A DNA stretch of 64,000 nt from Marinicella sp. (GCA_965230295.1 OZ246001.1:3008001-3072000), one strand, 5' to 3'. Positions 1-64,000 are shown, counted from the stretch's first letter. Notes: generated by a model not told the origin, from the sequence alone. Made by a program: numbers and translations.

Positions 1-2
1 TG

Positions 3-650
3 TTACTTAGAAATGAGGTCACAAAAAACGATAGAAAAGGGCCTAATAAAAATCGATTATTGCTGGTGTCTGGAAATATTCCTGGCTACGACTTGACTTA
101 CACAGATACAGAAATTAGCAGAATAGCAGATGCATGGAAGGGCAGCACTGACATACTAAAACAAGAACAAAACGCCTTAGATGAATTTATATCACTTGAA
201 TTAGAACAATTTGATTATCTGCATTTTGCCACTCATGGAAAAGTGGATGAAGTGGTTTCTGATGCAAATGGATTGGCATTCAATAATGGTATGAATTCAA
301 TTGAATATTTGAATTTAGCAAGAATTTATCAACTGAAATTATCCAGTAAATTAGTGACTTTAAGCGCATGTAACTCAGGACAAGGAATACATGTTTTCGG
401 AGAAGGAATTATGGGAATAGCCAGGGGTTTTATTTATGCGGGTAGTGATGCTGTCCTAGCCACCTTGTGGCAGATCTCAGACCGTTCAACTCTGATATTT
501 ATGGATAAATTTTATCAGGTTCTGAATGAAACACATGACAGTGCCTTGGCTTTAAAAGCCACGCAGCAAGCCGCCATTTCTGGTGAATTGGGGATGGATT
601 TAAGAGACTTTAAGAGTTGGGCAGCATTTGTTCTGATTGGCAGTGATTAG
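3..650 (+). CDS. CHAT-domain (caspase-like) protease, C-terminal part; 5' end lies before the window
   Basis: Frame is open from base 3. CHAT motifs HFATHG (His) and LVTLSACNSG (Cys), LWQISD, and terminal WAAFVLIG. Confidence 0.9.
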   Translation, partial: LLRNEVTKNDRKGPNKNRLLLVSGNIPGYDLTYTDTEISRIADAWKGSTDILKQEQNALDEFISLELEQFDYLHFATHGKVDEVVSDANGLAFNNGMNSIEYLNLARIYQLKLSSKLVTLSACNSGQGIHVFGEGIMGIARGFIYAGSDAVLATLWQISDRSTLIFMDKFYQVLNETHDSALALKATQQAAISGELGMDLRDFKSWAAFVLIGSD

Positions 651-827
651 TTATTTTTACATTTTAATTTCTATTTTGTGGTGAGAGGTAATTCGATTAA
701 ATGCCACTATAAAAAAACTGCACATGTCATTGAGGTTAATTTTACTTGATTTAGTAAGTTATTGAGTTAATTGGTTAAATAACATGAATAAACTAACTTA
801 AACCTTTAAAAATTTTTGGGAGGAATT

Positions 828-1421
828 ATGAATAAGAAGTTCGTTGTCAGAGGCGCTGTTTCCATTGCTTCGATTGGATTGGCCGGTGCCATATATTATT
901 TTTTAATAATACCACCTCCACGTTGCTCTATAGACGGCAATTATAGTGAAGTTAATCCTGGTGATGCTGAAGTGACATGTGTTTGTAACCCAACTCAAAT
1001 GAGCCCTCATATAATTAGTACAGATAAATTCAAATTAACTCTGAAACAAGACTCAACGGGTTCTGAATTAATACCTTCTACAGATATGATAGATAACAGG
1101 AAATGGCCAGCATCTGTTGTATTAAACTACAAAGGTGAGTCAAATGATGGCCAGGCCTACAAGGAGATACAAAGAGGGCAATATCTTAATTGTGGCACAA
1201 CGCCTCCAGTTGATGCGATATTGTGGGAAAGTGGTCCTTTAGAATTGGTAGAAGAAGATGATTGTGAAGAGCATTACGTTACTGTTTATAGAATGAGGAA
1301 AGATAATAGACCCCCACCTCGCGACAGTTCAGGAGGTCAAAAAAATGATTTGGCGATTATAAGTTTGAGTTGTTTCACTGGTGGACATAGCCATGGAGGT
1401 GTGGCGCATGCGGAACATTAA
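828..1421 (+). CDS. Hypothetical membrane-anchored protein with His-rich C-terminus
   Basis: ATG 828 follows GGAGGA. N-terminal hydrophobic segment, several Cys, ends GGHSHGGVAHAEH. Overlaps the next gene. Confidence 0.7.
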   Translation: MNKKFVVRGAVSIASIGLAGAIYYFLIIPPPRCSIDGNYSEVNPGDAEVTCVCNPTQMSPHIISTDKFKLTLKQDSTGSELIPSTDMIDNRKWPASVVLNYKGESNDGQAYKEIQRGQYLNCGTTPPVDAILWESGPLELVEEDDCEEHYVTVYRMRKDNRPPPRDSSGGQKNDLAIISLSCFTGGHSHGGVAHAEH

Positions 1422-3168
1422 AATACCGCATAAACTCCAGACATTAGTAACATTGGCGTTTTTATTGCTTTTACAAAGCTGTTCAAAAAAAAAAGAACAG
1501 GTGATTGTTGACTATTCAGAGTGCTATAAAGAACAATCTTGTGACTATTATTTTGATAAGTTGCTGAATTCAAATTATTTTATTGATGCTATTCCCAAAC
1601 AGCACATAATGTTGATGACAGATTACCCATATGAACTGTTAGACGGTTTAAATCAAAACAGTCATTTTGAAATGGCTTCAAGCAATCAGCCAAAGCTGTT
1701 TTTTAACTTCAATGCAGTAGAAGTTTATAAAGATGAAAAAGATTTTCAAATTGACGACCCTGTAGAGAATAATATGCAACCATGTTTGAGAAATGACATG
1801 TATTATGGATGTGATGAGAAGTGGGGTCTTGAATTTATTCATGCGCTTGAAGTGATGAATTATGTAATTCCTAAGAAGGCAAGCAAGCCACTTTTGGCAG
1901 TATTGGATTCAGGTGTGGATATACAGCATCCTTATTTAAGAGGTCAGCTATATCAAAATACTATTGATGTGGTTGGGGGATATAAGGATGATGAGTCACC
2001 AGGGCAGTATGAAGTAGATGATGACAATGATGGTTACCAAGATTTTCAAGATCCGGAAATAAAGAGTTTGATCCGTTATCTTGAAGTCAATAAAGGCTTT
2101 AGTCACTCAAAGGCAAGATCAGTGGCTATTTATGATGATGATGAAAATGGCTATCCAGATGATTATTTAGGGTGGGATTTTAAGGATAATGACAACCTCC
2201 CTTTCCCACTCGAAAATAATGATCATGGCATGGAAATGGCAGGTATTATCTCAGCAAAAAATGAAACTGAAAATGGAGAATTGAACTCCCCTATAGGATT
2301 AGCTGCAGAGCAAAAGTTACTTCCAATAAGGTTAACTTCAGAGCCACATGGGTATCCATCTGTTTGGAGTTTTTTAAAAGCCGTCGATTATGGCCTTCAA
2401 CATGGTGTCAAAATATTTAATTATTCTGGAGATTTTAGATTAGCCTGCCGAGGTACAGCTTGTGTTGAAAAGTTAGAAATTTCACAACGTCAATTTTGTT
2501 ATCATTTAATTCATTTGCTAATGAAGAATGAAGCAGTCTTAGTAGCAGCTAACCCTGAGAATAGCAGATTAGGTGATGAAATTGACACTGATTCATTGGA
2601 TGAAGTTAATAACAAAACTGAATGGAGATTGCTGCCATCTGCATGTAATCGTTTTGATATTATAATTGATCATGTCAAAGTCAATGTCAATGATCACATG
2701 ATTTTGGTCAGTGGTATAAAAAGACCATCAAGGATTTCAATGGGTGAGGATTTTTCATTTAAGCCAATACCAGGTTTAAAAAGTAATAAATCAATTCATA
2801 TTGCAGCGCCTGGTGAAACTATTTTATCTATATCGACAAAGACCCGCATTCATCCACATTTAGAAAAGTGGTCATATAAATCAAGTGCAGCTACAGCAAT
2901 TATGACTGGCAGTATAGCCTTATTAATGTCTACTGAGAAGTTTGAGAAATGTACCGCTCCTCAAGTTGCCAAGGTTATTTTAGATAATGCAACTATTTGT
3001 TCTTGTTTTGTGGATTTCTGGGAAAATGGCAGGGTACTTAATTTGCTGAATGCTTATGAAATACCAGCTGATAATGAACCATGTGAGGCTGTTCTAAAGA
3101 CGGCAAATGTGAAACCGGGCATATGCCCTTTCCCAAATGACAGGAAATGTGTCTTTAATCAACAATAG
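1408..3168 (+). CDS. S8 (subtilase) family serine peptidase, lipoprotein
   Basis: ATG 1408 follows GGAGGTG. Lipobox LLQSC, AVLDSG (Asp), DHG (His), DDDENGYPDDYLGWDF, IAAPG; divergent Ser region KSSAA. Confidence 0.85.
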   Translation: MRNIKIPHKLQTLVTLAFLLLLQSCSKKKEQVIVDYSECYKEQSCDYYFDKLLNSNYFIDAIPKQHIMLMTDYPYELLDGLNQNSHFEMASSNQPKLFFNFNAVEVYKDEKDFQIDDPVENNMQPCLRNDMYYGCDEKWGLEFIHALEVMNYVIPKKASKPLLAVLDSGVDIQHPYLRGQLYQNTIDVVGGYKDDESPGQYEVDDDNDGYQDFQDPEIKSLIRYLEVNKGFSHSKARSVAIYDDDENGYPDDYLGWDFKDNDNLPFPLENNDHGMEMAGIISAKNETENGELNSPIGLAAEQKLLPIRLTSEPHGYPSVWSFLKAVDYGLQHGVKIFNYSGDFRLACRGTACVEKLEISQRQFCYHLIHLLMKNEAVLVAANPENSRLGDEIDTDSLDEVNNKTEWRLLPSACNRFDIIIDHVKVNVNDHMILVSGIKRPSRISMGEDFSFKPIPGLKSNKSIHIAAPGETILSISTKTRIHPHLEKWSYKSSAATAIMTGSIALLMSTEKFEKCTAPQVAKVILDNATICSCFVDFWENGRVLNLLNAYEIPADNEPCEAVLKTANVKPGICPFPNDRKCVFNQQ

Positions 3169-3637
3169 GGGTTGAAGTAACATTTAAATTAAAAGAGGAC
3201 AGCTGATGGTTTAGATTGAATCATCTAGCCTATTTGCTGACAACTACCTTTAATTTTTAAATGGTTCCAATTACAGTTCTTCAGATGAAGGTGGTGATAT
3301 TGGTTAACTCGCCAAGACAAGAATAATGGGTGTGCCTACCATTCGAAGTTGCTTATCACCACCTAAGCACAGACATCAAGATAAAACAACTTAGTGAGAT
3401 AATTTTAGAATCCTAATATCACTTTTCACGGTGTACAACTATTTTCATGTACTATTTTTAGAAAAAACCAGTAGGTAACATGGGATTATAGGTTTTTTGT
3501 TTACATTTACAAAATGATATCAAGAAGGGAGGTAAATAATAATGCTGGGTTGTTATCTAAGCAGAAGATAAGTAAAACCTAGTCCTTTTCATGATTCTAT
3601 TTTTGGAAATAGGTCACTTGTATTAGGCCCTGTCATA

Positions 3638-3665
3638 ATCAGTAAAAAGTAAGGTATAAATCAGT
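3638..3665 (+). promoter_or_regulatory. 11-bp-period direct-repeat box upstream of GT4 gene
   Basis: ATCAGT 3638, GTAAGG 3649, ATCAGT 3660. Confidence 0.65.
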
Positions 3666-3733
3666 AATAGAACAGTTAAAAAAATCCAATTATTGATTTA
3701 ATTGATCCTATTGTTTTATATATAGATTATCTG

Positions 3734-5065
3734 ATGAAAAAGTTAAAAATACTGGTTGATGGGTTCAACTTACAATTATCAAAAGGTACCGGAATCAAGA
3801 CTTATGGTTCTACATTATTGGATGCATATCAAAAAATGGGTTGTGAAATTGGCATACTTACTGACAAGGTAATCCCAAAAAGCAGAAAGGTTGTTCTTGA
3901 TGAAATCAATTTTTTTGACAATCAACCGATTCGAAAGAACAAAATTCAAATATTTAATGAATTTATTAATAGCGCCAGAAATATTGCGGGTATAGGGACA
4001 AGTCTTTATATCAAGCCCCAGTTTACAGAAATCAATAAAAAAAACTACTTATCGAAAAAAAGAGGTAAGTACAATCATATTGAAAACATCCCCAACATCT
4101 TCAGTGATGCCTATAAAGCATTCAAAATCTTTGGCACCTTTCCTAATATTAATGCATCAGAACAACCAGATGTTCTTCATCTTACAGCGCCTTGGCCAAT
4201 TAGGATGTCAAAAGCAAAAACTGTACTGACCATACATGATTTGATTCCTTTAAAACTCCCATTTACAACTTTAGATGATAAGTCCTATTTTTATAATTTA
4301 GTAAAAAAGTCTATCAACAATGCTGACGTAATTTTATCAGTTTCAAATTTTACCAAGAATTGCATTATAGATACTTTTGATGTTGATGATGAAAAAATAC
4401 ATGTAACATATCAAAGTATCGACACGAGCAGTTCTTTTAAAAAGTCCAAAAAATCAATGAAAAAATTTCTTAAATCAGTACAGCTGGAGCAGGAAAATTA
4501 TGTATTGTTTGTCGGCAATATTGAACCCAAAAAGAACCTGCCAACTCTAGTTAAAGCATTTTCTACTCTAAAACTAAAGTCTAAAGGCATGAAACTTGCG
4601 ATTGTTGGCTCAAAAGCTTGGATGTCTGAAGGTGAATTAGCAGTCTTGACTAAGTACCTCAAACCTGATCAGTATGAAATATTAGAATATGTTTCTGAAT
4701 CTAATCTGATTACTTTGTATAAACATGCGAGTTGCCTAGTCTTCCCATCAATTTATGAAGGATTTGGATTGCCTGTCTTAGAAGCCATGTACTATAAATG
4801 CCCAGTGATTTGTTCTAATGCTTCTTCAATTCCGGAAGTTGCTGGGGGAGCTGCTCTATATTTTTCCCCTTTAAATGAGCAGGATTTGAGGAAGAAAATG
4901 CAAGACCTAATTAATAATCCTTATAAGAGGTATGAGTTGATTCAAAAAGGGATCAATCAAGCTGAAAAATTCAGTCCTAGTAATTATGCAGAAAGATTAA
5001 TGACTGCATACGGAAGCTTGCATTTTTCTAATGCATCATTGTCAAGAAAGTATTTTTTGTGGTAG
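3734..5065 (+). CDS. GT4 family (GT-B) glycosyltransferase
   Basis: TIHDLIP, VGNIEPKKN, FPSIYEGFGLPVLEAM motifs. Confidence 0.92.
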   Translation: MKKLKILVDGFNLQLSKGTGIKTYGSTLLDAYQKMGCEIGILTDKVIPKSRKVVLDEINFFDNQPIRKNKIQIFNEFINSARNIAGIGTSLYIKPQFTEINKKNYLSKKRGKYNHIENIPNIFSDAYKAFKIFGTFPNINASEQPDVLHLTAPWPIRMSKAKTVLTIHDLIPLKLPFTTLDDKSYFYNLVKKSINNADVILSVSNFTKNCIIDTFDVDDEKIHVTYQSIDTSSSFKKSKKSMKKFLKSVQLEQENYVLFVGNIEPKKNLPTLVKAFSTLKLKSKGMKLAIVGSKAWMSEGELAVLTKYLKPDQYEILEYVSESNLITLYKHASCLVFPSIYEGFGLPVLEAMYYKCPVICSNASSIPEVAGGAALYFSPLNEQDLRKKMQDLINNPYKRYELIQKGINQAEKFSPSNYAERLMTAYGSLHFSNASLSRKYFLW

Positions 5066-5736
5066 GGAGAGGTCAGTGCAATGAACCCAATAGATGTGTT
5101 TGAATTTTAAGTTTATAGCTTGTTTTTATCAATAAAATTAATATGTTATCAGATTTTGATTAAATCTAAAGTACTTCAGACTAACGGCTTCTTCCTAAAA
5201 AGTACATTGAAACAACCTATAGCATAATTATTAATTTTCTTTAATTAATGTTGAATATGAATATCAACAGTTATTCGTTAGCATGAAATAGAATTAATAC
5301 ATGCTTTCTAAAAAATAATTAGCTAGACGATATTTGCAACTAGATTTAATGGTTACTTTTTAATTCAAATTTCGTTAAATATTCTCTTTCATTACCCTTT
5401 TTAGTAGTTCATTTTCCCGCTTGAACACAAACCATAAATTGAAACCTCTTAATTTTGAAAAACTGATGGTCAGTTAGATCAGCCGCACTGGGTTGGCGGA
5501 GCTATGCTGAGTCAGAGAGTTTATGCCCAAGGTGGTGAGTCATGTTGACAGTGATCGTATTCTATTCATTATTGTCTGGAACAAAAATGAATGAAGATCC
5601 AAGAATATTCCTTTAATATAATGTCTCAGCTTAAATTTCTAAATATGTTCTGCGATGATTAATATATTCAATATAATATACCTATTAAATGGTTAAATTA
5701 TCAGTAGAATATAAACTTATTTAAATATATTTTATT

Positions 5737-5850
5737 ATAAAAAAGCAGACCACAACTGTTTAGAAAGGGGGAAAAACATGTGTTGTGATCTGCTTAAATG
5801 GGCTTAACATTGATTCGAGGTGAGTTTAAATTAATGTAAGCTCGATTCAA
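5737..5850 (-). ncRNA. Candidate sRNA A (two hairpins, UUCCCCC loop, intrinsic terminator)
   Basis: Minus strand: hairpin TTGAATCGAG..CTCGAATCAA, then AAGCAGATCACAAC..TGTTT-TTCCCCCTTTCT-AAACA..GTTGTGGTCTGCTT-TTTT. No ORF; lies directly downstream of a 4-unit repeat box. Confidence 0.6.
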
Positions 5851-5875
5851 TTATTGAATTTATTGGAAATTTTAA

Positions 5876-5914
5876 CCTGATCTTTGACTGATTTTTACTT
5901 AATTAAAACCTGAC
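5876..5914 (-). promoter_or_regulatory. 11-bp-period box (4 units) driving candidate sRNA A
   Basis: + strand CCTGAT 5876, ACTGAT 5887, CTTAAT 5898, CCTGAC 5909. Confidence 0.7.
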
Positions 5915-5928
5915 TAGATATACGACTG

Positions 5929-5959
5929 AAAAAAGCTTGTTGCTAAGAACAAGCTTTTT
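5929..5959 (-). terminator. Intrinsic terminator of the Ig-like gene
   Basis: AAAAAAGCTTGTT-gctaag-AACAAGCTTTTT inverted repeat 30 nt past the stop. Confidence 0.75.
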
Positions 5960-5988
5960 CTTGGTTGATATGTGACAGAATTAACATA

Positions 5989-7755
5989 TTAAAATGATAA
6001 ACAGTCAAAGCCACTCTGTGAAATGAAGGGGTATTTTTCATCCTCATCAAATGAATTGTTATCTTGTGGATTTATGTCATTTATGCCACTTAATAATTCA
6101 ACAGCACCTTCAATTCTAATGAGCTCATTCAAAGGAGCATCGACGATTGCATTAATTTTGTATCTAAATGCAGCCCCTACAGGCAGATCTACTATTTCAT
6201 CAATATTACCTGTACCTGAATCAAAAGGGCAAACTGAACCACCATATGAATCACAAGTCCAAGAAAGATCTAAATATTCATTAAATGATTCGTATTCGCC
6301 TGGAAAAGAAGTCACTCGGACATTGCTGACATCCATATTACCAACATTAGTGACATCCAGGAAATATGTGGTTTCTTCATTCACACCATTCTGACAATTA
6401 GAAATGGTGACTTTGAGGTCAGGTAACTCGTCATCAAAATTCACGGCATTGATCTGTGGAATGACCAAAGGAAAGTTCTGATCAAGCGTATCGAGCGAAA
6501 ATCCTATTGTATATTCTTGATCTCCATCAGTATCCTCATCATCTTGGCCTTGAACACTGACCTCAATCGGTTGATTCCAGTTAGACTGGTCTAAGACAAT
6601 ATTTTGTTGAACCACTGTGCCTTCAGACATATCAGTTGAAAAAATTGCGATGTTGACATCATAAGCAGGTGCTTGCGTTAAACGGATAGTAAATTCATCC
6701 TCACCGCCCATTTCTGTTGTGTACAGTTCAGATCCATCATAAGTAATAATAAAATCATAAATTGCTAAATCATCCACCTGAAAATCAACTGGAACAGTAT
6801 TGGATTGATTTTGACCTGAATCTTCAGAATAAGCAAAAGCTCTGGCCGGCCCATTTGCGTATTCAATTTGAGACCTACATTCCCAAGAACCATCTGATTG
6901 AACAATTGTTCGGCAAATATCCTCACCAAGTTCACCAGTAACATACAAAGTATCATTTGGAGTTGCTGTGCCTATAAACTTTGGAAGTTTGGTATTAACT
7001 GTTCCATTAGCAGCAGGCCAGATAAACACAGGGTCAACTGTTGGGTAATAGTCTACATCGAATCTGGTCACAACAACATCAGATCGATTATCAGCAACAT
7101 CAAATGCATATGTAGAAAGTGTATGAGCGCCTTCGCCAAAGCCAGCAGGAAAATTACAGCTCCATAATCCATCTGTTCCAACTGTATTACTTAAACAATG
7201 ACGACCTCCGGAGTACATGAAAACTTGGCTTCCTTCGTCACCAGTCCCACTACCTGCTGAAAAGATTTGGTTGTAAAGAAATCCTTCAATTGGTGCCACA
7301 ATGTTTGGAGCCGCAGGTGCCACTGTATCTATAGTAACTTGAAGGGCCTCTGAATGATCAGACTCAACACCACCCACAGCAATTGGAGTTTCAGTATAAG
7401 TGATCATATAAGTGCCGTCTAATAATGGATCTGTTGGATGTATGCTAAATATTGGCGATCCAGAACAAGAACTATCCCCAATCAGAGTATTGGATGCTGG
7501 GGAATCAGAATACAAGTTAACTCGATTACCCACAGTGCATTCAACCCTAAAAGTAGGTTGATTGTGGTTGGTAATGCCATCTCCATTTACACCTGAGTCT
7601 TGCATTAAAATAGGTGGTGGATTCTGAGTCATTTGTTTTAAGCAACTTGAATCTTTTTCACATTGACCAGGTGTTGCAGAAGAACTGAGAGCCCAATGAT
7701 CAGACCACACGGGCCCGCTAATTAAAATCAAAAATAAAAATATACATTTATACAT
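5989..7755 (-). CDS. Secreted Ig-like repeat protein with Calx-beta/DUF11-like C-terminal domains
   Basis: Signal peptide MYKCIFLFLILISGPVWS (ATG 7755, GGAG 6 nt upstream). Bacterial Ig repeats (TNHNQPTF, DTVAPAAP, DGSWEC). Tail FISQSGFD. Confidence 0.8.
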   Translation of the reverse strand: MYKCIFLFLILISGPVWSDHWALSSSATPGQCEKDSSCLKQMTQNPPPILMQDSGVNGDGITNHNQPTFRVECTVGNRVNLYSDSPASNTLIGDSSCSGSPIFSIHPTDPLLDGTYMITYTETPIAVGGVESDHSEALQVTIDTVAPAAPNIVAPIEGFLYNQIFSAGSGTGDEGSQVFMYSGGRHCLSNTVGTDGLWSCNFPAGFGEGAHTLSTYAFDVADNRSDVVVTRFDVDYYPTVDPVFIWPAANGTVNTKLPKFIGTATPNDTLYVTGELGEDICRTIVQSDGSWECRSQIEYANGPARAFAYSEDSGQNQSNTVPVDFQVDDLAIYDFIITYDGSELYTTEMGGEDEFTIRLTQAPAYDVNIAIFSTDMSEGTVVQQNIVLDQSNWNQPIEVSVQGQDDEDTDGDQEYTIGFSLDTLDQNFPLVIPQINAVNFDDELPDLKVTISNCQNGVNEETTYFLDVTNVGNMDVSNVRVTSFPGEYESFNEYLDLSWTCDSYGGSVCPFDSGTGNIDEIVDLPVGAAFRYKINAIVDAPLNELIRIEGAVELLSGINDINPQDNNSFDEDEKYPFISQSGFDCLSF

Positions 7756-7817
7756 AGTCACACTCCATACACACGTTAATTAAGAGTCTCTATGTTAGGC
7801 CTAAACCAAAAGAAAAA

Positions 7818-7845
7818 CTTGACTATAGCCTGATCAATGTCTGAT
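7818..7845 (-). promoter_or_regulatory. 11-bp-period box
   Basis: CTTGAC 7818, CCTGAT 7829, TCTGAT 7840; TAACAT -10 lies 20 nt downstream (7792-7797). Confidence 0.7.
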
Positions 7846-7980
7846 TTCTGAAACTAAAAATAACATAAAAAGAGAGTTGCTATTCATCCATGTGGTTGTG
7901 ATTAAATGAATAATTTATTTATATTTCATGATTGTGAAATTCGCCGATTATGCTCGTTGAGACGTTTGGAACATAAGTGG

Positions 7981-8012
7981 GGATGGTTTGAAGTCTAAAT
8001 TTCAAACCATCC
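7981..8012 (-). terminator. Terminator-like hairpin after FG-GAP gene
   Basis: GGATGGTTTGAA...TTCAAACCATCC perfect 12-bp stem. Confidence 0.6.
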
Positions 8013-8022
8013 ATGTTAATAA

Positions 8023-9522
8023 TTAGAAAGATCCATCCTCAAAAATTACATCATGCCCATGTATGATATATGCGCCTCCTGAGTTAGTACCATTAGTATT
8101 CATAGCACTGGCTCCAATAATATAGTCATTAAAGCCATCGCCATTGAAGTCATTAATCCCACTGACTGACTCACCGCCTGAATACCCCTGTTCAGCCCCC
8201 TCGATTTTCATCACATCACTCGTCCCCAGCTGGGCAACATGCATAGTGGCATCATAGGTTTGTTTGCCATAAATCAGATATGTTGTTGTTGTGCCATCGG
8301 CATTGATCAAAATATCATTGATGCGATCACCATTGACATCACCGACCCCGCTGACCGATCTGCCAAAATCGTTTCTTGTAGCAGCTCCATGAATCGAGAA
8401 ACCATTGGTGCCATCCAAACCTGACAAATAAAATTCACCAGAGGAATACTGGCTGTTGCCAAAAATCACATAGGCAGATCCGGAATGTTCTCCATTAACA
8501 TCTGCACTGGGAGCTCCAATAACAAAATCATCAATGTCATCGCCGTTGATGTCTCCCAGACCATTCAGTGAAAACCCTGAAATATCATATGCAGCCACAC
8601 CAAACAACTTCAATCCATTGGTACCATCCAGAGTGGCAAGATTAAACTGATCACCAAAACCATTTTCATTTCCGAATACAACAAAGGTGACGCCTGTATT
8701 CAGGGCACCGCCGTCTCCACCGGGAGCTCCAATTAACACATCATCAAGACCGTCATTATTGACATCACCTGCTGATGCAACCACGCCGCCCATTCCACCT
8801 GATTCGAAAAACCTTGAATTGTAGATTCTGAACCCGTTACTTCCATCCAGTGAAGAGACGTTAAATGATGCAGGAAAAGCATTCGCATTTGAACTGCCAT
8901 AAACAACGTAACAGCTATCTGCCCCCGGGGCACAAGTAATAAGATCATCAACCCCATCTTCATTGATATCACCAGCATTTGAAACTGAAGTACCAAAAAA
9001 GCCGTCCTTGGTTTCACTTAACAACTCGAATCCGTTGGTGCCATCCAGGTCTGAAATTTGAAGCAATGGATTGGACTGGGCGCCTCCAAAAACAACATAT
9101 ACGGCCCCTGAATCCCTGTCATGACTTTCGTCATTATTTGCACCAATCACGATGTCGTCATAACCGTCTGCGTTTAGATCACCTGCACTGGAAATTGAAA
9201 AACCAAAAGCCGTATATCCTGGGTTGTCTTTAATCGTAAAGCCATTTTGACCATCCAGATCTGACAATTCAAGTACACCCGAGTTTGGAATGGTCGTTCC
9301 GAAGATGACATGAACCTCGTCTTTGCCGTAAGAGCCAATGAGGAGGTCATCCAATCCGTCACCATTAAAGTCGCCTGCATGACTGACACTCATCCCTGTT
9401 TTGTAACCGTTTGATATTCCTTCTACTTTAAACCCATTAACACCATTAATTGACGAGAGGTCTAAATCAGCCCATGCAACAGGGATAAATGTCAACAAAA
9501 AGAAATTAATTAAAACACGCAC
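8023..9522 (-). CDS. Secreted FG-GAP (integrin-alpha beta-propeller) protein
   Basis: Seven AGDxNxDGxDDxxIGA repeats, signal peptide, tail DVIFEDGSF. Confidence 0.92.
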   Translation of the reverse strand: MRVLINFFLLTFIPVAWADLDLSSINGVNGFKVEGISNGYKTGMSVSHAGDFNGDGLDDLLIGSYGKDEVHVIFGTTIPNSGVLELSDLDGQNGFTIKDNPGYTAFGFSISSAGDLNADGYDDIVIGANNDESHDRDSGAVYVVFGGAQSNPLLQISDLDGTNGFELLSETKDGFFGTSVSNAGDINEDGVDDLITCAPGADSCYVVYGSSNANAFPASFNVSSLDGSNGFRIYNSRFFESGGMGGVVASAGDVNNDGLDDVLIGAPGGDGGALNTGVTFVVFGNENGFGDQFNLATLDGTNGLKLFGVAAYDISGFSLNGLGDINGDDIDDFVIGAPSADVNGEHSGSAYVIFGNSQYSSGEFYLSGLDGTNGFSIHGAATRNDFGRSVSGVGDVNGDRINDILINADGTTTTYLIYGKQTYDATMHVAQLGTSDVMKIEGAEQGYSGGESVSGINDFNGDGFNDYIIGASAMNTNGTNSGGAYIIHGHDVIFEDGSF

Positions 9523-9576
9523 ATTTTTTCTCCAAATTAATTAGTGAAAAATATATTCTATGCAGTGTTATATTGT

Positions 9577-9593
9577 CCTGAGCAATTTCTGAG
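9577..9593 (-). promoter_or_regulatory. 11-bp-period box (2 units)
   Basis: CCTGAG 9577, TCTGAG 9588. Confidence 0.5.
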
Positions 9594-10070
9594 TTTTCAC
9601 TTGTTTTTTCCTTACGTTTAATAGAATTGAGTCATTACGGTTATTGATTGTTTATTTATTAAACAAACAAAAAAATGACGACACGACCCAAAAATTATGT
9701 TCTGATCAATATGCTGTTAATCACTATTTTCCAATTGACATACTTTTGCACTTAGTGAGTTTGAATTAATAATATTAGTCTTGACTTCAAGTATTTTTTG
9801 GCTATTTGCCCAGAATTGCATGCTCGAAATTTATAGTACCTGATACGGCAATGATCGAATCAACCCCATAATTTATTCACATTACTTACTGAATTATGAG
9901 AAAAAAGTACTTACTAAAACTGATTCTGTACTTGAATTTTCTTTTAACAATTAAACTTAATATAGGCTGAATGAGAGCTGCTTAGGAATGCGAAGCGCAT
10001 CTAAATTTTGAGAATGTGTACTTTTGACATACTACCAATCTTTAAAGGTTATGATACAATTTAATTGTGT

Positions 10071-10104
10071 TGTGTAGATAAAATAAGTGTGTAGATAAAA
10101 TAAG
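10071..10104 (+). repeat. 17-bp tandem duplication immediately before the regulator start codon
   Basis: TGTGTAGATAAAATAAG twice (10071-10087, 10088-10104). Confidence 0.85.
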
Positions 10105-10106
10105 GG

Positions 10107-12401
10107 ATGCAAACTTCTCAAGTTAATATAATTAATACTCCTTTTAAAGTTGGTGATTTTATAGTCAACCCTTCCTTAAGGACTATTACTAACAATAAAA
10201 AAGAAGTAGAAACCGTTCAGCCGAAGGTTATGGAACTGTTGTGCTTTTTAGCCAGTCATCAAGGCGAAGTTGTTAAAAGGGACACCATATTTGACTATGT
10301 ATGGAAAGATACTTATGTCAGTGAAGATGCGATGCACAGAACGGTATCATTGGTACGAGTGGCGCTGAATGACAATCCAAAGAAACCTGAGTACATAGTT
10401 ACAATTCCCAAAGCAGGGTATCAACTGATTGCCCCAGTTGAAATTGAAGGGAAGGAAACTGCACAACAAGATGATATTCATTATAAAAGGGCGTTTCTGG
10501 TTTTATTACCAGCATTTGTACTGTTATGGTTTTTGGTTCAATATTACACCCAACCCTCATATGCAGAAGACACAAGGGTCAGTTTTATTCCAATTAATTT
10601 GACTAAAAATGTTACATCTGAAAATTCAGATGAGTGGTTGTTTGAAGCAGGCCTTGTTTATTTAACTGAAATGATTGGGAAAAACAGCGATATCAATGCC
10701 AGAGCCCCGGTTCGTGAGTGGCGTCACAGTGAAAACAGTTCAAATTTGGCTATCAGCTTAATCGATAATGATAAAGCAGATTTGGTTGTTTTGGCAGATG
10801 TTGGAAAAGAAGAAGAGTTTTTTATATCTACGGTGCAAATCAGAGGAAGTAACGGAATTGTTGGCGAGCATCAATTCAAATCAAACTCAATCAACAGATT
10901 GATGGGTGACATCAATAACTGGGTAGGAGAGAGAGTCAGTGAGGATCAAATAGTGGTTGGCAACGATTTGATTGAGGAACAATTCCCCGAGCTCAGTGAT
11001 GATGATTATGCGGTAGAAAGTTTTTTAAGAGGGCTGTCAGCACAGCTACAAGGAGACGCAGGAAAAGCCATCAATTTTTTTGAGACGTCCATAGAACAAG
11101 ATCCTGATTTTCAATTGGCATGGTATCAGTTATCATTGGCAGAGAGGTTACAAGGTAATTATCAGAGGTCGATGGGAATATTAAATTCTCTAGAGAATTT
11201 GAAGAATGGTACATTTACTCATAGAGTTGCCAATGCAAAGGGAAATCTACTTTGGAGAACTGGAGAATATGATAAAGCTTTGGCTTCTCACGAAGTAGCG
11301 TTAACACATGCAAAAGAAGCAAAAAATCTTGATCATATAAGAAAATCTCTAGCAAACATAGCTTTGGTGAATTTAGAGTTGGGTGATACTCAAGCAGCAA
11401 GAAAAGCGCTTGATGAAGTGTTAACAATATTTAATGAAGAAAAACACGTAAAGATTCTGGGATATACTTACAATACATATGCTCGTTTGGAATATGAGGA
11501 ATATAATATAGCCGAAGCCATCGAAATGTCAAAAAAGGCCATAAATGCATTCTCATTGGAAGGAAATAGACGGGCGGAAACGAATGCAAGAGCCAGGCTT
11601 GGTGGTTATTTAATAGATATGAATCAATTTTCTGAAGCGGAAACCATTGTAACTGAAACGCTTTTTTTCAGAGAAGAATCTGATGACCGGTCTGGAATGA
11701 TTTCAAGTTATAATAAATTAGGCAAAATCTCTTTGGCTACAGGAAAGTTTGATGACGCTGAAAAACATTATATGAAAGTAACTTCACTCAGCAAGGCTTT
11801 GAAAGATAAAAATGATGAAGCTGAAAGCTACCTGAATTTAAGTCGTGTGTTTCTGATTAGCCAAGATTTACAGAAAGCCAGACTATACATTCAATTATTT
11901 AAAGATAATTCAGGTTCTGATGATGTGTCAAACATATATGCCAAAATACTTGATTTGCGTCTTGCAATTGGTGAAAAGAACTTTGAAAGCGCCCAAAAGA
12001 TTGTTGATGAGTTTGATGAACAAGATTTTCACTTGTACTACCTTTACAGTGGTGATTTTTATTATGAAACAGAAGACTATGAGTCCGCAGAGATTCAATA
12101 TCGAAAATTTCTAAATGAAATGCAGGCTAGAGGTAGAAATATTGAAATTGTTACAGGGTTTAACAGGTTGACGAGGATGTATTTGAAAACTGATATGAAA
12201 AAAGCGGCCTCAATCATAGACCAAACAAAATCATTGAATCCATTTTCATATCCTTACCTTAAATACAAGGCCATGGTAGCAAAAGAGAACAACATAGTTG
12301 ATGCTCAATCTTTGCTAAACGAACTTAAGTTATCGTCCAATGATTTTTGGTCGCCAGATGATCAAATTCTTCTGGAGCAGTACACAAAACTAATGGATTA
12401 A
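10107..12401 (+). CDS. CadC/ToxR-like membrane transcriptional regulator: OmpR/PhoB-type wHTH + TM helix + periplasmic TPR sensor
   Basis: QPKVMELLCFLASHQGEVV..VW..VSEDAMHRTVSLVRVALND..YIVTIPKAGYQL, then TM FLVLLPAFVLLWFLV, then long TPR array. Confidence 0.9.
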   Translation: MQTSQVNIINTPFKVGDFIVNPSLRTITNNKKEVETVQPKVMELLCFLASHQGEVVKRDTIFDYVWKDTYVSEDAMHRTVSLVRVALNDNPKKPEYIVTIPKAGYQLIAPVEIEGKETAQQDDIHYKRAFLVLLPAFVLLWFLVQYYTQPSYAEDTRVSFIPINLTKNVTSENSDEWLFEAGLVYLTEMIGKNSDINARAPVREWRHSENSSNLAISLIDNDKADLVVLADVGKEEEFFISTVQIRGSNGIVGEHQFKSNSINRLMGDINNWVGERVSEDQIVVGNDLIEEQFPELSDDDYAVESFLRGLSAQLQGDAGKAINFFETSIEQDPDFQLAWYQLSLAERLQGNYQRSMGILNSLENLKNGTFTHRVANAKGNLLWRTGEYDKALASHEVALTHAKEAKNLDHIRKSLANIALVNLELGDTQAARKALDEVLTIFNEEKHVKILGYTYNTYARLEYEEYNIAEAIEMSKKAINAFSLEGNRRAETNARARLGGYLIDMNQFSEAETIVTETLFFREESDDRSGMISSYNKLGKISLATGKFDDAEKHYMKVTSLSKALKDKNDEAESYLNLSRVFLISQDLQKARLYIQLFKDNSGSDDVSNIYAKILDLRLAIGEKNFESAQKIVDEFDEQDFHLYYLYSGDFYYETEDYESAEIQYRKFLNEMQARGRNIEIVTGFNRLTRMYLKTDMKKAASIIDQTKSLNPFSYPYLKYKAMVAKENNIVDAQSLLNELKLSSNDFWSPDDQILLEQYTKLMD

Positions 12402-12616
12402 CAGGCTCTTTTACCAAAAAGACTGAAACTTGATTCTGTTTGTTTGCGTGTTGTCGCAGTAAGGATATGGTTATTGAACTGATTTCACTCCAAATGCACC
12501 CCAGGTACAACTATTCTCAAATCACCTCTTCAGGCAGTGCTCCAAATCTCTTTCAACTGATCAGAATCTTACTTTTGCGGAATTAATTAATGTTTCAAAT
12601 TTCAGGTTTGATCAAT

Positions 12617-12644
12617 ATCAGATAATAATCAGGACTTAGTAAGG
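12617..12644 (+). promoter_or_regulatory. 11-bp-period box
   Basis: ATCAGA 12617, ATCAGG 12628, GTAAGG 12639; TAATCT -10 at 12665-12670. Confidence 0.75.
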
Positions 12645-12680
12645 TGTTGTTCTGGTTGAGGTCGTAATCTATCAACTTTC

Positions 12681-12726
12681 GGAAACATGAGTTTTATTCG
12701 TTATCTGAATGTAACCTCATGCTTTG
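12681..12726 (+). promoter_or_regulatory. Conserved 5'-UTR hairpin (copy 1 of 3)
   Basis: AAACATGAG-TTTTATTCG-ttatc-TGAATGTAAC-CTCATGCTT; related hairpins at 19463 and 32014. Confidence 0.5.
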
Positions 12727-12787
12727 CAGTTGGTACTTTGTCAAACATTGCAAAAAGTACATTGATTAATTAAGAGAAGGAAAAGTT

Positions 12788-13789
12788 ATGAATAGTTCAA
12801 GAGGTTTTAAGAAATTAAAAGGTTTGGCGTCTGCCGGCGCATTGGGATTTGCGGGCATGTTGGGAGCAGGCACCAACCGGGGAGGAGGGAACACAGTTGG
12901 TACTTCATTTTCATTGACTGGTGACAATGTTGTATGGAATGGTTTCTATAATGGGAGATCGTTCCCCTCATCTCATGCAGTCACAACCACCAATGGAGCC
13001 GAATACACCACCGAAACTACCCCTGCCTATTGCATCACTGATGCAGTGATGTTCGAAAACTCAAGTACTTACAGTAATGCTTTTGATTGTGCGATGATTT
13101 TAGCTGTAGATGGAATTCTGTTTATGAACCCTGATTCAAGTGTGACATTAGATGGGAATACGGTAACATCAGATGTGGTTACAGACATCACTCCAGGTAT
13201 TGATGCCCAGATCCAATACCGTATATACACAGATCGAAAAGTGGTCAGAGGTTTGTACTCATTGACCAACACTACATCAAGCAGTATCGATCTCAGTGCA
13301 GCCATTTTGGGTGATTATGGTTCTGATCTCGACACCAATATTGAAACATCCAGCAATAACAATGAAACAATAGAAAATTCTGATTTGTGGTTCATCACCA
13401 GCGATCTGTTTGATTCACGCATTGCAGACAAAAACACAACCCAAGGAAGTGGAAGTAGTTATGGCCCAGTCGTGACTACTACAAGATATGGGGTTGGTGC
13501 TGAAGTCATTCCCACCAACGCCTTAACCCCGATTAATGATGGTGCTGTCTATGGTCTACGATATCAGCTTAATATTCCAGCTGGGACAACGGTTCGAATT
13601 ATGGTGTTTCATGAATTGGGTCTACCTGTACTTGCTAGTATTCCAAATCAAGTTGCAGACGCTGCTGATTTTGAATCAATGACATCATTAGATGTGGCTG
13701 GGTTGATAGATGATTTGGATGATGGCATAAGGGATACTGTTGTGAATTATGGTGACAGTGACGTCATTTTCAATAGTGGTTTTGAATGA
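12788..13789 (+). CDS. Exported protein with atypical Gly-rich leader; paralogue of 19587..20567
   Basis: Leader KGLASAGALGFAGMLGAGTNRGG, beta-rich body, tail DVIFNSGFE. Confidence 0.8.
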   Translation: MNSSRGFKKLKGLASAGALGFAGMLGAGTNRGGGNTVGTSFSLTGDNVVWNGFYNGRSFPSSHAVTTTNGAEYTTETTPAYCITDAVMFENSSTYSNAFDCAMILAVDGILFMNPDSSVTLDGNTVTSDVVTDITPGIDAQIQYRIYTDRKVVRGLYSLTNTTSSSIDLSAAILGDYGSDLDTNIETSSNNNETIENSDLWFITSDLFDSRIADKNTTQGSGSSYGPVVTTTRYGVGAEVIPTNALTPINDGAVYGLRYQLNIPAGTTVRIMVFHELGLPVLASIPNQVADAADFESMTSLDVAGLIDDLDDGIRDTVVNYGDSDVIFNSGFE

Positions 13790-13819
13790 TGAAGCAGCAA
13801 ACCAACCGTTCATTCAATA

Positions 13820-13848
13820 AGGGCACCACCTGATGTGGTGGTGCCTTC
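13820..13848. terminator. Hairpin between convergent genes
   Basis: AGGGCACCACC-tgatgt-GGTGGTGCCTT. Confidence 0.65.
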
Positions 13849-13873
13849 TCTCTATCTATTATATTCAAAAAGT

Positions 13874-14914
13874 TTAACCAAAAGGCAAAGACAAAACACG
13901 CCTGATTTCATCATTCATAAAGCCAATAGCCATCGGTCGTTTGACCCCAGGTAATACACAAACATCGTACAATTCCTTAACCACACCTTCAATTCTTAAT
14001 TCATGCACAACATCACCAGATATCAAGTTGACCACTTGTAAGGCACAACGGGCCTGAACTTTTTTAGCCTCCAATTTATTTTGCAAACTCAATCCCTCAA
14101 AAGTCTTGTTTTCTCTTGGTTTAGATAAGCCCAATACCGCATAATCACCATGAAAGCTCATGCCACGCAAATAACCTGGACAAAAGGTTAGGGCTACAAA
14201 TTCGCCTGTTTTCAAGTCAATATACCCAAATTCACCTTCACCGGAGTTGAGTACCCATAATTTACCTTGGTACCAACGGGGTGAATGTGGCATGGATAAA
14301 CCATCAGCCACAACCACATCATTTTGTACGTCTATCACCACGCCTCCAGATCGACGGTGTTCACGCCAACCTTCATTAACATCAGTCTGACTGACACTGG
14401 TAACAAAAGCAGCTTTGCCATCTTTAATGGCCAAACCATTTAAATGACAGCGGTCCTCAGCAGCCAGTTTAGTGATGTACGGTGGCTGCCATACGTGTTC
14501 AAAACTGTGCGTATCACTGGGCCGTGACAAACAACTGAACAAAGTATTGACAAAAATAACGCCCTCATCATCAATCGCCACATCATGAGCATCAACATCA
14601 CCGGTGGTATAACCAACTTGTGGAAGGTATACCCGGTCAAAACCTTGATGGTATTGACCGGGTTTTAACGCATTCTCAAAACGCCAAAGTTGAAATAAAT
14701 TAGCCACCCAAAGGCTTTGGCTTTCAGGGTCCAAGCCAATACCCATACAGCGAGCGAATGTGCGTTCAAACACCGACAGTTGTTCATCGGCTTGCATGCC
14801 GATAAAAAACAGCTTTCCGGCTTGATAGGTTGAAAAACTGAGACTGATGTTTTGTTCTTGTAACCAACTGCAAAATTGTCTGGAACCATTGAATTCGAGT
14901 TTAGGAGTTTTCAT
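13874..14914 (-). CDS. TIGR03032 (DUF4915) family protein
   Basis: SRQF..WL..STYQAGK, TGDVDAHD, FVNTLFSCL, WQPP.ITKLAAEDRCHLNGLA, GLSMPHSPRW, FCPGYLRG. Confidence 0.9.
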   Translation of the reverse strand: MKTPKLEFNGSRQFCSWLQEQNISLSFSTYQAGKLFFIGMQADEQLSVFERTFARCMGIGLDPESQSLWVANLFQLWRFENALKPGQYHQGFDRVYLPQVGYTTGDVDAHDVAIDDEGVIFVNTLFSCLSRPSDTHSFEHVWQPPYITKLAAEDRCHLNGLAIKDGKAAFVTSVSQTDVNEGWREHRRSGGVVIDVQNDVVVADGLSMPHSPRWYQGKLWVLNSGEGEFGYIDLKTGEFVALTFCPGYLRGMSFHGDYAVLGLSKPRENKTFEGLSLQNKLEAKKVQARCALQVVNLISGDVVHELRIEGVVKELYDVCVLPGVKRPMAIGFMNDEIRRVLSLPFG

Positions 14915-14942
14915 CGGGTTTAATTTATATTAAGTTTGACCG

Positions 14943-16553
14943 TTATTCAAAACCATTGTTAAATATGCCATCATAACCAAACACCACATAACTGGTACCC
15001 GCTGAGGTGATACCATTAGATTCTGCTAAAGGGGCGCCAATGATCAAGTCGTCGACACCATCGCCATTGACATCTCCTGCTGCATTGACAGAACCCCCAA
15101 TGGCATTGCCAGTTGTGCCGCCAATCAAGGTTATGCCACTGTCAGGCCCAATGTCAGACAGATCTACAGGACTGTTAAAACCACTGGTGGTTCCAAACAC
15201 CACATAACAGCTACCTGCTGTGTTGATTCCATTTGGGGTTGCATAAGGGGCGCCAATGATCAAGTCGTCGATACCATCACCATTGACATCACCTGCGGTA
15301 CTGACAGACTGACCACTGATTTCACCAGCTGTGCCACCATTCAGGATGAAACCATTGACCCCATCAAGATTAGCTAGATTTATAGAGCCCGTAAGACCAA
15401 GATTGATGGCTCCAAACACCACATAGCTGTTACCCGCTGAACTGATACCATTTGGTTCTGCAAAAGGAGCACCAATGATCAAGTCATCGATACCATCACC
15501 ATTGACATCACCAGCAGTGCTGACAGACTGACCACTGTTTTCACCAGTTATGCCACCGCTGCCATATAGGGTGAAGCCATTGGTCCCATCGAGGCTAGCT
15601 AGATCTATAGAGCCCGTAAGACCAAGATTGCTGGCTCCAAACACCACATAACTGCTACCTGCACCGCTGTTGCCATTGGGGTCTGCATTAGGAGCACCAA
15701 TAATCAAATCATCGATCTCATCACCATTAACATCACCTGCGGAACTGACAGACTGACCGCTGCTTTCACCAGCAGCGTCTCCATTCAGGATGAAACCATT
15801 GGTCCCATCCAGGCTAGCTAGATCTATAGAACCCGTAAGACCAAGACCACTGGCTCCAAATACCACATGGCTAATACCAGCTGCACTGGTAGCATTTGGG
15901 CTGCCAATAATCAAGTCATCGATCCCATCACCATTGACATCACCTGCTTTGTTGACAGAAGTGCCACTGAAGTCATCAGCTGTACCACCATTCAGGGTGA
16001 AGCCATTGGTCCCATCAAGGCTAGCTAGATCTATAGAGCCCGTAAGACCAAGATTGCTGGCTCCAAACACAACATAGCTTTTACCAGCTCTGCTATGACC
16101 ATTTGGGCTTGCACGAAGAGCCCCAATGATCAGGTCATCGATATGATCGTCATTGACATCACCTGCGGTGCTGACAGACCAACCACTGCGATCATTGTCA
16201 GCATCACCATTCAGTGTAAAACCACTGGATCCAAGGTCAGACAGATCTATGGTGCTGGGAAAACTGCCAGTGGTTCCAAACACCACATAGCTTTCACCAG
16301 CTGAGCTTCTCCCACTTGGGTCTGCGAAAGGAGCGCCAATGATCAAATCATCGATACCATCGCCATTGACATCTCCTGCTGTGCTGACAGAGTATCCACT
16401 GTGATCACTTGCTGCACCACCATGCAGGGAAAACCCATTGCCGCTGGATCCCAGATTAGATACATCTACGGTTGGGTTAGATTGTGCAAGGCTTGATTGA
16501 TGTACTAAAGCTAATACCATCGAAAAGGTCAGCTTGTTACGTTTTATGTTCAT
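14943..16553 (-). CDS. Secreted FG-GAP repeat protein
   Basis: Eight AGDVNGDGIDDLIIGAP-type repeats; start MNIKRNK (ATG 16553); tail DGIFNNGFE. Confidence 0.92.
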   Translation of the reverse strand: MNIKRNKLTFSMVLALVHQSSLAQSNPTVDVSNLGSSGNGFSLHGGAASDHSGYSVSTAGDVNGDGIDDLIIGAPFADPSGRSSAGESYVVFGTTGSFPSTIDLSDLGSSGFTLNGDADNDRSGWSVSTAGDVNDDHIDDLIIGALRASPNGHSRAGKSYVVFGASNLGLTGSIDLASLDGTNGFTLNGGTADDFSGTSVNKAGDVNGDGIDDLIIGSPNATSAAGISHVVFGASGLGLTGSIDLASLDGTNGFILNGDAAGESSGQSVSSAGDVNGDEIDDLIIGAPNADPNGNSGAGSSYVVFGASNLGLTGSIDLASLDGTNGFTLYGSGGITGENSGQSVSTAGDVNGDGIDDLIIGAPFAEPNGISSAGNSYVVFGAINLGLTGSINLANLDGVNGFILNGGTAGEISGQSVSTAGDVNGDGIDDLIIGAPYATPNGINTAGSCYVVFGTTSGFNSPVDLSDIGPDSGITLIGGTTGNAIGGSVNAAGDVNGDGVDDLIIGAPLAESNGITSAGTSYVVFGYDGIFNNGFE

Positions 16554-16708
16554 ATTTCTCTCACCAAAAATTAACATATTTAATTAAAGTTTGAATGACT
16601 GAGTACACCACGTATCAACTAAAGGAAAGTGATATAGGCGTCAATAACAAATTCATTCAATATAATTAGAAATTGTCTTTTTATTATGCAAACCACAGCA
16701 AGAAAACA

Positions 16709-16736
16709 CCTGATTAAAGTCAACGTTTTTCCTGAT
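16709..16736 (-). promoter_or_regulatory. 11-bp-period box
   Basis: CCTGAT 16709 and 16731 (22 bp apart); CATAAT -10 at 16683-16688. Confidence 0.7.
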
Positions 16737-16849
16737 TTCTGTGAACATGTCTATAAAATCAGTGGAGAAAGTCAATGTCAAACTAAAGAGGTTTTTGATT
16801 CATTTTGTTTAAATGAGAAGTTGTTCCCCCATGTCTGTATGCTTTATGA

Positions 16850-16998
16850 ACAAATACCATCAGTGCTTTATAATCTTACATACCGATAAAATAATTTAAT
16901 GGTTTGACGAATTGAGAAACTGAGGCTGATGTCTTGTTCTAACTATTACCAGCAAACATGTCTGGAGTCATTGAGCTTGAGTTTAGTCTTTTTATTTG
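16850..16998 (-). pseudogene. Decayed copy of the 5' end of the TIGR03032 gene
   Basis: 16917 AACTGAGGCTGATGTCTTGTTC..TGTCTGGAGTCATTGAGCTTGAGTTTAG resembles 14837 AACTGAGACTGATGTTTTGTTC..TGTCTGGAACCATTGAATTCGAGTTTAG. Start codon lost. Confidence 0.7.
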
Positions 16999-17021
16999 GA
17001 ATCGAATTTCACAATGCTTGA

Positions 17022-18614
17022 CTATTGATTAAAGCCATTAGCAAATATGCGATCATTACCAAACACCACATAGCTACTACCTGCATTGTTATTACCATTT
17101 GGGTCAGCATAAGGAGCCCCAATAATTAAGTCATCGATACCATCACCATTCACATCTCCAGCTGTGTTGACTGAATGGCCACTTTTATCACGGCCTCCAA
17201 CACCATTAAGCGTAAGACCAGTACCGCTGACCTCCAATGTTGAAAGATTGATTGGGCCCATAATATCAGTGGCTCCAAAAACGACATAGCTGCTACCAGC
17301 ATCAGTATTTCCATATGCGTCAGCGTAAGGAGCGCCAATAACCAAGTCATCAATTCCATCACCATTCACATCACCAGCTGTAGCGACAGATTGGCCGCTC
17401 AAATCTGTTGGTGCACCACCATATAGGGTAAAACCAGTACCGCTGGTCTCAAGGGTTGACAGATTGATTGGGCCAGCAATGTCATTAGCTCCAAAAACCA
17501 CGTAGCTGCTACCAGAATCAGTAACGCCGTTTGGGTCAGCATAAGGAGCCCCAATAATTAAGTCATCGATACCATCACCATTGACATCTCCAGCTGTGTT
17601 GACTGAATGGCCACTTTTATCACCGCCTCCAACACCATTAAGCGTAAGACCAGTACCACTGGCCTCCAGGATTGACAGATTGATTGGGCCCATAATATCA
17701 GTGGCTCCAAAAACGACATAGCTCCTACCTGCATCAGTATTTCCATATGCGTCAGCGTAAGAAGCGCCAATAACCAAGTCATCAATTCCATCACCATTCA
17801 CATCACCAGCTGTACTAACAGAATTACCAGTGAAATCAAGAAAAGCGCCGCCATTTAAAGTAATACCTCTACCATAGGTCTCTAGGGCTGACAGATCTAT
17901 GGGACCAGCAATATCACTGGCACCGAAAATCACATAGCATTCACCAGCTATGCCATCACCATTAGGTGCCCCAATAATCAAGTCATCGATGCCATCATTA
18001 TTCACATCTCCAGCTGAGCTGACAGAGTAGCCACTGTTAATGTAACTTCCAACTCCATTCAAGGCAAAACCTCTACTGCTGGCCTCAAGGTTTGATAAAT
18101 CTATGGTACCTGCAATATCACTGGCTCCAAAAATCACGTAGCTACTACCAGCATTTGTGATGCCATTTGGGCCTGCACTAGGTACCCCAATAATTAAATC
18201 ATCGATGCCATCATCATTGACATCACCTGCTGTGCTGACAGAATAACCACTCTCATCACCAGCTGTATCACCATTAAGAATAAAACCACTACCATTGGCT
18301 ATAAGGGTTGAAAGGTCAATAGTATTTGCAATACCACTGGTTCCAAAAATAACATAACTGCTACCAGCTGAGGGAATATCATTTGGGTCTGCACGATAAG
18401 CGCCAACAATCAGGTCATCAATGCCATCTCCATTGACATCTCCTGCCGAGCTGACAGAAAAACCACTGCGATCACCAGAATTACCACCATTCATGATGAT
18501 ACCTCTGTTGGGGATTAAGTTTGATAGGTCTATATTTGTGTCTAATTGTGCCACAGTTGTTTGTTGAAAGGCCAAAGCCACCAATGCAACCAGTTTTTTA
18601 TGTTTAATGTTCAT
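17022..18614 (-). CDS. Secreted FG-GAP repeat protein with internal two-blade duplication
   Basis: Eight FG-GAP repeats; near-identical DNA blocks at ~17100-17380 and ~17530-17810; tail DRIFANGFNQ. Confidence 0.92.
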   Translation of the reverse strand: MNIKHKKLVALVALAFQQTTVAQLDTNIDLSNLIPNRGIIMNGGNSGDRSGFSVSSAGDVNGDGIDDLIVGAYRADPNDIPSAGSSYVIFGTSGIANTIDLSTLIANGSGFILNGDTAGDESGYSVSTAGDVNDDGIDDLIIGVPSAGPNGITNAGSSYVIFGASDIAGTIDLSNLEASSRGFALNGVGSYINSGYSVSSAGDVNNDGIDDLIIGAPNGDGIAGECYVIFGASDIAGPIDLSALETYGRGITLNGGAFLDFTGNSVSTAGDVNGDGIDDLVIGASYADAYGNTDAGRSYVVFGATDIMGPINLSILEASGTGLTLNGVGGGDKSGHSVNTAGDVNGDGIDDLIIGAPYADPNGVTDSGSSYVVFGANDIAGPINLSTLETSGTGFTLYGGAPTDLSGQSVATAGDVNGDGIDDLVIGAPYADAYGNTDAGSSYVVFGATDIMGPINLSTLEVSGTGLTLNGVGGRDKSGHSVNTAGDVNGDGIDDLIIGAPYADPNGNNNAGSSYVVFGNDRIFANGFNQ

Positions 18615-18768
18615 ATGCCTTTTCCAGGATTGCAGTTACTTACTGAAATGGTTTGTTTACTAAACCTGAATTCTGTATTGACTAATGAAAAGTGATGTAT
18701 GCATCCATAACAAAAGTATTCTATACAAAATTTGATTGATTTAATTTTCTTAAACAAATCAGAAAATT

Positions 18769-18807
18769 CCTGATGAAAATCGACTTATTTTCTGATATTA
18801 ATCTGAT
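18769..18807 (-). promoter_or_regulatory. 11-bp-period box
   Basis: CCTGAT 18769, TCTGAT 18791, TCTGAT 18802. Confidence 0.65.
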
Positions 18808-19398
18808 TGACGTTAAAAGCTAATGGGCCGGTAGCCGAAAAATTTAAGAGATGATTTAGGAGATGCATTTTGGGATGTTATTCTGAACCATTGCGACGGT
18901 GAATACCTTAAACTAAGGAATAGTCAGGAATCTAAAATCAATTATTCAGCAACTCAAGATGTCAATTTACATTATTTGAATTTTCATAAATTAAGATTTG
19001 ATGTTCATCCAATCGGATAGTCAATATCTTGAAGTGAATGATCAAGAAAGCTACATTCTATTCATTCAAAAAAACACACCCAACAAAAAATATCATTAAA
19101 TGATCTCTTAATTATCAAAATCCTCGTTCATATTCAGCTTCTAGCCAATTATTTAGGACAAGTTCTGATGTCTTTTCAAAAAAACTCAAATTATGGGTCC
19201 AGAAAATTAACAAGTACAATTCAATGTAATAGCTAAACCGATTGAAATCGGTAAACCTTCAAAATCTCTAGTGGCAGAAGCCAACACATGATCAGATGAC
19301 CTAACAGCTTAATGTTAGTTGATTCGATGTTTTTTTCAATTCAGAAACTTGTTTCAAGCACACATGATCTGAATTCTGTATTTTTCAGCTTTGGCAAC

Positions 19399-19426
19399 AT
19401 CAGATAATAATCAGGAGTTCATAAGG
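19399..19426 (+). promoter_or_regulatory. 11-bp-period box
   Basis: ATCAGA 19399, ATCAGG 19410, ATAAGG 19421; TATTAT -10 at 19447-19452. Confidence 0.75.
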
Positions 19427-19586
19427 TCTTATTCTAGTTGGGGCGGTATTATTTCATTCGATGAAAACATGATTCTTGTTCGAAAATTGAACCAAACCAC
19501 ATGGTTATCATCGGTGCTGTCAGAACTGGAAGTAAATAGTTTTTTTCGACTTAAAGAATTTGGTGAAATGTATACGGGGAAATTCA

Positions 19587-20567
19587 ATGATTAAATCAAT
19601 TGGATTTAATAAATTAAAAGGGCTGGCATCTGCCGGTGCTTTGGGAATAGCGGGTATGCTGGGAGTAGGGGGCAATCGGGGAGGATCCAGCATTTCTGGA
19701 ACCCTCTCATTGACTGCTGACAATGTGGTCTGGAGATTCAATAATGAAGATTCATTTCCTACTTCAGGCACAGTCATCACCACCGGTGGAGCCATATATT
19801 CAGTCAGTCAATCAGCATATTGTGTCGTCGAAGCCATAGTCTTCGACAGCTTAGCAGCTTACTCAAATGCATTTGCCTTTGACAGTGCATTGATCTTAGG
19901 AGTTGATGGTAACTTATTTTTTAATCCAGATTCAACTGTGATTTTGGACGGAAATACAGTGACCTCTGATGTGGTTACAGACATCATTCCAGGGGTTGAT
20001 GCTCAAATTCAATACCGCATATTCACTGATCGAAAAGTAGTTAGGGGTTTATTTACTATGACCAATACTACACCAAATAGTATCAGTCTGAATGCTGCCA
20101 TTTTGGGCGGTTTTGGTGCGAATGAATCAGACATCAACATTGTGGCAACCAGTGATGCCGATACCAGCATAGATAATTCTGATTTGTGGTTTGTCACTGA
20201 CGAAGACACAGCCCAAGGTGGTGACGACCCAGTCATAACCACTACCAGGCATGGTGTTGATGCCGAAGTCGTTCCCACCAATGCCTTGACCCCGATCAAT
20301 GACGGTGCGGTTTATGGCCTCAGATACCAACTTAATATTGCAACAGGAGAAACGGTTCGGGTCATGGTGTTTCATGAACTGGGTTTGCCTAATTTGGTTG
20401 ACATCACAAATCAAGTTGCTAAAGCAGCTGATTTTGAATCGATGACATCATTAGATGCGGCTGGTTTGATCAATGATTTGAATGATTCTGTCAGAGACAC
20501 CATTGTGAACTATGGCGACAGTAACTTCATTGACGACATCTTCAAAGATGGATTTGAAAGCAATTGA
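19587..20567 (+). CDS. Exported protein with atypical Gly-rich leader; paralogue of 12788..13789
   Basis: MIKSIGFNKLKGLASAGALGIAGMLGVGGNRGG (ATG 19587 after GGGA); tail DDIFKDGFESN. Confidence 0.8.
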   Translation: MIKSIGFNKLKGLASAGALGIAGMLGVGGNRGGSSISGTLSLTADNVVWRFNNEDSFPTSGTVITTGGAIYSVSQSAYCVVEAIVFDSLAAYSNAFAFDSALILGVDGNLFFNPDSTVILDGNTVTSDVVTDIIPGVDAQIQYRIFTDRKVVRGLFTMTNTTPNSISLNAAILGGFGANESDINIVATSDADTSIDNSDLWFVTDEDTAQGGDDPVITTTRHGVDAEVVPTNALTPINDGAVYGLRYQLNIATGETVRVMVFHELGLPNLVDITNQVAKAADFESMTSLDAAGLINDLNDSVRDTIVNYGDSNFIDDIFKDGFESN

Positions 20568-20622
20568 AAAACAATCGATCAACACAGCTACCAGATAGGG
20601 TGCTCTTAATACTGGTAAAGAT

Positions 20623-22812
20623 ATGACTATTAAAGATTTACAACTCATCCACTTGGTTAATCAGTGTCTTGCAATGAATGATCGAAATCGTGTCGGACAA
20701 TTGATTCAGCAGGCCCCTAAACAAGCCGTACAATCTATCGGTTTTCAATACGCCCAGGGTATGTTAGCACTCTCAAGAAGTGATCATCATCAAGCGATTC
20801 AAAGCCTTAAGTCCATCAAACAATACTTTTTAGAAGATCACCAATTCCTTAATAACCTCGGACATGCCTTATTACAAGTAAAACAGTCAAATGATGCGTT
20901 GCTGTGTTTTGAAGAAGCTTTAGTTGTTCGACCTGATCATCAACAGATTCAGTACAACAGGGTTGCTGCGCTGATCGCCCTTGGTGAAGTGGAGAGTTCG
21001 GCTGATGCACTTAAACAGTTGCTTGAAAAAGATTCTCAAAATGCTCTATACCATTGTGCGCTGGCCGATGTCAACAGACTGTTGATGCGATACCAATCAG
21101 CCATCACTGGGTACCATAAAGCCATTGGTATTGATCCCAAAATGATTGCAGCACACAGTAACTTAAGTGTTTTATTGGTGGAGTTCGGGCAATATGATAA
21201 GGCTTTGAAGCATGCTGATAGGGCCCTCTTGTTAGCTCCTGAATTGATGTTAACCCATTTGAACAAAGGGAGGGTGTTGACGCGACTTGAGCGATTTGAA
21301 GAAGCCATGGTGTGTTTTGCAGATGGTTATGAAATTGAACAAAATTCGAGTACTTTGTGTGTTGAAATTGCCCACATGTGGCGGCTCAGCGGTGATTTGT
21401 TTGAAGCTGCTGATTGGTACCACAAAGCCTTGTCCCTGAATTCGGAATCTATTTCTGCCCAACTGGGTTTGGTTAAAATTCATCTGCACTCAGGTGAAAG
21501 TGAAAAAGCTTTACGAATGACAGCAGAATTGATGGCTAATAACCCAGACCATCATGAAATCATGCAAGCTCATGCCGATGCATTGTGGGATGAAGGTGAT
21601 GTTGAAACGGCACTATCTATCATCAACAATCTGACCGACCACTATCAACAAAATCCCAATGCCTTGAGTAAAGCAGCACAAATGATGGCCTCGTCTGGGT
21701 CGGTTGAAGAAAGTTATGAGTTGTATGAAAAGGCATTAGAATTGAATCCCAGATGCATTGCTGCATTGAATGGTTTAGCAGTCAAACAGGGCGGCCACTT
21801 CAATCATGATTTGGCAATGCGCATGAATGTCATGATCAACAACACACACATCAGACCTAATGGGCTGTCTTTATTACACAATGGTTTGGCCTATTATTTC
21901 CATGGAAACCAAGCCTATGAACAAGCGGCTTTTCACATGGCTGAAGCCAATGCCAATCAATGGAACAACATGAGTCGGCGCAATTGGGATTATGATTTGC
22001 ATCAACACCAAGCTCATATTCAAAACATCAAAAGCATATTCAGCCAAGAGTGGTTTGAGTCAGGGCTCTCTAGTGAAGTTGATAGTGAAGAACCCGTGTT
22101 TGTGGTATCTATGCCTCGATCTGGAACCACACTGACTGAGCAAATCTTATCCAGACACCCATTGGTGTTGGGCATAGGTGAGAGGAATTTTGTTAATAAA
22201 GCCATTCTCCAAATCAGCACAGGTTTTAATAATTGGCAGCAAGCCATACCTCACCTAAATCAAAAACAGCTGAATGAAGAGGCACAATCCTATCTGACTA
22301 AGTTGCATGCCATCAAGGCCCGTGATAACAAAGCTGAAGCCATCCGAGTAATTGATAAACTGCCTGACAATTACAGTAATTTAGGCTGGATTTTGGCCCT
22401 GTTTCCCAAAGCCAAAATCATTCATGTTAAACGCGACCCAAGAGATGTGGCACTGTCATGTTGGATGACGCAATTTGGCAAAATTCAATGGGCCAGTCGT
22501 TGGCCAGACTTATTAGATCGAATCCATCAATACCAATCCTTGATGCAGCATTGGCAAAGTGTAATTCCAGATCGTTTTATGGAAATCAACTATGAAGATT
22601 TAGTTCATGACCAAGAAAATATATCTAAACAAATGATCGAGTTTTTAGGATTGAAGTGGGATCCGGCTTGCCTCAGTTTTTATGATTCTGATCGCATTGT
22701 CAGAACTGCCAGCATCACGCAAGTTCGCAAGCCCATTTATCGGAAATCAGTCAACAAATGGAAGCATTATGAACCCTATATCAGTGAACTCAAAGACATC
22801 ATCTGCATCTAG
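20623..22812 (+). CDS. TPR-repeat PAPS-dependent sulfotransferase
   Basis: N-terminal TPR array; 5'-PSB VSMPRSGTTLTEQIL; IDKLPDN; 3'-PB HVKRDPRDVALSCW; TASITQVRKPIY. Confidence 0.92.
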   Translation: MTIKDLQLIHLVNQCLAMNDRNRVGQLIQQAPKQAVQSIGFQYAQGMLALSRSDHHQAIQSLKSIKQYFLEDHQFLNNLGHALLQVKQSNDALLCFEEALVVRPDHQQIQYNRVAALIALGEVESSADALKQLLEKDSQNALYHCALADVNRLLMRYQSAITGYHKAIGIDPKMIAAHSNLSVLLVEFGQYDKALKHADRALLLAPELMLTHLNKGRVLTRLERFEEAMVCFADGYEIEQNSSTLCVEIAHMWRLSGDLFEAADWYHKALSLNSESISAQLGLVKIHLHSGESEKALRMTAELMANNPDHHEIMQAHADALWDEGDVETALSIINNLTDHYQQNPNALSKAAQMMASSGSVEESYELYEKALELNPRCIAALNGLAVKQGGHFNHDLAMRMNVMINNTHIRPNGLSLLHNGLAYYFHGNQAYEQAAFHMAEANANQWNNMSRRNWDYDLHQHQAHIQNIKSIFSQEWFESGLSSEVDSEEPVFVVSMPRSGTTLTEQILSRHPLVLGIGERNFVNKAILQISTGFNNWQQAIPHLNQKQLNEEAQSYLTKLHAIKARDNKAEAIRVIDKLPDNYSNLGWILALFPKAKIIHVKRDPRDVALSCWMTQFGKIQWASRWPDLLDRIHQYQSLMQHWQSVIPDRFMEINYEDLVHDQENISKQMIEFLGLKWDPACLSFYDSDRIVRTASITQVRKPIYRKSVNKWKHYEPYISELKDIICI

Positions 22813-23347
22813 AAATTTTAATATTCATGTTATTTTATTTGATAGTCAATAGAAAGCCCTTGGCTCTTCATTCATTTTCGTTTCCGAAAAAAATGAAAGC
22901 GAACTCGGTGAAAACACCTCTCTATTTCGGATGAGCTACGGAATTCAAGTAAGGCTAATTGCCTTTCAGGTAACTACCACGCTTTCATTACCTGCGTTGA
23001 TCCAACTGATCACCGGTTCTCCAACGAGCTGACACGTATTGAATCTTATTTACTTAATTCGCTTAATTAGAAATAGGGCAACTCACAAACACAGCTTTGG
23101 CCATATGCAAGATGTAGTTTTATTTACTTCCTTCTTACATGAGTCGAACAATCTTGTCGGTAATTCACAATTGATTAATTTCTACATGAGTACAATATCT
23201 TGTGTTTAATTCATTAGAACAGTATGTTTCCCACTAGATTTTTGAATTCAGGACAAATCACCTTGATTCAACAATGACTAAACTCTATGAATTCTTAAAA
23301 TTTGAATAAAGGTTCAAACACAATCTCTTTTTTTTTCGGATAAAACA

Positions 23348-23375
23348 GTTAGGTATAAATCAGGGTTATGTCAGG
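23348..23375 (+). promoter_or_regulatory. 11-bp-period box
   Basis: GTTAGG 23348, ATCAGG 23359, GTCAGG 23370; TTTAAT at 23396-23401. Confidence 0.75.
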
Positions 23376-23428
23376 TTTTTTTCGTTCATTAGTCATTTAA
23401 TTAACCTGTTCAAAACCAAGGATTAATT

Positions 23429-25363
23429 ATGGCTAAATTTCATTATTTTTTAATACTTTTGTTCTCATGTTTCTCTTCATACGGGTCTTCCCTTTCTGGT
23501 ACGGTGACTGGAGATGGATTGCCGTTACAGGGTGCAACCGTTCATGCTCAAGACACGAATACATCGATTGAAGTAACTACTCAGACTGACATTAATGGTG
23601 ATTACACCATTCAATTATCACCAGGTACTTATGAAGTATGGGCTGATGCTCCTTCAAACGCCAATTACGGATCTTCTCCAACAGCAAACATTGTTCTTGG
23701 AACAGATCCAATTTTTTACGACATTTCTTTCATATCGCCTCCAAACCCGACTTACAACGTGAGTGGTTATGTTTTGGATCAACATGGTTTGCCTGTAACC
23801 ACAAGTCAATATCATCAAGTTACATTAGAGAATTCGGCCAATAGGTACACAATTGATGTCAACCCAGATGGGAGTTATTCAGGCGATGTCGAATCAGGCA
23901 CTTATGATGTAGAGATTTATTTCTCAGAAGACAATTCATCCTCCATGTCATACAGAGGCAGCCATGGTCAAATTACCATCTCCAACCACGATGTGATACA
24001 AGACTATATGCTAGAAATGTACACATTGGATGTCAGTGTGGTTGATACGAATGGACTTGCTGTACCAAACGCAGAAGTGTTTATTAATACATCACCATAC
24101 ATATTTGGAAATGATGACCATACTGATACAAATGGCCATTTGAGTTTGCATGCTTTGGCCCACAATAATTATAGTGTAATGGTATTTCCTCCAGTCAATT
24201 CTGGGCTGGCAAATGGAGGGGTGAGTTCTGTTGATGTGACCAATGATCAAACAGTTCAAGTAACTTTACAACCACTGCCTCAAAGATTTAATGTCAGTGG
24301 TTATGTTTTGGATCAACATGGTTTGCCTGTAACCACAAGTCAATATCATCAAGTTACATTAGAGAATTCGGCCAATAGGTACACAATCGATGTCAACCCA
24401 GATGGGAGTTATTCAGGCGATGTCGAATCAGGCACTTATGATGTAGAGATTTATTTCTCAGAAGACAATTCATCCTCCATGTCATACAGAGGCAGCCATG
24501 GTCAAATTACCATCTCCAACCACGATGTGATACAAGACTATATGCTAGAAATGTACACATTGGATGTCAGTGTGGTTGATACGAATGGACTTGCTGTACC
24601 AAACGCAGAAGTGTTTATTAATACATCACCATACATATTTGGAAATGATGACCATACTGATACAAATGGCCATTTGAGTTTGCATGCTTTGGCCCACAAT
24701 AATTATAGTGTAATGGTATTTCCTCCAGTCAATTCTGGGCTGGCAAATGGAGGGGTGAGTTCTGTTGATGTGACCAATGATCAAACAGTTCAAGTAACTT
24801 TACAACCACAGCCTCAAAGATTTAATGTCAGTGGTTATGTTTTGGATCAAGATGGTTTGCCAGTATCCAATGTAGTGGAATTATGGTTTGAGAATGTAAA
24901 TAGTAGCTACTTTATTAATACCAATCCAGATGGAAGTTACTCAGGAGATGTCGAACCAGGTACTTATGATGTAGAGATTTATTTCTCAGAAGACAATTCA
25001 TCCTCCATGTCATACAGAGGCAGCCATGGTCAAATTACCATCTCCAACCACGATGTGATACAAGACTATATGCTAGAAATGTACACATTGGATGTCAGTG
25101 TGGTTGATACGAATGGACTTGCTGTACCAAACGCAGAAGTGTTTATTAATACATCACCATACATATTTGGAAATGATGACCATACTGATACAAATGGCCA
25201 TTTGAGTTTGCGTGCTTTGGCCCACAATAATTATAGTGTAATGGTATTTCCTCCAGTCAATTCTGGGCTGGTTATTGGAGAATTGAATTCAGTTGATGTA
25301 ACCGGTGATCGAACTGTTCAGGTTATTTTGCAGCGAGTAATTATATTCAGTAGTGGGTTTTAA
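23429..25363 (+). CDS. Secreted carboxypeptidase-regulatory-like (beta-sandwich) repeat protein
   Basis: Signal peptide; GTVTGDG.PLQGATV..TDINGDYTIQLSPGTYEV; three 178-aa repeats; tail IIFSSGF. Confidence 0.85.
   Translation: MAKFHYFLILLFSCFSSYGSSLSGTVTGDGLPLQGATVHAQDTNTSIEVTTQTDINGDYTIQLSPGTYEVWADAPSNANYGSSPTANIVLGTDPIFYDISFISPPNPTYNVSGYVLDQHGLPVTTSQYHQVTLENSANRYTIDVNPDGSYSGDVESGTYDVEIYFSEDNSSSMSYRGSHGQITISNHDVIQDYMLEMYTLDVSVVDTNGLAVPNAEVFINTSPYIFGNDDHTDTNGHLSLHALAHNNYSVMVFPPVNSGLANGGVSSVDVTNDQTVQVTLQPLPQRFNVSGYVLDQHGLPVTTSQYHQVTLENSANRYTIDVNPDGSYSGDVESGTYDVEIYFSEDNSSSMSYRGSHGQITISNHDVIQDYMLEMYTLDVSVVDTNGLAVPNAEVFINTSPYIFGNDDHTDTNGHLSLHALAHNNYSVMVFPPVNSGLANGGVSSVDVTNDQTVQVTLQPQPQRFNVSGYVLDQDGLPVSNVVELWFENVNSSYFINTNPDGSYSGDVEPGTYDVEIYFSEDNSSSMSYRGSHGQITISNHDVIQDYMLEMYTLDVSVVDTNGLAVPNAEVFINTSPYIFGNDDHTDTNGHLSLRALAHNNYSVMVFPPVNSGLVIGELNSVDVTGDRTVQVILQRVIIFSSGF
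23762..25268 (+). repeat. Three ~534-bp near-identical intragenic tandem repeats
   Basis: Units start at 23762, 24296, 24830 (AGTGGTTATGTTTTGGATCAA). Confidence 0.9.
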
Positions 25364-25384
25364 TAACTATACATACAAACCTTT

Positions 25385-25419
25385 AATCAGTGCTGCTATA
25401 GACAGCGGCACTGATTTTT
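25385..25419 (+). terminator. Intrinsic terminator
   Basis: AATCAGTGCTGCT-atagac-AGCGGCACTGATT-TTT. Confidence 0.8.
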
Positions 25420-25832
25420 ACTTTTACATTATCGAGAAACTACTTCAAAAGAAGAATGAATGAGTGGTTTACTCAGATTTCGCTTTAAAAACTGTAGATA
25501 ATTCTTCTAATCCTTTGCATACCTTTTTTGATAATTGAAGTTTTTCAGGAAATCTCTTTGCTACCAATTATGCATGTGCTTATTTGTGACACTAAATTCG
25601 CCAATAATCATTAATATAGCATTTGCAATCAGAGTATCATGTTTGTGCAACAGATTAAATATTATTGAAGGTTTTTCAGAACTCATTTAAAAACTCTTGG
25701 TCTCTGGCTTAAAATGACAATGTATCATTTTCTTTACTGATTTTTTCTGTTCTTAGTATAATTTTTAAAGATCATTTAACCCTATTTATTTTTAAACACT
25801 AATTCACAATCACTTCTTTTTCGAATAAAACA

Positions 25833-25860
25833 GTTAGGTATAAATCAGGGGTATGTCAGG
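25833..25860 (+). promoter_or_regulatory. 11-bp-period box (duplicate of the 23348 promoter)
   Basis: GTTAGG 25833, ATCAGG 25844, GTCAGG 25855. Confidence 0.75.
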
Positions 25861-25913
25861 TTTTTTTCGTTCATTAGTCATTTAATTAACCTGTTGAAAA
25901 CCTGAGATTAATT

Positions 25914-28900
25914 ATGACTAAATTAAATTTTTTTCTATTACTGTTCCTTTTATCTTTTTCCGCAAATGGATCTACCATCTCTGGAACGGTGACTGGAGAT
26001 GGTTCGCCTTTGCAGGGTGCAACCATTCATGCTCAAGACACGAATACATCGATTGAAGTAACTACTCAGACTGACATAAATGGTGATTACACCATTCAAT
26101 TATCAGCTGGGACTTATGAAGTATGGGCTGATGCACCTACAAACACGAACTATGGCACGTCTCCAATTGACAGCATTGTCCTTGGAACAAACCCAGTTGC
26201 TTACAACATTGCATTTATTTCACCTCCAAATCCAACTTACAATGTCAGTGGCAATGTATTGGATCAAAATGGATCACCAATATCCAATGATGGAGGGTGG
26301 ATGAGGTTAGAGGGTTCAAATTCTAATAATAATTATAACATTGCTATAAATCCTGACGGGAGTTACTCAGGCGATGTAGAGCCAGATACTTATGGTGTGG
26401 GAATCCTTTTTCAAGAACCTATTCCATATTTTTCCTATCATAATGAAGAGCAGGGACAAATAACTGTTCCTAGTCAAAATGTGGTTCAAGATTATGTCAT
26501 CCCAATGAACACATTGGTAGTCAATGTGGTTGATTCAAATGGATTCCATATAGCAAATTCAAGTGTTGATATAGAAACTGAATCCCATATTTTTGTTAAC
26601 GAAGGTACCACTGATGCCAGTGGCCAAGTGAGCTTGCGTACTTTTGCTGATAACAACTACAAGGTTACCGTGAGTCCACCAATCAATTCGGGCCTGGTTT
26701 TTGCACATGTTAATTCTGTTGATGTAACCAGTGATCAATCGATTCAAGTTGTTTTGCAGCCACAAGCTCCAAGATTTAATGTCAGTGGCAATGTACTGGA
26801 TCAAAATGGATCACCAATATCCAATGATGGAGGGTGGATGAGGTTAGAGGGTTCAAATTCTAATAATAATTATAACATTGCTATAAATCCTGACGGGAGT
26901 TACTCAGGCGATGTAGAGCCAGATACTTATGGTGTGGGAATCCTTTTTCAAGAACCTATTCCATATTTTTCCTATCATAATGAAGAGCAGGGACAAATAA
27001 CTGTTCCTAGTCAAAATGTGGTTCAAGATTATGTCATCCCAATGAACACATTGGTAGTCAATGTGGTTGATTCAAATGGATTCCATATAGCAAATTCAAG
27101 CGTTGATATAGAAACTGAATCCCATATTTTTGTTAACGAAGGTACCACTGATGCCAGTGGCCAAGTGAGCTTGCGTGCTTTTGCTGATAATAACTACAGG
27201 GTTACGGTGAGTCCACCAATCAATTCGGGCCTGGTTTTTGCACATGTTAATTCTGTTGATGTAACCAGTGATCAATCGATTCAAGTTGTTTTGCAGCCAC
27301 AAGCTCCAAGATTTAATGTCAGTGGCAATGTACTGGATCAAAATGGATCACCAATATCCAATGATGGAGGGTGGATGAGGTTAGAGGGTTCAAATTCTAA
27401 TAATAATTATAACATTGCTATAAATCCTGACGGGAGTTACTCAGGCGATGTAGAGCCAGATACTTATGGTGTGGGAATCCTTTTTCAAGAACCTATTCCA
27501 TATTTTTCCTATCATAATGAAGAGCAGGGACAAATAACTGTTCCTAGTCAAAATGTGGTTCAAGATTATGTCATCCCAATGAACACATTGGTAGTCAATG
27601 TGGTTGATTCAAATGGATTCCATATAGCAAATTCAAGCGTTGATATAGAAACTGAATCCCATATTTTTGTTAACGAAGGTACCACTGATGCCAGTGGCCA
27701 AGTGAGCTTGCGTACTTTTGCTGATAACAACTACAAGGTTACCGTGAGTCCACCAATCAATTCGGGATTTGATTCTCAGTCAACAAATGGCAATGATTTC
27801 TCAAACGATTCTTTTTTTACCGCTGTATTGGTTTTGCCAGATATTTCAGCACCAACACTGTTGTCAGGCCCACATATAACTGATGTTTCACAATCCAGTG
27901 CAACTGTAGAATGGCAAACAGATGAACCGGCAGCAAGTATAGTAAACATCAATGGTACGACGTATTCAAATGGAAGTAATGATTACAGTACTTTGCACAA
28001 CATACTTGTTGATAATTTGCAGATCAACACTGAATATTCATTTGTTGTTGAATCTGAAGATCAATCAGGAAATACATTGGTCAGTAACACCGACAATTTC
28101 AGAACCAATGATGTTCAGGATATCCATTCACCTGTATTGACTTTTGGACCACAGGCCCATTCAATCAATCATGATCAGGTCATCATTGATTGGGAAACCA
28201 ATGAAGCAACTCATGGCATTGTCATGTATCGAGAAGAAGGAACCAATACTTGGCTGACAATCAATGATAACTCACTTGAATCCAATCATGAGGTGGTAGT
28301 TCCTGGCTTGTCATCGTCTACTCGCTATGAGTTTCAAGTATCTTCGAGTGATGCCCACCTTAACAGCCAAACCCTTTCTCAAGTTAAGACGTTTGAGACA
28401 ACTCAAAACCCTGAGTCAAATCCACCAGTCATTGTATCAGGTCCAGTACTTGTGAATTTAACCCATGATTCTGTTGCCATTGAATGGAAGACCAATGAAC
28501 CTGCCACTTCAGGGGTCTCATACAATGATGGTGTGTCTCATGGGGTTTATCAAAGCGATCATTTGGTCACCAACCATTTGGTTACTTTAAAAGGTCTTGA
28601 AGCAAGCACCCTTTACAATTTTGGTGTTTCGAGCACAGATGGCAATGGCAATGGACCTGTGTTGAGTCAAATGGATTCATTCACAACCCAAAGTCAATCA
28701 AACCCAGGTGTTCTTGATTTTGTCGGCTTACCCAAGGTGATCGGTGTGACAACAGATTCTGTGATTATCCAGGTCAGAACAACATTGCCTGCAGATTCAC
28801 TGTTAACCTTTGGTAGCAATGCCAACAGTTTGAATGACGGGGTACCGAAAACAGATCTACAAACCAGTCAATTGATACATTTGAACTCATTGAACCCAGG

Positions 28901-29843
28901 TGAAACATATTATTATCAAGTTCAATCAAGCAGTCCATCTGGTGATCAAATACAAACCAGCATTCTATCATTTGAAACACTCAGACAACCCAAGGTTCAA
29001 CCTCCATTGTTTACAGATGAGCCAAAGGTTGTTGGTCAAGACCAAGATAAATCAGTAATCAGCTGGAAAACAGATGTACCAACACGTTATGTGATCAACA
29101 GTCAATCCAATGGACAGGTCCAAAGGGTGGATCATGGTCATTTTGATAGAGAGCATACCTTTGTGTTGTCAGACCCGGGATTGAATGCGGTCGTTGACGT
29201 TGAAGTTGATGATGTCAATGGAAATCATTCGACCTATAACTTGAGTACAGCTGCTGGACTGTCGACTCCACAAACTCAGGCCACCATCCCGATTGTCGAT
29301 TACTTGAGCTCGGATAAAGCGGTGTTCAGTTGGGCTACAGCAAGTCCAGGTGACAGTCGTTTAGTCTTGAAACCGTGTGAGGCATGTGCTGAGAATCATT
29401 ATGGAAGTGTAGATATCACCAAAGACCACCAGGCCATGGTTTCAGGGTTATCTCCAGGGACAGCGTATGACGTTTATATCCGATCTAATGATGTGAATGG
29501 TGCAGAACTGGTGAATCAACAAATCCAGTTCACCACCGAACTTCAGGCAGATAAAACTAAACCAGTTATAACAGCTGTGCTGATTGAAGAGGTGCTTGGG
29601 TATGGTTCAAAGGTTTCTTGGTCAACTGATGAATTATCGACAGGTGAAGTCAGAATTCATACTGCTGATGGGGTTATTCAGCTGGGTCATATGGATGTGT
29701 CTCGCGAGCATGAAGTATATGTTTGGGTTGATTCGAATCTGATTAGTTTCATCGAAATTACTTCGATTGACTTAAGTGGTAATAAGCAAGATACATATAT
29801 AGGAGAAGATGCACCCATATTCAGGGATGGGTTTGATAATTAA
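25914..29843 (+). CDS. Large secreted protein: CarboxypepD_reg-like repeats plus fibronectin-III-like repeats
   Basis: Signal peptide; three 179-aa repeats; several W.T(D/N)EPA..H.V.L.GL...T.Y FN3-like units; tail PIFRDGFDN. Confidence 0.85.
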   Translation: MTKLNFFLLLFLLSFSANGSTISGTVTGDGSPLQGATIHAQDTNTSIEVTTQTDINGDYTIQLSAGTYEVWADAPTNTNYGTSPIDSIVLGTNPVAYNIAFISPPNPTYNVSGNVLDQNGSPISNDGGWMRLEGSNSNNNYNIAINPDGSYSGDVEPDTYGVGILFQEPIPYFSYHNEEQGQITVPSQNVVQDYVIPMNTLVVNVVDSNGFHIANSSVDIETESHIFVNEGTTDASGQVSLRTFADNNYKVTVSPPINSGLVFAHVNSVDVTSDQSIQVVLQPQAPRFNVSGNVLDQNGSPISNDGGWMRLEGSNSNNNYNIAINPDGSYSGDVEPDTYGVGILFQEPIPYFSYHNEEQGQITVPSQNVVQDYVIPMNTLVVNVVDSNGFHIANSSVDIETESHIFVNEGTTDASGQVSLRAFADNNYRVTVSPPINSGLVFAHVNSVDVTSDQSIQVVLQPQAPRFNVSGNVLDQNGSPISNDGGWMRLEGSNSNNNYNIAINPDGSYSGDVEPDTYGVGILFQEPIPYFSYHNEEQGQITVPSQNVVQDYVIPMNTLVVNVVDSNGFHIANSSVDIETESHIFVNEGTTDASGQVSLRTFADNNYKVTVSPPINSGFDSQSTNGNDFSNDSFFTAVLVLPDISAPTLLSGPHITDVSQSSATVEWQTDEPAASIVNINGTTYSNGSNDYSTLHNILVDNLQINTEYSFVVESEDQSGNTLVSNTDNFRTNDVQDIHSPVLTFGPQAHSINHDQVIIDWETNEATHGIVMYREEGTNTWLTINDNSLESNHEVVVPGLSSSTRYEFQVSSSDAHLNSQTLSQVKTFETTQNPESNPPVIVSGPVLVNLTHDSVAIEWKTNEPATSGVSYNDGVSHGVYQSDHLVTNHLVTLKGLEASTLYNFGVSSTDGNGNGPVLSQMDSFTTQSQSNPGVLDFVGLPKVIGVTTDSVIIQVRTTLPADSLLTFGSNANSLNDGVPKTDLQTSQLIHLNSLNPGETYYYQVQSSSPSGDQIQTSILSFETLRQPKVQPPLFTDEPKVVGQDQDKSVISWKTDVPTRYVINSQSNGQVQRVDHGHFDREHTFVLSDPGLNAVVDVEVDDVNGNHSTYNLSTAAGLSTPQTQATIPIVDYLSSDKAVFSWATASPGDSRLVLKPCEACAENHYGSVDITKDHQAMVSGLSPGTAYDVYIRSNDVNGAELVNQQIQFTTELQADKTKPVITAVLIEEVLGYGSKVSWSTDELSTGEVRIHTADGVIQLGHMDVSREHEVYVWVDSNLISFIEITSIDLSGNKQDTYIGEDAPIFRDGFDN
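26241..27766 (+). repeat. Three ~537-bp near-identical intragenic tandem repeats
   Basis: Units start at 26241, 26778, 27315 (AATGTCAGTGGCAATGTA). Confidence 0.9.
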
Positions 29844-29859
29844 TCTTAATATACATTTA

Positions 29860-29893
29860 ATCAGTGCTACTATGGACGGCAGCACTGATCTTC
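29860..29893 (+). terminator. Intrinsic terminator (paralogue of 25385)
   Basis: ATCAGTGCTACT-atggac-GGCAGCACTGAT. Confidence 0.65.
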
Positions 29894-30101
29894 TCATTAT
29901 TGAGCTAAATCTTCATATGATGATTTGTAGTAGTCCCGGCTTGATTAGACAGATCACCTGATTTAGTTCAAGATTTTGTCAGGGTCATATATTTGAGACG
30001 TTATCTGTCAAAATTCTTGCCAACACCAACCTTTTGATGAATTTAATTTAATAGCGTAATTTAAATTCAGGAAATGAACTGTTCTGCAAGATTGACCACA
30101 T

Positions 30102-30545
30102 TTAATAGATTGGATGAAGTCTTTCCTCTTCATTCTTTATGCGAACAATCAAAGCACTTTTTGCTAATTTGAGGTCATTGATGAATTCAATTTTAAGGAA
30201 ATTATTTTCATCGTATTCAGTGTCTAAATACTTACTCATTAATTTTCGAATGATTGTGTTTAACCTGAGTGTTTTTCTTTGTATGTCACAAACAGTATTT
30301 CTTTCTTTTGATCCCATTTTGAATTTATTTTTTAAGAAAGCATAAAGCTGTATATTTTCCTTGATAAAGTGTTTATATATCAAACTTCTTAAGTCCGAAA
30401 GGTGTGAAAGTGCTTTGGGCCAATTGTTAAATTGAGAAATTTCAACTTCTATGATGTCGAATAAATCGATCATTAAATCATGCTCATTATTTAGCTCTTT
30501 AAGTAAATTTGATTTATTATGGTTTTTTTTGTTCTTTTTTTTCAT
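30102..30545 (-). CDS. Hemerythrin-like (HHE) domain protein
   Basis: EH..MI, HFIKEN..LY, RIKNEEERLHPIY. ATG 30545 is consistent with the box/-10 spacing. Confidence 0.7.
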   Translation of the reverse strand: MKKKNKKNHNKSNLLKELNNEHDLMIDLFDIIEVEISQFNNWPKALSHLSDLRSLIYKHFIKENIQLYAFLKNKFKMGSKERNTVCDIQRKTLRLNTIIRKLMSKYLDTEYDENNFLKIEFINDLKLAKSALIVRIKNEEERLHPIY

Positions 30546-30599
30546 GTTCTTCAAAATTTTTAAATGTGGCAATATTTTGAAAAAATAATCAAATAGAGT

Positions 30600-30638
30600 A
30601 CTGACCGAACTCTGTTTTTTTGCTTATTTTGTTCTGAT
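30600..30638 (-). promoter_or_regulatory. 11-bp-period box (4 units)
   Basis: ACTGAC 30600, TCTGTT 30611, GCTTAT 30622, TCTGAT 30633; CAAAAT -10 at 30574-30579. Confidence 0.65.
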
Positions 30639-30710
30639 TTTATTGCTGGCTGAGTGAACCAATGTACATAGTGAACAATTTAAATATTCAGAAAAGATGA
30701 ATATTACATT

Positions 30711-30908
30711 TTAACTCACACAAATGGTTTTAATGACTTCTAATGTATCATCCATAGTATTGTCAAAGGGGTAGTCATCGTTTGAATTTAGGAAAAAGTC
30801 ATCATCGATTAAACTGTCATCAGGAAAAACATCTAAAGCATCGACCTCATCTGCTGGAGCCATTTGATCAAAGGAATAAACCATCTCATCGTTGGTATTA
30901 AGTTTCAT
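30711..30908 (-). CDS. Small highly acidic protein
   Basis: 65 aa, Asp-rich, no basic residues in the core; strong RBS GAGGTGA; directly downstream of an Hfq-like ORF. Confidence 0.65.
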   Translation of the reverse strand: MKLNTNDEMVYSFDQMAPADEVDALDVFPDDSLIDDDFFLNSNDDYPFDNTMDDTLEVIKTICVS

Positions 30909-30935
30909 ATATCACCTCATAAATATTTTGTTAGT

Positions 30936-31124
30936 TCAAAATTCAATTGTTTCAAAGCCTTTTATTTCACTGAGTAATAAAATAGATCTAAATGAAGATT
31001 CAGAATCCACAATCAATAAGTGATACATTACTTTTTTTAATTTGCAAATCGCTTGATCGCCATTTTTGAGAAACAACCTGATGGTTGCACCTTTATAAAA
31101 TTGGTTTAATAGTTGGGTTCTCAT
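30936..31124 (-). CDS. Small Hfq/Sm-like fold protein (paralogue 1)
   Basis: LLNQF..ATIRLFLKNGDQAICKL..HLLIV..SILLLSEIKGF parallels Hfq FLNAL..VSIYLVNGIKLQGQI..FVILL..MVYKHAISTV. GAGG RBS. 43/60 identical to 52267..52449. Confidence 0.6.
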   Translation of the reverse strand: MRTQLLNQFYKGATIRLFLKNGDQAICKLKKVMYHLLIVDSESSFRSILLLSEIKGFETIEF

Positions 31125-31185
31125 GTCATACCTCTACTTGGTTATTAAAACATGATCCCAGTTTATGTAGAAAGATGAAATTTGC

Positions 31186-31213
31186 CCTGATCAGAATCAA
31201 ATTAATTTCTGTT
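31186..31213 (-). promoter_or_regulatory. 11-bp-period box
   Basis: CCTGAT 31186, TCTGTT 31208; TAAACT -10 at 31160-31165 (same layout as 52510). Confidence 0.6.
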
Positions 31214-31331
31214 TTTTTTATTAAAAAACTAAAAAAAATATGAAAAAAACATGAAAAACCACTAAATTCCAACGCTATGAACATAATGTCTAAATTTAAC
31301 GTGCAATTCAATCAACAAACTACAAATTGCT

Positions 31332-31460
31332 CATAGCTTTTCCTGAAGAATTGATACCACCTGAGTTTGTAATAGGTGTGCCAATAATCAGATCATCAAT
31401 AACATCACCATTGACATCACAGGCATGGCTAGCAAATCTACCAATATAGTCCTCTGCTTT
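31332..31460 (-). pseudogene. Isolated FG-GAP repeat remnant
   Basis: Translates as ..IGRFASHACDVNGDVIDDLIIGTPITNSGGINSSGKAM.. with no intact gene around it. Confidence 0.65.
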
Positions 31461-31949
31461 GTACCGATCTAATTTTGACAGATATATGATTGTGCTAAAT
31501 TAAACAAAAACTAATTGGTAACCTAAGGTTAAAGTCGCAAAACGACCTGTTTTTTTAATATTCATTTGTATTTTTTGGCGAATCACCTATCGATATTAAT
31601 TGTAGATAAGAGAATTTATTGTTTCCTTACTTAAATATCAGTTGAGCTTTAATTATGCTCAACACTGCAAAATATACATGATGAAATTATGATTTATTCC
31701 TGACATTACCTGTATTTCGTCAAAACCTTATGGGCCAATAACCGTTTGCTTTATAGTGTGCTTCATTATGTTTAAATTGGAGGGTGGCTACTGATACCTG
31801 TTTTCGGTGAACCACATACTAATTTAAGGAAAAATATAGTTATTAGACATAGAGCCTGATAACTTAGATTGTTTGGTTGTATATTTAAAAATCCAAAGAT
31901 TCAAGCATACGAATATGATCCCATTACGAAAGTCTTCGATTTTATCAAT

Positions 31950-31977
31950 ATCAGATAATAATCAGGGCAAAATAAGG
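31950..31977 (+). promoter_or_regulatory. 11-bp-period box followed by the conserved leader hairpin (32014-32060)
   Basis: ATCAGA 31950, ATCAGG 31961, ATAAGG 31972; TAATAT -10 at 31998-32003. Confidence 0.75.
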
Positions 31978-32113
31978 TTTTATATTGGTAGGGATCATAA
32001 TATTTCACCTAATGAAAACATGGGTGTTATTACGAATTCTGAATGATTCCTCATGTATTTCTTTAGTGCTGTTTATGCATACAGTTAATTAATATATCGT
32101 ATAGAGGTGAATA

Positions 32114-32620
32114 ATGTTAAAACTTTTTAAGAAAACCAAACCAGTCGAAATTCAAGAAAACCAAAAGGATTTTACTGCTCCAGGAACAAGCATCAAATTT
32201 TCTCCAAGTTTAATCAATAAACTTGAAGATGATCATAAAACGCTCTTAAGTATTTTTACTCAAATTCAAGACGCATACAAAGCGAGAAAATACAAATTGG
32301 TCCAAGTAAAACTTAAGCATTTTAAGATGAACTTGATGGATCATTTATTGGTTGAAAATTTGAAGCTTTATGTATATTTAAGTCATTGTTTGGTTAATGA
32401 CGATGTCAATTCTCAATTGGTCAGAGAGTTTCGTACTGAAATGGATGGGATTGCTAAAGCTGTAATGACGTTTGTAAAAAAATATGAAACCATCGGCGTT
32501 AATAAAGAATTGGCACATTATTTTGAAAGAGACTTAGAAAAAATAGGAATTGCATTGGTTGAAAGAATCATGAGAGAAGAGAAAACACTCTATCCGTTAT
32601 ACATTCCTGGTAATTACTGA
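32114..32620 (+). CDS. Hemerythrin-like (HHE) domain protein
   Basis: LEDDHKTLL, DHLLVENLKLYVYL, RIMREEKTLYPLY; RBS GAGGTGA. Confidence 0.8.
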   Translation: MLKLFKKTKPVEIQENQKDFTAPGTSIKFSPSLINKLEDDHKTLLSIFTQIQDAYKARKYKLVQVKLKHFKMNLMDHLLVENLKLYVYLSHCLVNDDVNSQLVREFRTEMDGIAKAVMTFVKKYETIGVNKELAHYFERDLEKIGIALVERIMREEKTLYPLYIPGNY

Positions 32621-32698
32621 TCCTTTATTTATGAAAATCAAGTAACAAGTGGTAGGTCTGTAGTAAAGAAGTGATTAATAAAATTTCAACAAGCAGGC

Positions 32699-33196
32699 TT
32701 ACCCCACTTTTTCCCTGTTGTTTAGTAATGCTATTAGTTGGTTTGCAAACTCTTCTCCTTTATCAATTTTAATTGACTCAAGTTCAAGAAACTTGTCATT
32801 ACCCAATTGTAATGTTAATCGATCTGCAAATTTTCCAGGTAAGAAAGTTACCCCATTAATATCAAGCAATCGGATTTGACCAATTATTCTTTTTGTCCTT
32901 CCAGTGAATGCAGACCTTGCCCATACTAATATTCTCTTGTTACATAATCCAAAAACCATTTGTTGAGCAAGCACAATTTGATTGCTGTCTTCTTTTGTTT
33001 GTTCACTTTTGAGGTTATCTGCTCCAATTAATAAACCTGAAAGATCATTAGTTTTTTTGTGTGTTGACAAACCAACCCGTAATGCTGGTTTTTTAAGGTT
33101 TACCCTTAGACCAATTAATAGTTCTTCATCTGTTAACAGGTATTCATCAATTAATCTATTTAGTTTAATAGTGATCTCATTCATTACAATTTTCAT
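32699..33196 (-). CDS. Hypothetical protein
   Basis: 165-aa ORF, protein-like alpha/beta pattern, no SD; start abuts the terminator of candidate sRNA B. Confidence 0.6.
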   Translation of the reverse strand: MKIVMNEITIKLNRLIDEYLLTDEELLIGLRVNLKKPALRVGLSTHKKTNDLSGLLIGADNLKSEQTKEDSNQIVLAQQMVFGLCNKRILVWARSAFTGRTKRIIGQIRLLDINGVTFLPGKFADRLTLQLGNDKFLELESIKIDKGEEFANQLIALLNNREKVG

Positions 33197-33202
33197 GAAA
33201 AG

Positions 33203-33298
33203 AGGAAAAGGCTCGTTAGGAAAACAACAAAGTTGAACTAGGGGGAACGAGCCTCTTCATTTTGAACTCACATTTAGTGTGTGATAATTGAGTTCATT
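33203..33298 (-). ncRNA. Candidate sRNA B or attenuating leader (two hairpins, UUCCCCC)
   Basis: Minus strand: TGAACTCA-loop-TGAGTTCA, then AGGCTCGTT-CCCCCTAG..TTCCT-AACGAGCCT-TTT. Confidence 0.55.
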
Positions 33299-33328
33299 TC
33301 CAACAATACTCTAATTATGAAGTTTTTC

Positions 33329-33356
33329 CCTTATATAAATCTGATGAATTTCTGAT
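33329..33356 (-). promoter_or_regulatory. 11-bp-period box embedded in a 19-bp-arm palindrome (33323-33372)
   Basis: CCTTAT 33329, TCTGAT 33340, TCTGAT 33351. Confidence 0.7.
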
Positions 33357-33741
33357 TTGTATAAGGGAAAAAATATTAAGTGAAACGTTCGAGTTTACCT
33401 AAGGTGCAGAAACTCAAAGGCATATAATTATTTATTTTGAAATTAAAGTTTTCTAATGAGTGCAATTTATAGAATTAAGTAAATAATACCTAAACTTAAC
33501 TCCAAATATTATCATTACTTAAAAGAGGCTAATATAAAAATGAATACTTAACATAAATAAAAGCAATTTAACCGATAAATATCTGCTATGGATCACTATA
33601 TTAATAATAATTTTTAATTAGAACCAACTTTGATTTTCATACCTGACGTTCCTAATATTATTCTGATTATTTAGTATATGATTATAGAAATTAACATTAT
33701 TAAGTGGCTAGATCGAAATCATTAATCTTTCAGTTTTAGTA

Positions 33742-34011
33742 TTACTGGTTGTTAATTTTAGAATTTATGTATTCAATCAATGCAGAAACTTTTAAGTTTG
33801 CTTCAGTCAGCATTATTTTCAATTGTTTATTTTCCTTGTCATAATCTAATTGGTTATTATGCTCATTATTTAGATGGTCTTTAAACTTATACTTCCATTT
33901 TAAAAATGTGCTTTGTGCAATGTCATTTTTCTGACATATGTCATATACAGATTTTCCATTTTGATTTAACTTTAACAATTTAATTCTGTCTTCATCAGTA
34001 AATCTTTTCAT
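33742..34011 (-). CDS. Stand-alone IS3 OrfA-like HTH/coiled-coil protein
   Basis: KRFTDEDRIKLL..GKSVYDICQK.DIAQSTFLKWK.K..ENKQLKIML resembles IS3 OrfA. No OrfB or terminal IRs seen. Confidence 0.7.
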   Translation of the reverse strand: MKRFTDEDRIKLLKLNQNGKSVYDICQKNDIAQSTFLKWKYKFKDHLNNEHNNQLDYDKENKQLKIMLTEANLKVSALIEYINSKINNQ

Positions 34012-34019
34012 AATGCAAA

Positions 34020-34232
34020 CTACCTTATAACATTTAGTTCAATTGGTTTGAAACCAATGGCTTTGAGTTTATTTATTGGTATGATTATTGATATGGTTGG
34101 GTAATTTAGAACTAAGGTTCCACCAGATACCCGAAATTTAACACTCTCTATCATTTCTCCCGATTTCAAATATGCAACCAAATGTTTATTGGAATCAGAT
34201 TTAAACATATTGAGTAAAACAGCACTCACCAT
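34020..34232 (-). CDS. Small Hfq/Sm-like fold protein (paralogue 2)
   Basis: LLNMF..HLVAYLKSGEMI..TLVL..IIIPINKLKAIG; Sm1/Sm2-like pattern. Confidence 0.5.
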   Translation of the reverse strand: MVSAVLLNMFKSDSNKHLVAYLKSGEMIESVKFRVSGGTLVLNYPTISIIIPINKLKAIGFKPIELNVIR

Positions 34233-34288
34233 TTACATTTCTTCTATATCTTGAGTCGCTTTATTATGAGAACATGGTATAAAAAAAA

Positions 34289-34316
34289 CCTGATCAAAAC
34301 CCAATATTAGCCGGAT
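34289..34316 (-). promoter_or_regulatory. 11-bp-period box
   Basis: CCTGAT 34289, CCCAAT 34300, CCGGAT 34311; CATAAT -10 at 34263-34268. Confidence 0.7.
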
Positions 34317-34352
34317 TATTTTCTATTCATGAAAATTACTTTTTTTAAAGTG

Positions 34353-34391
34353 ATCAGGAAATAATCAAAATTAAATCAAACATTAATCAGG
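34353..34391 (+). promoter_or_regulatory. 11-bp-period box (4 units), divergent from the 34289 box
   Basis: ATCAGG 34353, ATCAAA 34364, ATCAAA 34375, ATCAGG 34386; GAAAAT at 34412-34417. Confidence 0.7.
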
Positions 34392-34444
34392 TAAAAGAAA
34401 TGTACAAATATGAAAATTCAATTTTAAAAATAATATTTACGTCA

Positions 34445-34630
34445 ATGAGTAACTTAATTTTCAAATATGTAACAGGTAGAGATGGGGTTAAACTTTATTT
34501 GTCCAACGGTAGCGTCTTAAAATGCTACATCAGTAGTGTATCAAAACACTACATTTCTGTCAGTTCTTCATCTGGGAATTCTGATGTGATGTTGTCAAAC
34601 ATCAGTGCCATTGGTTTGGAGCCTAGATAA
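34445..34630 (+). CDS. Small Hfq/Sm-like fold protein (paralogue 3)
   Basis: DGVKLYLSNGSVLKCYISSVSKHYISV..SDVMLSNISAIG is the closest of the four to Hfq [35 protein letters not shown]. ATG 34445 chosen from promoter spacing. Confidence 0.6.
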   Translation: MSNLIFKYVTGRDGVKLYLSNGSVLKCYISSVSKHYISVSSSSGNSDVMLSNISAIGLEPR

Positions 34631-34733
34631 ATATATATTTACACTTTTGGGCCCTCTATTCAATTTTGATCAGCTATTTACCCTAGTGAGGGCTCAGGGG
34701 TGTTTTTAAAGATTTTTTTACAGGTCATAAATA

Positions 34734-34793
34734 ATCAGAGTTTAGTCAGAAAAGACACAGCATTAAATCATGATTTGATCAGGCTTAATCAGA
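34734..34793 (+). promoter_or_regulatory. Extended 11-bp-period box
   Basis: ATCAGA 34734, GTCAGA 34745, CACAGC 34756, ATCATG 34767, ATCAGG 34778; TAGACT -10 at 34804-34809. Confidence 0.7.
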
Positions 34794-34847
34794 CTGAACA
34801 TCATAGACTGGAATTAAATTATATACACAATAAATTAGAGGTGAATT

Positions 34848-35531
34848 ATGAATACCAGGTCTAAATCAGATAATTATGCAGATATGCAATTAGAGTTTTA
34901 CCATCAACCTATTGTTGACGAAATAGGATCCAAACATGATTGGGTTGAGCTACTGGCCCGACCCAAAGTTAATCAGATGCCTATAGGGTTAGATGTGTTC
35001 TTTGGTGCCATGTCTGACAATGAGAAAGTTGATTTTGATATCATGGTTATTAATCGACTTCCACATGTCCAAAAAGAAACTCAATACAAAAGAATCAGTG
35101 TTAATATTTCTCCCTTGAGCATAACAGATCCTTTTTTTATTGAAGTCATTAATCGGCACTTCAACAATCGAACCATAGATTTTTCACGTATTTGTCTAGA
35201 GATTGTAGAAACTGATAAGTTACAAAAGTTAAACAAAAAGAGTATTCAACTGATCAAGCAACTTCGAAAATCAGGTGCTTGGATTGCCCTAGATGATTTT
35301 GGTACATGACACGCCCACTGGGAGCTTTTGCACCATGATTTAGTGGATGTGATTAAAGTAGTTAATGTAAATGTAAATAAATCTGTCAGTTCAATTGATT
35401 TGATTGCATCATTTTCATCATTTGCTCAATCAAATGGTTTTATAACCGTCTTAGAAGGGATTGAAACTGACCAGGATTTAAATCAGGGTATAGAGCAGGG
35501 GTTTAACCATTTTCAAGGCCATTTATTTTGA
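34848..35531 (+). pseudogene. EAL-domain protein interrupted by an in-frame TGA
   Basis: HQPIVD, ELLAR, ISVNISP, LEIVE, ALDDFGT*(35307-35309)HAHW..DVIK..VLEGIET..FQGHLF, all in one frame. Confidence 0.85.
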
Positions 35532-36524
35532 AATTTTGAAAAAGAATATCTATTTACCGTGTTTGGGTATAAAAACTTTAATACTGATTAGCCGAGACCT
35601 GTTTCAAGGTTTTTATAGCTATTAACAATACAAAGTAGAATGTCCAAAAATCGGGCTTTTTCCTCAGTACATGTTCAATGTACTGATTCTACTTAGAACA
35701 TTCCCCGAATCCTATTTCTATATCAGACATATTCCCACTGAATTCATGGCCAGAATTGGCGGGTTAAATTCATCAAAATACCATTTGTATAAAACTATTT
35801 TGCTGAAAAGATTTGTTATCTCATAGCCAATTAAAGAATAATTTATGGATATATTTGTTTATATACTTTTTATTTAAAACATTAATTGAGAAAGGATTGA
35901 TTGAAAAGAACACTTGGTGTGTATCTAATTAATAAAATTATGATTTCATCGGTTAATACCCCAAATATTCAAGGGCTAATACTAGTAAAAGTACGGCAAT
36001 CCAAGTTGCCTGGAGCGTAAAGAACTGAATCGTTGTTTCTAGTCACAAATATTATTGTTTATTATTTTTGAACTCCAGTGGTTCAAGAAGTGATCTCGAC
36101 AGCATAAATACTGGCTCCGTTCATCATATTGGCAATGACCCGTATATTATCGTCTTTCATACCTGCAAATAGCATGGCTTCTTGGAATGTTATCAGCTAA
36201 TATATGAAGTAATTTCAATTTATTTGAGTTTAACTGAACCCATACTATGCCATTGAAAGGTCATAAATATTGCAATCCTTGCCACAAAGCTATTGACTAT
36301 CCATGCGAATGATTAAATCTTGTTAACATATTTCTCTTTCACAATATTTTTTACTAGAGTCAAATAGAACAATCGGTGAAAGACTCAAAATTATTTTTAA
36401 TTTAAAACAAGGTTTCTGGTTGATAGGGTTCCCTCATTGAGCATACCTGAGAGGTGGAAAATAGGCAGGTAATTTGGTAAGGGCTCAAATCAGACTTGGT
36501 TTCTCATTAGTTCTTTGATTAAAT

Positions 36525-36628
36525 TGAAAAGGCTCGGATGGGTAACGAGGGTGAAAAAGGGGGGAACCACCCGAGCCAGTCCAAAATTGAACCCATAAGT
36601 AGAGAGAGAAAAAACTTATTGGGAACAT
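36525..36628 (-). ncRNA. Candidate sRNA C (two hairpins, CU-rich and UUCCCCCC loops, terminator)
   Basis: Minus strand: CCCA-ATAAGT-TTTTTCTCTCTCT-ACTTAT-GGG, then GGCTCGGGTGG-TTCCCCCCTTTTTCACCCTCGTTAC-CCATCCGAGCC-TTTT. Has its own box and CATAAT promoter. Confidence 0.65.
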
Positions 36629-36659
36629 GATGTATTATGTTGAAGCAGCAAATAATATT

Positions 36660-36687
36660 CCTTATAACCAGCTGATTATTTTCTGAT
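36660..36687 (-). promoter_or_regulatory. 11-bp-period box driving candidate sRNA C
   Basis: CCTTAT 36660, GCTGAT 36671, TCTGAT 36682; CATAAT -10 at 36634-36639. Confidence 0.75.
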
Positions 36688-36695
36688 TTAATTAT

Positions 36696-37103
36696 TTATT
36701 GAATGAATCTAACAAGCATTGTGATACTTAAACCAAAAAGAATGAGACCAAAGACACCTTGATATACCGCCAGTTTATTTCTGATCAGTTCTCCTTTGAT
36801 TAAAGCCTCTTTTGATTTAGAAAATAAGACTGAACCTAATAATAAATTCAAACTCAGTAAAAAACCAACATTCACCATCACTACCACCGTTAATATAGAT
36901 ATCAGGTCAAAAAAACCTTGTGACAGTGCCTTTGCTAACATGATGGCGTTATAAATACCCCAGCATAGTAGAGTCAAGCCAATAAGACCTTGATAAGGAA
37001 CCAGTTTCTCAAAAAACTTTTGACTTGCAGGTTTGATTTTAAGAACCAATGACGCTGCAGCAGTCAATCCACCCAAAATGGAAATTAATATACTAAACAT
37101 CAT
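36696..37103 (-). CDS. Small integral membrane protein (about 4 TM)
   Basis: Hydrophobic segments; internal repeat KLVPYQGLIG / KLAVYQGVFG. Confidence 0.75.
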   Translation of the reverse strand: MMFSILISILGGLTAAASLVLKIKPASQKFFEKLVPYQGLIGLTLLCWGIYNAIMLAKALSQGFFDLISILTVVVMVNVGFLLSLNLLLGSVLFSKSKEALIKGELIRNKLAVYQGVFGLILFGLSITMLVRFIQ

Positions 37104-37110
37104 TTAATTC

Positions 37111-37365
37111 CTATTTGATTGATAGCTTTCCATTTTCAATGACAACCTTGTCAGACCCGCTGGCTTCTATACTCCCTACGCCCTCAACAATGATTTCACA
37201 TGAACTACAGATTTTGCCTTTAACTGTCCCGCCACTGATTGAGGTTGACATAGTAGATGATTCTCCTTTGACCTTAATGTCATATGATTGACTGTCTTTG
37301 TTATGTAAGCTAACTGCTTGTGAACAAGAACTAAAGAATGCCAATGTTAAAACTAAATATTTCAT
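37111..37365 (-). CDS. Small secreted protein
   Basis: MKYLVLTLAFFSSCSQA signal (ATG 37365 after GGAG); CxxC. Confidence 0.75.
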   Translation of the reverse strand: MKYLVLTLAFFSSCSQAVSLHNKDSQSYDIKVKGESSTMSTSISGGTVKGKICSSCEIIVEGVGSIEASGSDKVVIENGKLSIK

Positions 37366-37450
37366 AATATACTCCAAAAAATAAGACAAGATTCGTCCAT
37401 ACGTTGATGGACGTGTTGGGTTTTAGGATACGAACTAAGAAAGTGGTTTA

Positions 37451-37499
37451 CCTTAACAAAACCTACTTTTTTCTGATTTTTTGTTGATCAATGGCTGAA
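37451..37499 (-). promoter_or_regulatory. 11-bp-period box
   Basis: CCTTAA 37451, TCTGAT 37472, GTTGAT 37483, GCTGAA 37494; TATCCT at 37425-37430. Confidence 0.6.
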
Positions 37500-37604
37500 A
37501 CCATAATTTTAGTTTAGAATTGATCAGTTTCTATTGTTCAAGTTTGAACAGAATTACAAAAAAAGATCAATACAGCATTGTATTGGGTTGTCTATTAAAG
37601 TATT

Positions 37605-37732
37605 AAATTTGGATCTACTGGTAAATCAATGGTTAAGTCAGTTGTTGTGTCCTCCCTTGTAGTGATGAATTCAGCTGTGCAGAAGACGGCATCTATACTA
37701 AGCACATCAGGGATAGGGTGGTATATTTCATG
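37605..37732 (-). pseudogene. Remnant 5' end of another DUF285/BspA-like gene
   Basis: MKYTTLSLM.. signal like 39448/42572, joined to DLTIDLPVDPN like 40942; stop and frameshift; decayed box at 37788-37804. Confidence 0.75.
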
Positions 37733-37807
37733 GTTTTCCCTACTGAATTAAAATTAAATAAATGATGGGTCAGGTTTTCGAATAACAACTGGTCTAAACC
37801 TAATTTT

Positions 37808-39448
37808 TTATTGAGTGGATATCAACCCATCAAAACTGTTTTCAAATATTGATTTGATGATGCGAATATTTTTGTCAAACATATTATCCGCAGGATAACC
37901 GTCTACAAGTCCAATTTCTGGAGTAACACTGCCTGAAACGTTGTTCTCATCGCCATCATCGGCCGAAGTTTCGAAATATATGGTGTAAGTCACAACTTCG
38001 CCTGGACCCATCGATGAAATGGTGTCAGTGACATCTCCAGATCCTCCGCCAACTCCTAAACATAAAGGACCGGCATCACAACTCCAAAGTATGTTAGAAG
38101 CAGTGGTGTCTAACATGATTTGAACTTCAATGTTATTTGAAAAGGCAAATCCTGAATTTTGTACCAACACCGTAAGCTGCGCATCATTTCCATCAATTAC
38201 TTGATTACTTGGTAAATGAATTGAAACATCTGGAATACCACAATTCAATCCTCCATGTGTGACAGTCCATCCATATTGATTAATTAAAGTGCTTAGCCCC
38301 GAACCTTGGCAATAAGGTGTGGAAGCAGCACTGAAATTTACATTGTTCATCACATTTTGAGTAGCAAAGTTATTCAGCAAGCTGTCAAAGTTCCTGGTTG
38401 ATAGCCCGGAATTATTGAACATACCAGTCATGTCTTCTACTAAAGGTATTTGCCAACTTGCAAGGTCTGGATTGGCATTTGCTGCCCCATTAAACATGTA
38501 TATCATAGTAGTTACAGATGATACATTCCAATTGCTGACATCAGGGTTGGCAATACCAGCGTTATTAAACATGTAAAACATAACATTTACAGATGACACA
38601 TCCCAATTGCTGACATCGGGGTTGGCAATACTAGCATTATTAAACATGTAGGCCAAATTGGTTACAGATGATACGTCCCAATTGCTGACATCTGGATCAG
38701 CTATAGGAGTACTGTTAAACATATAAGTCATACTGGTCACAGATGACACGTCCCAATTACTTACATCAGGATTGGCAACAACAGCACCTGCAAACATACT
38801 GCTCATATTAGATACTGATGACACATCCCAATCACTCACATTTGGATTGGCAACCATTGCGTTGTTGAACATGGATCTCATATCAGTAACAGATGACACA
38901 TCCCAACTGCTCACATCGGGGTTGGCAACGGCTGCGCCAGCAAACATATGCGACATATTTTTTACAGCTGACACGTCCCACCCACTTACATCGAGGTTAT
39001 TGATTGCACTGTCAGCAAACATATGTGACATATCAGTGACTTGAGATAGATCCGGCACATCTGTGGCAATAAAATCTGTGTTTACCCCACTAAAGGCGCT
39101 ATTCATTGACTTCCATTCAATAGCGCCCCATTGATTTACGCTGGTCAACTGTTCGTTTTGAGCGGCGGCTGAATCAATAAGGTATGTGCTGGGGTAATCG
39201 CCAATGATTCTGATGGTGTGTGTGCCTGCACTTGGAAATGTATACTGAAAAGGTCCTGTTATTCCAGTGAAGTCATACACGCCATCATCATCAATATCCA
39301 CGTCATAATTGTATTGACCTGAATAGTTTGGATCTATGGGTAAATCGATGGTTGGGTATGGAATTGTATTCCATGTGGTGATGAATTCAGCTTGTGCTGA
39401 AGACATCATCCATACAGAAAACATCAGGGATAGGATGGTATATTTCAT
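37808..39448 (-). CDS. DUF285/BspA-like surface repeat protein with DUF11-like C-domain
   Basis: FITTW, QWGAIEWKSM, many PDVSNWDVSSVTNM..MF 25-aa repeats; start MKYT (ATG 39448); tail SIFENSFD. Confidence 0.9.
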   Translation of the reverse strand: MKYTILSLMFSVWMMSSAQAEFITTWNTIPYPTIDLPIDPNYSGQYNYDVDIDDDGVYDFTGITGPFQYTFPSAGTHTIRIIGDYPSTYLIDSAAAQNEQLTSVNQWGAIEWKSMNSAFSGVNTDFIATDVPDLSQVTDMSHMFADSAINNLDVSGWDVSAVKNMSHMFAGAAVANPDVSSWDVSSVTDMRSMFNNAMVANPNVSDWDVSSVSNMSSMFAGAVVANPDVSNWDVSSVTSMTYMFNSTPIADPDVSNWDVSSVTNLAYMFNNASIANPDVSNWDVSSVNVMFYMFNNAGIANPDVSNWNVSSVTTMIYMFNGAANANPDLASWQIPLVEDMTGMFNNSGLSTRNFDSLLNNFATQNVMNNVNFSAASTPYCQGSGLSTLINQYGWTVTHGGLNCGIPDVSIHLPSNQVIDGNDAQLTVLVQNSGFAFSNNIEVQIMLDTTASNILWSCDAGPLCLGVGGGSGDVTDTISSMGPGEVVTYTIYFETSADDGDENNVSGSVTPEIGLVDGYPADNMFDKNIRIIKSIFENSFDGLISTQ

Positions 39449-39502
39449 GGCTTTACCTTCTGTATTAATGGACTTAATTATGGAATCAGTCACAAAAATA
39501 AA

Positions 39503-39530
39503 ACTGATTGAACCCTTATTTTTTGCTGAT
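39503..39530 (-). promoter_or_regulatory. 11-bp-period box
   Basis: ACTGAT 39503, CCTTAT 39514, GCTGAT 39525; CATAAT 39477-39482. Confidence 0.75.
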
Positions 39531-39547
39531 TTTTTATTGGGTGTGGT

Positions 39548-40942
39548 TCATTCAAAATTGCTTTTAAATATTGACTTGATGATACGAATGTTTTCATCAA
39601 ACAAATTATCTGCAGGGGTAGGATCTACAATTCCTGGTTGCGGTGAGACAGAGCCTATAGCATTGACCTCTTGGCCATCACCGGTCGAAGTGTCGAAATT
39701 AATGGTATACGTCACAACTGCACCTGGGACCATCGATGAAATGGTATCAAAGATTGGGCCAGATGTTCCGCCACATGAATATCCACTATGGTCACAAGTC
39801 CAGAATGCATTAGAAGTGCTGGTGTCTAAAACCAAACTAACGGCAACGTTGTTTGCAGTCAGATATCCTTGATTTTTTACCAATACCATCAGTTGTGGGT
39901 TGTTTCCATCAAGCACCTGAACATTTGATAATTCAATTGCAACATCAGTGATAAGGCAATTAAAGCCTCCATCTGTGATGTTCCAATTATAATTATTAGT
40001 TAGAATCGTTCGAGACGTCGTTTCACAATAAGGTGTGTTGCCGGCACTGAAGTTTACGTTGTTCATTACATTTTGATTGGCAAAATTACTCAGCATGTAG
40101 TCATAGTTCCTGGTTGATAGCCCAGAATTGTCGAACATTTCAGACATGTCGACTACATCAGTTATCTGCCAGTTTGAAAGATCAGGATTGGCAGAGGTCG
40201 CTTCTAAGAACATTCCAGACATATCAGTTACAGATGATACAACCCAATTGTTTACATCGGGATTGGCCCTAGTTGTGTAATAAAACATATAGCTCATGTC
40301 AGTAACAGAAGATACGTCCCATCGACTTACATCAGGATTGGCAACAGTAGTACCGCCAAACATAAAACCCATGTCGGCTACTGAAGACACATCCCAATTA
40401 CTTACGCCGGGATCTGAAACATCAACGCCAAAGAACATGGCATACATATTGGAAACAAGTGACACATCCCATCTACTTACATCGAGGTTATTGATTTCAC
40501 TGAAAGAAAACATATATGACATATCAGTGACTTGAGATAGATCCGGCACATCTGTGGTCAAAAAGTTTGTAGTCACACTAGAAAAGGCAAATTTCATTGA
40601 CTTCCATTCAATATCGCCCCATTGATCTAAGCTGATCAACTGGTCGTTTAGGGCAGCGGTTGAACCAATAAAATAAGGGTTGGGGTAATCTCCCTTGATT
40701 CTGATGGTGTATATACCAGCACTTGGAAATGTATGCTGAAAAGATCCTGTAATTCCAGTGAAGTCATACACGCCATCATCATCAGTATCTATGTCATAAT
40801 CGTATTGAGTTGAATAGTTCGGATCTACTGGTAAATCAATGGTTAAGTCGGTTGTTGAGGCCTCCCATGTAGTTATGAACGGCCGAGCATCTGCATAAAA
40901 AGTCACCAGCAAAAAACATATAGTAGTTATTGTCAATCTCAT
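39548..40942 (-). CDS. DUF285/BspA-like surface repeat protein
   Basis: Signal peptide, WDVSxVxDM repeats, tail SIFKSNFE. Confidence 0.9.
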   Translation of the reverse strand: MRLTITTICFLLVTFYADARPFITTWEASTTDLTIDLPVDPNYSTQYDYDIDTDDDGVYDFTGITGSFQHTFPSAGIYTIRIKGDYPNPYFIGSTAALNDQLISLDQWGDIEWKSMKFAFSSVTTNFLTTDVPDLSQVTDMSYMFSFSEINNLDVSRWDVSLVSNMYAMFFGVDVSDPGVSNWDVSSVADMGFMFGGTTVANPDVSRWDVSSVTDMSYMFYYTTRANPDVNNWVVSSVTDMSGMFLEATSANPDLSNWQITDVVDMSEMFDNSGLSTRNYDYMLSNFANQNVMNNVNFSAGNTPYCETTSRTILTNNYNWNITDGGFNCLITDVAIELSNVQVLDGNNPQLMVLVKNQGYLTANNVAVSLVLDTSTSNAFWTCDHSGYSCGGTSGPIFDTISSMVPGAVVTYTINFDTSTGDGQEVNAIGSVSPQPGIVDPTPADNLFDENIRIIKSIFKSNFE

Positions 40943-40997
40943 GGAATTCTACCTCTGAATTAAGAGATTTAATTATGGAACCAGTCACAAAAGAATT

Positions 40998-41025
40998 ACT
41001 GATCGAATCCTTATGTTTGACTGAT
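40998..41025 (-). promoter_or_regulatory. 11-bp-period box
   Basis: ACTGAT 40998, CCTTAT 41009, ACTGAT 41020; CATAAT 40972-40977. Confidence 0.75.
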
Positions 41026-41027
41026 TT

Positions 41028-42572
41028 TTATTCAAAACCATTGGCGAATATGGGCGGATAGATGATCTGAATGTATTTGTCAAACGTGTTATCCGCAGGA
41101 AAATCTTCGCTGGCTGATAGCAGCACAGCACTGCCTGAAATATTGAGGTATTCTCCATCACCGATCAACGCATCAAAATTCACCGTGTAGGTCACAGCTG
41201 TATTAGGGGGTATTGATGGAATGGTATCTAGAACGGACCCGGATGTTCCGCCACATGAAGAACCGCCATGATCACAAGTCCAAGATATATTGGTTGCTGC
41301 ATTCATGTCTAGATCAACCATAACCTCAACGTCATTTAAGACCAGAATGCTATTGTTTTTCACTAGTATCGTTACCTGTGGATTATCACCATCAATGACT
41401 TGGTTTGACACTTCAATTGAAACATCATGATAAATACATTCAACACCTCCATCTGTGATGATCCAATTCTTACCATTGATTAAAGTGTCTTTACTTGGAC
41501 CTCCAGAGCAATAAGGTGTTGTTCCGGCACTGAAGGTTACGTTCTCCATAACGGTTTGGCCAGCAAAGTTATCCAGCATATCATCATAATGCCGGGTTGA
41601 TAATCCGGAATTGTCGAACATTTGGTCCATATCAGTTACTGATGATACATCCCAATTGCTCAAATCGGGGTTAGCATTAGCAGCAGCATTAAACATGTAT
41701 CTCATGTTATTTACAGATGACACATTCCAATTGCTCACATCAGGATTGGCAACATTTGTGCCGTTAAACATAAAGCCCATATTGGCTACAGATGACACAT
41801 CCCAATTACTCACATTTGGATTGGCAACATTAGCGGTATTAAACATGGAACTCATATTAGTAACAGATGACACATCCCAATTACTCACATCAGGATTGGC
41901 AAGAAAAGCTGCAGCAAACATGCTGCCCATACTGATAACAGATGATACATCCCAATTACTCACATCTGGATTGGCAAGAAAAGCTGCAGCAAACATGCTA
42001 TCCATATTGGTAACAGATGACACATCCCAATTACTCACATCTGGATCGGCAAAATCAGCACCGCTAAACATGCTTCTCATATTAGTTACAGATGACACAT
42101 CCCACCTGCTTACATCGAGGTTATTGATTGCACTGTTAGCAAACATATATGACATATCAGTGACTTGAGATAGATCCGGCACATCTGTGGCAATAAAATC
42201 TGTGTTTACCCCACTAAAGGCGCCATTCATTGACTTCCATTCAATAGCGCCCCATTGATTTACGCTGGTCAACTGTTCGTTTTGAGCGGCGGCTGAATCA
42301 ATAAGGTATGTGTTGGGGTAATCGCCAATGATTCTGATGGTGTGTGTGCCTGCACTTGGAAATGTATGCTGAAAAGGTCCTGTTATTCCAGTGAAGTCAT
42401 ACACGCCATCATCATCAATATCCACGTCATAATTGTATTGACCTGAATAGTTTGGATCTATGGGTAAATCGATGGTTGGGTATGAAGTTGTATCCCACGT
42501 GGTGATGAATTCAGCTTGTGCTGAAGACATCATCCATACAGAAAACATCAGGGATAGGATGGTATATTTCAT
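41028..42572 (-). CDS. DUF285/BspA-like surface repeat protein
   Basis: Repeats as above; tail PPIFANGFE. Confidence 0.9.
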   Translation of the reverse strand: MKYTILSLMFSVWMMSSAQAEFITTWDTTSYPTIDLPIDPNYSGQYNYDVDIDDDGVYDFTGITGPFQHTFPSAGTHTIRIIGDYPNTYLIDSAAAQNEQLTSVNQWGAIEWKSMNGAFSGVNTDFIATDVPDLSQVTDMSYMFANSAINNLDVSRWDVSSVTNMRSMFSGADFADPDVSNWDVSSVTNMDSMFAAAFLANPDVSNWDVSSVISMGSMFAAAFLANPDVSNWDVSSVTNMSSMFNTANVANPNVSNWDVSSVANMGFMFNGTNVANPDVSNWNVSSVNNMRYMFNAAANANPDLSNWDVSSVTDMDQMFDNSGLSTRHYDDMLDNFAGQTVMENVTFSAGTTPYCSGGPSKDTLINGKNWIITDGGVECIYHDVSIEVSNQVIDGDNPQVTILVKNNSILVLNDVEVMVDLDMNAATNISWTCDHGGSSCGGTSGSVLDTIPSIPPNTAVTYTVNFDALIGDGEYLNISGSAVLLSASEDFPADNTFDKYIQIIYPPIFANGFE

Positions 42573-42624
42573 GGCTTTACCTTCTGTATTAATAGATAAT
42601 TATGGAATCAGTCACAAAAGAATT

Positions 42625-42652
42625 ACTGACCGAATCCTTATGTTTGACTGAT
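42625..42652 (-). promoter_or_regulatory. 11-bp-period box
   Basis: ACTGAC 42625, CCTTAT 42636, ACTGAT 42647; CATAAT 42599-42604. Confidence 0.75.
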
Positions 42653-42654
42653 TT

Positions 42655-44136
42655 TTATTCAAAACCATTGGCGAATATGGGCGGATAGATGATCTGAATG
42701 TTCTTGTCAAACACGTTATCCGCAGGAAAATCTTCGCTGGCTGATAGCAGCACAGCACTGCCTGAAATATTGAGGTATTCTCCATCACTGATCAACGCAT
42801 CAAAATTCACCGTGTAGGTCACAGCTGTATTAGGGGGTATTGATATGGTTTCTAGAACGGACCCGGATGTTCCGCCACATGAAGAACCGCCATGATCACA
42901 AGTCCAAGATATATTGGTTGCTGCATTCATGTCTAGATCAACCATAACCTCAACGTCATTTAAGACCAGAATGCTATTGTTTTTCACCAATATCGTTACC
43001 TGTGGATTATCACCATCAATGACTTGGTTTGACACTTCAATTGAAACATCATGATAAATACATTCAACACCTCCATCTGTGATGATCCAATTCTTACCAT
43101 TGATTAAAGCGTCTTTACTTGGACCTCCAGAGCAATAAGGTGTTGTTCCGGCACTGAAGGTTACGTTCTCCATAACGGTTTGGCCAGCAAAGTTATCCAG
43201 CATATCATCATAATGCTGGGTTGATAATCCGGAATTTGTGAACATGTCATCCATATATAAAACATTAGGTATTTGCCAATGCTGTAGATCAGGGTTTGCT
43301 GATGTGGCGCCCTCGAACATTCGTGACATTTCGATCACTGAACTTACATCCCACCGGCTCACATCGGGATTGGCGACACTGGTATCAAAAAACATAGCAG
43401 TCATATTAGTAACAGCTGACACATCCCACCGGCTTACATCGGGATTGGCAGCTGAAGCACCAATAAACAAACCGCCCATATCGGTCACAGCTGACACATC
43501 CCAGCCACGCACATCAAGATTAGCAACATCAGTAGACAGGAACATAGATGCCATATTCATTACAGATGATACATCCCACCTGCTCACATCGATATTGGGA
43601 AATTGAGTATCTCCAAACAGAGATACCATATTGGTAACAGCTGACACATCCCAGTCGCGCACATCAATGGTAGGAATATCACTTGAATAAAACATTTCGT
43701 ACATGCTAGTTACTTGTGACAAGTTCGGCACATCGGGTGCTAAAATTTCTGTTTTAACATAGCTAAATGCATTACTCATTGACTTCCACTCGATATCGCC
43801 CCATTGGTCTATACTTATTAATTGTTCACCTGTATATCTTCTAGCGGATCCTGAAGAACCAAAATTAGGGTTAGGGAAATCCCTGCTGATTTTGAGAGTA
43901 TAAAGGCCTGGATTATCAAAAATGTAAATAAAATCTCCAGTGATTTCAAATTCTTCATACACCAAAAAAAAATTGGCATCTAAAATTTCCACATCATAAT
44001 CGTATGAGAGGTTTGTGGCTGCAATGATGTCTATTTCTAAATCGTTTGATGTGGCCTCCCATGTGGTTATGAAAGGTCGAGCATCCGCAAAAAAAGTCAT
44101 CAGCAATAAACATAGCGTTGGATTTGTCAATCTCAT
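42655..44136 (-). CDS. DUF285/BspA-like surface repeat protein
   Basis: Repeats as above; tail PPIFANGFE. Confidence 0.9.
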   Translation of the reverse strand: MRLTNPTLCLLLMTFFADARPFITTWEATSNDLEIDIIAATNLSYDYDVEILDANFFLVYEEFEITGDFIYIFDNPGLYTLKISRDFPNPNFGSSGSARRYTGEQLISIDQWGDIEWKSMSNAFSYVKTEILAPDVPNLSQVTSMYEMFYSSDIPTIDVRDWDVSAVTNMVSLFGDTQFPNIDVSRWDVSSVMNMASMFLSTDVANLDVRGWDVSAVTDMGGLFIGASAANPDVSRWDVSAVTNMTAMFFDTSVANPDVSRWDVSSVIEMSRMFEGATSANPDLQHWQIPNVLYMDDMFTNSGLSTQHYDDMLDNFAGQTVMENVTFSAGTTPYCSGGPSKDALINGKNWIITDGGVECIYHDVSIEVSNQVIDGDNPQVTILVKNNSILVLNDVEVMVDLDMNAATNISWTCDHGGSSCGGTSGSVLETISIPPNTAVTYTVNFDALISDGEYLNISGSAVLLSASEDFPADNVFDKNIQIIYPPIFANGFE

Positions 44137-44189
44137 TGAATTAACCTGTGGGAAAAAAACTTGATTATGGGTTCGGTCATGAAAAAATA

Positions 44190-44217
44190 ACTGATCGAAT
44201 CCTTATCTTTAGCTGAT
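44190..44217 (-). promoter_or_regulatory. 11-bp-period box
   Basis: ACTGAT 44190, CCTTAT 44201, GCTGAT 44212; CATAAT 44164-44169. Confidence 0.75.
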
Positions 44218-44457
44218 TTATTATTTAGTCATATGGCCAAGTCATATAAATGCCTGAAAGAATATGGTCCGCCTGACTGCCTTGGCATACGATTTCTGCA
44301 ACTGGACTACAAACCCGGGCATAGAAAATCCGTATCAGGGTCTGAATAATATAGCTGACAAAGGTTTTTCAAGAATAGACGTTCCATTCACACAACAATT
44401 CTTAGACCGTTCAAATTTAAAAGCATATTCAAGACTGAGCTTTTCCTTTTCTTTTAT

Positions 44458-47136
44458 TTATTCAAAATCACTTTTAAACAATGCCATGATGATCGGAATA
44501 TTTTTGTTGAACGTGTTATTTGCTTGAAAACCATCATCAATGCTTGGTTGTGTTGATACACTGCCTGAAATATCCAGTTCATCGCCATCATTACTCACAA
44601 TGTCGAAATTCACTGCGTATGTCACAACTGAATCTGGGGGCATAGCCGAAATAGTGTCATATACAGTTCCAGATGTTCCGTTACATGACAAACCGGCATG
44701 GTCACATGTCCAAAAGATGTTAGATGTATTGCTGTTGTCTAATGTGACTTCGACAGCAACATTATTTACATACTGATTTCCTGAGTTCTTTACCCATATG
44801 ATCAACTGCGGATTATTTCCATCAAGAACTTGACCACTTGGTAAGTCAATTGATACATCTGTAATAAAACAATCCAAGCCGCCGTCAGCGATTGTCCACC
44901 CTTTGTCATTGATTAAGATTTCTCTGGCAAAACCTGCTGTACAATAAGGTGTATTGCTGGCACTGAAGTTAATGTTGTGCACAACATCTTGACCTGCAAA
45001 GTTCACCAGCAAGCTGTCATAGTTATTTGTTGATAGCCCAGAATAGGCAAGCATATTTTCCATGTCATTTACATTTTCAATTTCCCAGCTTCCAACTTCA
45101 GGATTAAACAAAGTGGCGTTTAAGAACATACGAGACATATCAGTCACAGATGAGACGTCCCATCTACTCAAATCGGAATTGGCAAAAGTAGCGTTACTGA
45201 ACATGTTTTTCATATCGATTACGGATGAAACATTCCAACTGCTCAGATCGAGATTGGCGGCAACTGCTCCATCAAACATGTAACTCATATCGGTTACATT
45301 TGACACATCCCAACCACTCAAGTCAGGTTCAGCACCTCTTGCTTCACTAAACATGTTACCCATATCAGTTACTTTCGTTACATCCCAATCACCCAAATTG
45401 GGGTTGGCAATACGTGTTTGGCTAAACATGCTGTTCATGTTGTTAACTGATGACACATCCCAAGTGCGCAGTTCTGGGCTGGCATCATCGGCACCCCAAA
45501 ACATGCCGGCCATGTTGGTTACATTTGACACATCCCACCCATCAACAACTGGATTGCCAATGGCGTTCCAAAACATATAGCTCATATTGTTTATTGATGA
45601 CATGTCCCAATTGCTCAAAACTGCGAGGTTTCCGACATTACTATTAGCAAACATATATGAAGCATCAGTTACTCGAGTTAGATCAGGCACATCTGAGGTT
45701 GAGAGGTCTGTTGTTATTCCAAAAAAAGCGCGATTCATTGACTTCCACTCGATATCGCCCCATTGATCTACGCTGATCAACTGGCCATTTAATGCGGCGT
45801 TTGAACCAAAAAAATATGGGTTAGGGTATTTCTCACCGTTTATCCTGATGGTGTAAATGCCTGGGTTTGGAACTGTATACAAAAAAGCCCCATTTATTCC
45901 AGTGTAGTCACCCACAATGTTATTATTATTATCTAGGATTTGTATGTTAAAGTTATAATCACTTGAATAGTTCGGGTCAACCCCTAAATCAATACTTAAG
46001 TTGGTGGTTGTGTCCCAAGTCGTGACGAAATCTTTACCTGTAACACGTGTTTTTGATAATCTCAAATTGTCGAAGTTGACTTGAGGACCAGAGCCTGTGG
46101 CTGTAGGAGATAGTGAGTTCAAGCGAATAGATAATGGTTGTCCAATGTGTGTTGGCTGAGCTGTATAAGAAATACTTACTGAATTAAACCTTCCATCTGG
46201 CACAGGTTCATTACTTATACTTGCTAATACTTCACCATTTGACTCTAATGCAATGCTGTAATCAGAAAAATCAACATTTAATCGATTCCCAACATCGACT
46301 ATTAAACAATATGTAGAACCTTCCTCAATAATTTCGCTGGTAGCTTGAATTAATGAGTTTGGACCAAGATTGATATAAGCGACATTTGAACCTTCTGGAA
46401 CAGGATCAATAAAGTCAGTATTTCTGGGGTTATAAGTCCCTTTGCCCAAATTCGGAAACTCGACCCAACCAGGTACATTACTGTTCCAACTACCATCATT
46501 AACTGAAACCTCTTCAAAACCTGGGTTCTGTAAAATGATGCCTTGTATTTTCGACAATCTCACATTATCAAAGTTGACTTGAGGTCCAGAGCCTGTGATA
46601 GAAGGTGAGAGTGAATCCAGGCGAATAGATAATGGTTGTCCAATGTGTGTTGGCTGAGCTGTATAAGAAATACTTACTGAAATAAACCTTCCATCTGGCA
46701 CAGGTTCATTACTTAAACTTGCTAACACTTCACCATTTGACTCTAATGCAATGATGTAATCAGAAAAATCAACATTTAATCGATTTCCTACATCTATAGT
46801 TAAACTATAAGTCGCCCCTTCCTCGATAGTTTCACCCGTTGTTTGTAGCAGAGAGTTTGGACCAATATTGATATAAGCAACATTAGAGCCCTCTGGAACA
46901 GGATCAAGGAAATCAGCATTTGTCGGATTATAAGTACCTTTGCCTAAATTTGTAGACTCGATCCAACCAGGTGCATTACTGTTCCAACTACCATCATTAA
47001 CTGAAACCTCTTCAAAACCAGGATTCTGCAAAATGATGTTTTCTGCACTTGTTTCATGACAGATATTTTGTGCATTCGTTTTACTGCACAAAAGCAAAGT
47101 GAGCAAAAGAGTTTGTATTAAAGCAATCGTTCTCAT
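44458..47136 (-). CDS. DUF285/BspA-like protein with two N-terminal carbohydrate-binding-like jelly-roll domains
   Basis: Duplicated IILQNPGFEE..QVNFDNVRL units, then FVTTW and WDVS repeats; tail ALFKSDFE. Confidence 0.88.
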   Translation of the reverse strand: MRTIALIQTLLLTLLLCSKTNAQNICHETSAENIILQNPGFEEVSVNDGSWNSNAPGWIESTNLGKGTYNPTNADFLDPVPEGSNVAYINIGPNSLLQTTGETIEEGATYSLTIDVGNRLNVDFSDYIIALESNGEVLASLSNEPVPDGRFISVSISYTAQPTHIGQPLSIRLDSLSPSITGSGPQVNFDNVRLSKIQGIILQNPGFEEVSVNDGSWNSNVPGWVEFPNLGKGTYNPRNTDFIDPVPEGSNVAYINLGPNSLIQATSEIIEEGSTYCLIVDVGNRLNVDFSDYSIALESNGEVLASISNEPVPDGRFNSVSISYTAQPTHIGQPLSIRLNSLSPTATGSGPQVNFDNLRLSKTRVTGKDFVTTWDTTTNLSIDLGVDPNYSSDYNFNIQILDNNNNIVGDYTGINGAFLYTVPNPGIYTIRINGEKYPNPYFFGSNAALNGQLISVDQWGDIEWKSMNRAFFGITTDLSTSDVPDLTRVTDASYMFANSNVGNLAVLSNWDMSSINNMSYMFWNAIGNPVVDGWDVSNVTNMAGMFWGADDASPELRTWDVSSVNNMNSMFSQTRIANPNLGDWDVTKVTDMGNMFSEARGAEPDLSGWDVSNVTDMSYMFDGAVAANLDLSSWNVSSVIDMKNMFSNATFANSDLSRWDVSSVTDMSRMFLNATLFNPEVGSWEIENVNDMENMLAYSGLSTNNYDSLLVNFAGQDVVHNINFSASNTPYCTAGFAREILINDKGWTIADGGLDCFITDVSIDLPSGQVLDGNNPQLIIWVKNSGNQYVNNVAVEVTLDNSNTSNIFWTCDHAGLSCNGTSGTVYDTISAMPPDSVVTYAVNFDIVSNDGDELDISGSVSTQPSIDDGFQANNTFNKNIPIIMALFKSDFE

Positions 47137-47190
47137 TGGGATATTCCTAAATTTAGCAATTATTATTTTCTATAGTTCCCTGGATTAATA

Positions 47191-47228
47191 ACTGATCAAA
47201 AACTGATTTAGTGATGATTTTTTCTGAT
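47191..47228 (-). promoter_or_regulatory. 11-bp-period box
   Basis: ACTGAT 47191, ACTGAT 47202, GATGAT 47213, TCTGAT 47223. Confidence 0.7.
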
Positions 47229-47340
47229 TAATTTATCTCTGTAATTTATTCAAAATCACTTTTTTGTATTGATTTGATGTTTGAATGCTTCTATCAAACA
47301 TATTTGTCGAAGGTTTCCCTTTAATTAGATACAGAATTAA

Positions 47341-47368
47341 ATCAGGTAAAAACAAGGGTTTAATCAGG
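47341..47368 (+). promoter_or_regulatory. 11-bp-period box driving candidate sRNA D
   Basis: ATCAGG 47341, ACAAGG 47352, ATCAGG 47363; GATAAT -10 at 47389-47394. Confidence 0.75.
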
Positions 47369-47400
47369 ACATTATCCTGATGTTTCTCGATAATGACCGT

Positions 47401-47540
47401 TAAGGAGCAATGCTTTGGTACACACACTCTCTCTATTGCGTCGCTCTTTATTTGTTCCGCAAGGGTGTCGAGGCTTTTACATTCACCCCCTTATGTACCT
47501 CGTCACTCTTGTGACTCTATCCATACGAGCATTTATTTTT
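47401..47540 (+). ncRNA. Candidate sRNA D (CU-rich first loop, UCACCCCCUU apical loop)
   Basis: GCAAT..ACACACACTCTCTCT-ATTGC; long stem GCAAGGGTG/CACTCTTGT, CGAGG/CCTCG, TACAT/ATGTA with loop TCACCCCCTT; U-rich end. Confidence 0.55.
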
Positions 47541-48879
47541 AGACAAACCCTTATCTTGCTTTGTACCCCAACAGGACATGCCATTACTTTGTTAAAAGAA
47601 TTTTCAAAACCATATACAGGGTGTTGTCATTAGTTGTTAATTATTTCTGTTATTTTCTTCATATCTGGCCATTTGAATTAAAGGGTTCAATTTAATTTTG
47701 TTATTTGTTTTGAATACTGTAAAGGTTGTTAGTAGCCCAGTGAGAAATGGTACTTTTCTACATCGTAGGCTATCACAATGGATTAATTTCTTGGCTGTAT
47801 CAGTTAAGTCTCTTTAACAATGCTGATTCATTACGGCCGTTCTGAATTTGCCATTAAAGCTGTTATTAAATGTGATTTATGTTGGAGTGCCAGGTTGAAT
47901 AAATGGTTATCTAACACTCTGTTATATAACCCTGAAGAACATAGCTTCGTAAGTATATTCAGTCCTGTAGAAAAATTCGATTGTATTTGGGCCTGTTTCT
48001 TGGTATTCAATCTCTAGATCAAGGGAGCGTTCAGCCACAGCGCTATTAATCAATGAGGCCAAAAATTTGCCAAAATAATTGTGGGGGCAAGTGATTAACT
48101 AGACTTAACACTTCGAAGTGCCTTCAACCTGATTCTATATTTGAAATAAAACCTATTGCCTTCCCTTTGATGACTAAGCTCATTGGGTGTTTTCAACTTC
48201 TCTTTTAGTAAAATGTTAACCTGCATCTTTTCCTCCATGTACATGCAGTACATTTACCTTGCATTATCAATCAAGATTTTTATGCATTGCATGCTACAGC
48301 AAATCCGAATGATGCTCTGTTTCATTTTAGGAGAAAATATACTTTGCCATGGTTAAGTTCTTTGGTGGAAAGGACATTCCCTCTTCAAGGAATTTGTTTA
48401 TGGGTAATCTTGGATGTCCTATTAATAAGCATCTTAGAGAGGTTGTTAACCGTTCAGTTAACGATTGCACTAAGTGAACATTGGAATAAAGCTAATTTAG
48501 AATGATTTAATGTGCTGAAGTTAATTTTGAATTAATGACTAGATTAATTTTTTACATAGGTAAAATTTGTCTGATGAATCCTTTTCAAGTAGCTTTTCTG
48601 CAAGTGTATCTAATTGGTTTTTCTGAAAGATTGTTTCTTAACACAACGAAAATAAAGTCCATTATAAATGAAGTTTTTCTAAGCACATTAATGGTATCAA
48701 GACCCTTGAAGTCTTTTTCAATACTTTGGTACCTCAAGGGTCTTACATAGAATCTAAAATTTTCCATTGCTTATTTTGAAAAGTTCTGATTAGATTTTTC
48801 AACATTAAAAATCAAGTTACTTACATTTATTTAGATTAATTGTTAAAAAATAATACAAGATATTTTTTAACAAACAAGC

Positions 48880-50160
48880 TCATTCATCAAAACCGTTTTT
48901 AAATATTACAGATTCTGCATAATTGACAGTTATAAGTCTATCAATTACATTGTCAGCAGGAAAATTCTCAGAAGCTATTGTGGCATTGCCAGTAACTAAA
49001 ATATAATGATCATTACTACTGGAACCCGAAAAGTCGAAATTCACGTTGTACGTCACAACTGAGCCCCCATTGAGTGTTGGTATGTAAGATATAATCGCGT
49101 CAGTGCCTGAACCACATGAAACACCATCATTATCACATGTCCAAGTAATATTAGAAACTTCGGCTGAGGCTATAAAAAAACTTACATCAATGCCATCTAA
49201 TATAGGTATAATCCCAGAAGAGTTTCTTACAATAACCGTCAGATTAGGATCGTTAGCATCAATAGAATCTACACCAGTTGGTAAATAAATTGAAACATCT
49301 CGTGCAACACAATTACTACCATCATCAATGATCGACCAACCCTTATTAGTAATTAAATCATCTCTTGGGACGGAAGCGCAGTGTGGAGTATCTCCTGCAT
49401 TCAAGTTAACGTTTTGCATTACGTCTTGTTCTGAAAAGCTATGCAACATTTGGCTGTAGTTAAGCCTTGATAGACCGGAAGTAGGGTAGAACATTTCACC
49501 CATTGTGGTTACATTTGTCACATCCCAATTTTCGATATTAGGGTTGGCATCCGTTGCATTACCAAATAGATAACTCATATTAGTAACTTGAGATGTATTC
49601 CAGAGATCTACTATTGGATTGAAACCGTGTGAACTTACAAACATACCCTCTAATGTGATTGCAGCAGATGTATCCAAATGAGTCAATTCAAGATACGGTA
49701 ATGTAGAGTAAGCAAACGCATACTCGAAACTTGATACTTGAGAGGTATTAGGCACATCTGTGGCAGAAAAAAATGTACCATTTAAGATCGAAAATGCATT
49801 TTCCCATGATTTCCATTCAATATCTCCCCACTGTTTTAATTCGGTAAATTTGTTATGCGCACCTGGGGAGTTGCCCATGTTGGGGTTTGCAAATGCACCA
49901 TAGATTTTGACTTCATAAGTACCCGGATTTTGATAAATGTGGTTAACGTCCCCGGTTTGATTTAGAAGTTCTGGGGTTCCGTCACCGAAATCTATTCTGT
50001 AGTTGTATTCGGATAGATGATTTTGATCTCTAGGAATCACAAGATTCAAATCAGATGGATCTACAGTCCATTCGAATATGAAAGGCTCTGCCTGTGCATG
50101 TGCAGAAGTTGTCATGAGAATTGAAAATAAAATAAAAATCGTAAAGTATATAAGTTTCAT
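48880..50160 (-). CDS. DUF285/BspA-like surface protein with PKD-like N-domain
   Basis: IDFGDG..HIYQNPGTYEVKI, QWGDIEWKS, WNTSQVTNM repeats; tail VIFKNGFDE. Confidence 0.9.
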   Translation of the reverse strand: MKLIYFTIFILFSILMTTSAHAQAEPFIFEWTVDPSDLNLVIPRDQNHLSEYNYRIDFGDGTPELLNQTGDVNHIYQNPGTYEVKIYGAFANPNMGNSPGAHNKFTELKQWGDIEWKSWENAFSILNGTFFSATDVPNTSQVSSFEYAFAYSTLPYLELTHLDTSAAITLEGMFVSSHGFNPIVDLWNTSQVTNMSYLFGNATDANPNIENWDVTNVTTMGEMFYPTSGLSRLNYSQMLHSFSEQDVMQNVNLNAGDTPHCASVPRDDLITNKGWSIIDDGSNCVARDVSIYLPTGVDSIDANDPNLTVIVRNSSGIIPILDGIDVSFFIASAEVSNITWTCDNDGVSCGSGTDAIISYIPTLNGGSVVTYNVNFDFSGSSSNDHYILVTGNATIASENFPADNVIDRLITVNYAESVIFKNGFDE

Positions 50161-50212
50161 AATGTTACTACCTAGTAAAAAAAATTATTATGGGTGGTGT
50201 GTGAATAAATAA

Positions 50213-50240
50213 ACTGACTCAAACCTGATTTTTTACTGAT
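50213..50240 (-). promoter_or_regulatory. 11-bp-period box
   Basis: ACTGAC 50213, CCTGAT 50224, ACTGAT 50235; CATAAT 50187-50192. Confidence 0.75.
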
Positions 50241-50255
50241 GATTGATTCAACGTT

Positions 50256-52217
50256 TTATTCAAAGCCGTTTTGGAATATAAGTTCATAAGTAACAGGAAT
50301 GTTCTTGTTAAACATGTTGTCAGCAGGATAACCATCAGCACCTGTAAGCATTGAGACGCTACCCAAAATATTCACTTCTTCGCTTTCAGCTGCCGATGTG
50401 TCAAAATGGATGGTAAAAGTTGTCCCTGTATCAGGCGGCATGTTCATAAGCGAATATGAAATCTCACCAGATGTTCCACCAACTCCAACACATGCAGGGT
50501 CGAAATCACATGTCCAGGAAATATTTGATGTATTGATAGGGTCTAGTGTAATGAGAACTTCTATGTCCTCTGTTTGGTAGCCTGAATTTTCAACATATAC
50601 GATCAACTCAGGAGCATATCCATTCAGAGTTTGAATGTTTTGTAACACAGCTCTGGCATCAGGAGTATAGCAACCAATCGGACCTGCATCGATGATGGTC
50701 CATCCTTTTAGATTGATTAAATCGTCTCGTGCAGAACTCGACTCGCAGTAAGGTGTACCATCAGCATTGAAAGTGACATTACTCATTACATTTTGTGAAG
50801 CGAGGTTAGACAGCCAGCGGTCATAGTTTCTTGTTGAAAACCCTGGTATCAATGACGTGTCGAAGTAACCAAACATGTTAGTCATGTCACTGACATTTTG
50901 CACATCCCAGAACTGAAGGTCCGGGTTAGCTTTTGGAGTGTGTAAAAACATGTGGAACATGTCAGTCACATTAGAAACGTCCCAATTGGTCACATCAGGA
51001 TTGGCTTCGTCAGCTCCAGCAAACATGGCATTCATAGTGGTGACTGATGATGTATCCCAATTTTCAACTTCGGGATCGGCAACATTCGCGTCAATGAACA
51101 TTCTACTCATATCGACCACATTGGAAGTATCCCATTTTGATACGTTGGGGTTAGCAATTTCAGCACTTGCAAACATAACACTCGTGGTGGTGACAGATGA
51201 TGTATCCCAATTTTCAACATCAGGGTTGGCGCAACAAGTTCCACTGAACATGCCGCCAATGGATTCTACATTTGAAATATCCCATCCACTGACATCTGGA
51301 TCGGCATCAGAAAGACTGAACATTGAAGACATGTTAGTTACATTTGATACAACCCAACTACTCACATTCGGAGTGAAATTGACCCCAAAAAACATACCTG
51401 ACATGTCGGTTATGTTTGAAACATCCCAACTTCCTACATCATAAGTGCCAGTGGAGTAATAAAACATGCTCGACATATTTGTTACACTTGACAAATTCCA
51501 GTCTCCTACATCTGCTTCTCCAGATGCGCCAGCAAACATAAAGCTCATATTTTCAACACTACTTGTAATCCAATCGCCAGTATCAGGTACAAATGACTGA
51601 ACCCCATCGTCATTAATTCCTCCTGTTTCTCTGAATGTACCGCGCATATTTGTTACATTACTAACGTCCCATGAACCAAAGCCCCGAATATTGCCAGCTG
51701 CTTTCCAGAAAGCATGATCCAAATTTCTTGCAGATGACATGTCCCAATCACTTAGATCGACATCAACTTCACAATTTCCACACATATATGTAAAGTCAGT
51801 TACTTGAGATAGGTCAGGTGGGTTTTGTAGTGCAAATGTAATGCCTTTCGCTTCTCTGAAAGCGGATTTCATAGACAACCAGGGCATGTCCATTTCAAGT
51901 ATGCGGATTATTTGGCGGTTCCGAGCAGAGCGAGAGCCAAATAGATAAGGATTTGGAAAATTTCCAGTGATCCTAACAGTATAGATTCTAGGGCTAAAAT
52001 ATGTGTACTGAACATTTCCAGTTTGCCCAGTGAGTTCAGGATTACCATCATTATCGAGATCTACATTAAAATTGTATGGAAGGCTAGGATCAGTCCTTAT
52101 ATCGAGAGTTAATCCGTCGGGTAATTGGTCATTCGCTTCGAATTCAAAGACGAAATCAGCATTTGCCGAGAACGATACAAGAATAAGAAATAAAATGGAA
52201 GAAATTGTATATTTCAT
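50256..52217 (-). CDS. DUF285/BspA-like surface repeat protein
   Basis: About 12 WDxSxVxxMxxMF repeats; RBS GAGGTGA; tail LIFQNGFE. Confidence 0.9.
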   Translation of the reverse strand: MKYTISSILFLILVSFSANADFVFEFEANDQLPDGLTLDIRTDPSLPYNFNVDLDNDGNPELTGQTGNVQYTYFSPRIYTVRITGNFPNPYLFGSRSARNRQIIRILEMDMPWLSMKSAFREAKGITFALQNPPDLSQVTDFTYMCGNCEVDVDLSDWDMSSARNLDHAFWKAAGNIRGFGSWDVSNVTNMRGTFRETGGINDDGVQSFVPDTGDWITSSVENMSFMFAGASGEADVGDWNLSSVTNMSSMFYYSTGTYDVGSWDVSNITDMSGMFFGVNFTPNVSSWVVSNVTNMSSMFSLSDADPDVSGWDISNVESIGGMFSGTCCANPDVENWDTSSVTTTSVMFASAEIANPNVSKWDTSNVVDMSRMFIDANVADPEVENWDTSSVTTMNAMFAGADEANPDVTNWDVSNVTDMFHMFLHTPKANPDLQFWDVQNVSDMTNMFGYFDTSLIPGFSTRNYDRWLSNLASQNVMSNVTFNADGTPYCESSSARDDLINLKGWTIIDAGPIGCYTPDARAVLQNIQTLNGYAPELIVYVENSGYQTEDIEVLITLDPINTSNISWTCDFDPACVGVGGTSGEISYSLMNMPPDTGTTFTIHFDTSAAESEEVNILGSVSMLTGADGYPADNMFNKNIPVTYELIFQNGFE

Positions 52218-52266
52218 GGTTCACCTCGTTTTACTTAATTTAAAGTTCATTGATAATGAAATGCTT

Positions 52267-52449
52267 TTAAAGAGATTCAAAACATTTGATTTCACTGAGT
52301 AATAGGATTGACCGAAGAGAAGACTCAGAGTCGACAATCACAAAATAATGCATGACATTTTTGAGGGTGCAAATGGCCTGATCACCATTTTTTAAGAAGA
52401 TTCTGATGTTGGCATTGTGTTTAAATTGTTCTAGTAATTGATTTCTCAT
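52267..52449 (-). CDS. Small Hfq/Sm-like fold protein (paralogue 4)
   Basis: 43/60 identical to 30936..31124; IRIFLKNG motif; first gene of a probable operon with the DUF285 gene. Confidence 0.6.
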   Translation of the reverse strand: MRNQLLEQFKHNANIRIFLKNGDQAICTLKNVMHYFVIVDSESSLRSILLLSEIKCFESL

Positions 52450-52509
52450 GGCACACCCTTAATTGGTCGTTAAACTTGAAACCAGTTTAAGATGCATGGT
52501 TTATATTGA

Positions 52510-52537
52510 CCTTACCGAAACCGGATTAATATCTGTT
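52510..52537 (-). promoter_or_regulatory. 11-bp-period box
   Basis: CCTTAC 52510, CCGGAT 52521, TCTGTT 52532; TAAACT -10 at 52484-52489. Confidence 0.7.
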
Positions 52538-52732
52538 TTTATCTTTAAAAACTTGAAAAAAACCTAAAAAAAATAAAAATGACAGTTTTAGACTGGATAT
52601 ATAAAAACCTGGCTAAGTTGTAGCTGACTTAAAGGAAATTTGTTAATCAGTAACAGAGGCTTTATCTAAATTTTGAATGAAAATGGTTACTACATAAATA
52701 ATTAAGAAGTTATTAGGAGGTATGTTTAATAA

Positions 52733-52771
52733 ATCAGGTATTAATTAAGTAAAGGTCAGCAATAGATCAGG
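52733..52771 (+). promoter_or_regulatory. 11-bp-period box
   Basis: ATCAGG 52733, GTCAGC 52755, ATCAGG 52766; AATAAT at 52792-52797. Confidence 0.7.
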
Positions 52772-52845
52772 ATTATGATTTAAATATATTCAATAATTAA
52801 ATTGATGCAATGGATGTGTCTTATTAATTTAGTGAATTACAAATC

Positions 52846-53952
52846 ATGAGTGTGTATATGTTGAAATCATCAAGTCGTATCGAAAAGAAGGTTTTGCCTC
52901 CATATTTTTTAAACCTCCCAGTTTATATGCTGATATATTTTGGTTTATTAACTATCCCTAGATCAGCCTTTCCAGAAACACCTTCTTCTGAATATAAATC
53001 AGATCCAGATTACTCTGTTGTTATAGATGGGATACCTAATCAATACGATGATGTGTTGAACACACCAGAAATAGATAAAGTGGATTTGGAAGCATTGATA
53101 TGGGAACCAGAAGTGGCCGGTATCTATCCGGCAATCATTATGCTACATGGGGCAGGTGGCTTGTATTACCAAAGTGATGACTCATGTGATGATGCTGACA
53201 GGAGTTGTTGGGGGTTATCTGGCAAATTTCGATACTGGGCTCATTTATTAAGTAAAGGTCACCCATACGATTATTCGGATAAATTTATCATCATTGCAGT
53301 TGATTCCCACACCCCACGAGGTTATGACCATCATGGAGTGTCTCAAATAGCCAGTGGATCCAGACCTGCAAATGTCACAGCTCATCTTGGTAGGCCTTGG
53401 GATTTTTATGCAGCACTGAATTATTTAAAGTCACGAGATGATGTGATTCAAAATGAAATTTTTGCTCTGGGGTTTTCTGATGGCGGTGGGGGGGTGTTGA
53501 GTGCAATCGCTGCATCAGATCAAGCCGTTATGGTTAATGAATCTGATTATTTTCATGGAATTGATAACAACTCTGAAGAGGGGCGTGCAGTAATGGCCGA
53601 TGATTCAGTCAGCGGCGCTGTAGTTTTTTATCCAAGTTGTGGTCTTCAAGGTTATTTTAATGGTGCATACACTCATTTTGGACAACTATTGGTCCAAGTT
53701 GGCAGTGATGATGACATCACTGTGCCGTCAAGATGTATTGAACGCCAATCTGAATCCATTGGTTTAGGAATAAGCCCGACTGATTTTGTTATTGATATTT
53801 ACGAAGGGGCTGATCATGGTTTCGATTATTTTGAATCTGAAACTCAAAATGCCTGTATTGCAACAGAAAAGGCTATTTCATTTTTTTCAGCAAAAGTAGG
53901 TGACAGCATTTTTTCATCTCACTTTAACTCTAATGTTTGTGCAGAAAATTAA
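52846..53952 (+). CDS. Dienelactone-hydrolase-family alpha/beta hydrolase, exported
   Basis: PAIIMLHGAGG, nucleophile GFSDGG, VGSDDDIT (Asp), YEGADHGFD (His); tail DSIFSSHFN. Start position uncertain. Confidence 0.85.
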   Translation: MSVYMLKSSSRIEKKVLPPYFLNLPVYMLIYFGLLTIPRSAFPETPSSEYKSDPDYSVVIDGIPNQYDDVLNTPEIDKVDLEALIWEPEVAGIYPAIIMLHGAGGLYYQSDDSCDDADRSCWGLSGKFRYWAHLLSKGHPYDYSDKFIIIAVDSHTPRGYDHHGVSQIASGSRPANVTAHLGRPWDFYAALNYLKSRDDVIQNEIFALGFSDGGGGVLSAIAASDQAVMVNESDYFHGIDNNSEEGRAVMADDSVSGAVVFYPSCGLQGYFNGAYTHFGQLLVQVGSDDDITVPSRCIERQSESIGLGISPTDFVIDIYEGADHGFDYFESETQNACIATEKAISFFSAKVGDSIFSSHFNSNVCAEN

Positions 53953-54166
53953 TCGCCAGCTTTGAAATGATCCGTTTTGTGCTGAGAATTAAGATAGGTT
54001 GAGAGTGAAGTAACCGAGAATGTAAACTAACTTGAGTACGCCTTGGTTGATTATATTTTGAAGACAACGTAACGTGATACATTTATAAATCAAGGGTCAA
54101 CTAAAATCGGGTGTGTGCGCTGAAGGGCTCCCTATCCATTGAAGCCCCAGAAGCTTGCTTATTTGG

Positions 54167-54697
54167 TCATTCCAGTACAGCCAGTAAGTGATCAAACCCT
54201 TTACTGCTGGCGATTTCTGCTGCCGATAAACCCTCGGTGGTTTTAATGGAAGCATCTGCGCCATGGTCAACCAGGCTTCTGGCAACCTCTGCATGGTTAT
54301 AAAATACGGCGTACATCAAAGCAGTCCACCCATCTGATGTCGTTATATTCATATCAGCACTCATGTCGATCAACAACTTGGCTGTATCGTGATGGCCATT
54401 CGAAGCGGCAAAATGCAAAGCTGTCCAATCGCTGCTGTCGATTTTGTCGATTTCCGCACCATGCATTAGCAACATTGAAACAGTGTCAGTATGACCTGCC
54501 CCGGCAGCATATGACAACAAAGAAACATTTTCCTTTTCAGACACCGTGTTTACATCAGCACCATCGATGATGGCTTTTTCTAAAAATTCAGTTTTGCCAT
54601 TATAAGCGGCACTGATCAGCTGTTTGTCAGTGGTTCCCCCACAAGCTTGAAGGATGATTAAAGTAAAGCATACAATGCTTAAATATATAAATTTCAT
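54167..54697 (-). CDS. Ankyrin-repeat lipoprotein
   Basis: Lipobox ILQAC; TALHFAASNGH, TALMYAVFYNH repeats. Confidence 0.9.
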   Translation of the reverse strand: MKFIYLSIVCFTLIILQACGGTTDKQLISAAYNGKTEFLEKAIIDGADVNTVSEKENVSLLSYAAGAGHTDTVSMLLMHGAEIDKIDSSDWTALHFAASNGHHDTAKLLIDMSADMNITTSDGWTALMYAVFYNHAEVARSLVDHGADASIKTTEGLSAAEIASSKGFDHLLAVLE

Positions 54698-54755
54698 TTG
54701 ATTCTCTCCTGTAACTATTTACAGCTGCCAGCTTAATACAGAGCTATGGTATTAC

Positions 54756-54783
54756 CCTGACTTAAACCTGATGAATTCCTGAT
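54756..54783 (-). promoter_or_regulatory. 11-bp-period box (near-perfect)
   Basis: CCTGAC 54756, CCTGAT 54767, CCTGAT 54778; TAAGCT -10 at 54730-54735. Confidence 0.8.
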
Positions 54784-55128
54784 TTATGGCAGGTAGTCAT
54801 TTTTTTTTTTGATTTTTACTGATTTTAGTATTGGAAGCCTCTATAAGTAATCACCTTCATTTTCAGATATTGCTGAAAACCTTTCGCACATTTAATTGCA
54901 GCGGTCTCAAGCAGTGTTCTGATAGTCAATTACAAATTGCATGTCAGGCTGTTGGCTTTTTTGTCTGCATCATCAGATTACTGGAAAAGAATGGTTTCAG
55001 GCAATCAATTGACTGCTTGTTCGGTTTTGAGATCAAACCCTGCCACAGGCTGCTTCTCAGTTGAGAAATTTCATCTCTGGATCTTTAATGACATGTACAA
55101 TAGACAAGAGTTCAATAATCGATTTTGC

Positions 55129-55836
55129 ATGTTACACCCTGTTATGAATCAAGCCGTGGTTGCTGCTTTAAGAGAAAATGTCTTATTTTCGGGCATGGAT
55201 GATGAGCAGTTTAATCAAGTCCTCAGCCATGCCGATTTATTAAATAAACAACCGGATCAAATGTTGTTCCAACAAGGCATGGATTTGAGTCACTTTTATT
55301 ACGTTTATGACGGTGCGATCAAATTAAGCAGAAGCACCATACGCGGCGATGAAAAAATCATTGAAGTGGTGTTCGCGGGTCGTACATTTGCTGAAGGAGT
55401 CTTGTTTTCTGGTGCACCGAAATATCCGGTCACTGCCACAGCACTCAAACCATCGGTGGTGGTTGGTATCCAAGCCAAACCGTTTTTAAAATTACTGCAA
55501 AGTTCTGCTGATTTATGCATCAATATGTTGGGACACCTGTCAGTCAAGCTGCATTGGATGGTCAAAGAACTGGACAACCAAACTTTACACAATGCTTCAT
55601 TCAGGGTGATTGATTATTTCTTGGCTCAGGTAGAGCAGGGGTCCAGTGAACAATACACATTGAAACTGTCGGTTCCAAAGCGGGACATTGCTTCCAGGTT
55701 GTCTATCAAACCTGAAACCTTTTCACGGGCTTTAAAGTCCCTGGAAAAAAAATCGCTGATAGAGGTCAAAGAAAAGAAAATCATCCTCAACAATGTCGAT
55801 GAACTCCGTTCAATGTTAGAAACCGAAGCTCTGTGA
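55129..55836 (+). CDS. dnr: Crp/Fnr family regulator, DNR-type (NO/haem-sensing)
   Basis: cNMP-like domain (LFQQG, GDEKII, FAEGVLF, YPVTA), HTH IASRLSIKPETFSR, no FNR Cys cluster, next to nirS. Start is 55129 or 55144. Confidence 0.8.
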   Translation: MLHPVMNQAVVAALRENVLFSGMDDEQFNQVLSHADLLNKQPDQMLFQQGMDLSHFYYVYDGAIKLSRSTIRGDEKIIEVVFAGRTFAEGVLFSGAPKYPVTATALKPSVVVGIQAKPFLKLLQSSADLCINMLGHLSVKLHWMVKELDNQTLHNASFRVIDYFLAQVEQGSSEQYTLKLSVPKRDIASRLSIKPETFSRALKSLEKKSLIEVKEKKIILNNVDELRSMLETEAL

Positions 55837-55920
55837 GGTTGGTTGTAGTTTAATTCAACAAAAAAAAGCGCTGCCCTCGGAGGAAGCCAGCGCCAAAGTA
55901 AAAAAATGTTTATTTGGTCA

Positions 55921-55954
55921 GACCTGAACCCTCCCATCCCTGGGTTTTCAGGTC
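55921..55954 (-). terminator. Hairpin downstream of nirS
   Basis: GACCTGAA-CCC..GGG-TT-TTCAGGTC. Confidence 0.5.
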
Positions 55955-55965
55955 CAGCCAATTAA

Positions 55966-58104
<2,139 letters not shown>

Positions 58105-58211
58105 CTACTGCTTAGTAATGTGATGCTGAGAAGATCTGTGTTTACCCACGCAAAATGATCCCAGCTAATAACTCTTGTCAGTTAATTTATAAGTTTTGCT
58201 TCGGAATGTAA

Positions 58212-58225
58212 TTGACATACATCAA
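58212..58225. promoter_or_regulatory. FNR/DNR box upstream of nirS
   Basis: TTGAC-ATAC-ATCAA. Confidence 0.8.
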
Positions 58226-58258
58226 TTATGACCAATCAATTTGCCACACCCACTGTGT

Positions 58259-60439
58259 TCACCACTCTATGGTATAAGCCAGTTTGACATGTCTGGATGC
58301 CTGGGTCATGGCTTCGATGATTGGGTCAAAGTTGTCGAAATTTCTGACTTGTTGCCACAACCAATATTTCTTGTCTGTCAGGTTATAAATGCCCAGACGC
58401 AGCTGGCTGTTGTGACTGATTTGATAACCCAGCATCAAGTCGAATGTGGCGTAACCTGGTGTTTTGAATAACTCATCGTCTTCATCATCCACTCGATTTT
58501 GTGCTTGGCTGAAGATGCCATATAGACCAGCGTCCCAATTCCCATCGGGCGATTGCCATTTCACATGACCTGTGGCTTTTGGAGGTGAAATGTGATTCAG
58601 TGGTTGGCTGGTGTTGTCATTTTCACCACGGGTGTAAGCCAGTTGCCAACCCGATGACCAGTGATCGGTGATTTGCCACTGGAAATCCAGTTCAGCACCA
58701 TATATAGTGGCATCTTCTACATTTCTTGACTGGAAAATCAAAGCCCCACTGTCAGGATCGGCTCCAACCAAGTCACGACTGACAATTAAATTTTGATAAT
58801 CGTTATGGAATACATTGAAATTGATTTGATGGGCATCGCCACTGTACCTGAATCCAATTTCCAAGCCATTGGAAGTTTCAGATTTGAGGTCGGGGTTTGG
58901 AATGGCTTGGTAATTGAACAAGGCCAGGTTAAAACCAATGTTCACATCATCATAGGGTGGGGCTCTGAAGCCTCTTACATACTGCGCATAGACATTGATT
59001 TCATCGTTCAGATCATACATGACACCTAATTTTGGTGAGAAATCAGACTCAATGATGGAGACAACTTCTGCATCACCAGAGCCATTGTCAAACAACTGAT
59101 CCCGATTGGGGGACAAATCATAATGATCAAACCGGAGGGCAGGGACCAAGGTCCAGGCAGAATCACCGAAGGTGATTTCATCATGGATGAATAATCCCAA
59201 CTCTTTGACATCTGTGATGGGGAAATCCCGCAACGGGAAATTTTCTCCCAGCACCACATTTGTCGTGATGTTGGTGTCCAAGTTGGTTTCTCGCGCATCT
59301 CTGGATTCTGTGACTTCAGTTGAAACATATTCCAAACCATAAATCAGCTGATGTTGGGTGCGGTCAGTCGAAAAAGTCTTGGTGAAGTTCAGTTCCAAGC
59401 CGGTTCGGTTGCTGTCAAAATTGAATTGTCGAAATTGAAACAAGGGTGTCCCACGCCGAGAGAAGCGGTTTTCAAAAGTGTCCTGGGTCAATTCTGTCCC
59501 GGCGTGATAGACCAGGGCAGTGCCTTGATCTGCCCACCCGGAAGACAGGTTGAAATCATAACTCAGACTGAATTGATGGTCTTTTGATTCGTCCTTGCCA
59601 CTGAGTGCGGTGGTGCGGATAAACCGGCCCTCGCCTATGAATGAGTTGATCTGGGTGAACTGATCTTTTTGTTGGGCCCGAAAACCCAAAGACCAAGTGT
59701 TGCCATTGGCCGTGTCAATGTTCCACTTGCCAAAAATGGATTGTGAATCCCAATCGGCTGTGTCTTTGGGTAGGTTTGAATTTTCATTGACCACACCTTT
59801 GCCATCGCGCTGTGTGACAGACAGCAGCAACCCATGGTTTTCATGGTCCCAAGCCGAACTCAGGGTGACAAAACGACCGTGACGTTTGCCATCGTATCCC
59901 AAACGCAAGCGGGTCCAGTTATCATCCGGATGGTTGGCCAACAACACATCCGGATCCCAGGTGTTGATGGCAACAATGCCACCCAAGGCGTTACTGCCAT
60001 ACAGGGTTGAAGCCGGTCCTTTGAGGATTTCAATGTTTTGAATCAAATCAATTTCCGGGAAACTGGATGTGGCAAAGGAATAGGAACCTAAATCAAAGGT
60101 TTTGGCGTTGGGTGCACCATCAATTTCAATCGCCACACGGTTACCACCGATGCCGCGGATGTTGATTCCTGAGGTGCCGAATCGAGTGCCCCCATCCTCA
60201 ATATGGATGTTGCCCTCATATTTGATTGCATTGGCAATGTCCTGACTGAGGGTGGTTTCAATCTGCCCGGCTGAAATCACTGAAACATCACCAACCACCT
60301 CTTGCACCGGTCGGGCTTGTTTATAGGCGACAACCACCATGTCATCCAGTACAGTGGTGTCTTCCGGTGGCGGACTGGTTTGTGCGTGAGCACCCATCGA
60401 CAGTGCCAGTAAGGCACCCATACATGCTTTAACTTTCAT
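58259..60439 (-). CDS. TonB-dependent haem/haemoglobin-family receptor
   Basis: Plug INIRGIGGNRV..IEILKGPASTLYGSNALGG; FRAP and NPDL motifs (GFRAPP, PNPDLKSE); terminal W. Confidence 0.9.
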   Translation of the reverse strand: MKVKACMGALLALSMGAHAQTSPPPEDTTVLDDMVVVAYKQARPVQEVVGDVSVISAGQIETTLSQDIANAIKYEGNIHIEDGGTRFGTSGINIRGIGGNRVAIEIDGAPNAKTFDLGSYSFATSSFPEIDLIQNIEILKGPASTLYGSNALGGIVAINTWDPDVLLANHPDDNWTRLRLGYDGKRHGRFVTLSSAWDHENHGLLLSVTQRDGKGVVNENSNLPKDTADWDSQSIFGKWNIDTANGNTWSLGFRAQQKDQFTQINSFIGEGRFIRTTALSGKDESKDHQFSLSYDFNLSSGWADQGTALVYHAGTELTQDTFENRFSRRGTPLFQFRQFNFDSNRTGLELNFTKTFSTDRTQHQLIYGLEYVSTEVTESRDARETNLDTNITTNVVLGENFPLRDFPITDVKELGLFIHDEITFGDSAWTLVPALRFDHYDLSPNRDQLFDNGSGDAEVVSIIESDFSPKLGVMYDLNDEINVYAQYVRGFRAPPYDDVNIGFNLALFNYQAIPNPDLKSETSNGLEIGFRYSGDAHQINFNVFHNDYQNLIVSRDLVGADPDSGALIFQSRNVEDATIYGAELDFQWQITDHWSSGWQLAYTRGENDNTSQPLNHISPPKATGHVKWQSPDGNWDAGLYGIFSQAQNRVDDEDDELFKTPGYATFDLMLGYQISHNSQLRLGIYNLTDKKYWLWQQVRNFDNFDPIIEAMTQASRHVKLAYTIEW

Positions 60440-60510
60440 ACTTTAATTCCAAAAAGATATTGCTTTTAAAAAGAACGTATTCAGTTTAGAAAGGTGGAAA
60501 TGATTTGTAT

Positions 60511-60524
60511 TTGACTTGAGTCAA
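60511..60524. promoter_or_regulatory. FNR/DNR box upstream of the TonB receptor
   Basis: TTGAC-TTGA-GTCAA. Confidence 0.7.
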
Positions 60525-60558
60525 GTGTGTGATTATGGTGCCTATAAATGCCAATTGT

Positions 60559-60572
60559 TTGATTTGAATCAA
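60559..60572. promoter_or_regulatory. Consensus FNR/DNR box
   Basis: TTGAT-TTGA-ATCAA. Confidence 0.8.
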
Positions 60573-60696
60573 GCATTTGAACGTAAGGTATCTTGTCGTT
60601 GCTATTGAGTTTTTTGAGTTAGTTAGCGTGAATTCGGACAATTTTTTACTCAATTCTTATGTCAAATAATTGGCTTGAAACATATATAATTGCCAG

Positions 60697-60843
60697 ATGA
60701 ATGAAAACCAAGCAAAACAAGAAAATGGCAAACAAAGCCCTGCCAAGTTGACTTTCCTTTTTATCTTACTGCCCATCTTAGTGGTGGCATTGATGGTGAT
60801 TTTCTGGGTCATTTTCAAGGAAACCAGAAAGCAAACCTTGTGA
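60697..60843 (+). CDS. Putative 48-aa single-TM protein (below the ORF-track cutoff)
   Basis: MNENQAKQENGKQSPAKLTFLFILLPILVVALMVIFWVIFKETRKQTL; TATAAT ends 6 nt before the ATG. Confidence 0.4.
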   Translation: MNENQAKQENGKQSPAKLTFLFILLPILVVALMVIFWVIFKETRKQTL

Positions 60844-61220
60844 CCACAATGGTGGCCCCTATTTCGACAAACCTGGTTGTACAGGAAAACGTTAACAAGA
60901 GGTTGTACCCGATCAGAACAATGGTCTGATATGACTTCTGTATTCTTGAATCCATTCAAAAAGGAAGTACCAAGGGCATTCCTTAATAACGAACTCATGC
61001 TTTTCATTGATAAGAGGGTGTAATTGTCTGGATTCAACTTTTTGCAGAAGAAATGAGCATCGGAGGATGAAGAATCAAAGGTTAAATTTCTGAAGCTAAA
61101 GTATGAAGAAAACTTCAGAAAAATAAACCCAGAGACATGTATGTACCGATGCTCATTGTCGGTTAAAGGTAACAAAGGCCAATTGCTTCCTTGCAACCAG
61201 CCCTTATTCCTTGATTAAAG

Positions 61221-62648
61221 TTAAACTTCTATCTGATCACGGGTTTCACGTTTACCCAGTACGGCCAAATCCCATACCAGTAAAACGACACCCAGGGCAG
61301 TCACATAGCCAAAGATTTGACGCCAGTACATACCTTGAACAAACCATTCAGATATTTGGGCTTTGAAGTAACCAGCCCATGAAGCACCTTCAAGCGCACG
61401 TTCAATAAACGCTTGGTCATAACCAGAAACCAGCATCCCAATGGTCATACCCATGACGCCGATGTTCAATAAGGCCAGAGACCACTTCCATCGCCAAGCA
61501 CCCTGGATGCCACCACTCATGTAAACTCCGCCTCGCCATTTCTGGATGGCCATGTAAAAGACCGCGATGTTGATGGTTGCATAAGCGCCGAAAAAGGCCA
61601 GATGGCCATGTGAAGCAGACCATTGGGTACCATGTGTGTACAAGTTAATTTGGGGCAGGGTGTGCATGAAGCCCCAAACACCAGCACCAAAAAAGTTCCC
61701 AAACGCATGGGCAATCAACCATGCCATGGCTGGGTGGTTGTTATTTCTGAAGCCATGTTTACCAGAGTCATAGACCGCATGGACAACCATGGCAACAAGC
61801 GGTATCGGCTCGAGTGCTGAGAAAAAGCCGCCTATGGACAGCCAGTATTCCGGCGTTCCAATCCAAAAATAATGGTGTCCGAGTCCCAATATGCCGGAAC
61901 CAAACATCAAGGCCACTTCAATGTATAACCAAGTGGTCACAATCTTACGTCTGGCGCCCAGAACCTTGATCAGGCCCCATGCCATGATACACCCAACCAG
62001 GACTTCCCAAGTGGCTTCTACCCACATGTGGATCACCCACCACCACCAGTATTGATCAACTGAAATATTAGGGGTGTAAAACATCCCGCATAAATACAGA
62101 CCGGCCAGTGCCACCAAATCGAGAACCAAAACACCAGAAATACCACTCCATTGACCTTTCATAAAGGTACCAGCAATGTTATAGAAGAAGATCAATACAC
62201 AGATCACAATGCCGATGTCAGCCCATCTGGGCGCTTCGATGTATTCACGTCCTTCATTAATCAGCCAAAGGGTCTCGTGTGTACCAGGTCCAATTTGAAC
62301 AAACAAATAGACCAGAACCACGATGGCCACTGCGATGACAAATAGCCAATAGGCCAGGTTGGCCAGGAATGCGCCCACCAAAGTGGTGCCCGATTCATCT
62401 TCTACCAACCAATAACAAGCACCCATGAAGCCAAACAGCATCCAGATGATCATGGCATTGATGTGAACCATCCTTACCACATTGAAATCAAGTTGATTGT
62501 AAAAGAGTTCAGGCATCAGGTATTGTGCGCCTGCAATCAAACCGAACAGGATTTGTGCCACAAACAACAGTACAGCAGCCACAAAGTATTTAATGGCCAA
62601 CTTTTGCCCGGGATTCAGATGGGCTGAATTGAATTTTCTAATAGTCAT
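61221..62648 (-). CDS. norB: Nitric oxide reductase large subunit (cNOR)
   Basis: VRMVHIN, GREYIEAP, WWWVIHMWVEATWE, GLGHHYFW, YTHGTQW.ASHGHLAFFGAY; ATG 62648 overlaps norC. Confidence 0.95.
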   Translation of the reverse strand: MTIRKFNSAHLNPGQKLAIKYFVAAVLLFVAQILFGLIAGAQYLMPELFYNQLDFNVVRMVHINAMIIWMLFGFMGACYWLVEDESGTTLVGAFLANLAYWLFVIAVAIVVLVYLFVQIGPGTHETLWLINEGREYIEAPRWADIGIVICVLIFFYNIAGTFMKGQWSGISGVLVLDLVALAGLYLCGMFYTPNISVDQYWWWWVIHMWVEATWEVLVGCIMAWGLIKVLGARRKIVTTWLYIEVALMFGSGILGLGHHYFWIGTPEYWLSIGGFFSALEPIPLVAMVVHAVYDSGKHGFRNNNHPAMAWLIAHAFGNFFGAGVWGFMHTLPQINLYTHGTQWSASHGHLAFFGAYATINIAVFYMAIQKWRGGVYMSGGIQGAWRWKWSLALLNIGVMGMTIGMLVSGYDQAFIERALEGASWAGYFKAQISEWFVQGMYWRQIFGYVTALGVVLLVWDLAVLGKRETRDQIEV

Positions 62649-63246
62649 TGTCACCCTCCTGAGGAATGGTTGGGAAGCTGTTAGGGAAGCCGTTGGTGTT
62701 GATCGAAGACATCCACTTGAGGAAGGCCACAATGCCCCGAGCCTCTTCCTCTGTGATGTTTAAGTTTGGCATCCGGCGGGAAGAACCGTAGCCCCTACCA
62801 TAAGTTTCTGGGTCCATCAAAAAGTTGATCATCAGCTCTTCACGGACCGCCTCAGAACCCCATCCCTGATCCAGCCAGGCTTTGGTCAGGTCAGGCGCGT
62901 AGTAAGCACCATTGCCCAACAAAGTATGACAGTTCATGCAGTTCTTGGCTTGGGTGGTCAGTTTGCCTAAACTGACCAAGGCTTCGGCTTCTTCTTCCGT
63001 TAATTTTTTGCCAAACAGCGGTGCTTCAGCACCTATCACAGGCATCATATGACCTTCTTCCCGGTCATATTTGTAGTAAATTCTGTTGTTGATGACGCTG
63101 TAAGCTGGCACACGCTCAGACCCAGCGGTTATTTGTCTCATGGTGTCAAACGTAAGCACCATCAAGACCAACAACATAAAGGCTGTGACCCATATGGCAG
63201 TTTTTCGCCAAAATGATTCACTTGCCCACCATTCTGTTTCACTCAT
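62638..63246 (-). CDS. norC: Nitric oxide reductase cytochrome c subunit
   Basis: N-terminal TM; KNCMNCHTLLGNGAYYAPDLTK; RRMPNL; TNGFP. Confidence 0.92.
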   Translation of the reverse strand: MSETEWWASESFWRKTAIWVTAFMLLVLMVLTFDTMRQITAGSERVPAYSVINNRIYYKYDREEGHMMPVIGAEAPLFGKKLTEEEAEALVSLGKLTTQAKNCMNCHTLLGNGAYYAPDLTKAWLDQGWGSEAVREELMINFLMDPETYGRGYGSSRRMPNLNITEEEARGIVAFLKWMSSINTNGFPNSFPTIPQEGDNDY

Positions 63247-63247
63247 A

Positions 63248-63577
63248 TTATTTTCCTCCTAGCTCGGCTTGATGCTCTGCTTCAGATTGGTGTGTTCCCT
63301 CACACAAGTACCAAATTCCATGTGGAGCCAATAAATAGCCTATCAACATAACCACCACAATCGAGAACCAAAAACCAGTCAGGTTTAAGGTAAAAGCCAT
63401 GACGGCTGTCGAAATTGCAAAGAGCAGGTATGACACATAGGCGCCTATCATCAGGCGGGGATAGTTTTTGAGCTTTGACCAAGCAAAAAAGAATGCATAA
63501 AAAGCGCCAAACAATATAACCATAGCGCCTGCCATGGTGGCCAACATGATGTGTTGTGCCGAAACTGGATCTGTCAT
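63248..63577 (-). CDS. Small 3-TM membrane protein leading the norCB operon
   Basis: Three hydrophobic helices; stop abuts the norC start; preceded by an FNR box. Confidence 0.8.
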   Translation of the reverse strand: MTDPVSAQHIMLATMAGAMVILFGAFYAFFFAWSKLKNYPRLMIGAYVSYLLFAISTAVMAFTLNLTGFWFSIVVVMLIGYLLAPHGIWYLCEGTHQSEAEHQAELGGK

Positions 63578-63634
63578 GATTATCCCCTGGACTTGATTTA
63601 TTCACCAGTCTAGCTAACAGTGGAAAAAAACTAA

Positions 63635-63648
63635 TTGACCTAAATCAA
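63635..63648. promoter_or_regulatory. FNR/DNR box upstream of the nor operon
   Basis: TTGAC-CTAA-ATCAA. Confidence 0.8.
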
Positions 63649-63670
63649 TTGGGTTAATTTTTTGTTTTTT

Positions 63671-63910
63671 GTTGGATTTTCGTTGTCTGTGGCGCTTTAA
63701 TACATAAAAAAAAGCATTGGATGTCGTAACCATGCCTTATTGCACAAATATTTTATTTGGCATGACCACAGAATCCAGGCAATATGAATTATCAAACTTT
63801 TTTTAATCTAACTATACTGTTATTTCTACTACCTGGATCCTACGGTCAAGCCGTAGGATGACGGTTTTTTTTGGATTTTCGTTGTCTGTGGGGCGTTAAT
63901 ACATAAAAAA
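63671..63910. repeat. REP/RPE-like palindromic element flanked by ~40-bp direct repeats
   Basis: TTGGATTTTCGTTGTCTGTGG..TAATACATAAAAAA at ~63672 and ~63871; CTGGATCCTACGGTCAAGCCGTAGGATGAC at 63833-63862. Confidence 0.6.
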
Positions 63911-64000
63911 GGCCGCGGTTGCATCAACCACGGCCCCAGGGCACAAGCTATAAGGCTTGTTTAAAAGTTGGCACTGAGCATGATCCAGTATTTGTTGGTA

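Follow-up and report, generated by a model that had tools for sequence, protein, structure and literature searches.

The window (the whole stretch of DNA analysed, 64,000 nucleotides) carries four small genes, g1 to g4, on a low-GC island of about 60 kb with genes for secreted repeat proteins (FG-GAP, Big_13, CarboxypepD_reg, DUF285). The four genes, their close neighbours and the two sides of a duplication are the following.

30711-30908, minus strand: very acidic ORF of 65 aa with its own GAGG, 27 nt downstream of g1; pI 4.05, 18 D+E
30936-31124, minus strand: g1, a predicted Sm-fold mini-protein of 62 aa, pI 9.3
30942-31249, minus strand: g1 side of the g1/g4 duplication, found by local alignment, covering the gene and a leader of about 125 nt
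33742-34011, minus strand: HTH_Tnp_1 ORF of 89 aa, its start 8 nt from the g2 stop
34020-34232, minus strand: g2, a divergent member of 70 aa, pI 9.9
34445-34630, plus strand: g3, a divergent member of 61 aa, pI 9.3
50256-52217, minus strand: DUF285 surface-protein gene of 653 aa, with g4 lying 49 nt upstream
52267-52449, minus strand: g4, a paralogue of g1 with 60 aa, pI 7.8
52267-52573: g4 side of the duplication, counterpart of 30942-31249

The original prediction placed one short ORF at each of these four positions, and all four are present there. The sequence marks it described can be read in each product: the strand-end motif appears as FLKNG in g1 and g4, YLKSG in g2 and YLSNG in g3, and the C-terminal motif as IKGF, IKCF, LKAIGF or ISAIGL. 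A Shine-Dalgarno-like AGAGG precedes the g1 ATG at 7 nt. g2 and g3 are divergently oriented across a 212-bp spacer, and an alternative upstream ATG at 34400 would lengthen g3 to 76 aa. g1 and g4 share 72% amino acid identity with a dN/dS of 0.096, at a dS of about 2.0, which is saturated; this pair is under strong purifying selection. All four ORFs are real genes, because the dN/dS between g1 and g4 is about 0.10 and because the family is also found in two other genomes and among metagenomic proteins (three homologues). No signal peptide is apparent in g1 to g4, the sequences being judged by eye.

The acidic ORF downstream of g1 has no family match and is a possible operon partner of g1. The HTH_Tnp_1 ORF next to g2 has no transposase catalytic ORF beside it. 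A Trans_reg_C-TPR gene lies at 10107-12401, and a leader of roughly 130 nt is common to the genes at 12788, 19560 and 32114. Rfam returned nothing at gathering score over the whole window, and no tRNA genes were found in the search. A GyrB fragment from this genome matches named genomes at no more than 70% identity, with Lysobacterales, Kangiellaceae and further gammaproteobacteria in the top rows; searches for AMO and for DotI/IcmL, both without a positive control, found neither. Outside this genome, one homologue (in G062) is flanked by an ECF sigma factor, a kinase-TPR protein and FG-GAP_2 proteins, and another (in G006) adjoins a Trans_reg_C/PD40 regulator. The genomic context of the family recurs.

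The four ORFs resemble one another beyond chance, and significant profile comparisons connect them. A profile built on g1 and g4 together with three outside homologues matches g3 (hhalign E 1.8e-5, probability 78). g2 is weakly linked both to the profile of g1, g4 and outside homologues (E 0.023) and to g3 (E 0.044), and a fragment from a congeneric genome bridges it, with E values of 3e-7 to g2 and 6e-5 to g3. The family has exactly four copies in the genome. Across the eight members, G22 is invariant (8/8), and the invariant set comprises K20, N21, G22, C27, V32, M33, V39, D40, S41, S47 and L49.

Homologues elsewhere are very few: three among 1.84 billion representative proteins, and members in two of the 43 other genomes of the host's taxonomic family (G006 and G062). 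A word-indexed homologue search with g1 recovered g1 and g4 alone. The same kind of search with alignment A3 recovered three of the window's own four genes (g2 absent) together with P0005, P0006 and P0009, and nothing else. Pattern scans matched 25 stretches in genome contigs and 240 in metagenome contigs, none of which was confirmed as a homologue. A tblastn search against plasmids and phages gave no match, and PHROGs and PADLOC assigned no family to any of g1 to g4. Several long proteins matched in the representative search (P0004, P0007, P0008 and P0010-P0014, each matched over 2-11 stretches) were considered as fused forms of the family and rejected because they are unrelated repeat proteins (SdrD_B, Big_2, SRCR, zinc fingers); the Pfam scan covered seven of these eight proteins, P0012 being left out. 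No convincing fused form was found among the 1.84 billion representatives in a search without length limit. No published description of the family was found, going by titles and abstract openings. g1 to g4 belong to a nearly orphan, lineage-restricted family, not previously filed, with about eight known sequences.

The AlphaFold2 model of g1 has a pLDDT of 85.8 and a pTM of 0.70, with a helix at residues 2-10 and strands at 14-19, 24-33, 36-41, 48-50 and 54-60; the g2 model has a pLDDT of 80.0. The input alignments were small (4 and 8 sequences). Both models show an N-terminal helix followed by a five-stranded, strongly bent sheet, which is the Sm layout. The Sm-like fold proposed from sequence, which a model of another shape would have contradicted, is thus upheld at the level of prediction, and so is its comparison with solved structures: among the PDB matches listed by Foldseek, Hfq accounts for 28 of 31 for g1 (TM 0.70-0.77, the remaining three being Sm/LSm/Gemin) and for 28 of 30 for g2. 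The family is predicted to fold like Hfq.

Sm-like proteins with a different mode of action, the Rho inhibitor Rof/YaeO and WYL sensor domains, have the fold at similar scores. VIA Z scores to Hfq are 8.0-8.5 for g1 and 7.3-7.4 for g2, a range that VIA itself rates as middling, and both models score highest against a small barrel designed de novo (Z 9.0 and 7.8). Rof/YaeO (the Vibrio cholerae YaeO structure, 6jie) is matched at Z 7.8 by g1, within about 1 of Hfq, and at 6.1 by g2. WYL domains are matched at 7.0-8.2 by g1, again within about 1 of Hfq, and at 5.1-6.0 by g2. The spore-coat assembly proteins CgeA and GerQ follow at 6.2-7.2.

Sequence profiles point in the same direction, faintly. 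At E<=10, the A5 profile matches eight PDB entries and the A4 profile twelve, all of them Sm-fold proteins save a single designed small barrel per profile, each with an E of at least 0.004; the best A5 match is the Hfq-like protein of M. jannaschii (E 0.004). Other weak PDB profile matches include one Tudor protein and are otherwise of the Sm superfamily. The A5 and A4 matches align over an Sm1-type region, namely the hydrophobic strand 1, the glycine of the turn between strands 1 and 2, and the hydrophobic strands 2 and 3, so that the Sm1-type pattern of the Sm/LSm superfamily is present. The nearest ESM Atlas clusters are DUF6897 and Hfq_1/Hfq (0.88-0.91). Scores with the curated Hfq models lie below their thresholds: g4, the sole scorer among the eight members with Pfam Hfq (PF17209), reaches 13.4 bits (E 0.059) against a cut-off of 27, its locus scores 11.9 bits in a genome search with the same model, and g3 alone scores with TIGR02383, at 14.1 bits (E 0.032) against 61.7. 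Against a 30-sequence Hfq alignment, the family gives hhalign E values of 0.002-0.015 at a probability of 3-13%, covering the helix and strands 1 and 2 only. A homology claim from hhalign to this alignment or to the genome's own Hfq (probability 2.5-13%) was rejected as too weak by itself. The canonical hfq lies elsewhere in the genome, in one copy (G000:C1:1836363-1836548). g1 to g4 stand outside the Hfq sequence family; they are Hfq-like in predicted structure and faintly so in sequence.

The residues on which RNA-chaperone action by Hfq depends were compared in an end-to-end MAFFT alignment of the eight family members with six Hfq sequences. In g1, Hfq Q8 is replaced by R2 and Y55-K56-H57 by L49-L50-L51, and the other seven members are also non-basic there. 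The position of Hfq D40 holds M, and the arginine rim is largely gone. Q8 and the Sm2 Y/F-K-H motif make up the proximal-face RNA site of E. coli Hfq, and the family lacks this site. The alignment also bears out the earlier observation that YKH(A) and a C-terminal tail are absent.

A common motif, YAGRWAWTAAT, stands in front of each of g1 to g4.

31201-31211, minus strand: YAGRWAWTAAT, 76 nt upstream of g1, CAGAAATTAAT
34315-34325, minus strand: YAGRWAWTAAT, 82 nt upstream of g2, TAGAAAATAAT
34355-34365, plus strand: YAGRWAWTAAT, 79 nt upstream of the 34445 start of g3, CAGGAAATAAT
52525-52535, minus strand: YAGRWAWTAAT, 75 nt upstream of g4, CAGATATTAAT

Each gene had been credited with a regulon promoter of its own. 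What holds of this is the shared motif, 75-82 nt upstream of each start (for g3 counted from 34445), as a putative promoter element; sigma-70 consensus sites, sought over 30600-34900 (the stretch with g1, g2 and g3), were fewer than in shuffles and absent before those three genes. The window has 12 copies of the motif where 1.19 would be expected, an excess to be read with the fact that it was defined partly from g1 to g4 themselves and that the surrounding DNA is AT-rich. Genome-wide there are 58 copies, 12 of them in the window. A direct repeat, ATCAG-N6-ATCAG, occurs 45 times genome-wide; the window has 11 of these, most of them preceding surface-protein genes. YAGRWAWTAAT is a weak, degenerate form of this direct repeat, which is concentrated in the low-GC island.

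The reading we favour, somewhat short of an even chance, is that g1 to g4 are lineage-restricted Sm-fold proteins, co-expressed with the island, that act as small nucleic-acid-binding regulators of its transcripts. A degenerate copy of the direct-repeat motif sits at a fixed distance before each gene, the motif preceding many island genes as well, and g1 to g4 would be switched on together with the island. The Sm-fold proteins are probably oligomeric and may bind nucleic acid, most likely RNA, thereby regulating island transcripts. The binding surface would differ from the proximal uridine pocket of Hfq, which the family has lost.

Loss of the RNA-contact residues of Hfq also suits a different role, in which the proteins, as Rof/YaeO-like monomers or dimers, would attach to a protein of the host, for example Rho, the termination factor, or the host's own Hfq, and not to RNA. 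Such docking would relieve premature termination or silencing of long AT-rich island genes. Rof offers the precedent, an Sm-like protein described as inhibiting termination through direct binding to Rho (PMC11018626). The structural score to YaeO is near that to Hfq for g1, g4 lies directly upstream of the 653-aa DUF285 gene, and ROF matches in the genome stay under the Pfam cut-off, the highest (21.3 bits) being at another locus. However, no family member, g1 to g4 included, matches Pfam ROF (PF07073) at E<=10, and several weak sequence signals favour Hfq and Sm, with none favouring Rof; on balance, docking of this kind is rather unlikely. True Hfq paralogues, as the original prediction had it, assembling into homo- or hetero-hexamers (perhaps with host Hfq in the same ring) and serving as specialised sRNA chaperones or dominant-negative modulators, would explain why Hfq is the commonest structural match, why an end-to-end alignment is possible and why the NG turn and the aromatic at the Y25 position are kept in five of the eight members, including all of g1 to g4; the canonical Hfq of the genome is available as a partner. 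This is nevertheless a very doubtful account, since every curated threshold was failed, a weak Pfam match is confined to one of the eight members and the proximal pocket and rim are unconserved. This analysis also identified no C-rich sRNA partner.

The other small barrels raise two further possibilities. As stand-alone WYL-like barrels, the proteins would sense a ligand and pair with a separate DNA-binding protein, for example g2 with the 89-aa HTH ORF that starts 8 nt from its stop. The WYL domains of PafBC, BrxR, CapW and DriD match g1 over all 62 residues at Z scores close to those of Hfq, but in the matched entries WYL is part of a fused HTH-WYL-WCX protein about 200-640 aa long, whereas the family consists of free proteins of 60-70 aa. 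The HTH neighbour occurs at g2 only, the WYL scores of g2 drop below its Hfq scores and PADLOC is without matches, all of which makes WYL-like sensing highly improbable. A non-regulatory role is unlikely on other grounds. Here the proteins would help to assemble or chaperone the island's secreted repeat proteins, and the likeness to Hfq would reflect a common barrel architecture. A designed small barrel tops the VIA list for both models, CgeA and GerQ are among the VIA matches, and surface-protein genes adjoin family genes in three genomes. Against this, g1 to g4 show no apparent signal peptide (by eye), and the N-terminal helix, the strongly bent sheet and the Sm1 sequence echoes point specifically to Sm.

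A wider and more speculative scheme can also be drawn up, which we consider improbable as a whole. A ToxR/OmpR-type regulator, acting via ATCAG-N6-ATCAG, would induce the giant surface-protein genes along with the four Sm-fold proteins, and these would serve as anti-silencing or anti-termination factors (Rof-like or RNA-binding) for long AT-rich foreign genes. The RNA pocket of Hfq would have been traded for a new surface. If true, Sm proteins would gain a new functional class, one linked to a genomic island, and the island would have its own layer of post-initiation control.

Sm/Hfq proteins are central RNA regulators. In this genome, four divergent, predicted Sm-fold genes tied to an island of secreted repeat proteins are maintained alongside a normal hfq. 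Like bacterial Hfq, the family has a predicted helix and five-strand Sm barrel of the length of the Hfq core, and it aligns with Hfq with few or no gaps; common to both are the LLN helix, a hydrophobic strand 1, the N-G turn and the aromatic at the Y25 position. Unlike Hfq, it has no C-terminal tail and lacks Q8, D40, K56, H57 and most rim arginines; its invariant residues mostly differ from the aligned Hfq residues, with the exception of the N-G turn, and its four island copies exist besides the canonical hfq.

The archaeal Hfq-like protein MJ1435 of Methanocaldococcus jannaschii (2qtx, 5dy9), a minimal Sm protein of 71 aa, is the best PDB profile match (E 0.004-0.005, strands 1-4) and has VIA Z scores of 7.5 for g1 and 6.7 for g2. 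It comes from another domain of life, the E value is marginal and the shared signature that was seen is that of the Sm1 region. WYL domains (PafBC, BrxR, CapW, DriD) share the Sm-like barrel across the full length of g1; the family differs from WYL regulators in being a free-standing single domain with neither HTH nor WCX, and so it does not have their fused architecture. Known bacterial departures from Hfq (Rof, WYL domains) have each uncovered a new mechanism. Binding of RNA by g1 to g4 via a new surface, or binding of Rho or Hfq by them, would widen the range of functions known for the Sm fold and would provide a handle on the expression of horizontally acquired AT-rich surface-protein islands. 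The immediate reach is modest, because about eight sequences are known and the host is an environmental gammaproteobacterium. Rof/YaeO (PF07073; 6jie) is likewise a small stand-alone Sm-like protein, and one that has swapped RNA-chaperone chemistry for protein binding (PMC11018626); g1 to g4 differ from it in having no ROF HMM match at E<=10, and a genome-wide ROF search misses all four loci.

The original prediction placed four small ORFs in the window, and all four are present:

30936-31124, minus strand: g1, 62 aa
34020-34232, minus strand: g2, 70 aa
34445-34630, plus strand: g3, 61 aa (76 aa if the ATG at 34400 is used)
52267-52449, minus strand: g4, 60 aa

In all four, a short N-terminal segment is followed by FLKNG, YLKSG or YLSNG, and the C-terminus has an I/L-x-[AGC]-[IF] stretch. 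g1 and g4 are 72% identical in both protein and DNA; with dN at 0.19 and a saturated dS of about 2.0, their dN/dS of about 0.10 indicates strong purifying selection on the protein. Their duplication comprises the gene and about 125 nt upstream (31249-30942 vs 52573-52267). The A4 profile, made from g1, g4 and three outside homologues and leaving g3 out, matches g3 in hhalign at E 1.8e-5 (probability 78). g2 is weakly linked, at E 0.023 to the A4 profile and E 0.044 to g3. A 57-residue contig-end fragment from a congeneric genome (L008, in G006) matches g2 (E 3e-7) and g3 (E 6e-5); because it bridges the two, the four genes are treated as a single family in which g1/g4 and g2/g3 form two subtypes.

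The family is very small. The window's own genome (G000; 4.0 Mb, one contig) carries exactly four copies. At E<=0.001, a full HMMER read of 1.84 billion representative proteins gave 13. They comprise g4 and g3 themselves, three true short homologues (P0005, 61 aa; P0006, 67 aa; P0009, 73 aa) and eight long proteins, each matched in 2-11 stretches. g2 is not among the 13, and the library may lack it. Fused forms were considered for the long proteins and rejected, as the seven of the eight scanned in Pfam are unrelated repeat proteins. A word-indexed search of 5.8 billion proteins returned the same three outsiders. Of the 43 further genomes in this GTDB family, two have a match (G006 and G062). 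Three of 60 sampled relatives, including other families of the same order, matched: G006 (E 5.9e-7), G017 (E 0.006, with three internal stop codons) and G030 (E 0.08). Pattern scans of genome and metagenome contigs confirmed no family member, and tblastn found no match in plasmid and phage collections. Separately, P0014, an unrelated metagenomic protein of 296 aa, has two tandem '…IYLKNGE…GxITQY…IP…EIN.I…' modules, which match the mini-protein profile at E 8.7e-4 and Pfam Hfq weakly (E 5e-4, 20 bits); they may be a case of Sm-like barrels serving as the repeat units of a secreted protein.

The sequence relation to Hfq and Sm proteins is distant. Pfam Hfq matches g4 only, one of eight family members (13.4 bits, E 0.059), and TIGR02383 matches g3 only (14.1 bits vs a 61.7 cut-off). 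In hhalign, comparison with this genome's Hfq or with an alignment of 30 Hfq sequences yields E 0.002-0.019 and probability 2.5-13%, the overlap being limited to the helix and strands 1-2. Among PDB sequences at E<=10, a second family profile (A5) matches Sm-type proteins in 8 of 8 cases: an M. jannaschii Hfq-like protein (E 0.004), an LSm-domain chain, a designed barrel, B. subtilis and S. aureus Hfq, and SmD1. All 12 matches of A4 are likewise Sm-type, as are two of the three of A1, the remaining one being a Tudor protein. In the ESM Atlas the nearest clusters are of DUF6897 (19 among the best 30 named clusters, scores from 0.9), with Hfq_1/Hfq clusters at 0.87-0.88. These Hfq/Sm signals are weak but mutually consistent.

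Predicted structures point to the same fold. The AlphaFold2 model of g1 (4-sequence alignment) has a mean pLDDT of 85.8 and pTM 0.70, with a helix at 2-10 and strands at 14-19, 24-33, 36-41, 48-50 and 54-60; the g2 model (8-sequence alignment; pLDDT 80.0, pTM 0.63) has the same element order. Both models are very short, and Foldseek against the PDB gives no match at E<=0.001 (best 4e-3 and 1e-2). Among the matches listed for g1, Hfq accounts for 28 of 31 (TM 0.70-0.77; Listeria, Bacillus, Staphylococcus, E. coli, Pseudomonas and others) and Sm/LSm/Gemin chains for the remaining three; for g2, Hfq accounts for 28 of 30 listed. The ranking of these models is one-sided toward Hfq despite E above 0.001. 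BFVD matches are uncharacterised small phage proteins only (E>=6e-3).

A VIA structure search of 48,161 chains, independent of Foldseek, matched g1 to a designed small barrel (Z 9.0), Hfq (Z 8.0-8.5), WYL domains of PafBC, BrxR, CapW and DriD (Z 7.0-8.2), YaeO/Rof (Z 7.8) and many LSm/SmAP chains (Z 6-7.7), and matched g2 to the designed barrel (Z 7.8), Hfq (Z 7.3-7.4), the M. jannaschii Hfq-like protein (Z 6.7), YaeO (Z 6.1) and DriD (Z 6.0); best values of Z 7-8 are common in this search, and these scores alone are no proof of kinship. The structural assignment is solid for a prediction.

The genes lie in a low-GC island. GC stands at 0.33-0.41 over a stretch that begins about 4 kb ahead of the window and runs to about 56,000, vs 0.44-0.46 in the flanks, and its minimum (0.29-0.32, at 30-36 kb) is the location of g1-g3. 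The Big_13, FG-GAP, CarboxypepD_reg and DUF285 genes of the island encode secreted repeat proteins. Main island features are:

5989-7761: Big_13 gene
8023-9522: FG-GAP gene
10107-12401, plus strand: Trans_reg_C-TPR regulator gene
14943-16577: FG-GAP gene
17022-18614: FG-GAP gene
23429-29843: CarboxypepD_reg gene
33742-34011, minus strand: HTH_Tnp_1 ORF, 89 aa, start 8 nt from the g2 stop
37808-52217, minus strand: array of six consecutive DUF285 (BspA-like) secreted proteins, 426-892 aa

One DUF285 protein has two HpiC1-like domains and one a PKD domain; a DUF285 gene begins 49 nt downstream of g4. An acidic 65-aa ORF (pI 4.05) lies 27 nt after g1, and g2 and g3 are divergently oriented. In G062 the homologue's neighbours are an ECF sigma factor, a kinase-TPR protein and large FG-GAP_2 proteins; in G006 it adjoins a Trans_reg_C/PD40 regulator. 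The recurring neighbours in the three genomes examined are regulators and secreted repeat proteins.

Other observations concern the surroundings of g1-g3. The proteins encoded on either side of g1, at 30102-30572 (minus) and 32114-32620 (plus), are distant relatives (21% identity, E 5e-5) with hemerythrin-like and Rsd/AlgQ-like matches (Rsd/AlgQ 34 bits vs a cut-off of 35), and could be sigma-factor or redox regulators. Upstream of g1, at about 31340-31460 (minus), the end of an open frame resembles by eye an FG-GAP repeat remnant (…DVNGDVIDDLIIGTP…). No transposase catalytic gene adjoins the HTH_Tnp_1 ORF, which matches the 88-position PADLOC model DrmC (E 7e-12); this is probably generic HTH similarity, since no other defence component was seen among g4 and the ten ORFs scanned at 30-37 kb. 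The EAL-domain gene downstream of g3 is split (34848-35309 and 35328-35531, plus strand; profile positions 11-156 and 182-233), and is probably a disrupted c-di-GMP phosphodiesterase gene.

A common upstream motif links the genes to the island. YAGRWAWTAAT occurs 12 times in the window vs 1.19 expected, and 0 of 100 shuffles reached 12; as four of the copies served to define the pattern, 8 count as an independent excess. The whole genome has 58 copies, 12 of them in the window (1.6% of the genome). The distance from the motif's end to the gene start is 76 nt for g1, 75 nt for g4, 82 nt for g2 and 79 nt for g3, and the g3 spacing, which matches the others when counted from 34445, favours that start. 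In its stronger form the motif is a direct repeat, ATCAG-N6-ATCAG. The genome has 45 copies of this repeat, 11 of them in the window (5892, 7845, 12617, 18807, 19399, 31950, 33356, 36687, 47207, 50240 and 54783). For most, a surface-protein or island gene follows 70-200 nt downstream; by position, copies precede the Big_13 gene, one FG-GAP gene, two DUF285 genes, an ankyrin gene, a 165-aa ORF and three genes with a common leader. At the four mini-genes the second half-sites are degenerate (ATTTG, ATCCG, ATCCG and ATCAA). An 11-bp direct repeat is a typical target of winged-helix OmpR/ToxR-type regulators, and the Trans_reg_C-TPR regulator may use ATCAG-N6-ATCAG as its operator. A scan of 30600-34900 found no sigma-70-like promoter before g1-g3.

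The common leader is a conserved element of about 130 nt, on the plus strand at 12560-12800, 19342-19580 and 31893-32125 (mean column identity 74%). It begins ATCAGATAATAATCAGG-N6-TAAGGT, has a possible CATGRG...CYCATG hairpin inside, and has no Rfam match. Two of the three genes behind it are mutually unrelated. Two encode paralogues of 333 and 335 aa (12788-13789 and 19560-20567, plus strand; 65% identity) that match no Pfam family.

The real genes, predicted Sm fold, lost Hfq proximal and rim residues, common island motif and recurrent neighbours together suggest a role: the mini-proteins would be made together with the island surface proteins and would regulate island expression after initiation. 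On the reading given most weight, they may be small oligomeric nucleic-acid binders, probably of RNA, acting via a non-Hfq surface. This reading draws on the basic character of three of the four proteins and on the family-invariant residues, which include KNG and VDS loops. These loops align with Hfq loops that are taken to lie on the distal side.

Other roles carry less weight. A Rof-like, protein-binding role is unlikely, though it keeps some weight: YaeO/Rof is among the VIA matches, and the genome has no ROF match above cut-off. Rof, itself Sm-like, is known to bind Rho and to block termination (PMC11018626; see also PMC11018607). A barrel with no regulatory function is somewhat less probable again. 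True Hfq paralogues or hetero-rings are improbable: the fold ranking leans to Hfq, but the Hfq functional residues are changed. A WYL-like sensor, for which the PafBC, BrxR, CapW and DriD matches speak, is the least credible of these.

Hfq itself is present in this genome as a single canonical copy (C1:1836363-1836548, 105.4 bits). A weak Hfq-like stretch lies elsewhere (G000:C1:1460680-1460763; 13.7 bits, E 0.19, with an in-frame TGA). Eight family members and six Hfq cores align end to end with few gaps (MAFFT L-INS-i). As in Hfq, there is an LLN helix, a hydrophobic strand 1 and an N-G turn (G22 invariant), and the Y25 position is aromatic in five of eight members (g1-g4 and the G006 fragment). 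In contrast, Q8 is changed to R, D40 to M and Q41/F42 to [HYN][HY], and only scattered basic residues stand for the arginine rim; we take these positions and Y55-K56-H57 to be functional residues of Hfq (proximal site and rim). The YKHA motif had correctly been called absent, Y55-K56-H57 being replaced by L-L-L or similar. The proposed likeness to Hfq/Sm thus holds for the predicted Sm fold, but not for Hfq membership, since no family member reaches the curated Hfq thresholds. No description of the family turned up in the literature searched, and no family library searched files it. Bacteria are already known to have extra Hfq copies and non-canonical Sm-like proteins; PMC7074383, for example, deals with Burkholderia RNA-binding proteins. 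The mini-proteins are rated, beside these, as a new sequence family within the Sm fold, in an unusual four-copy, island-linked arrangement.
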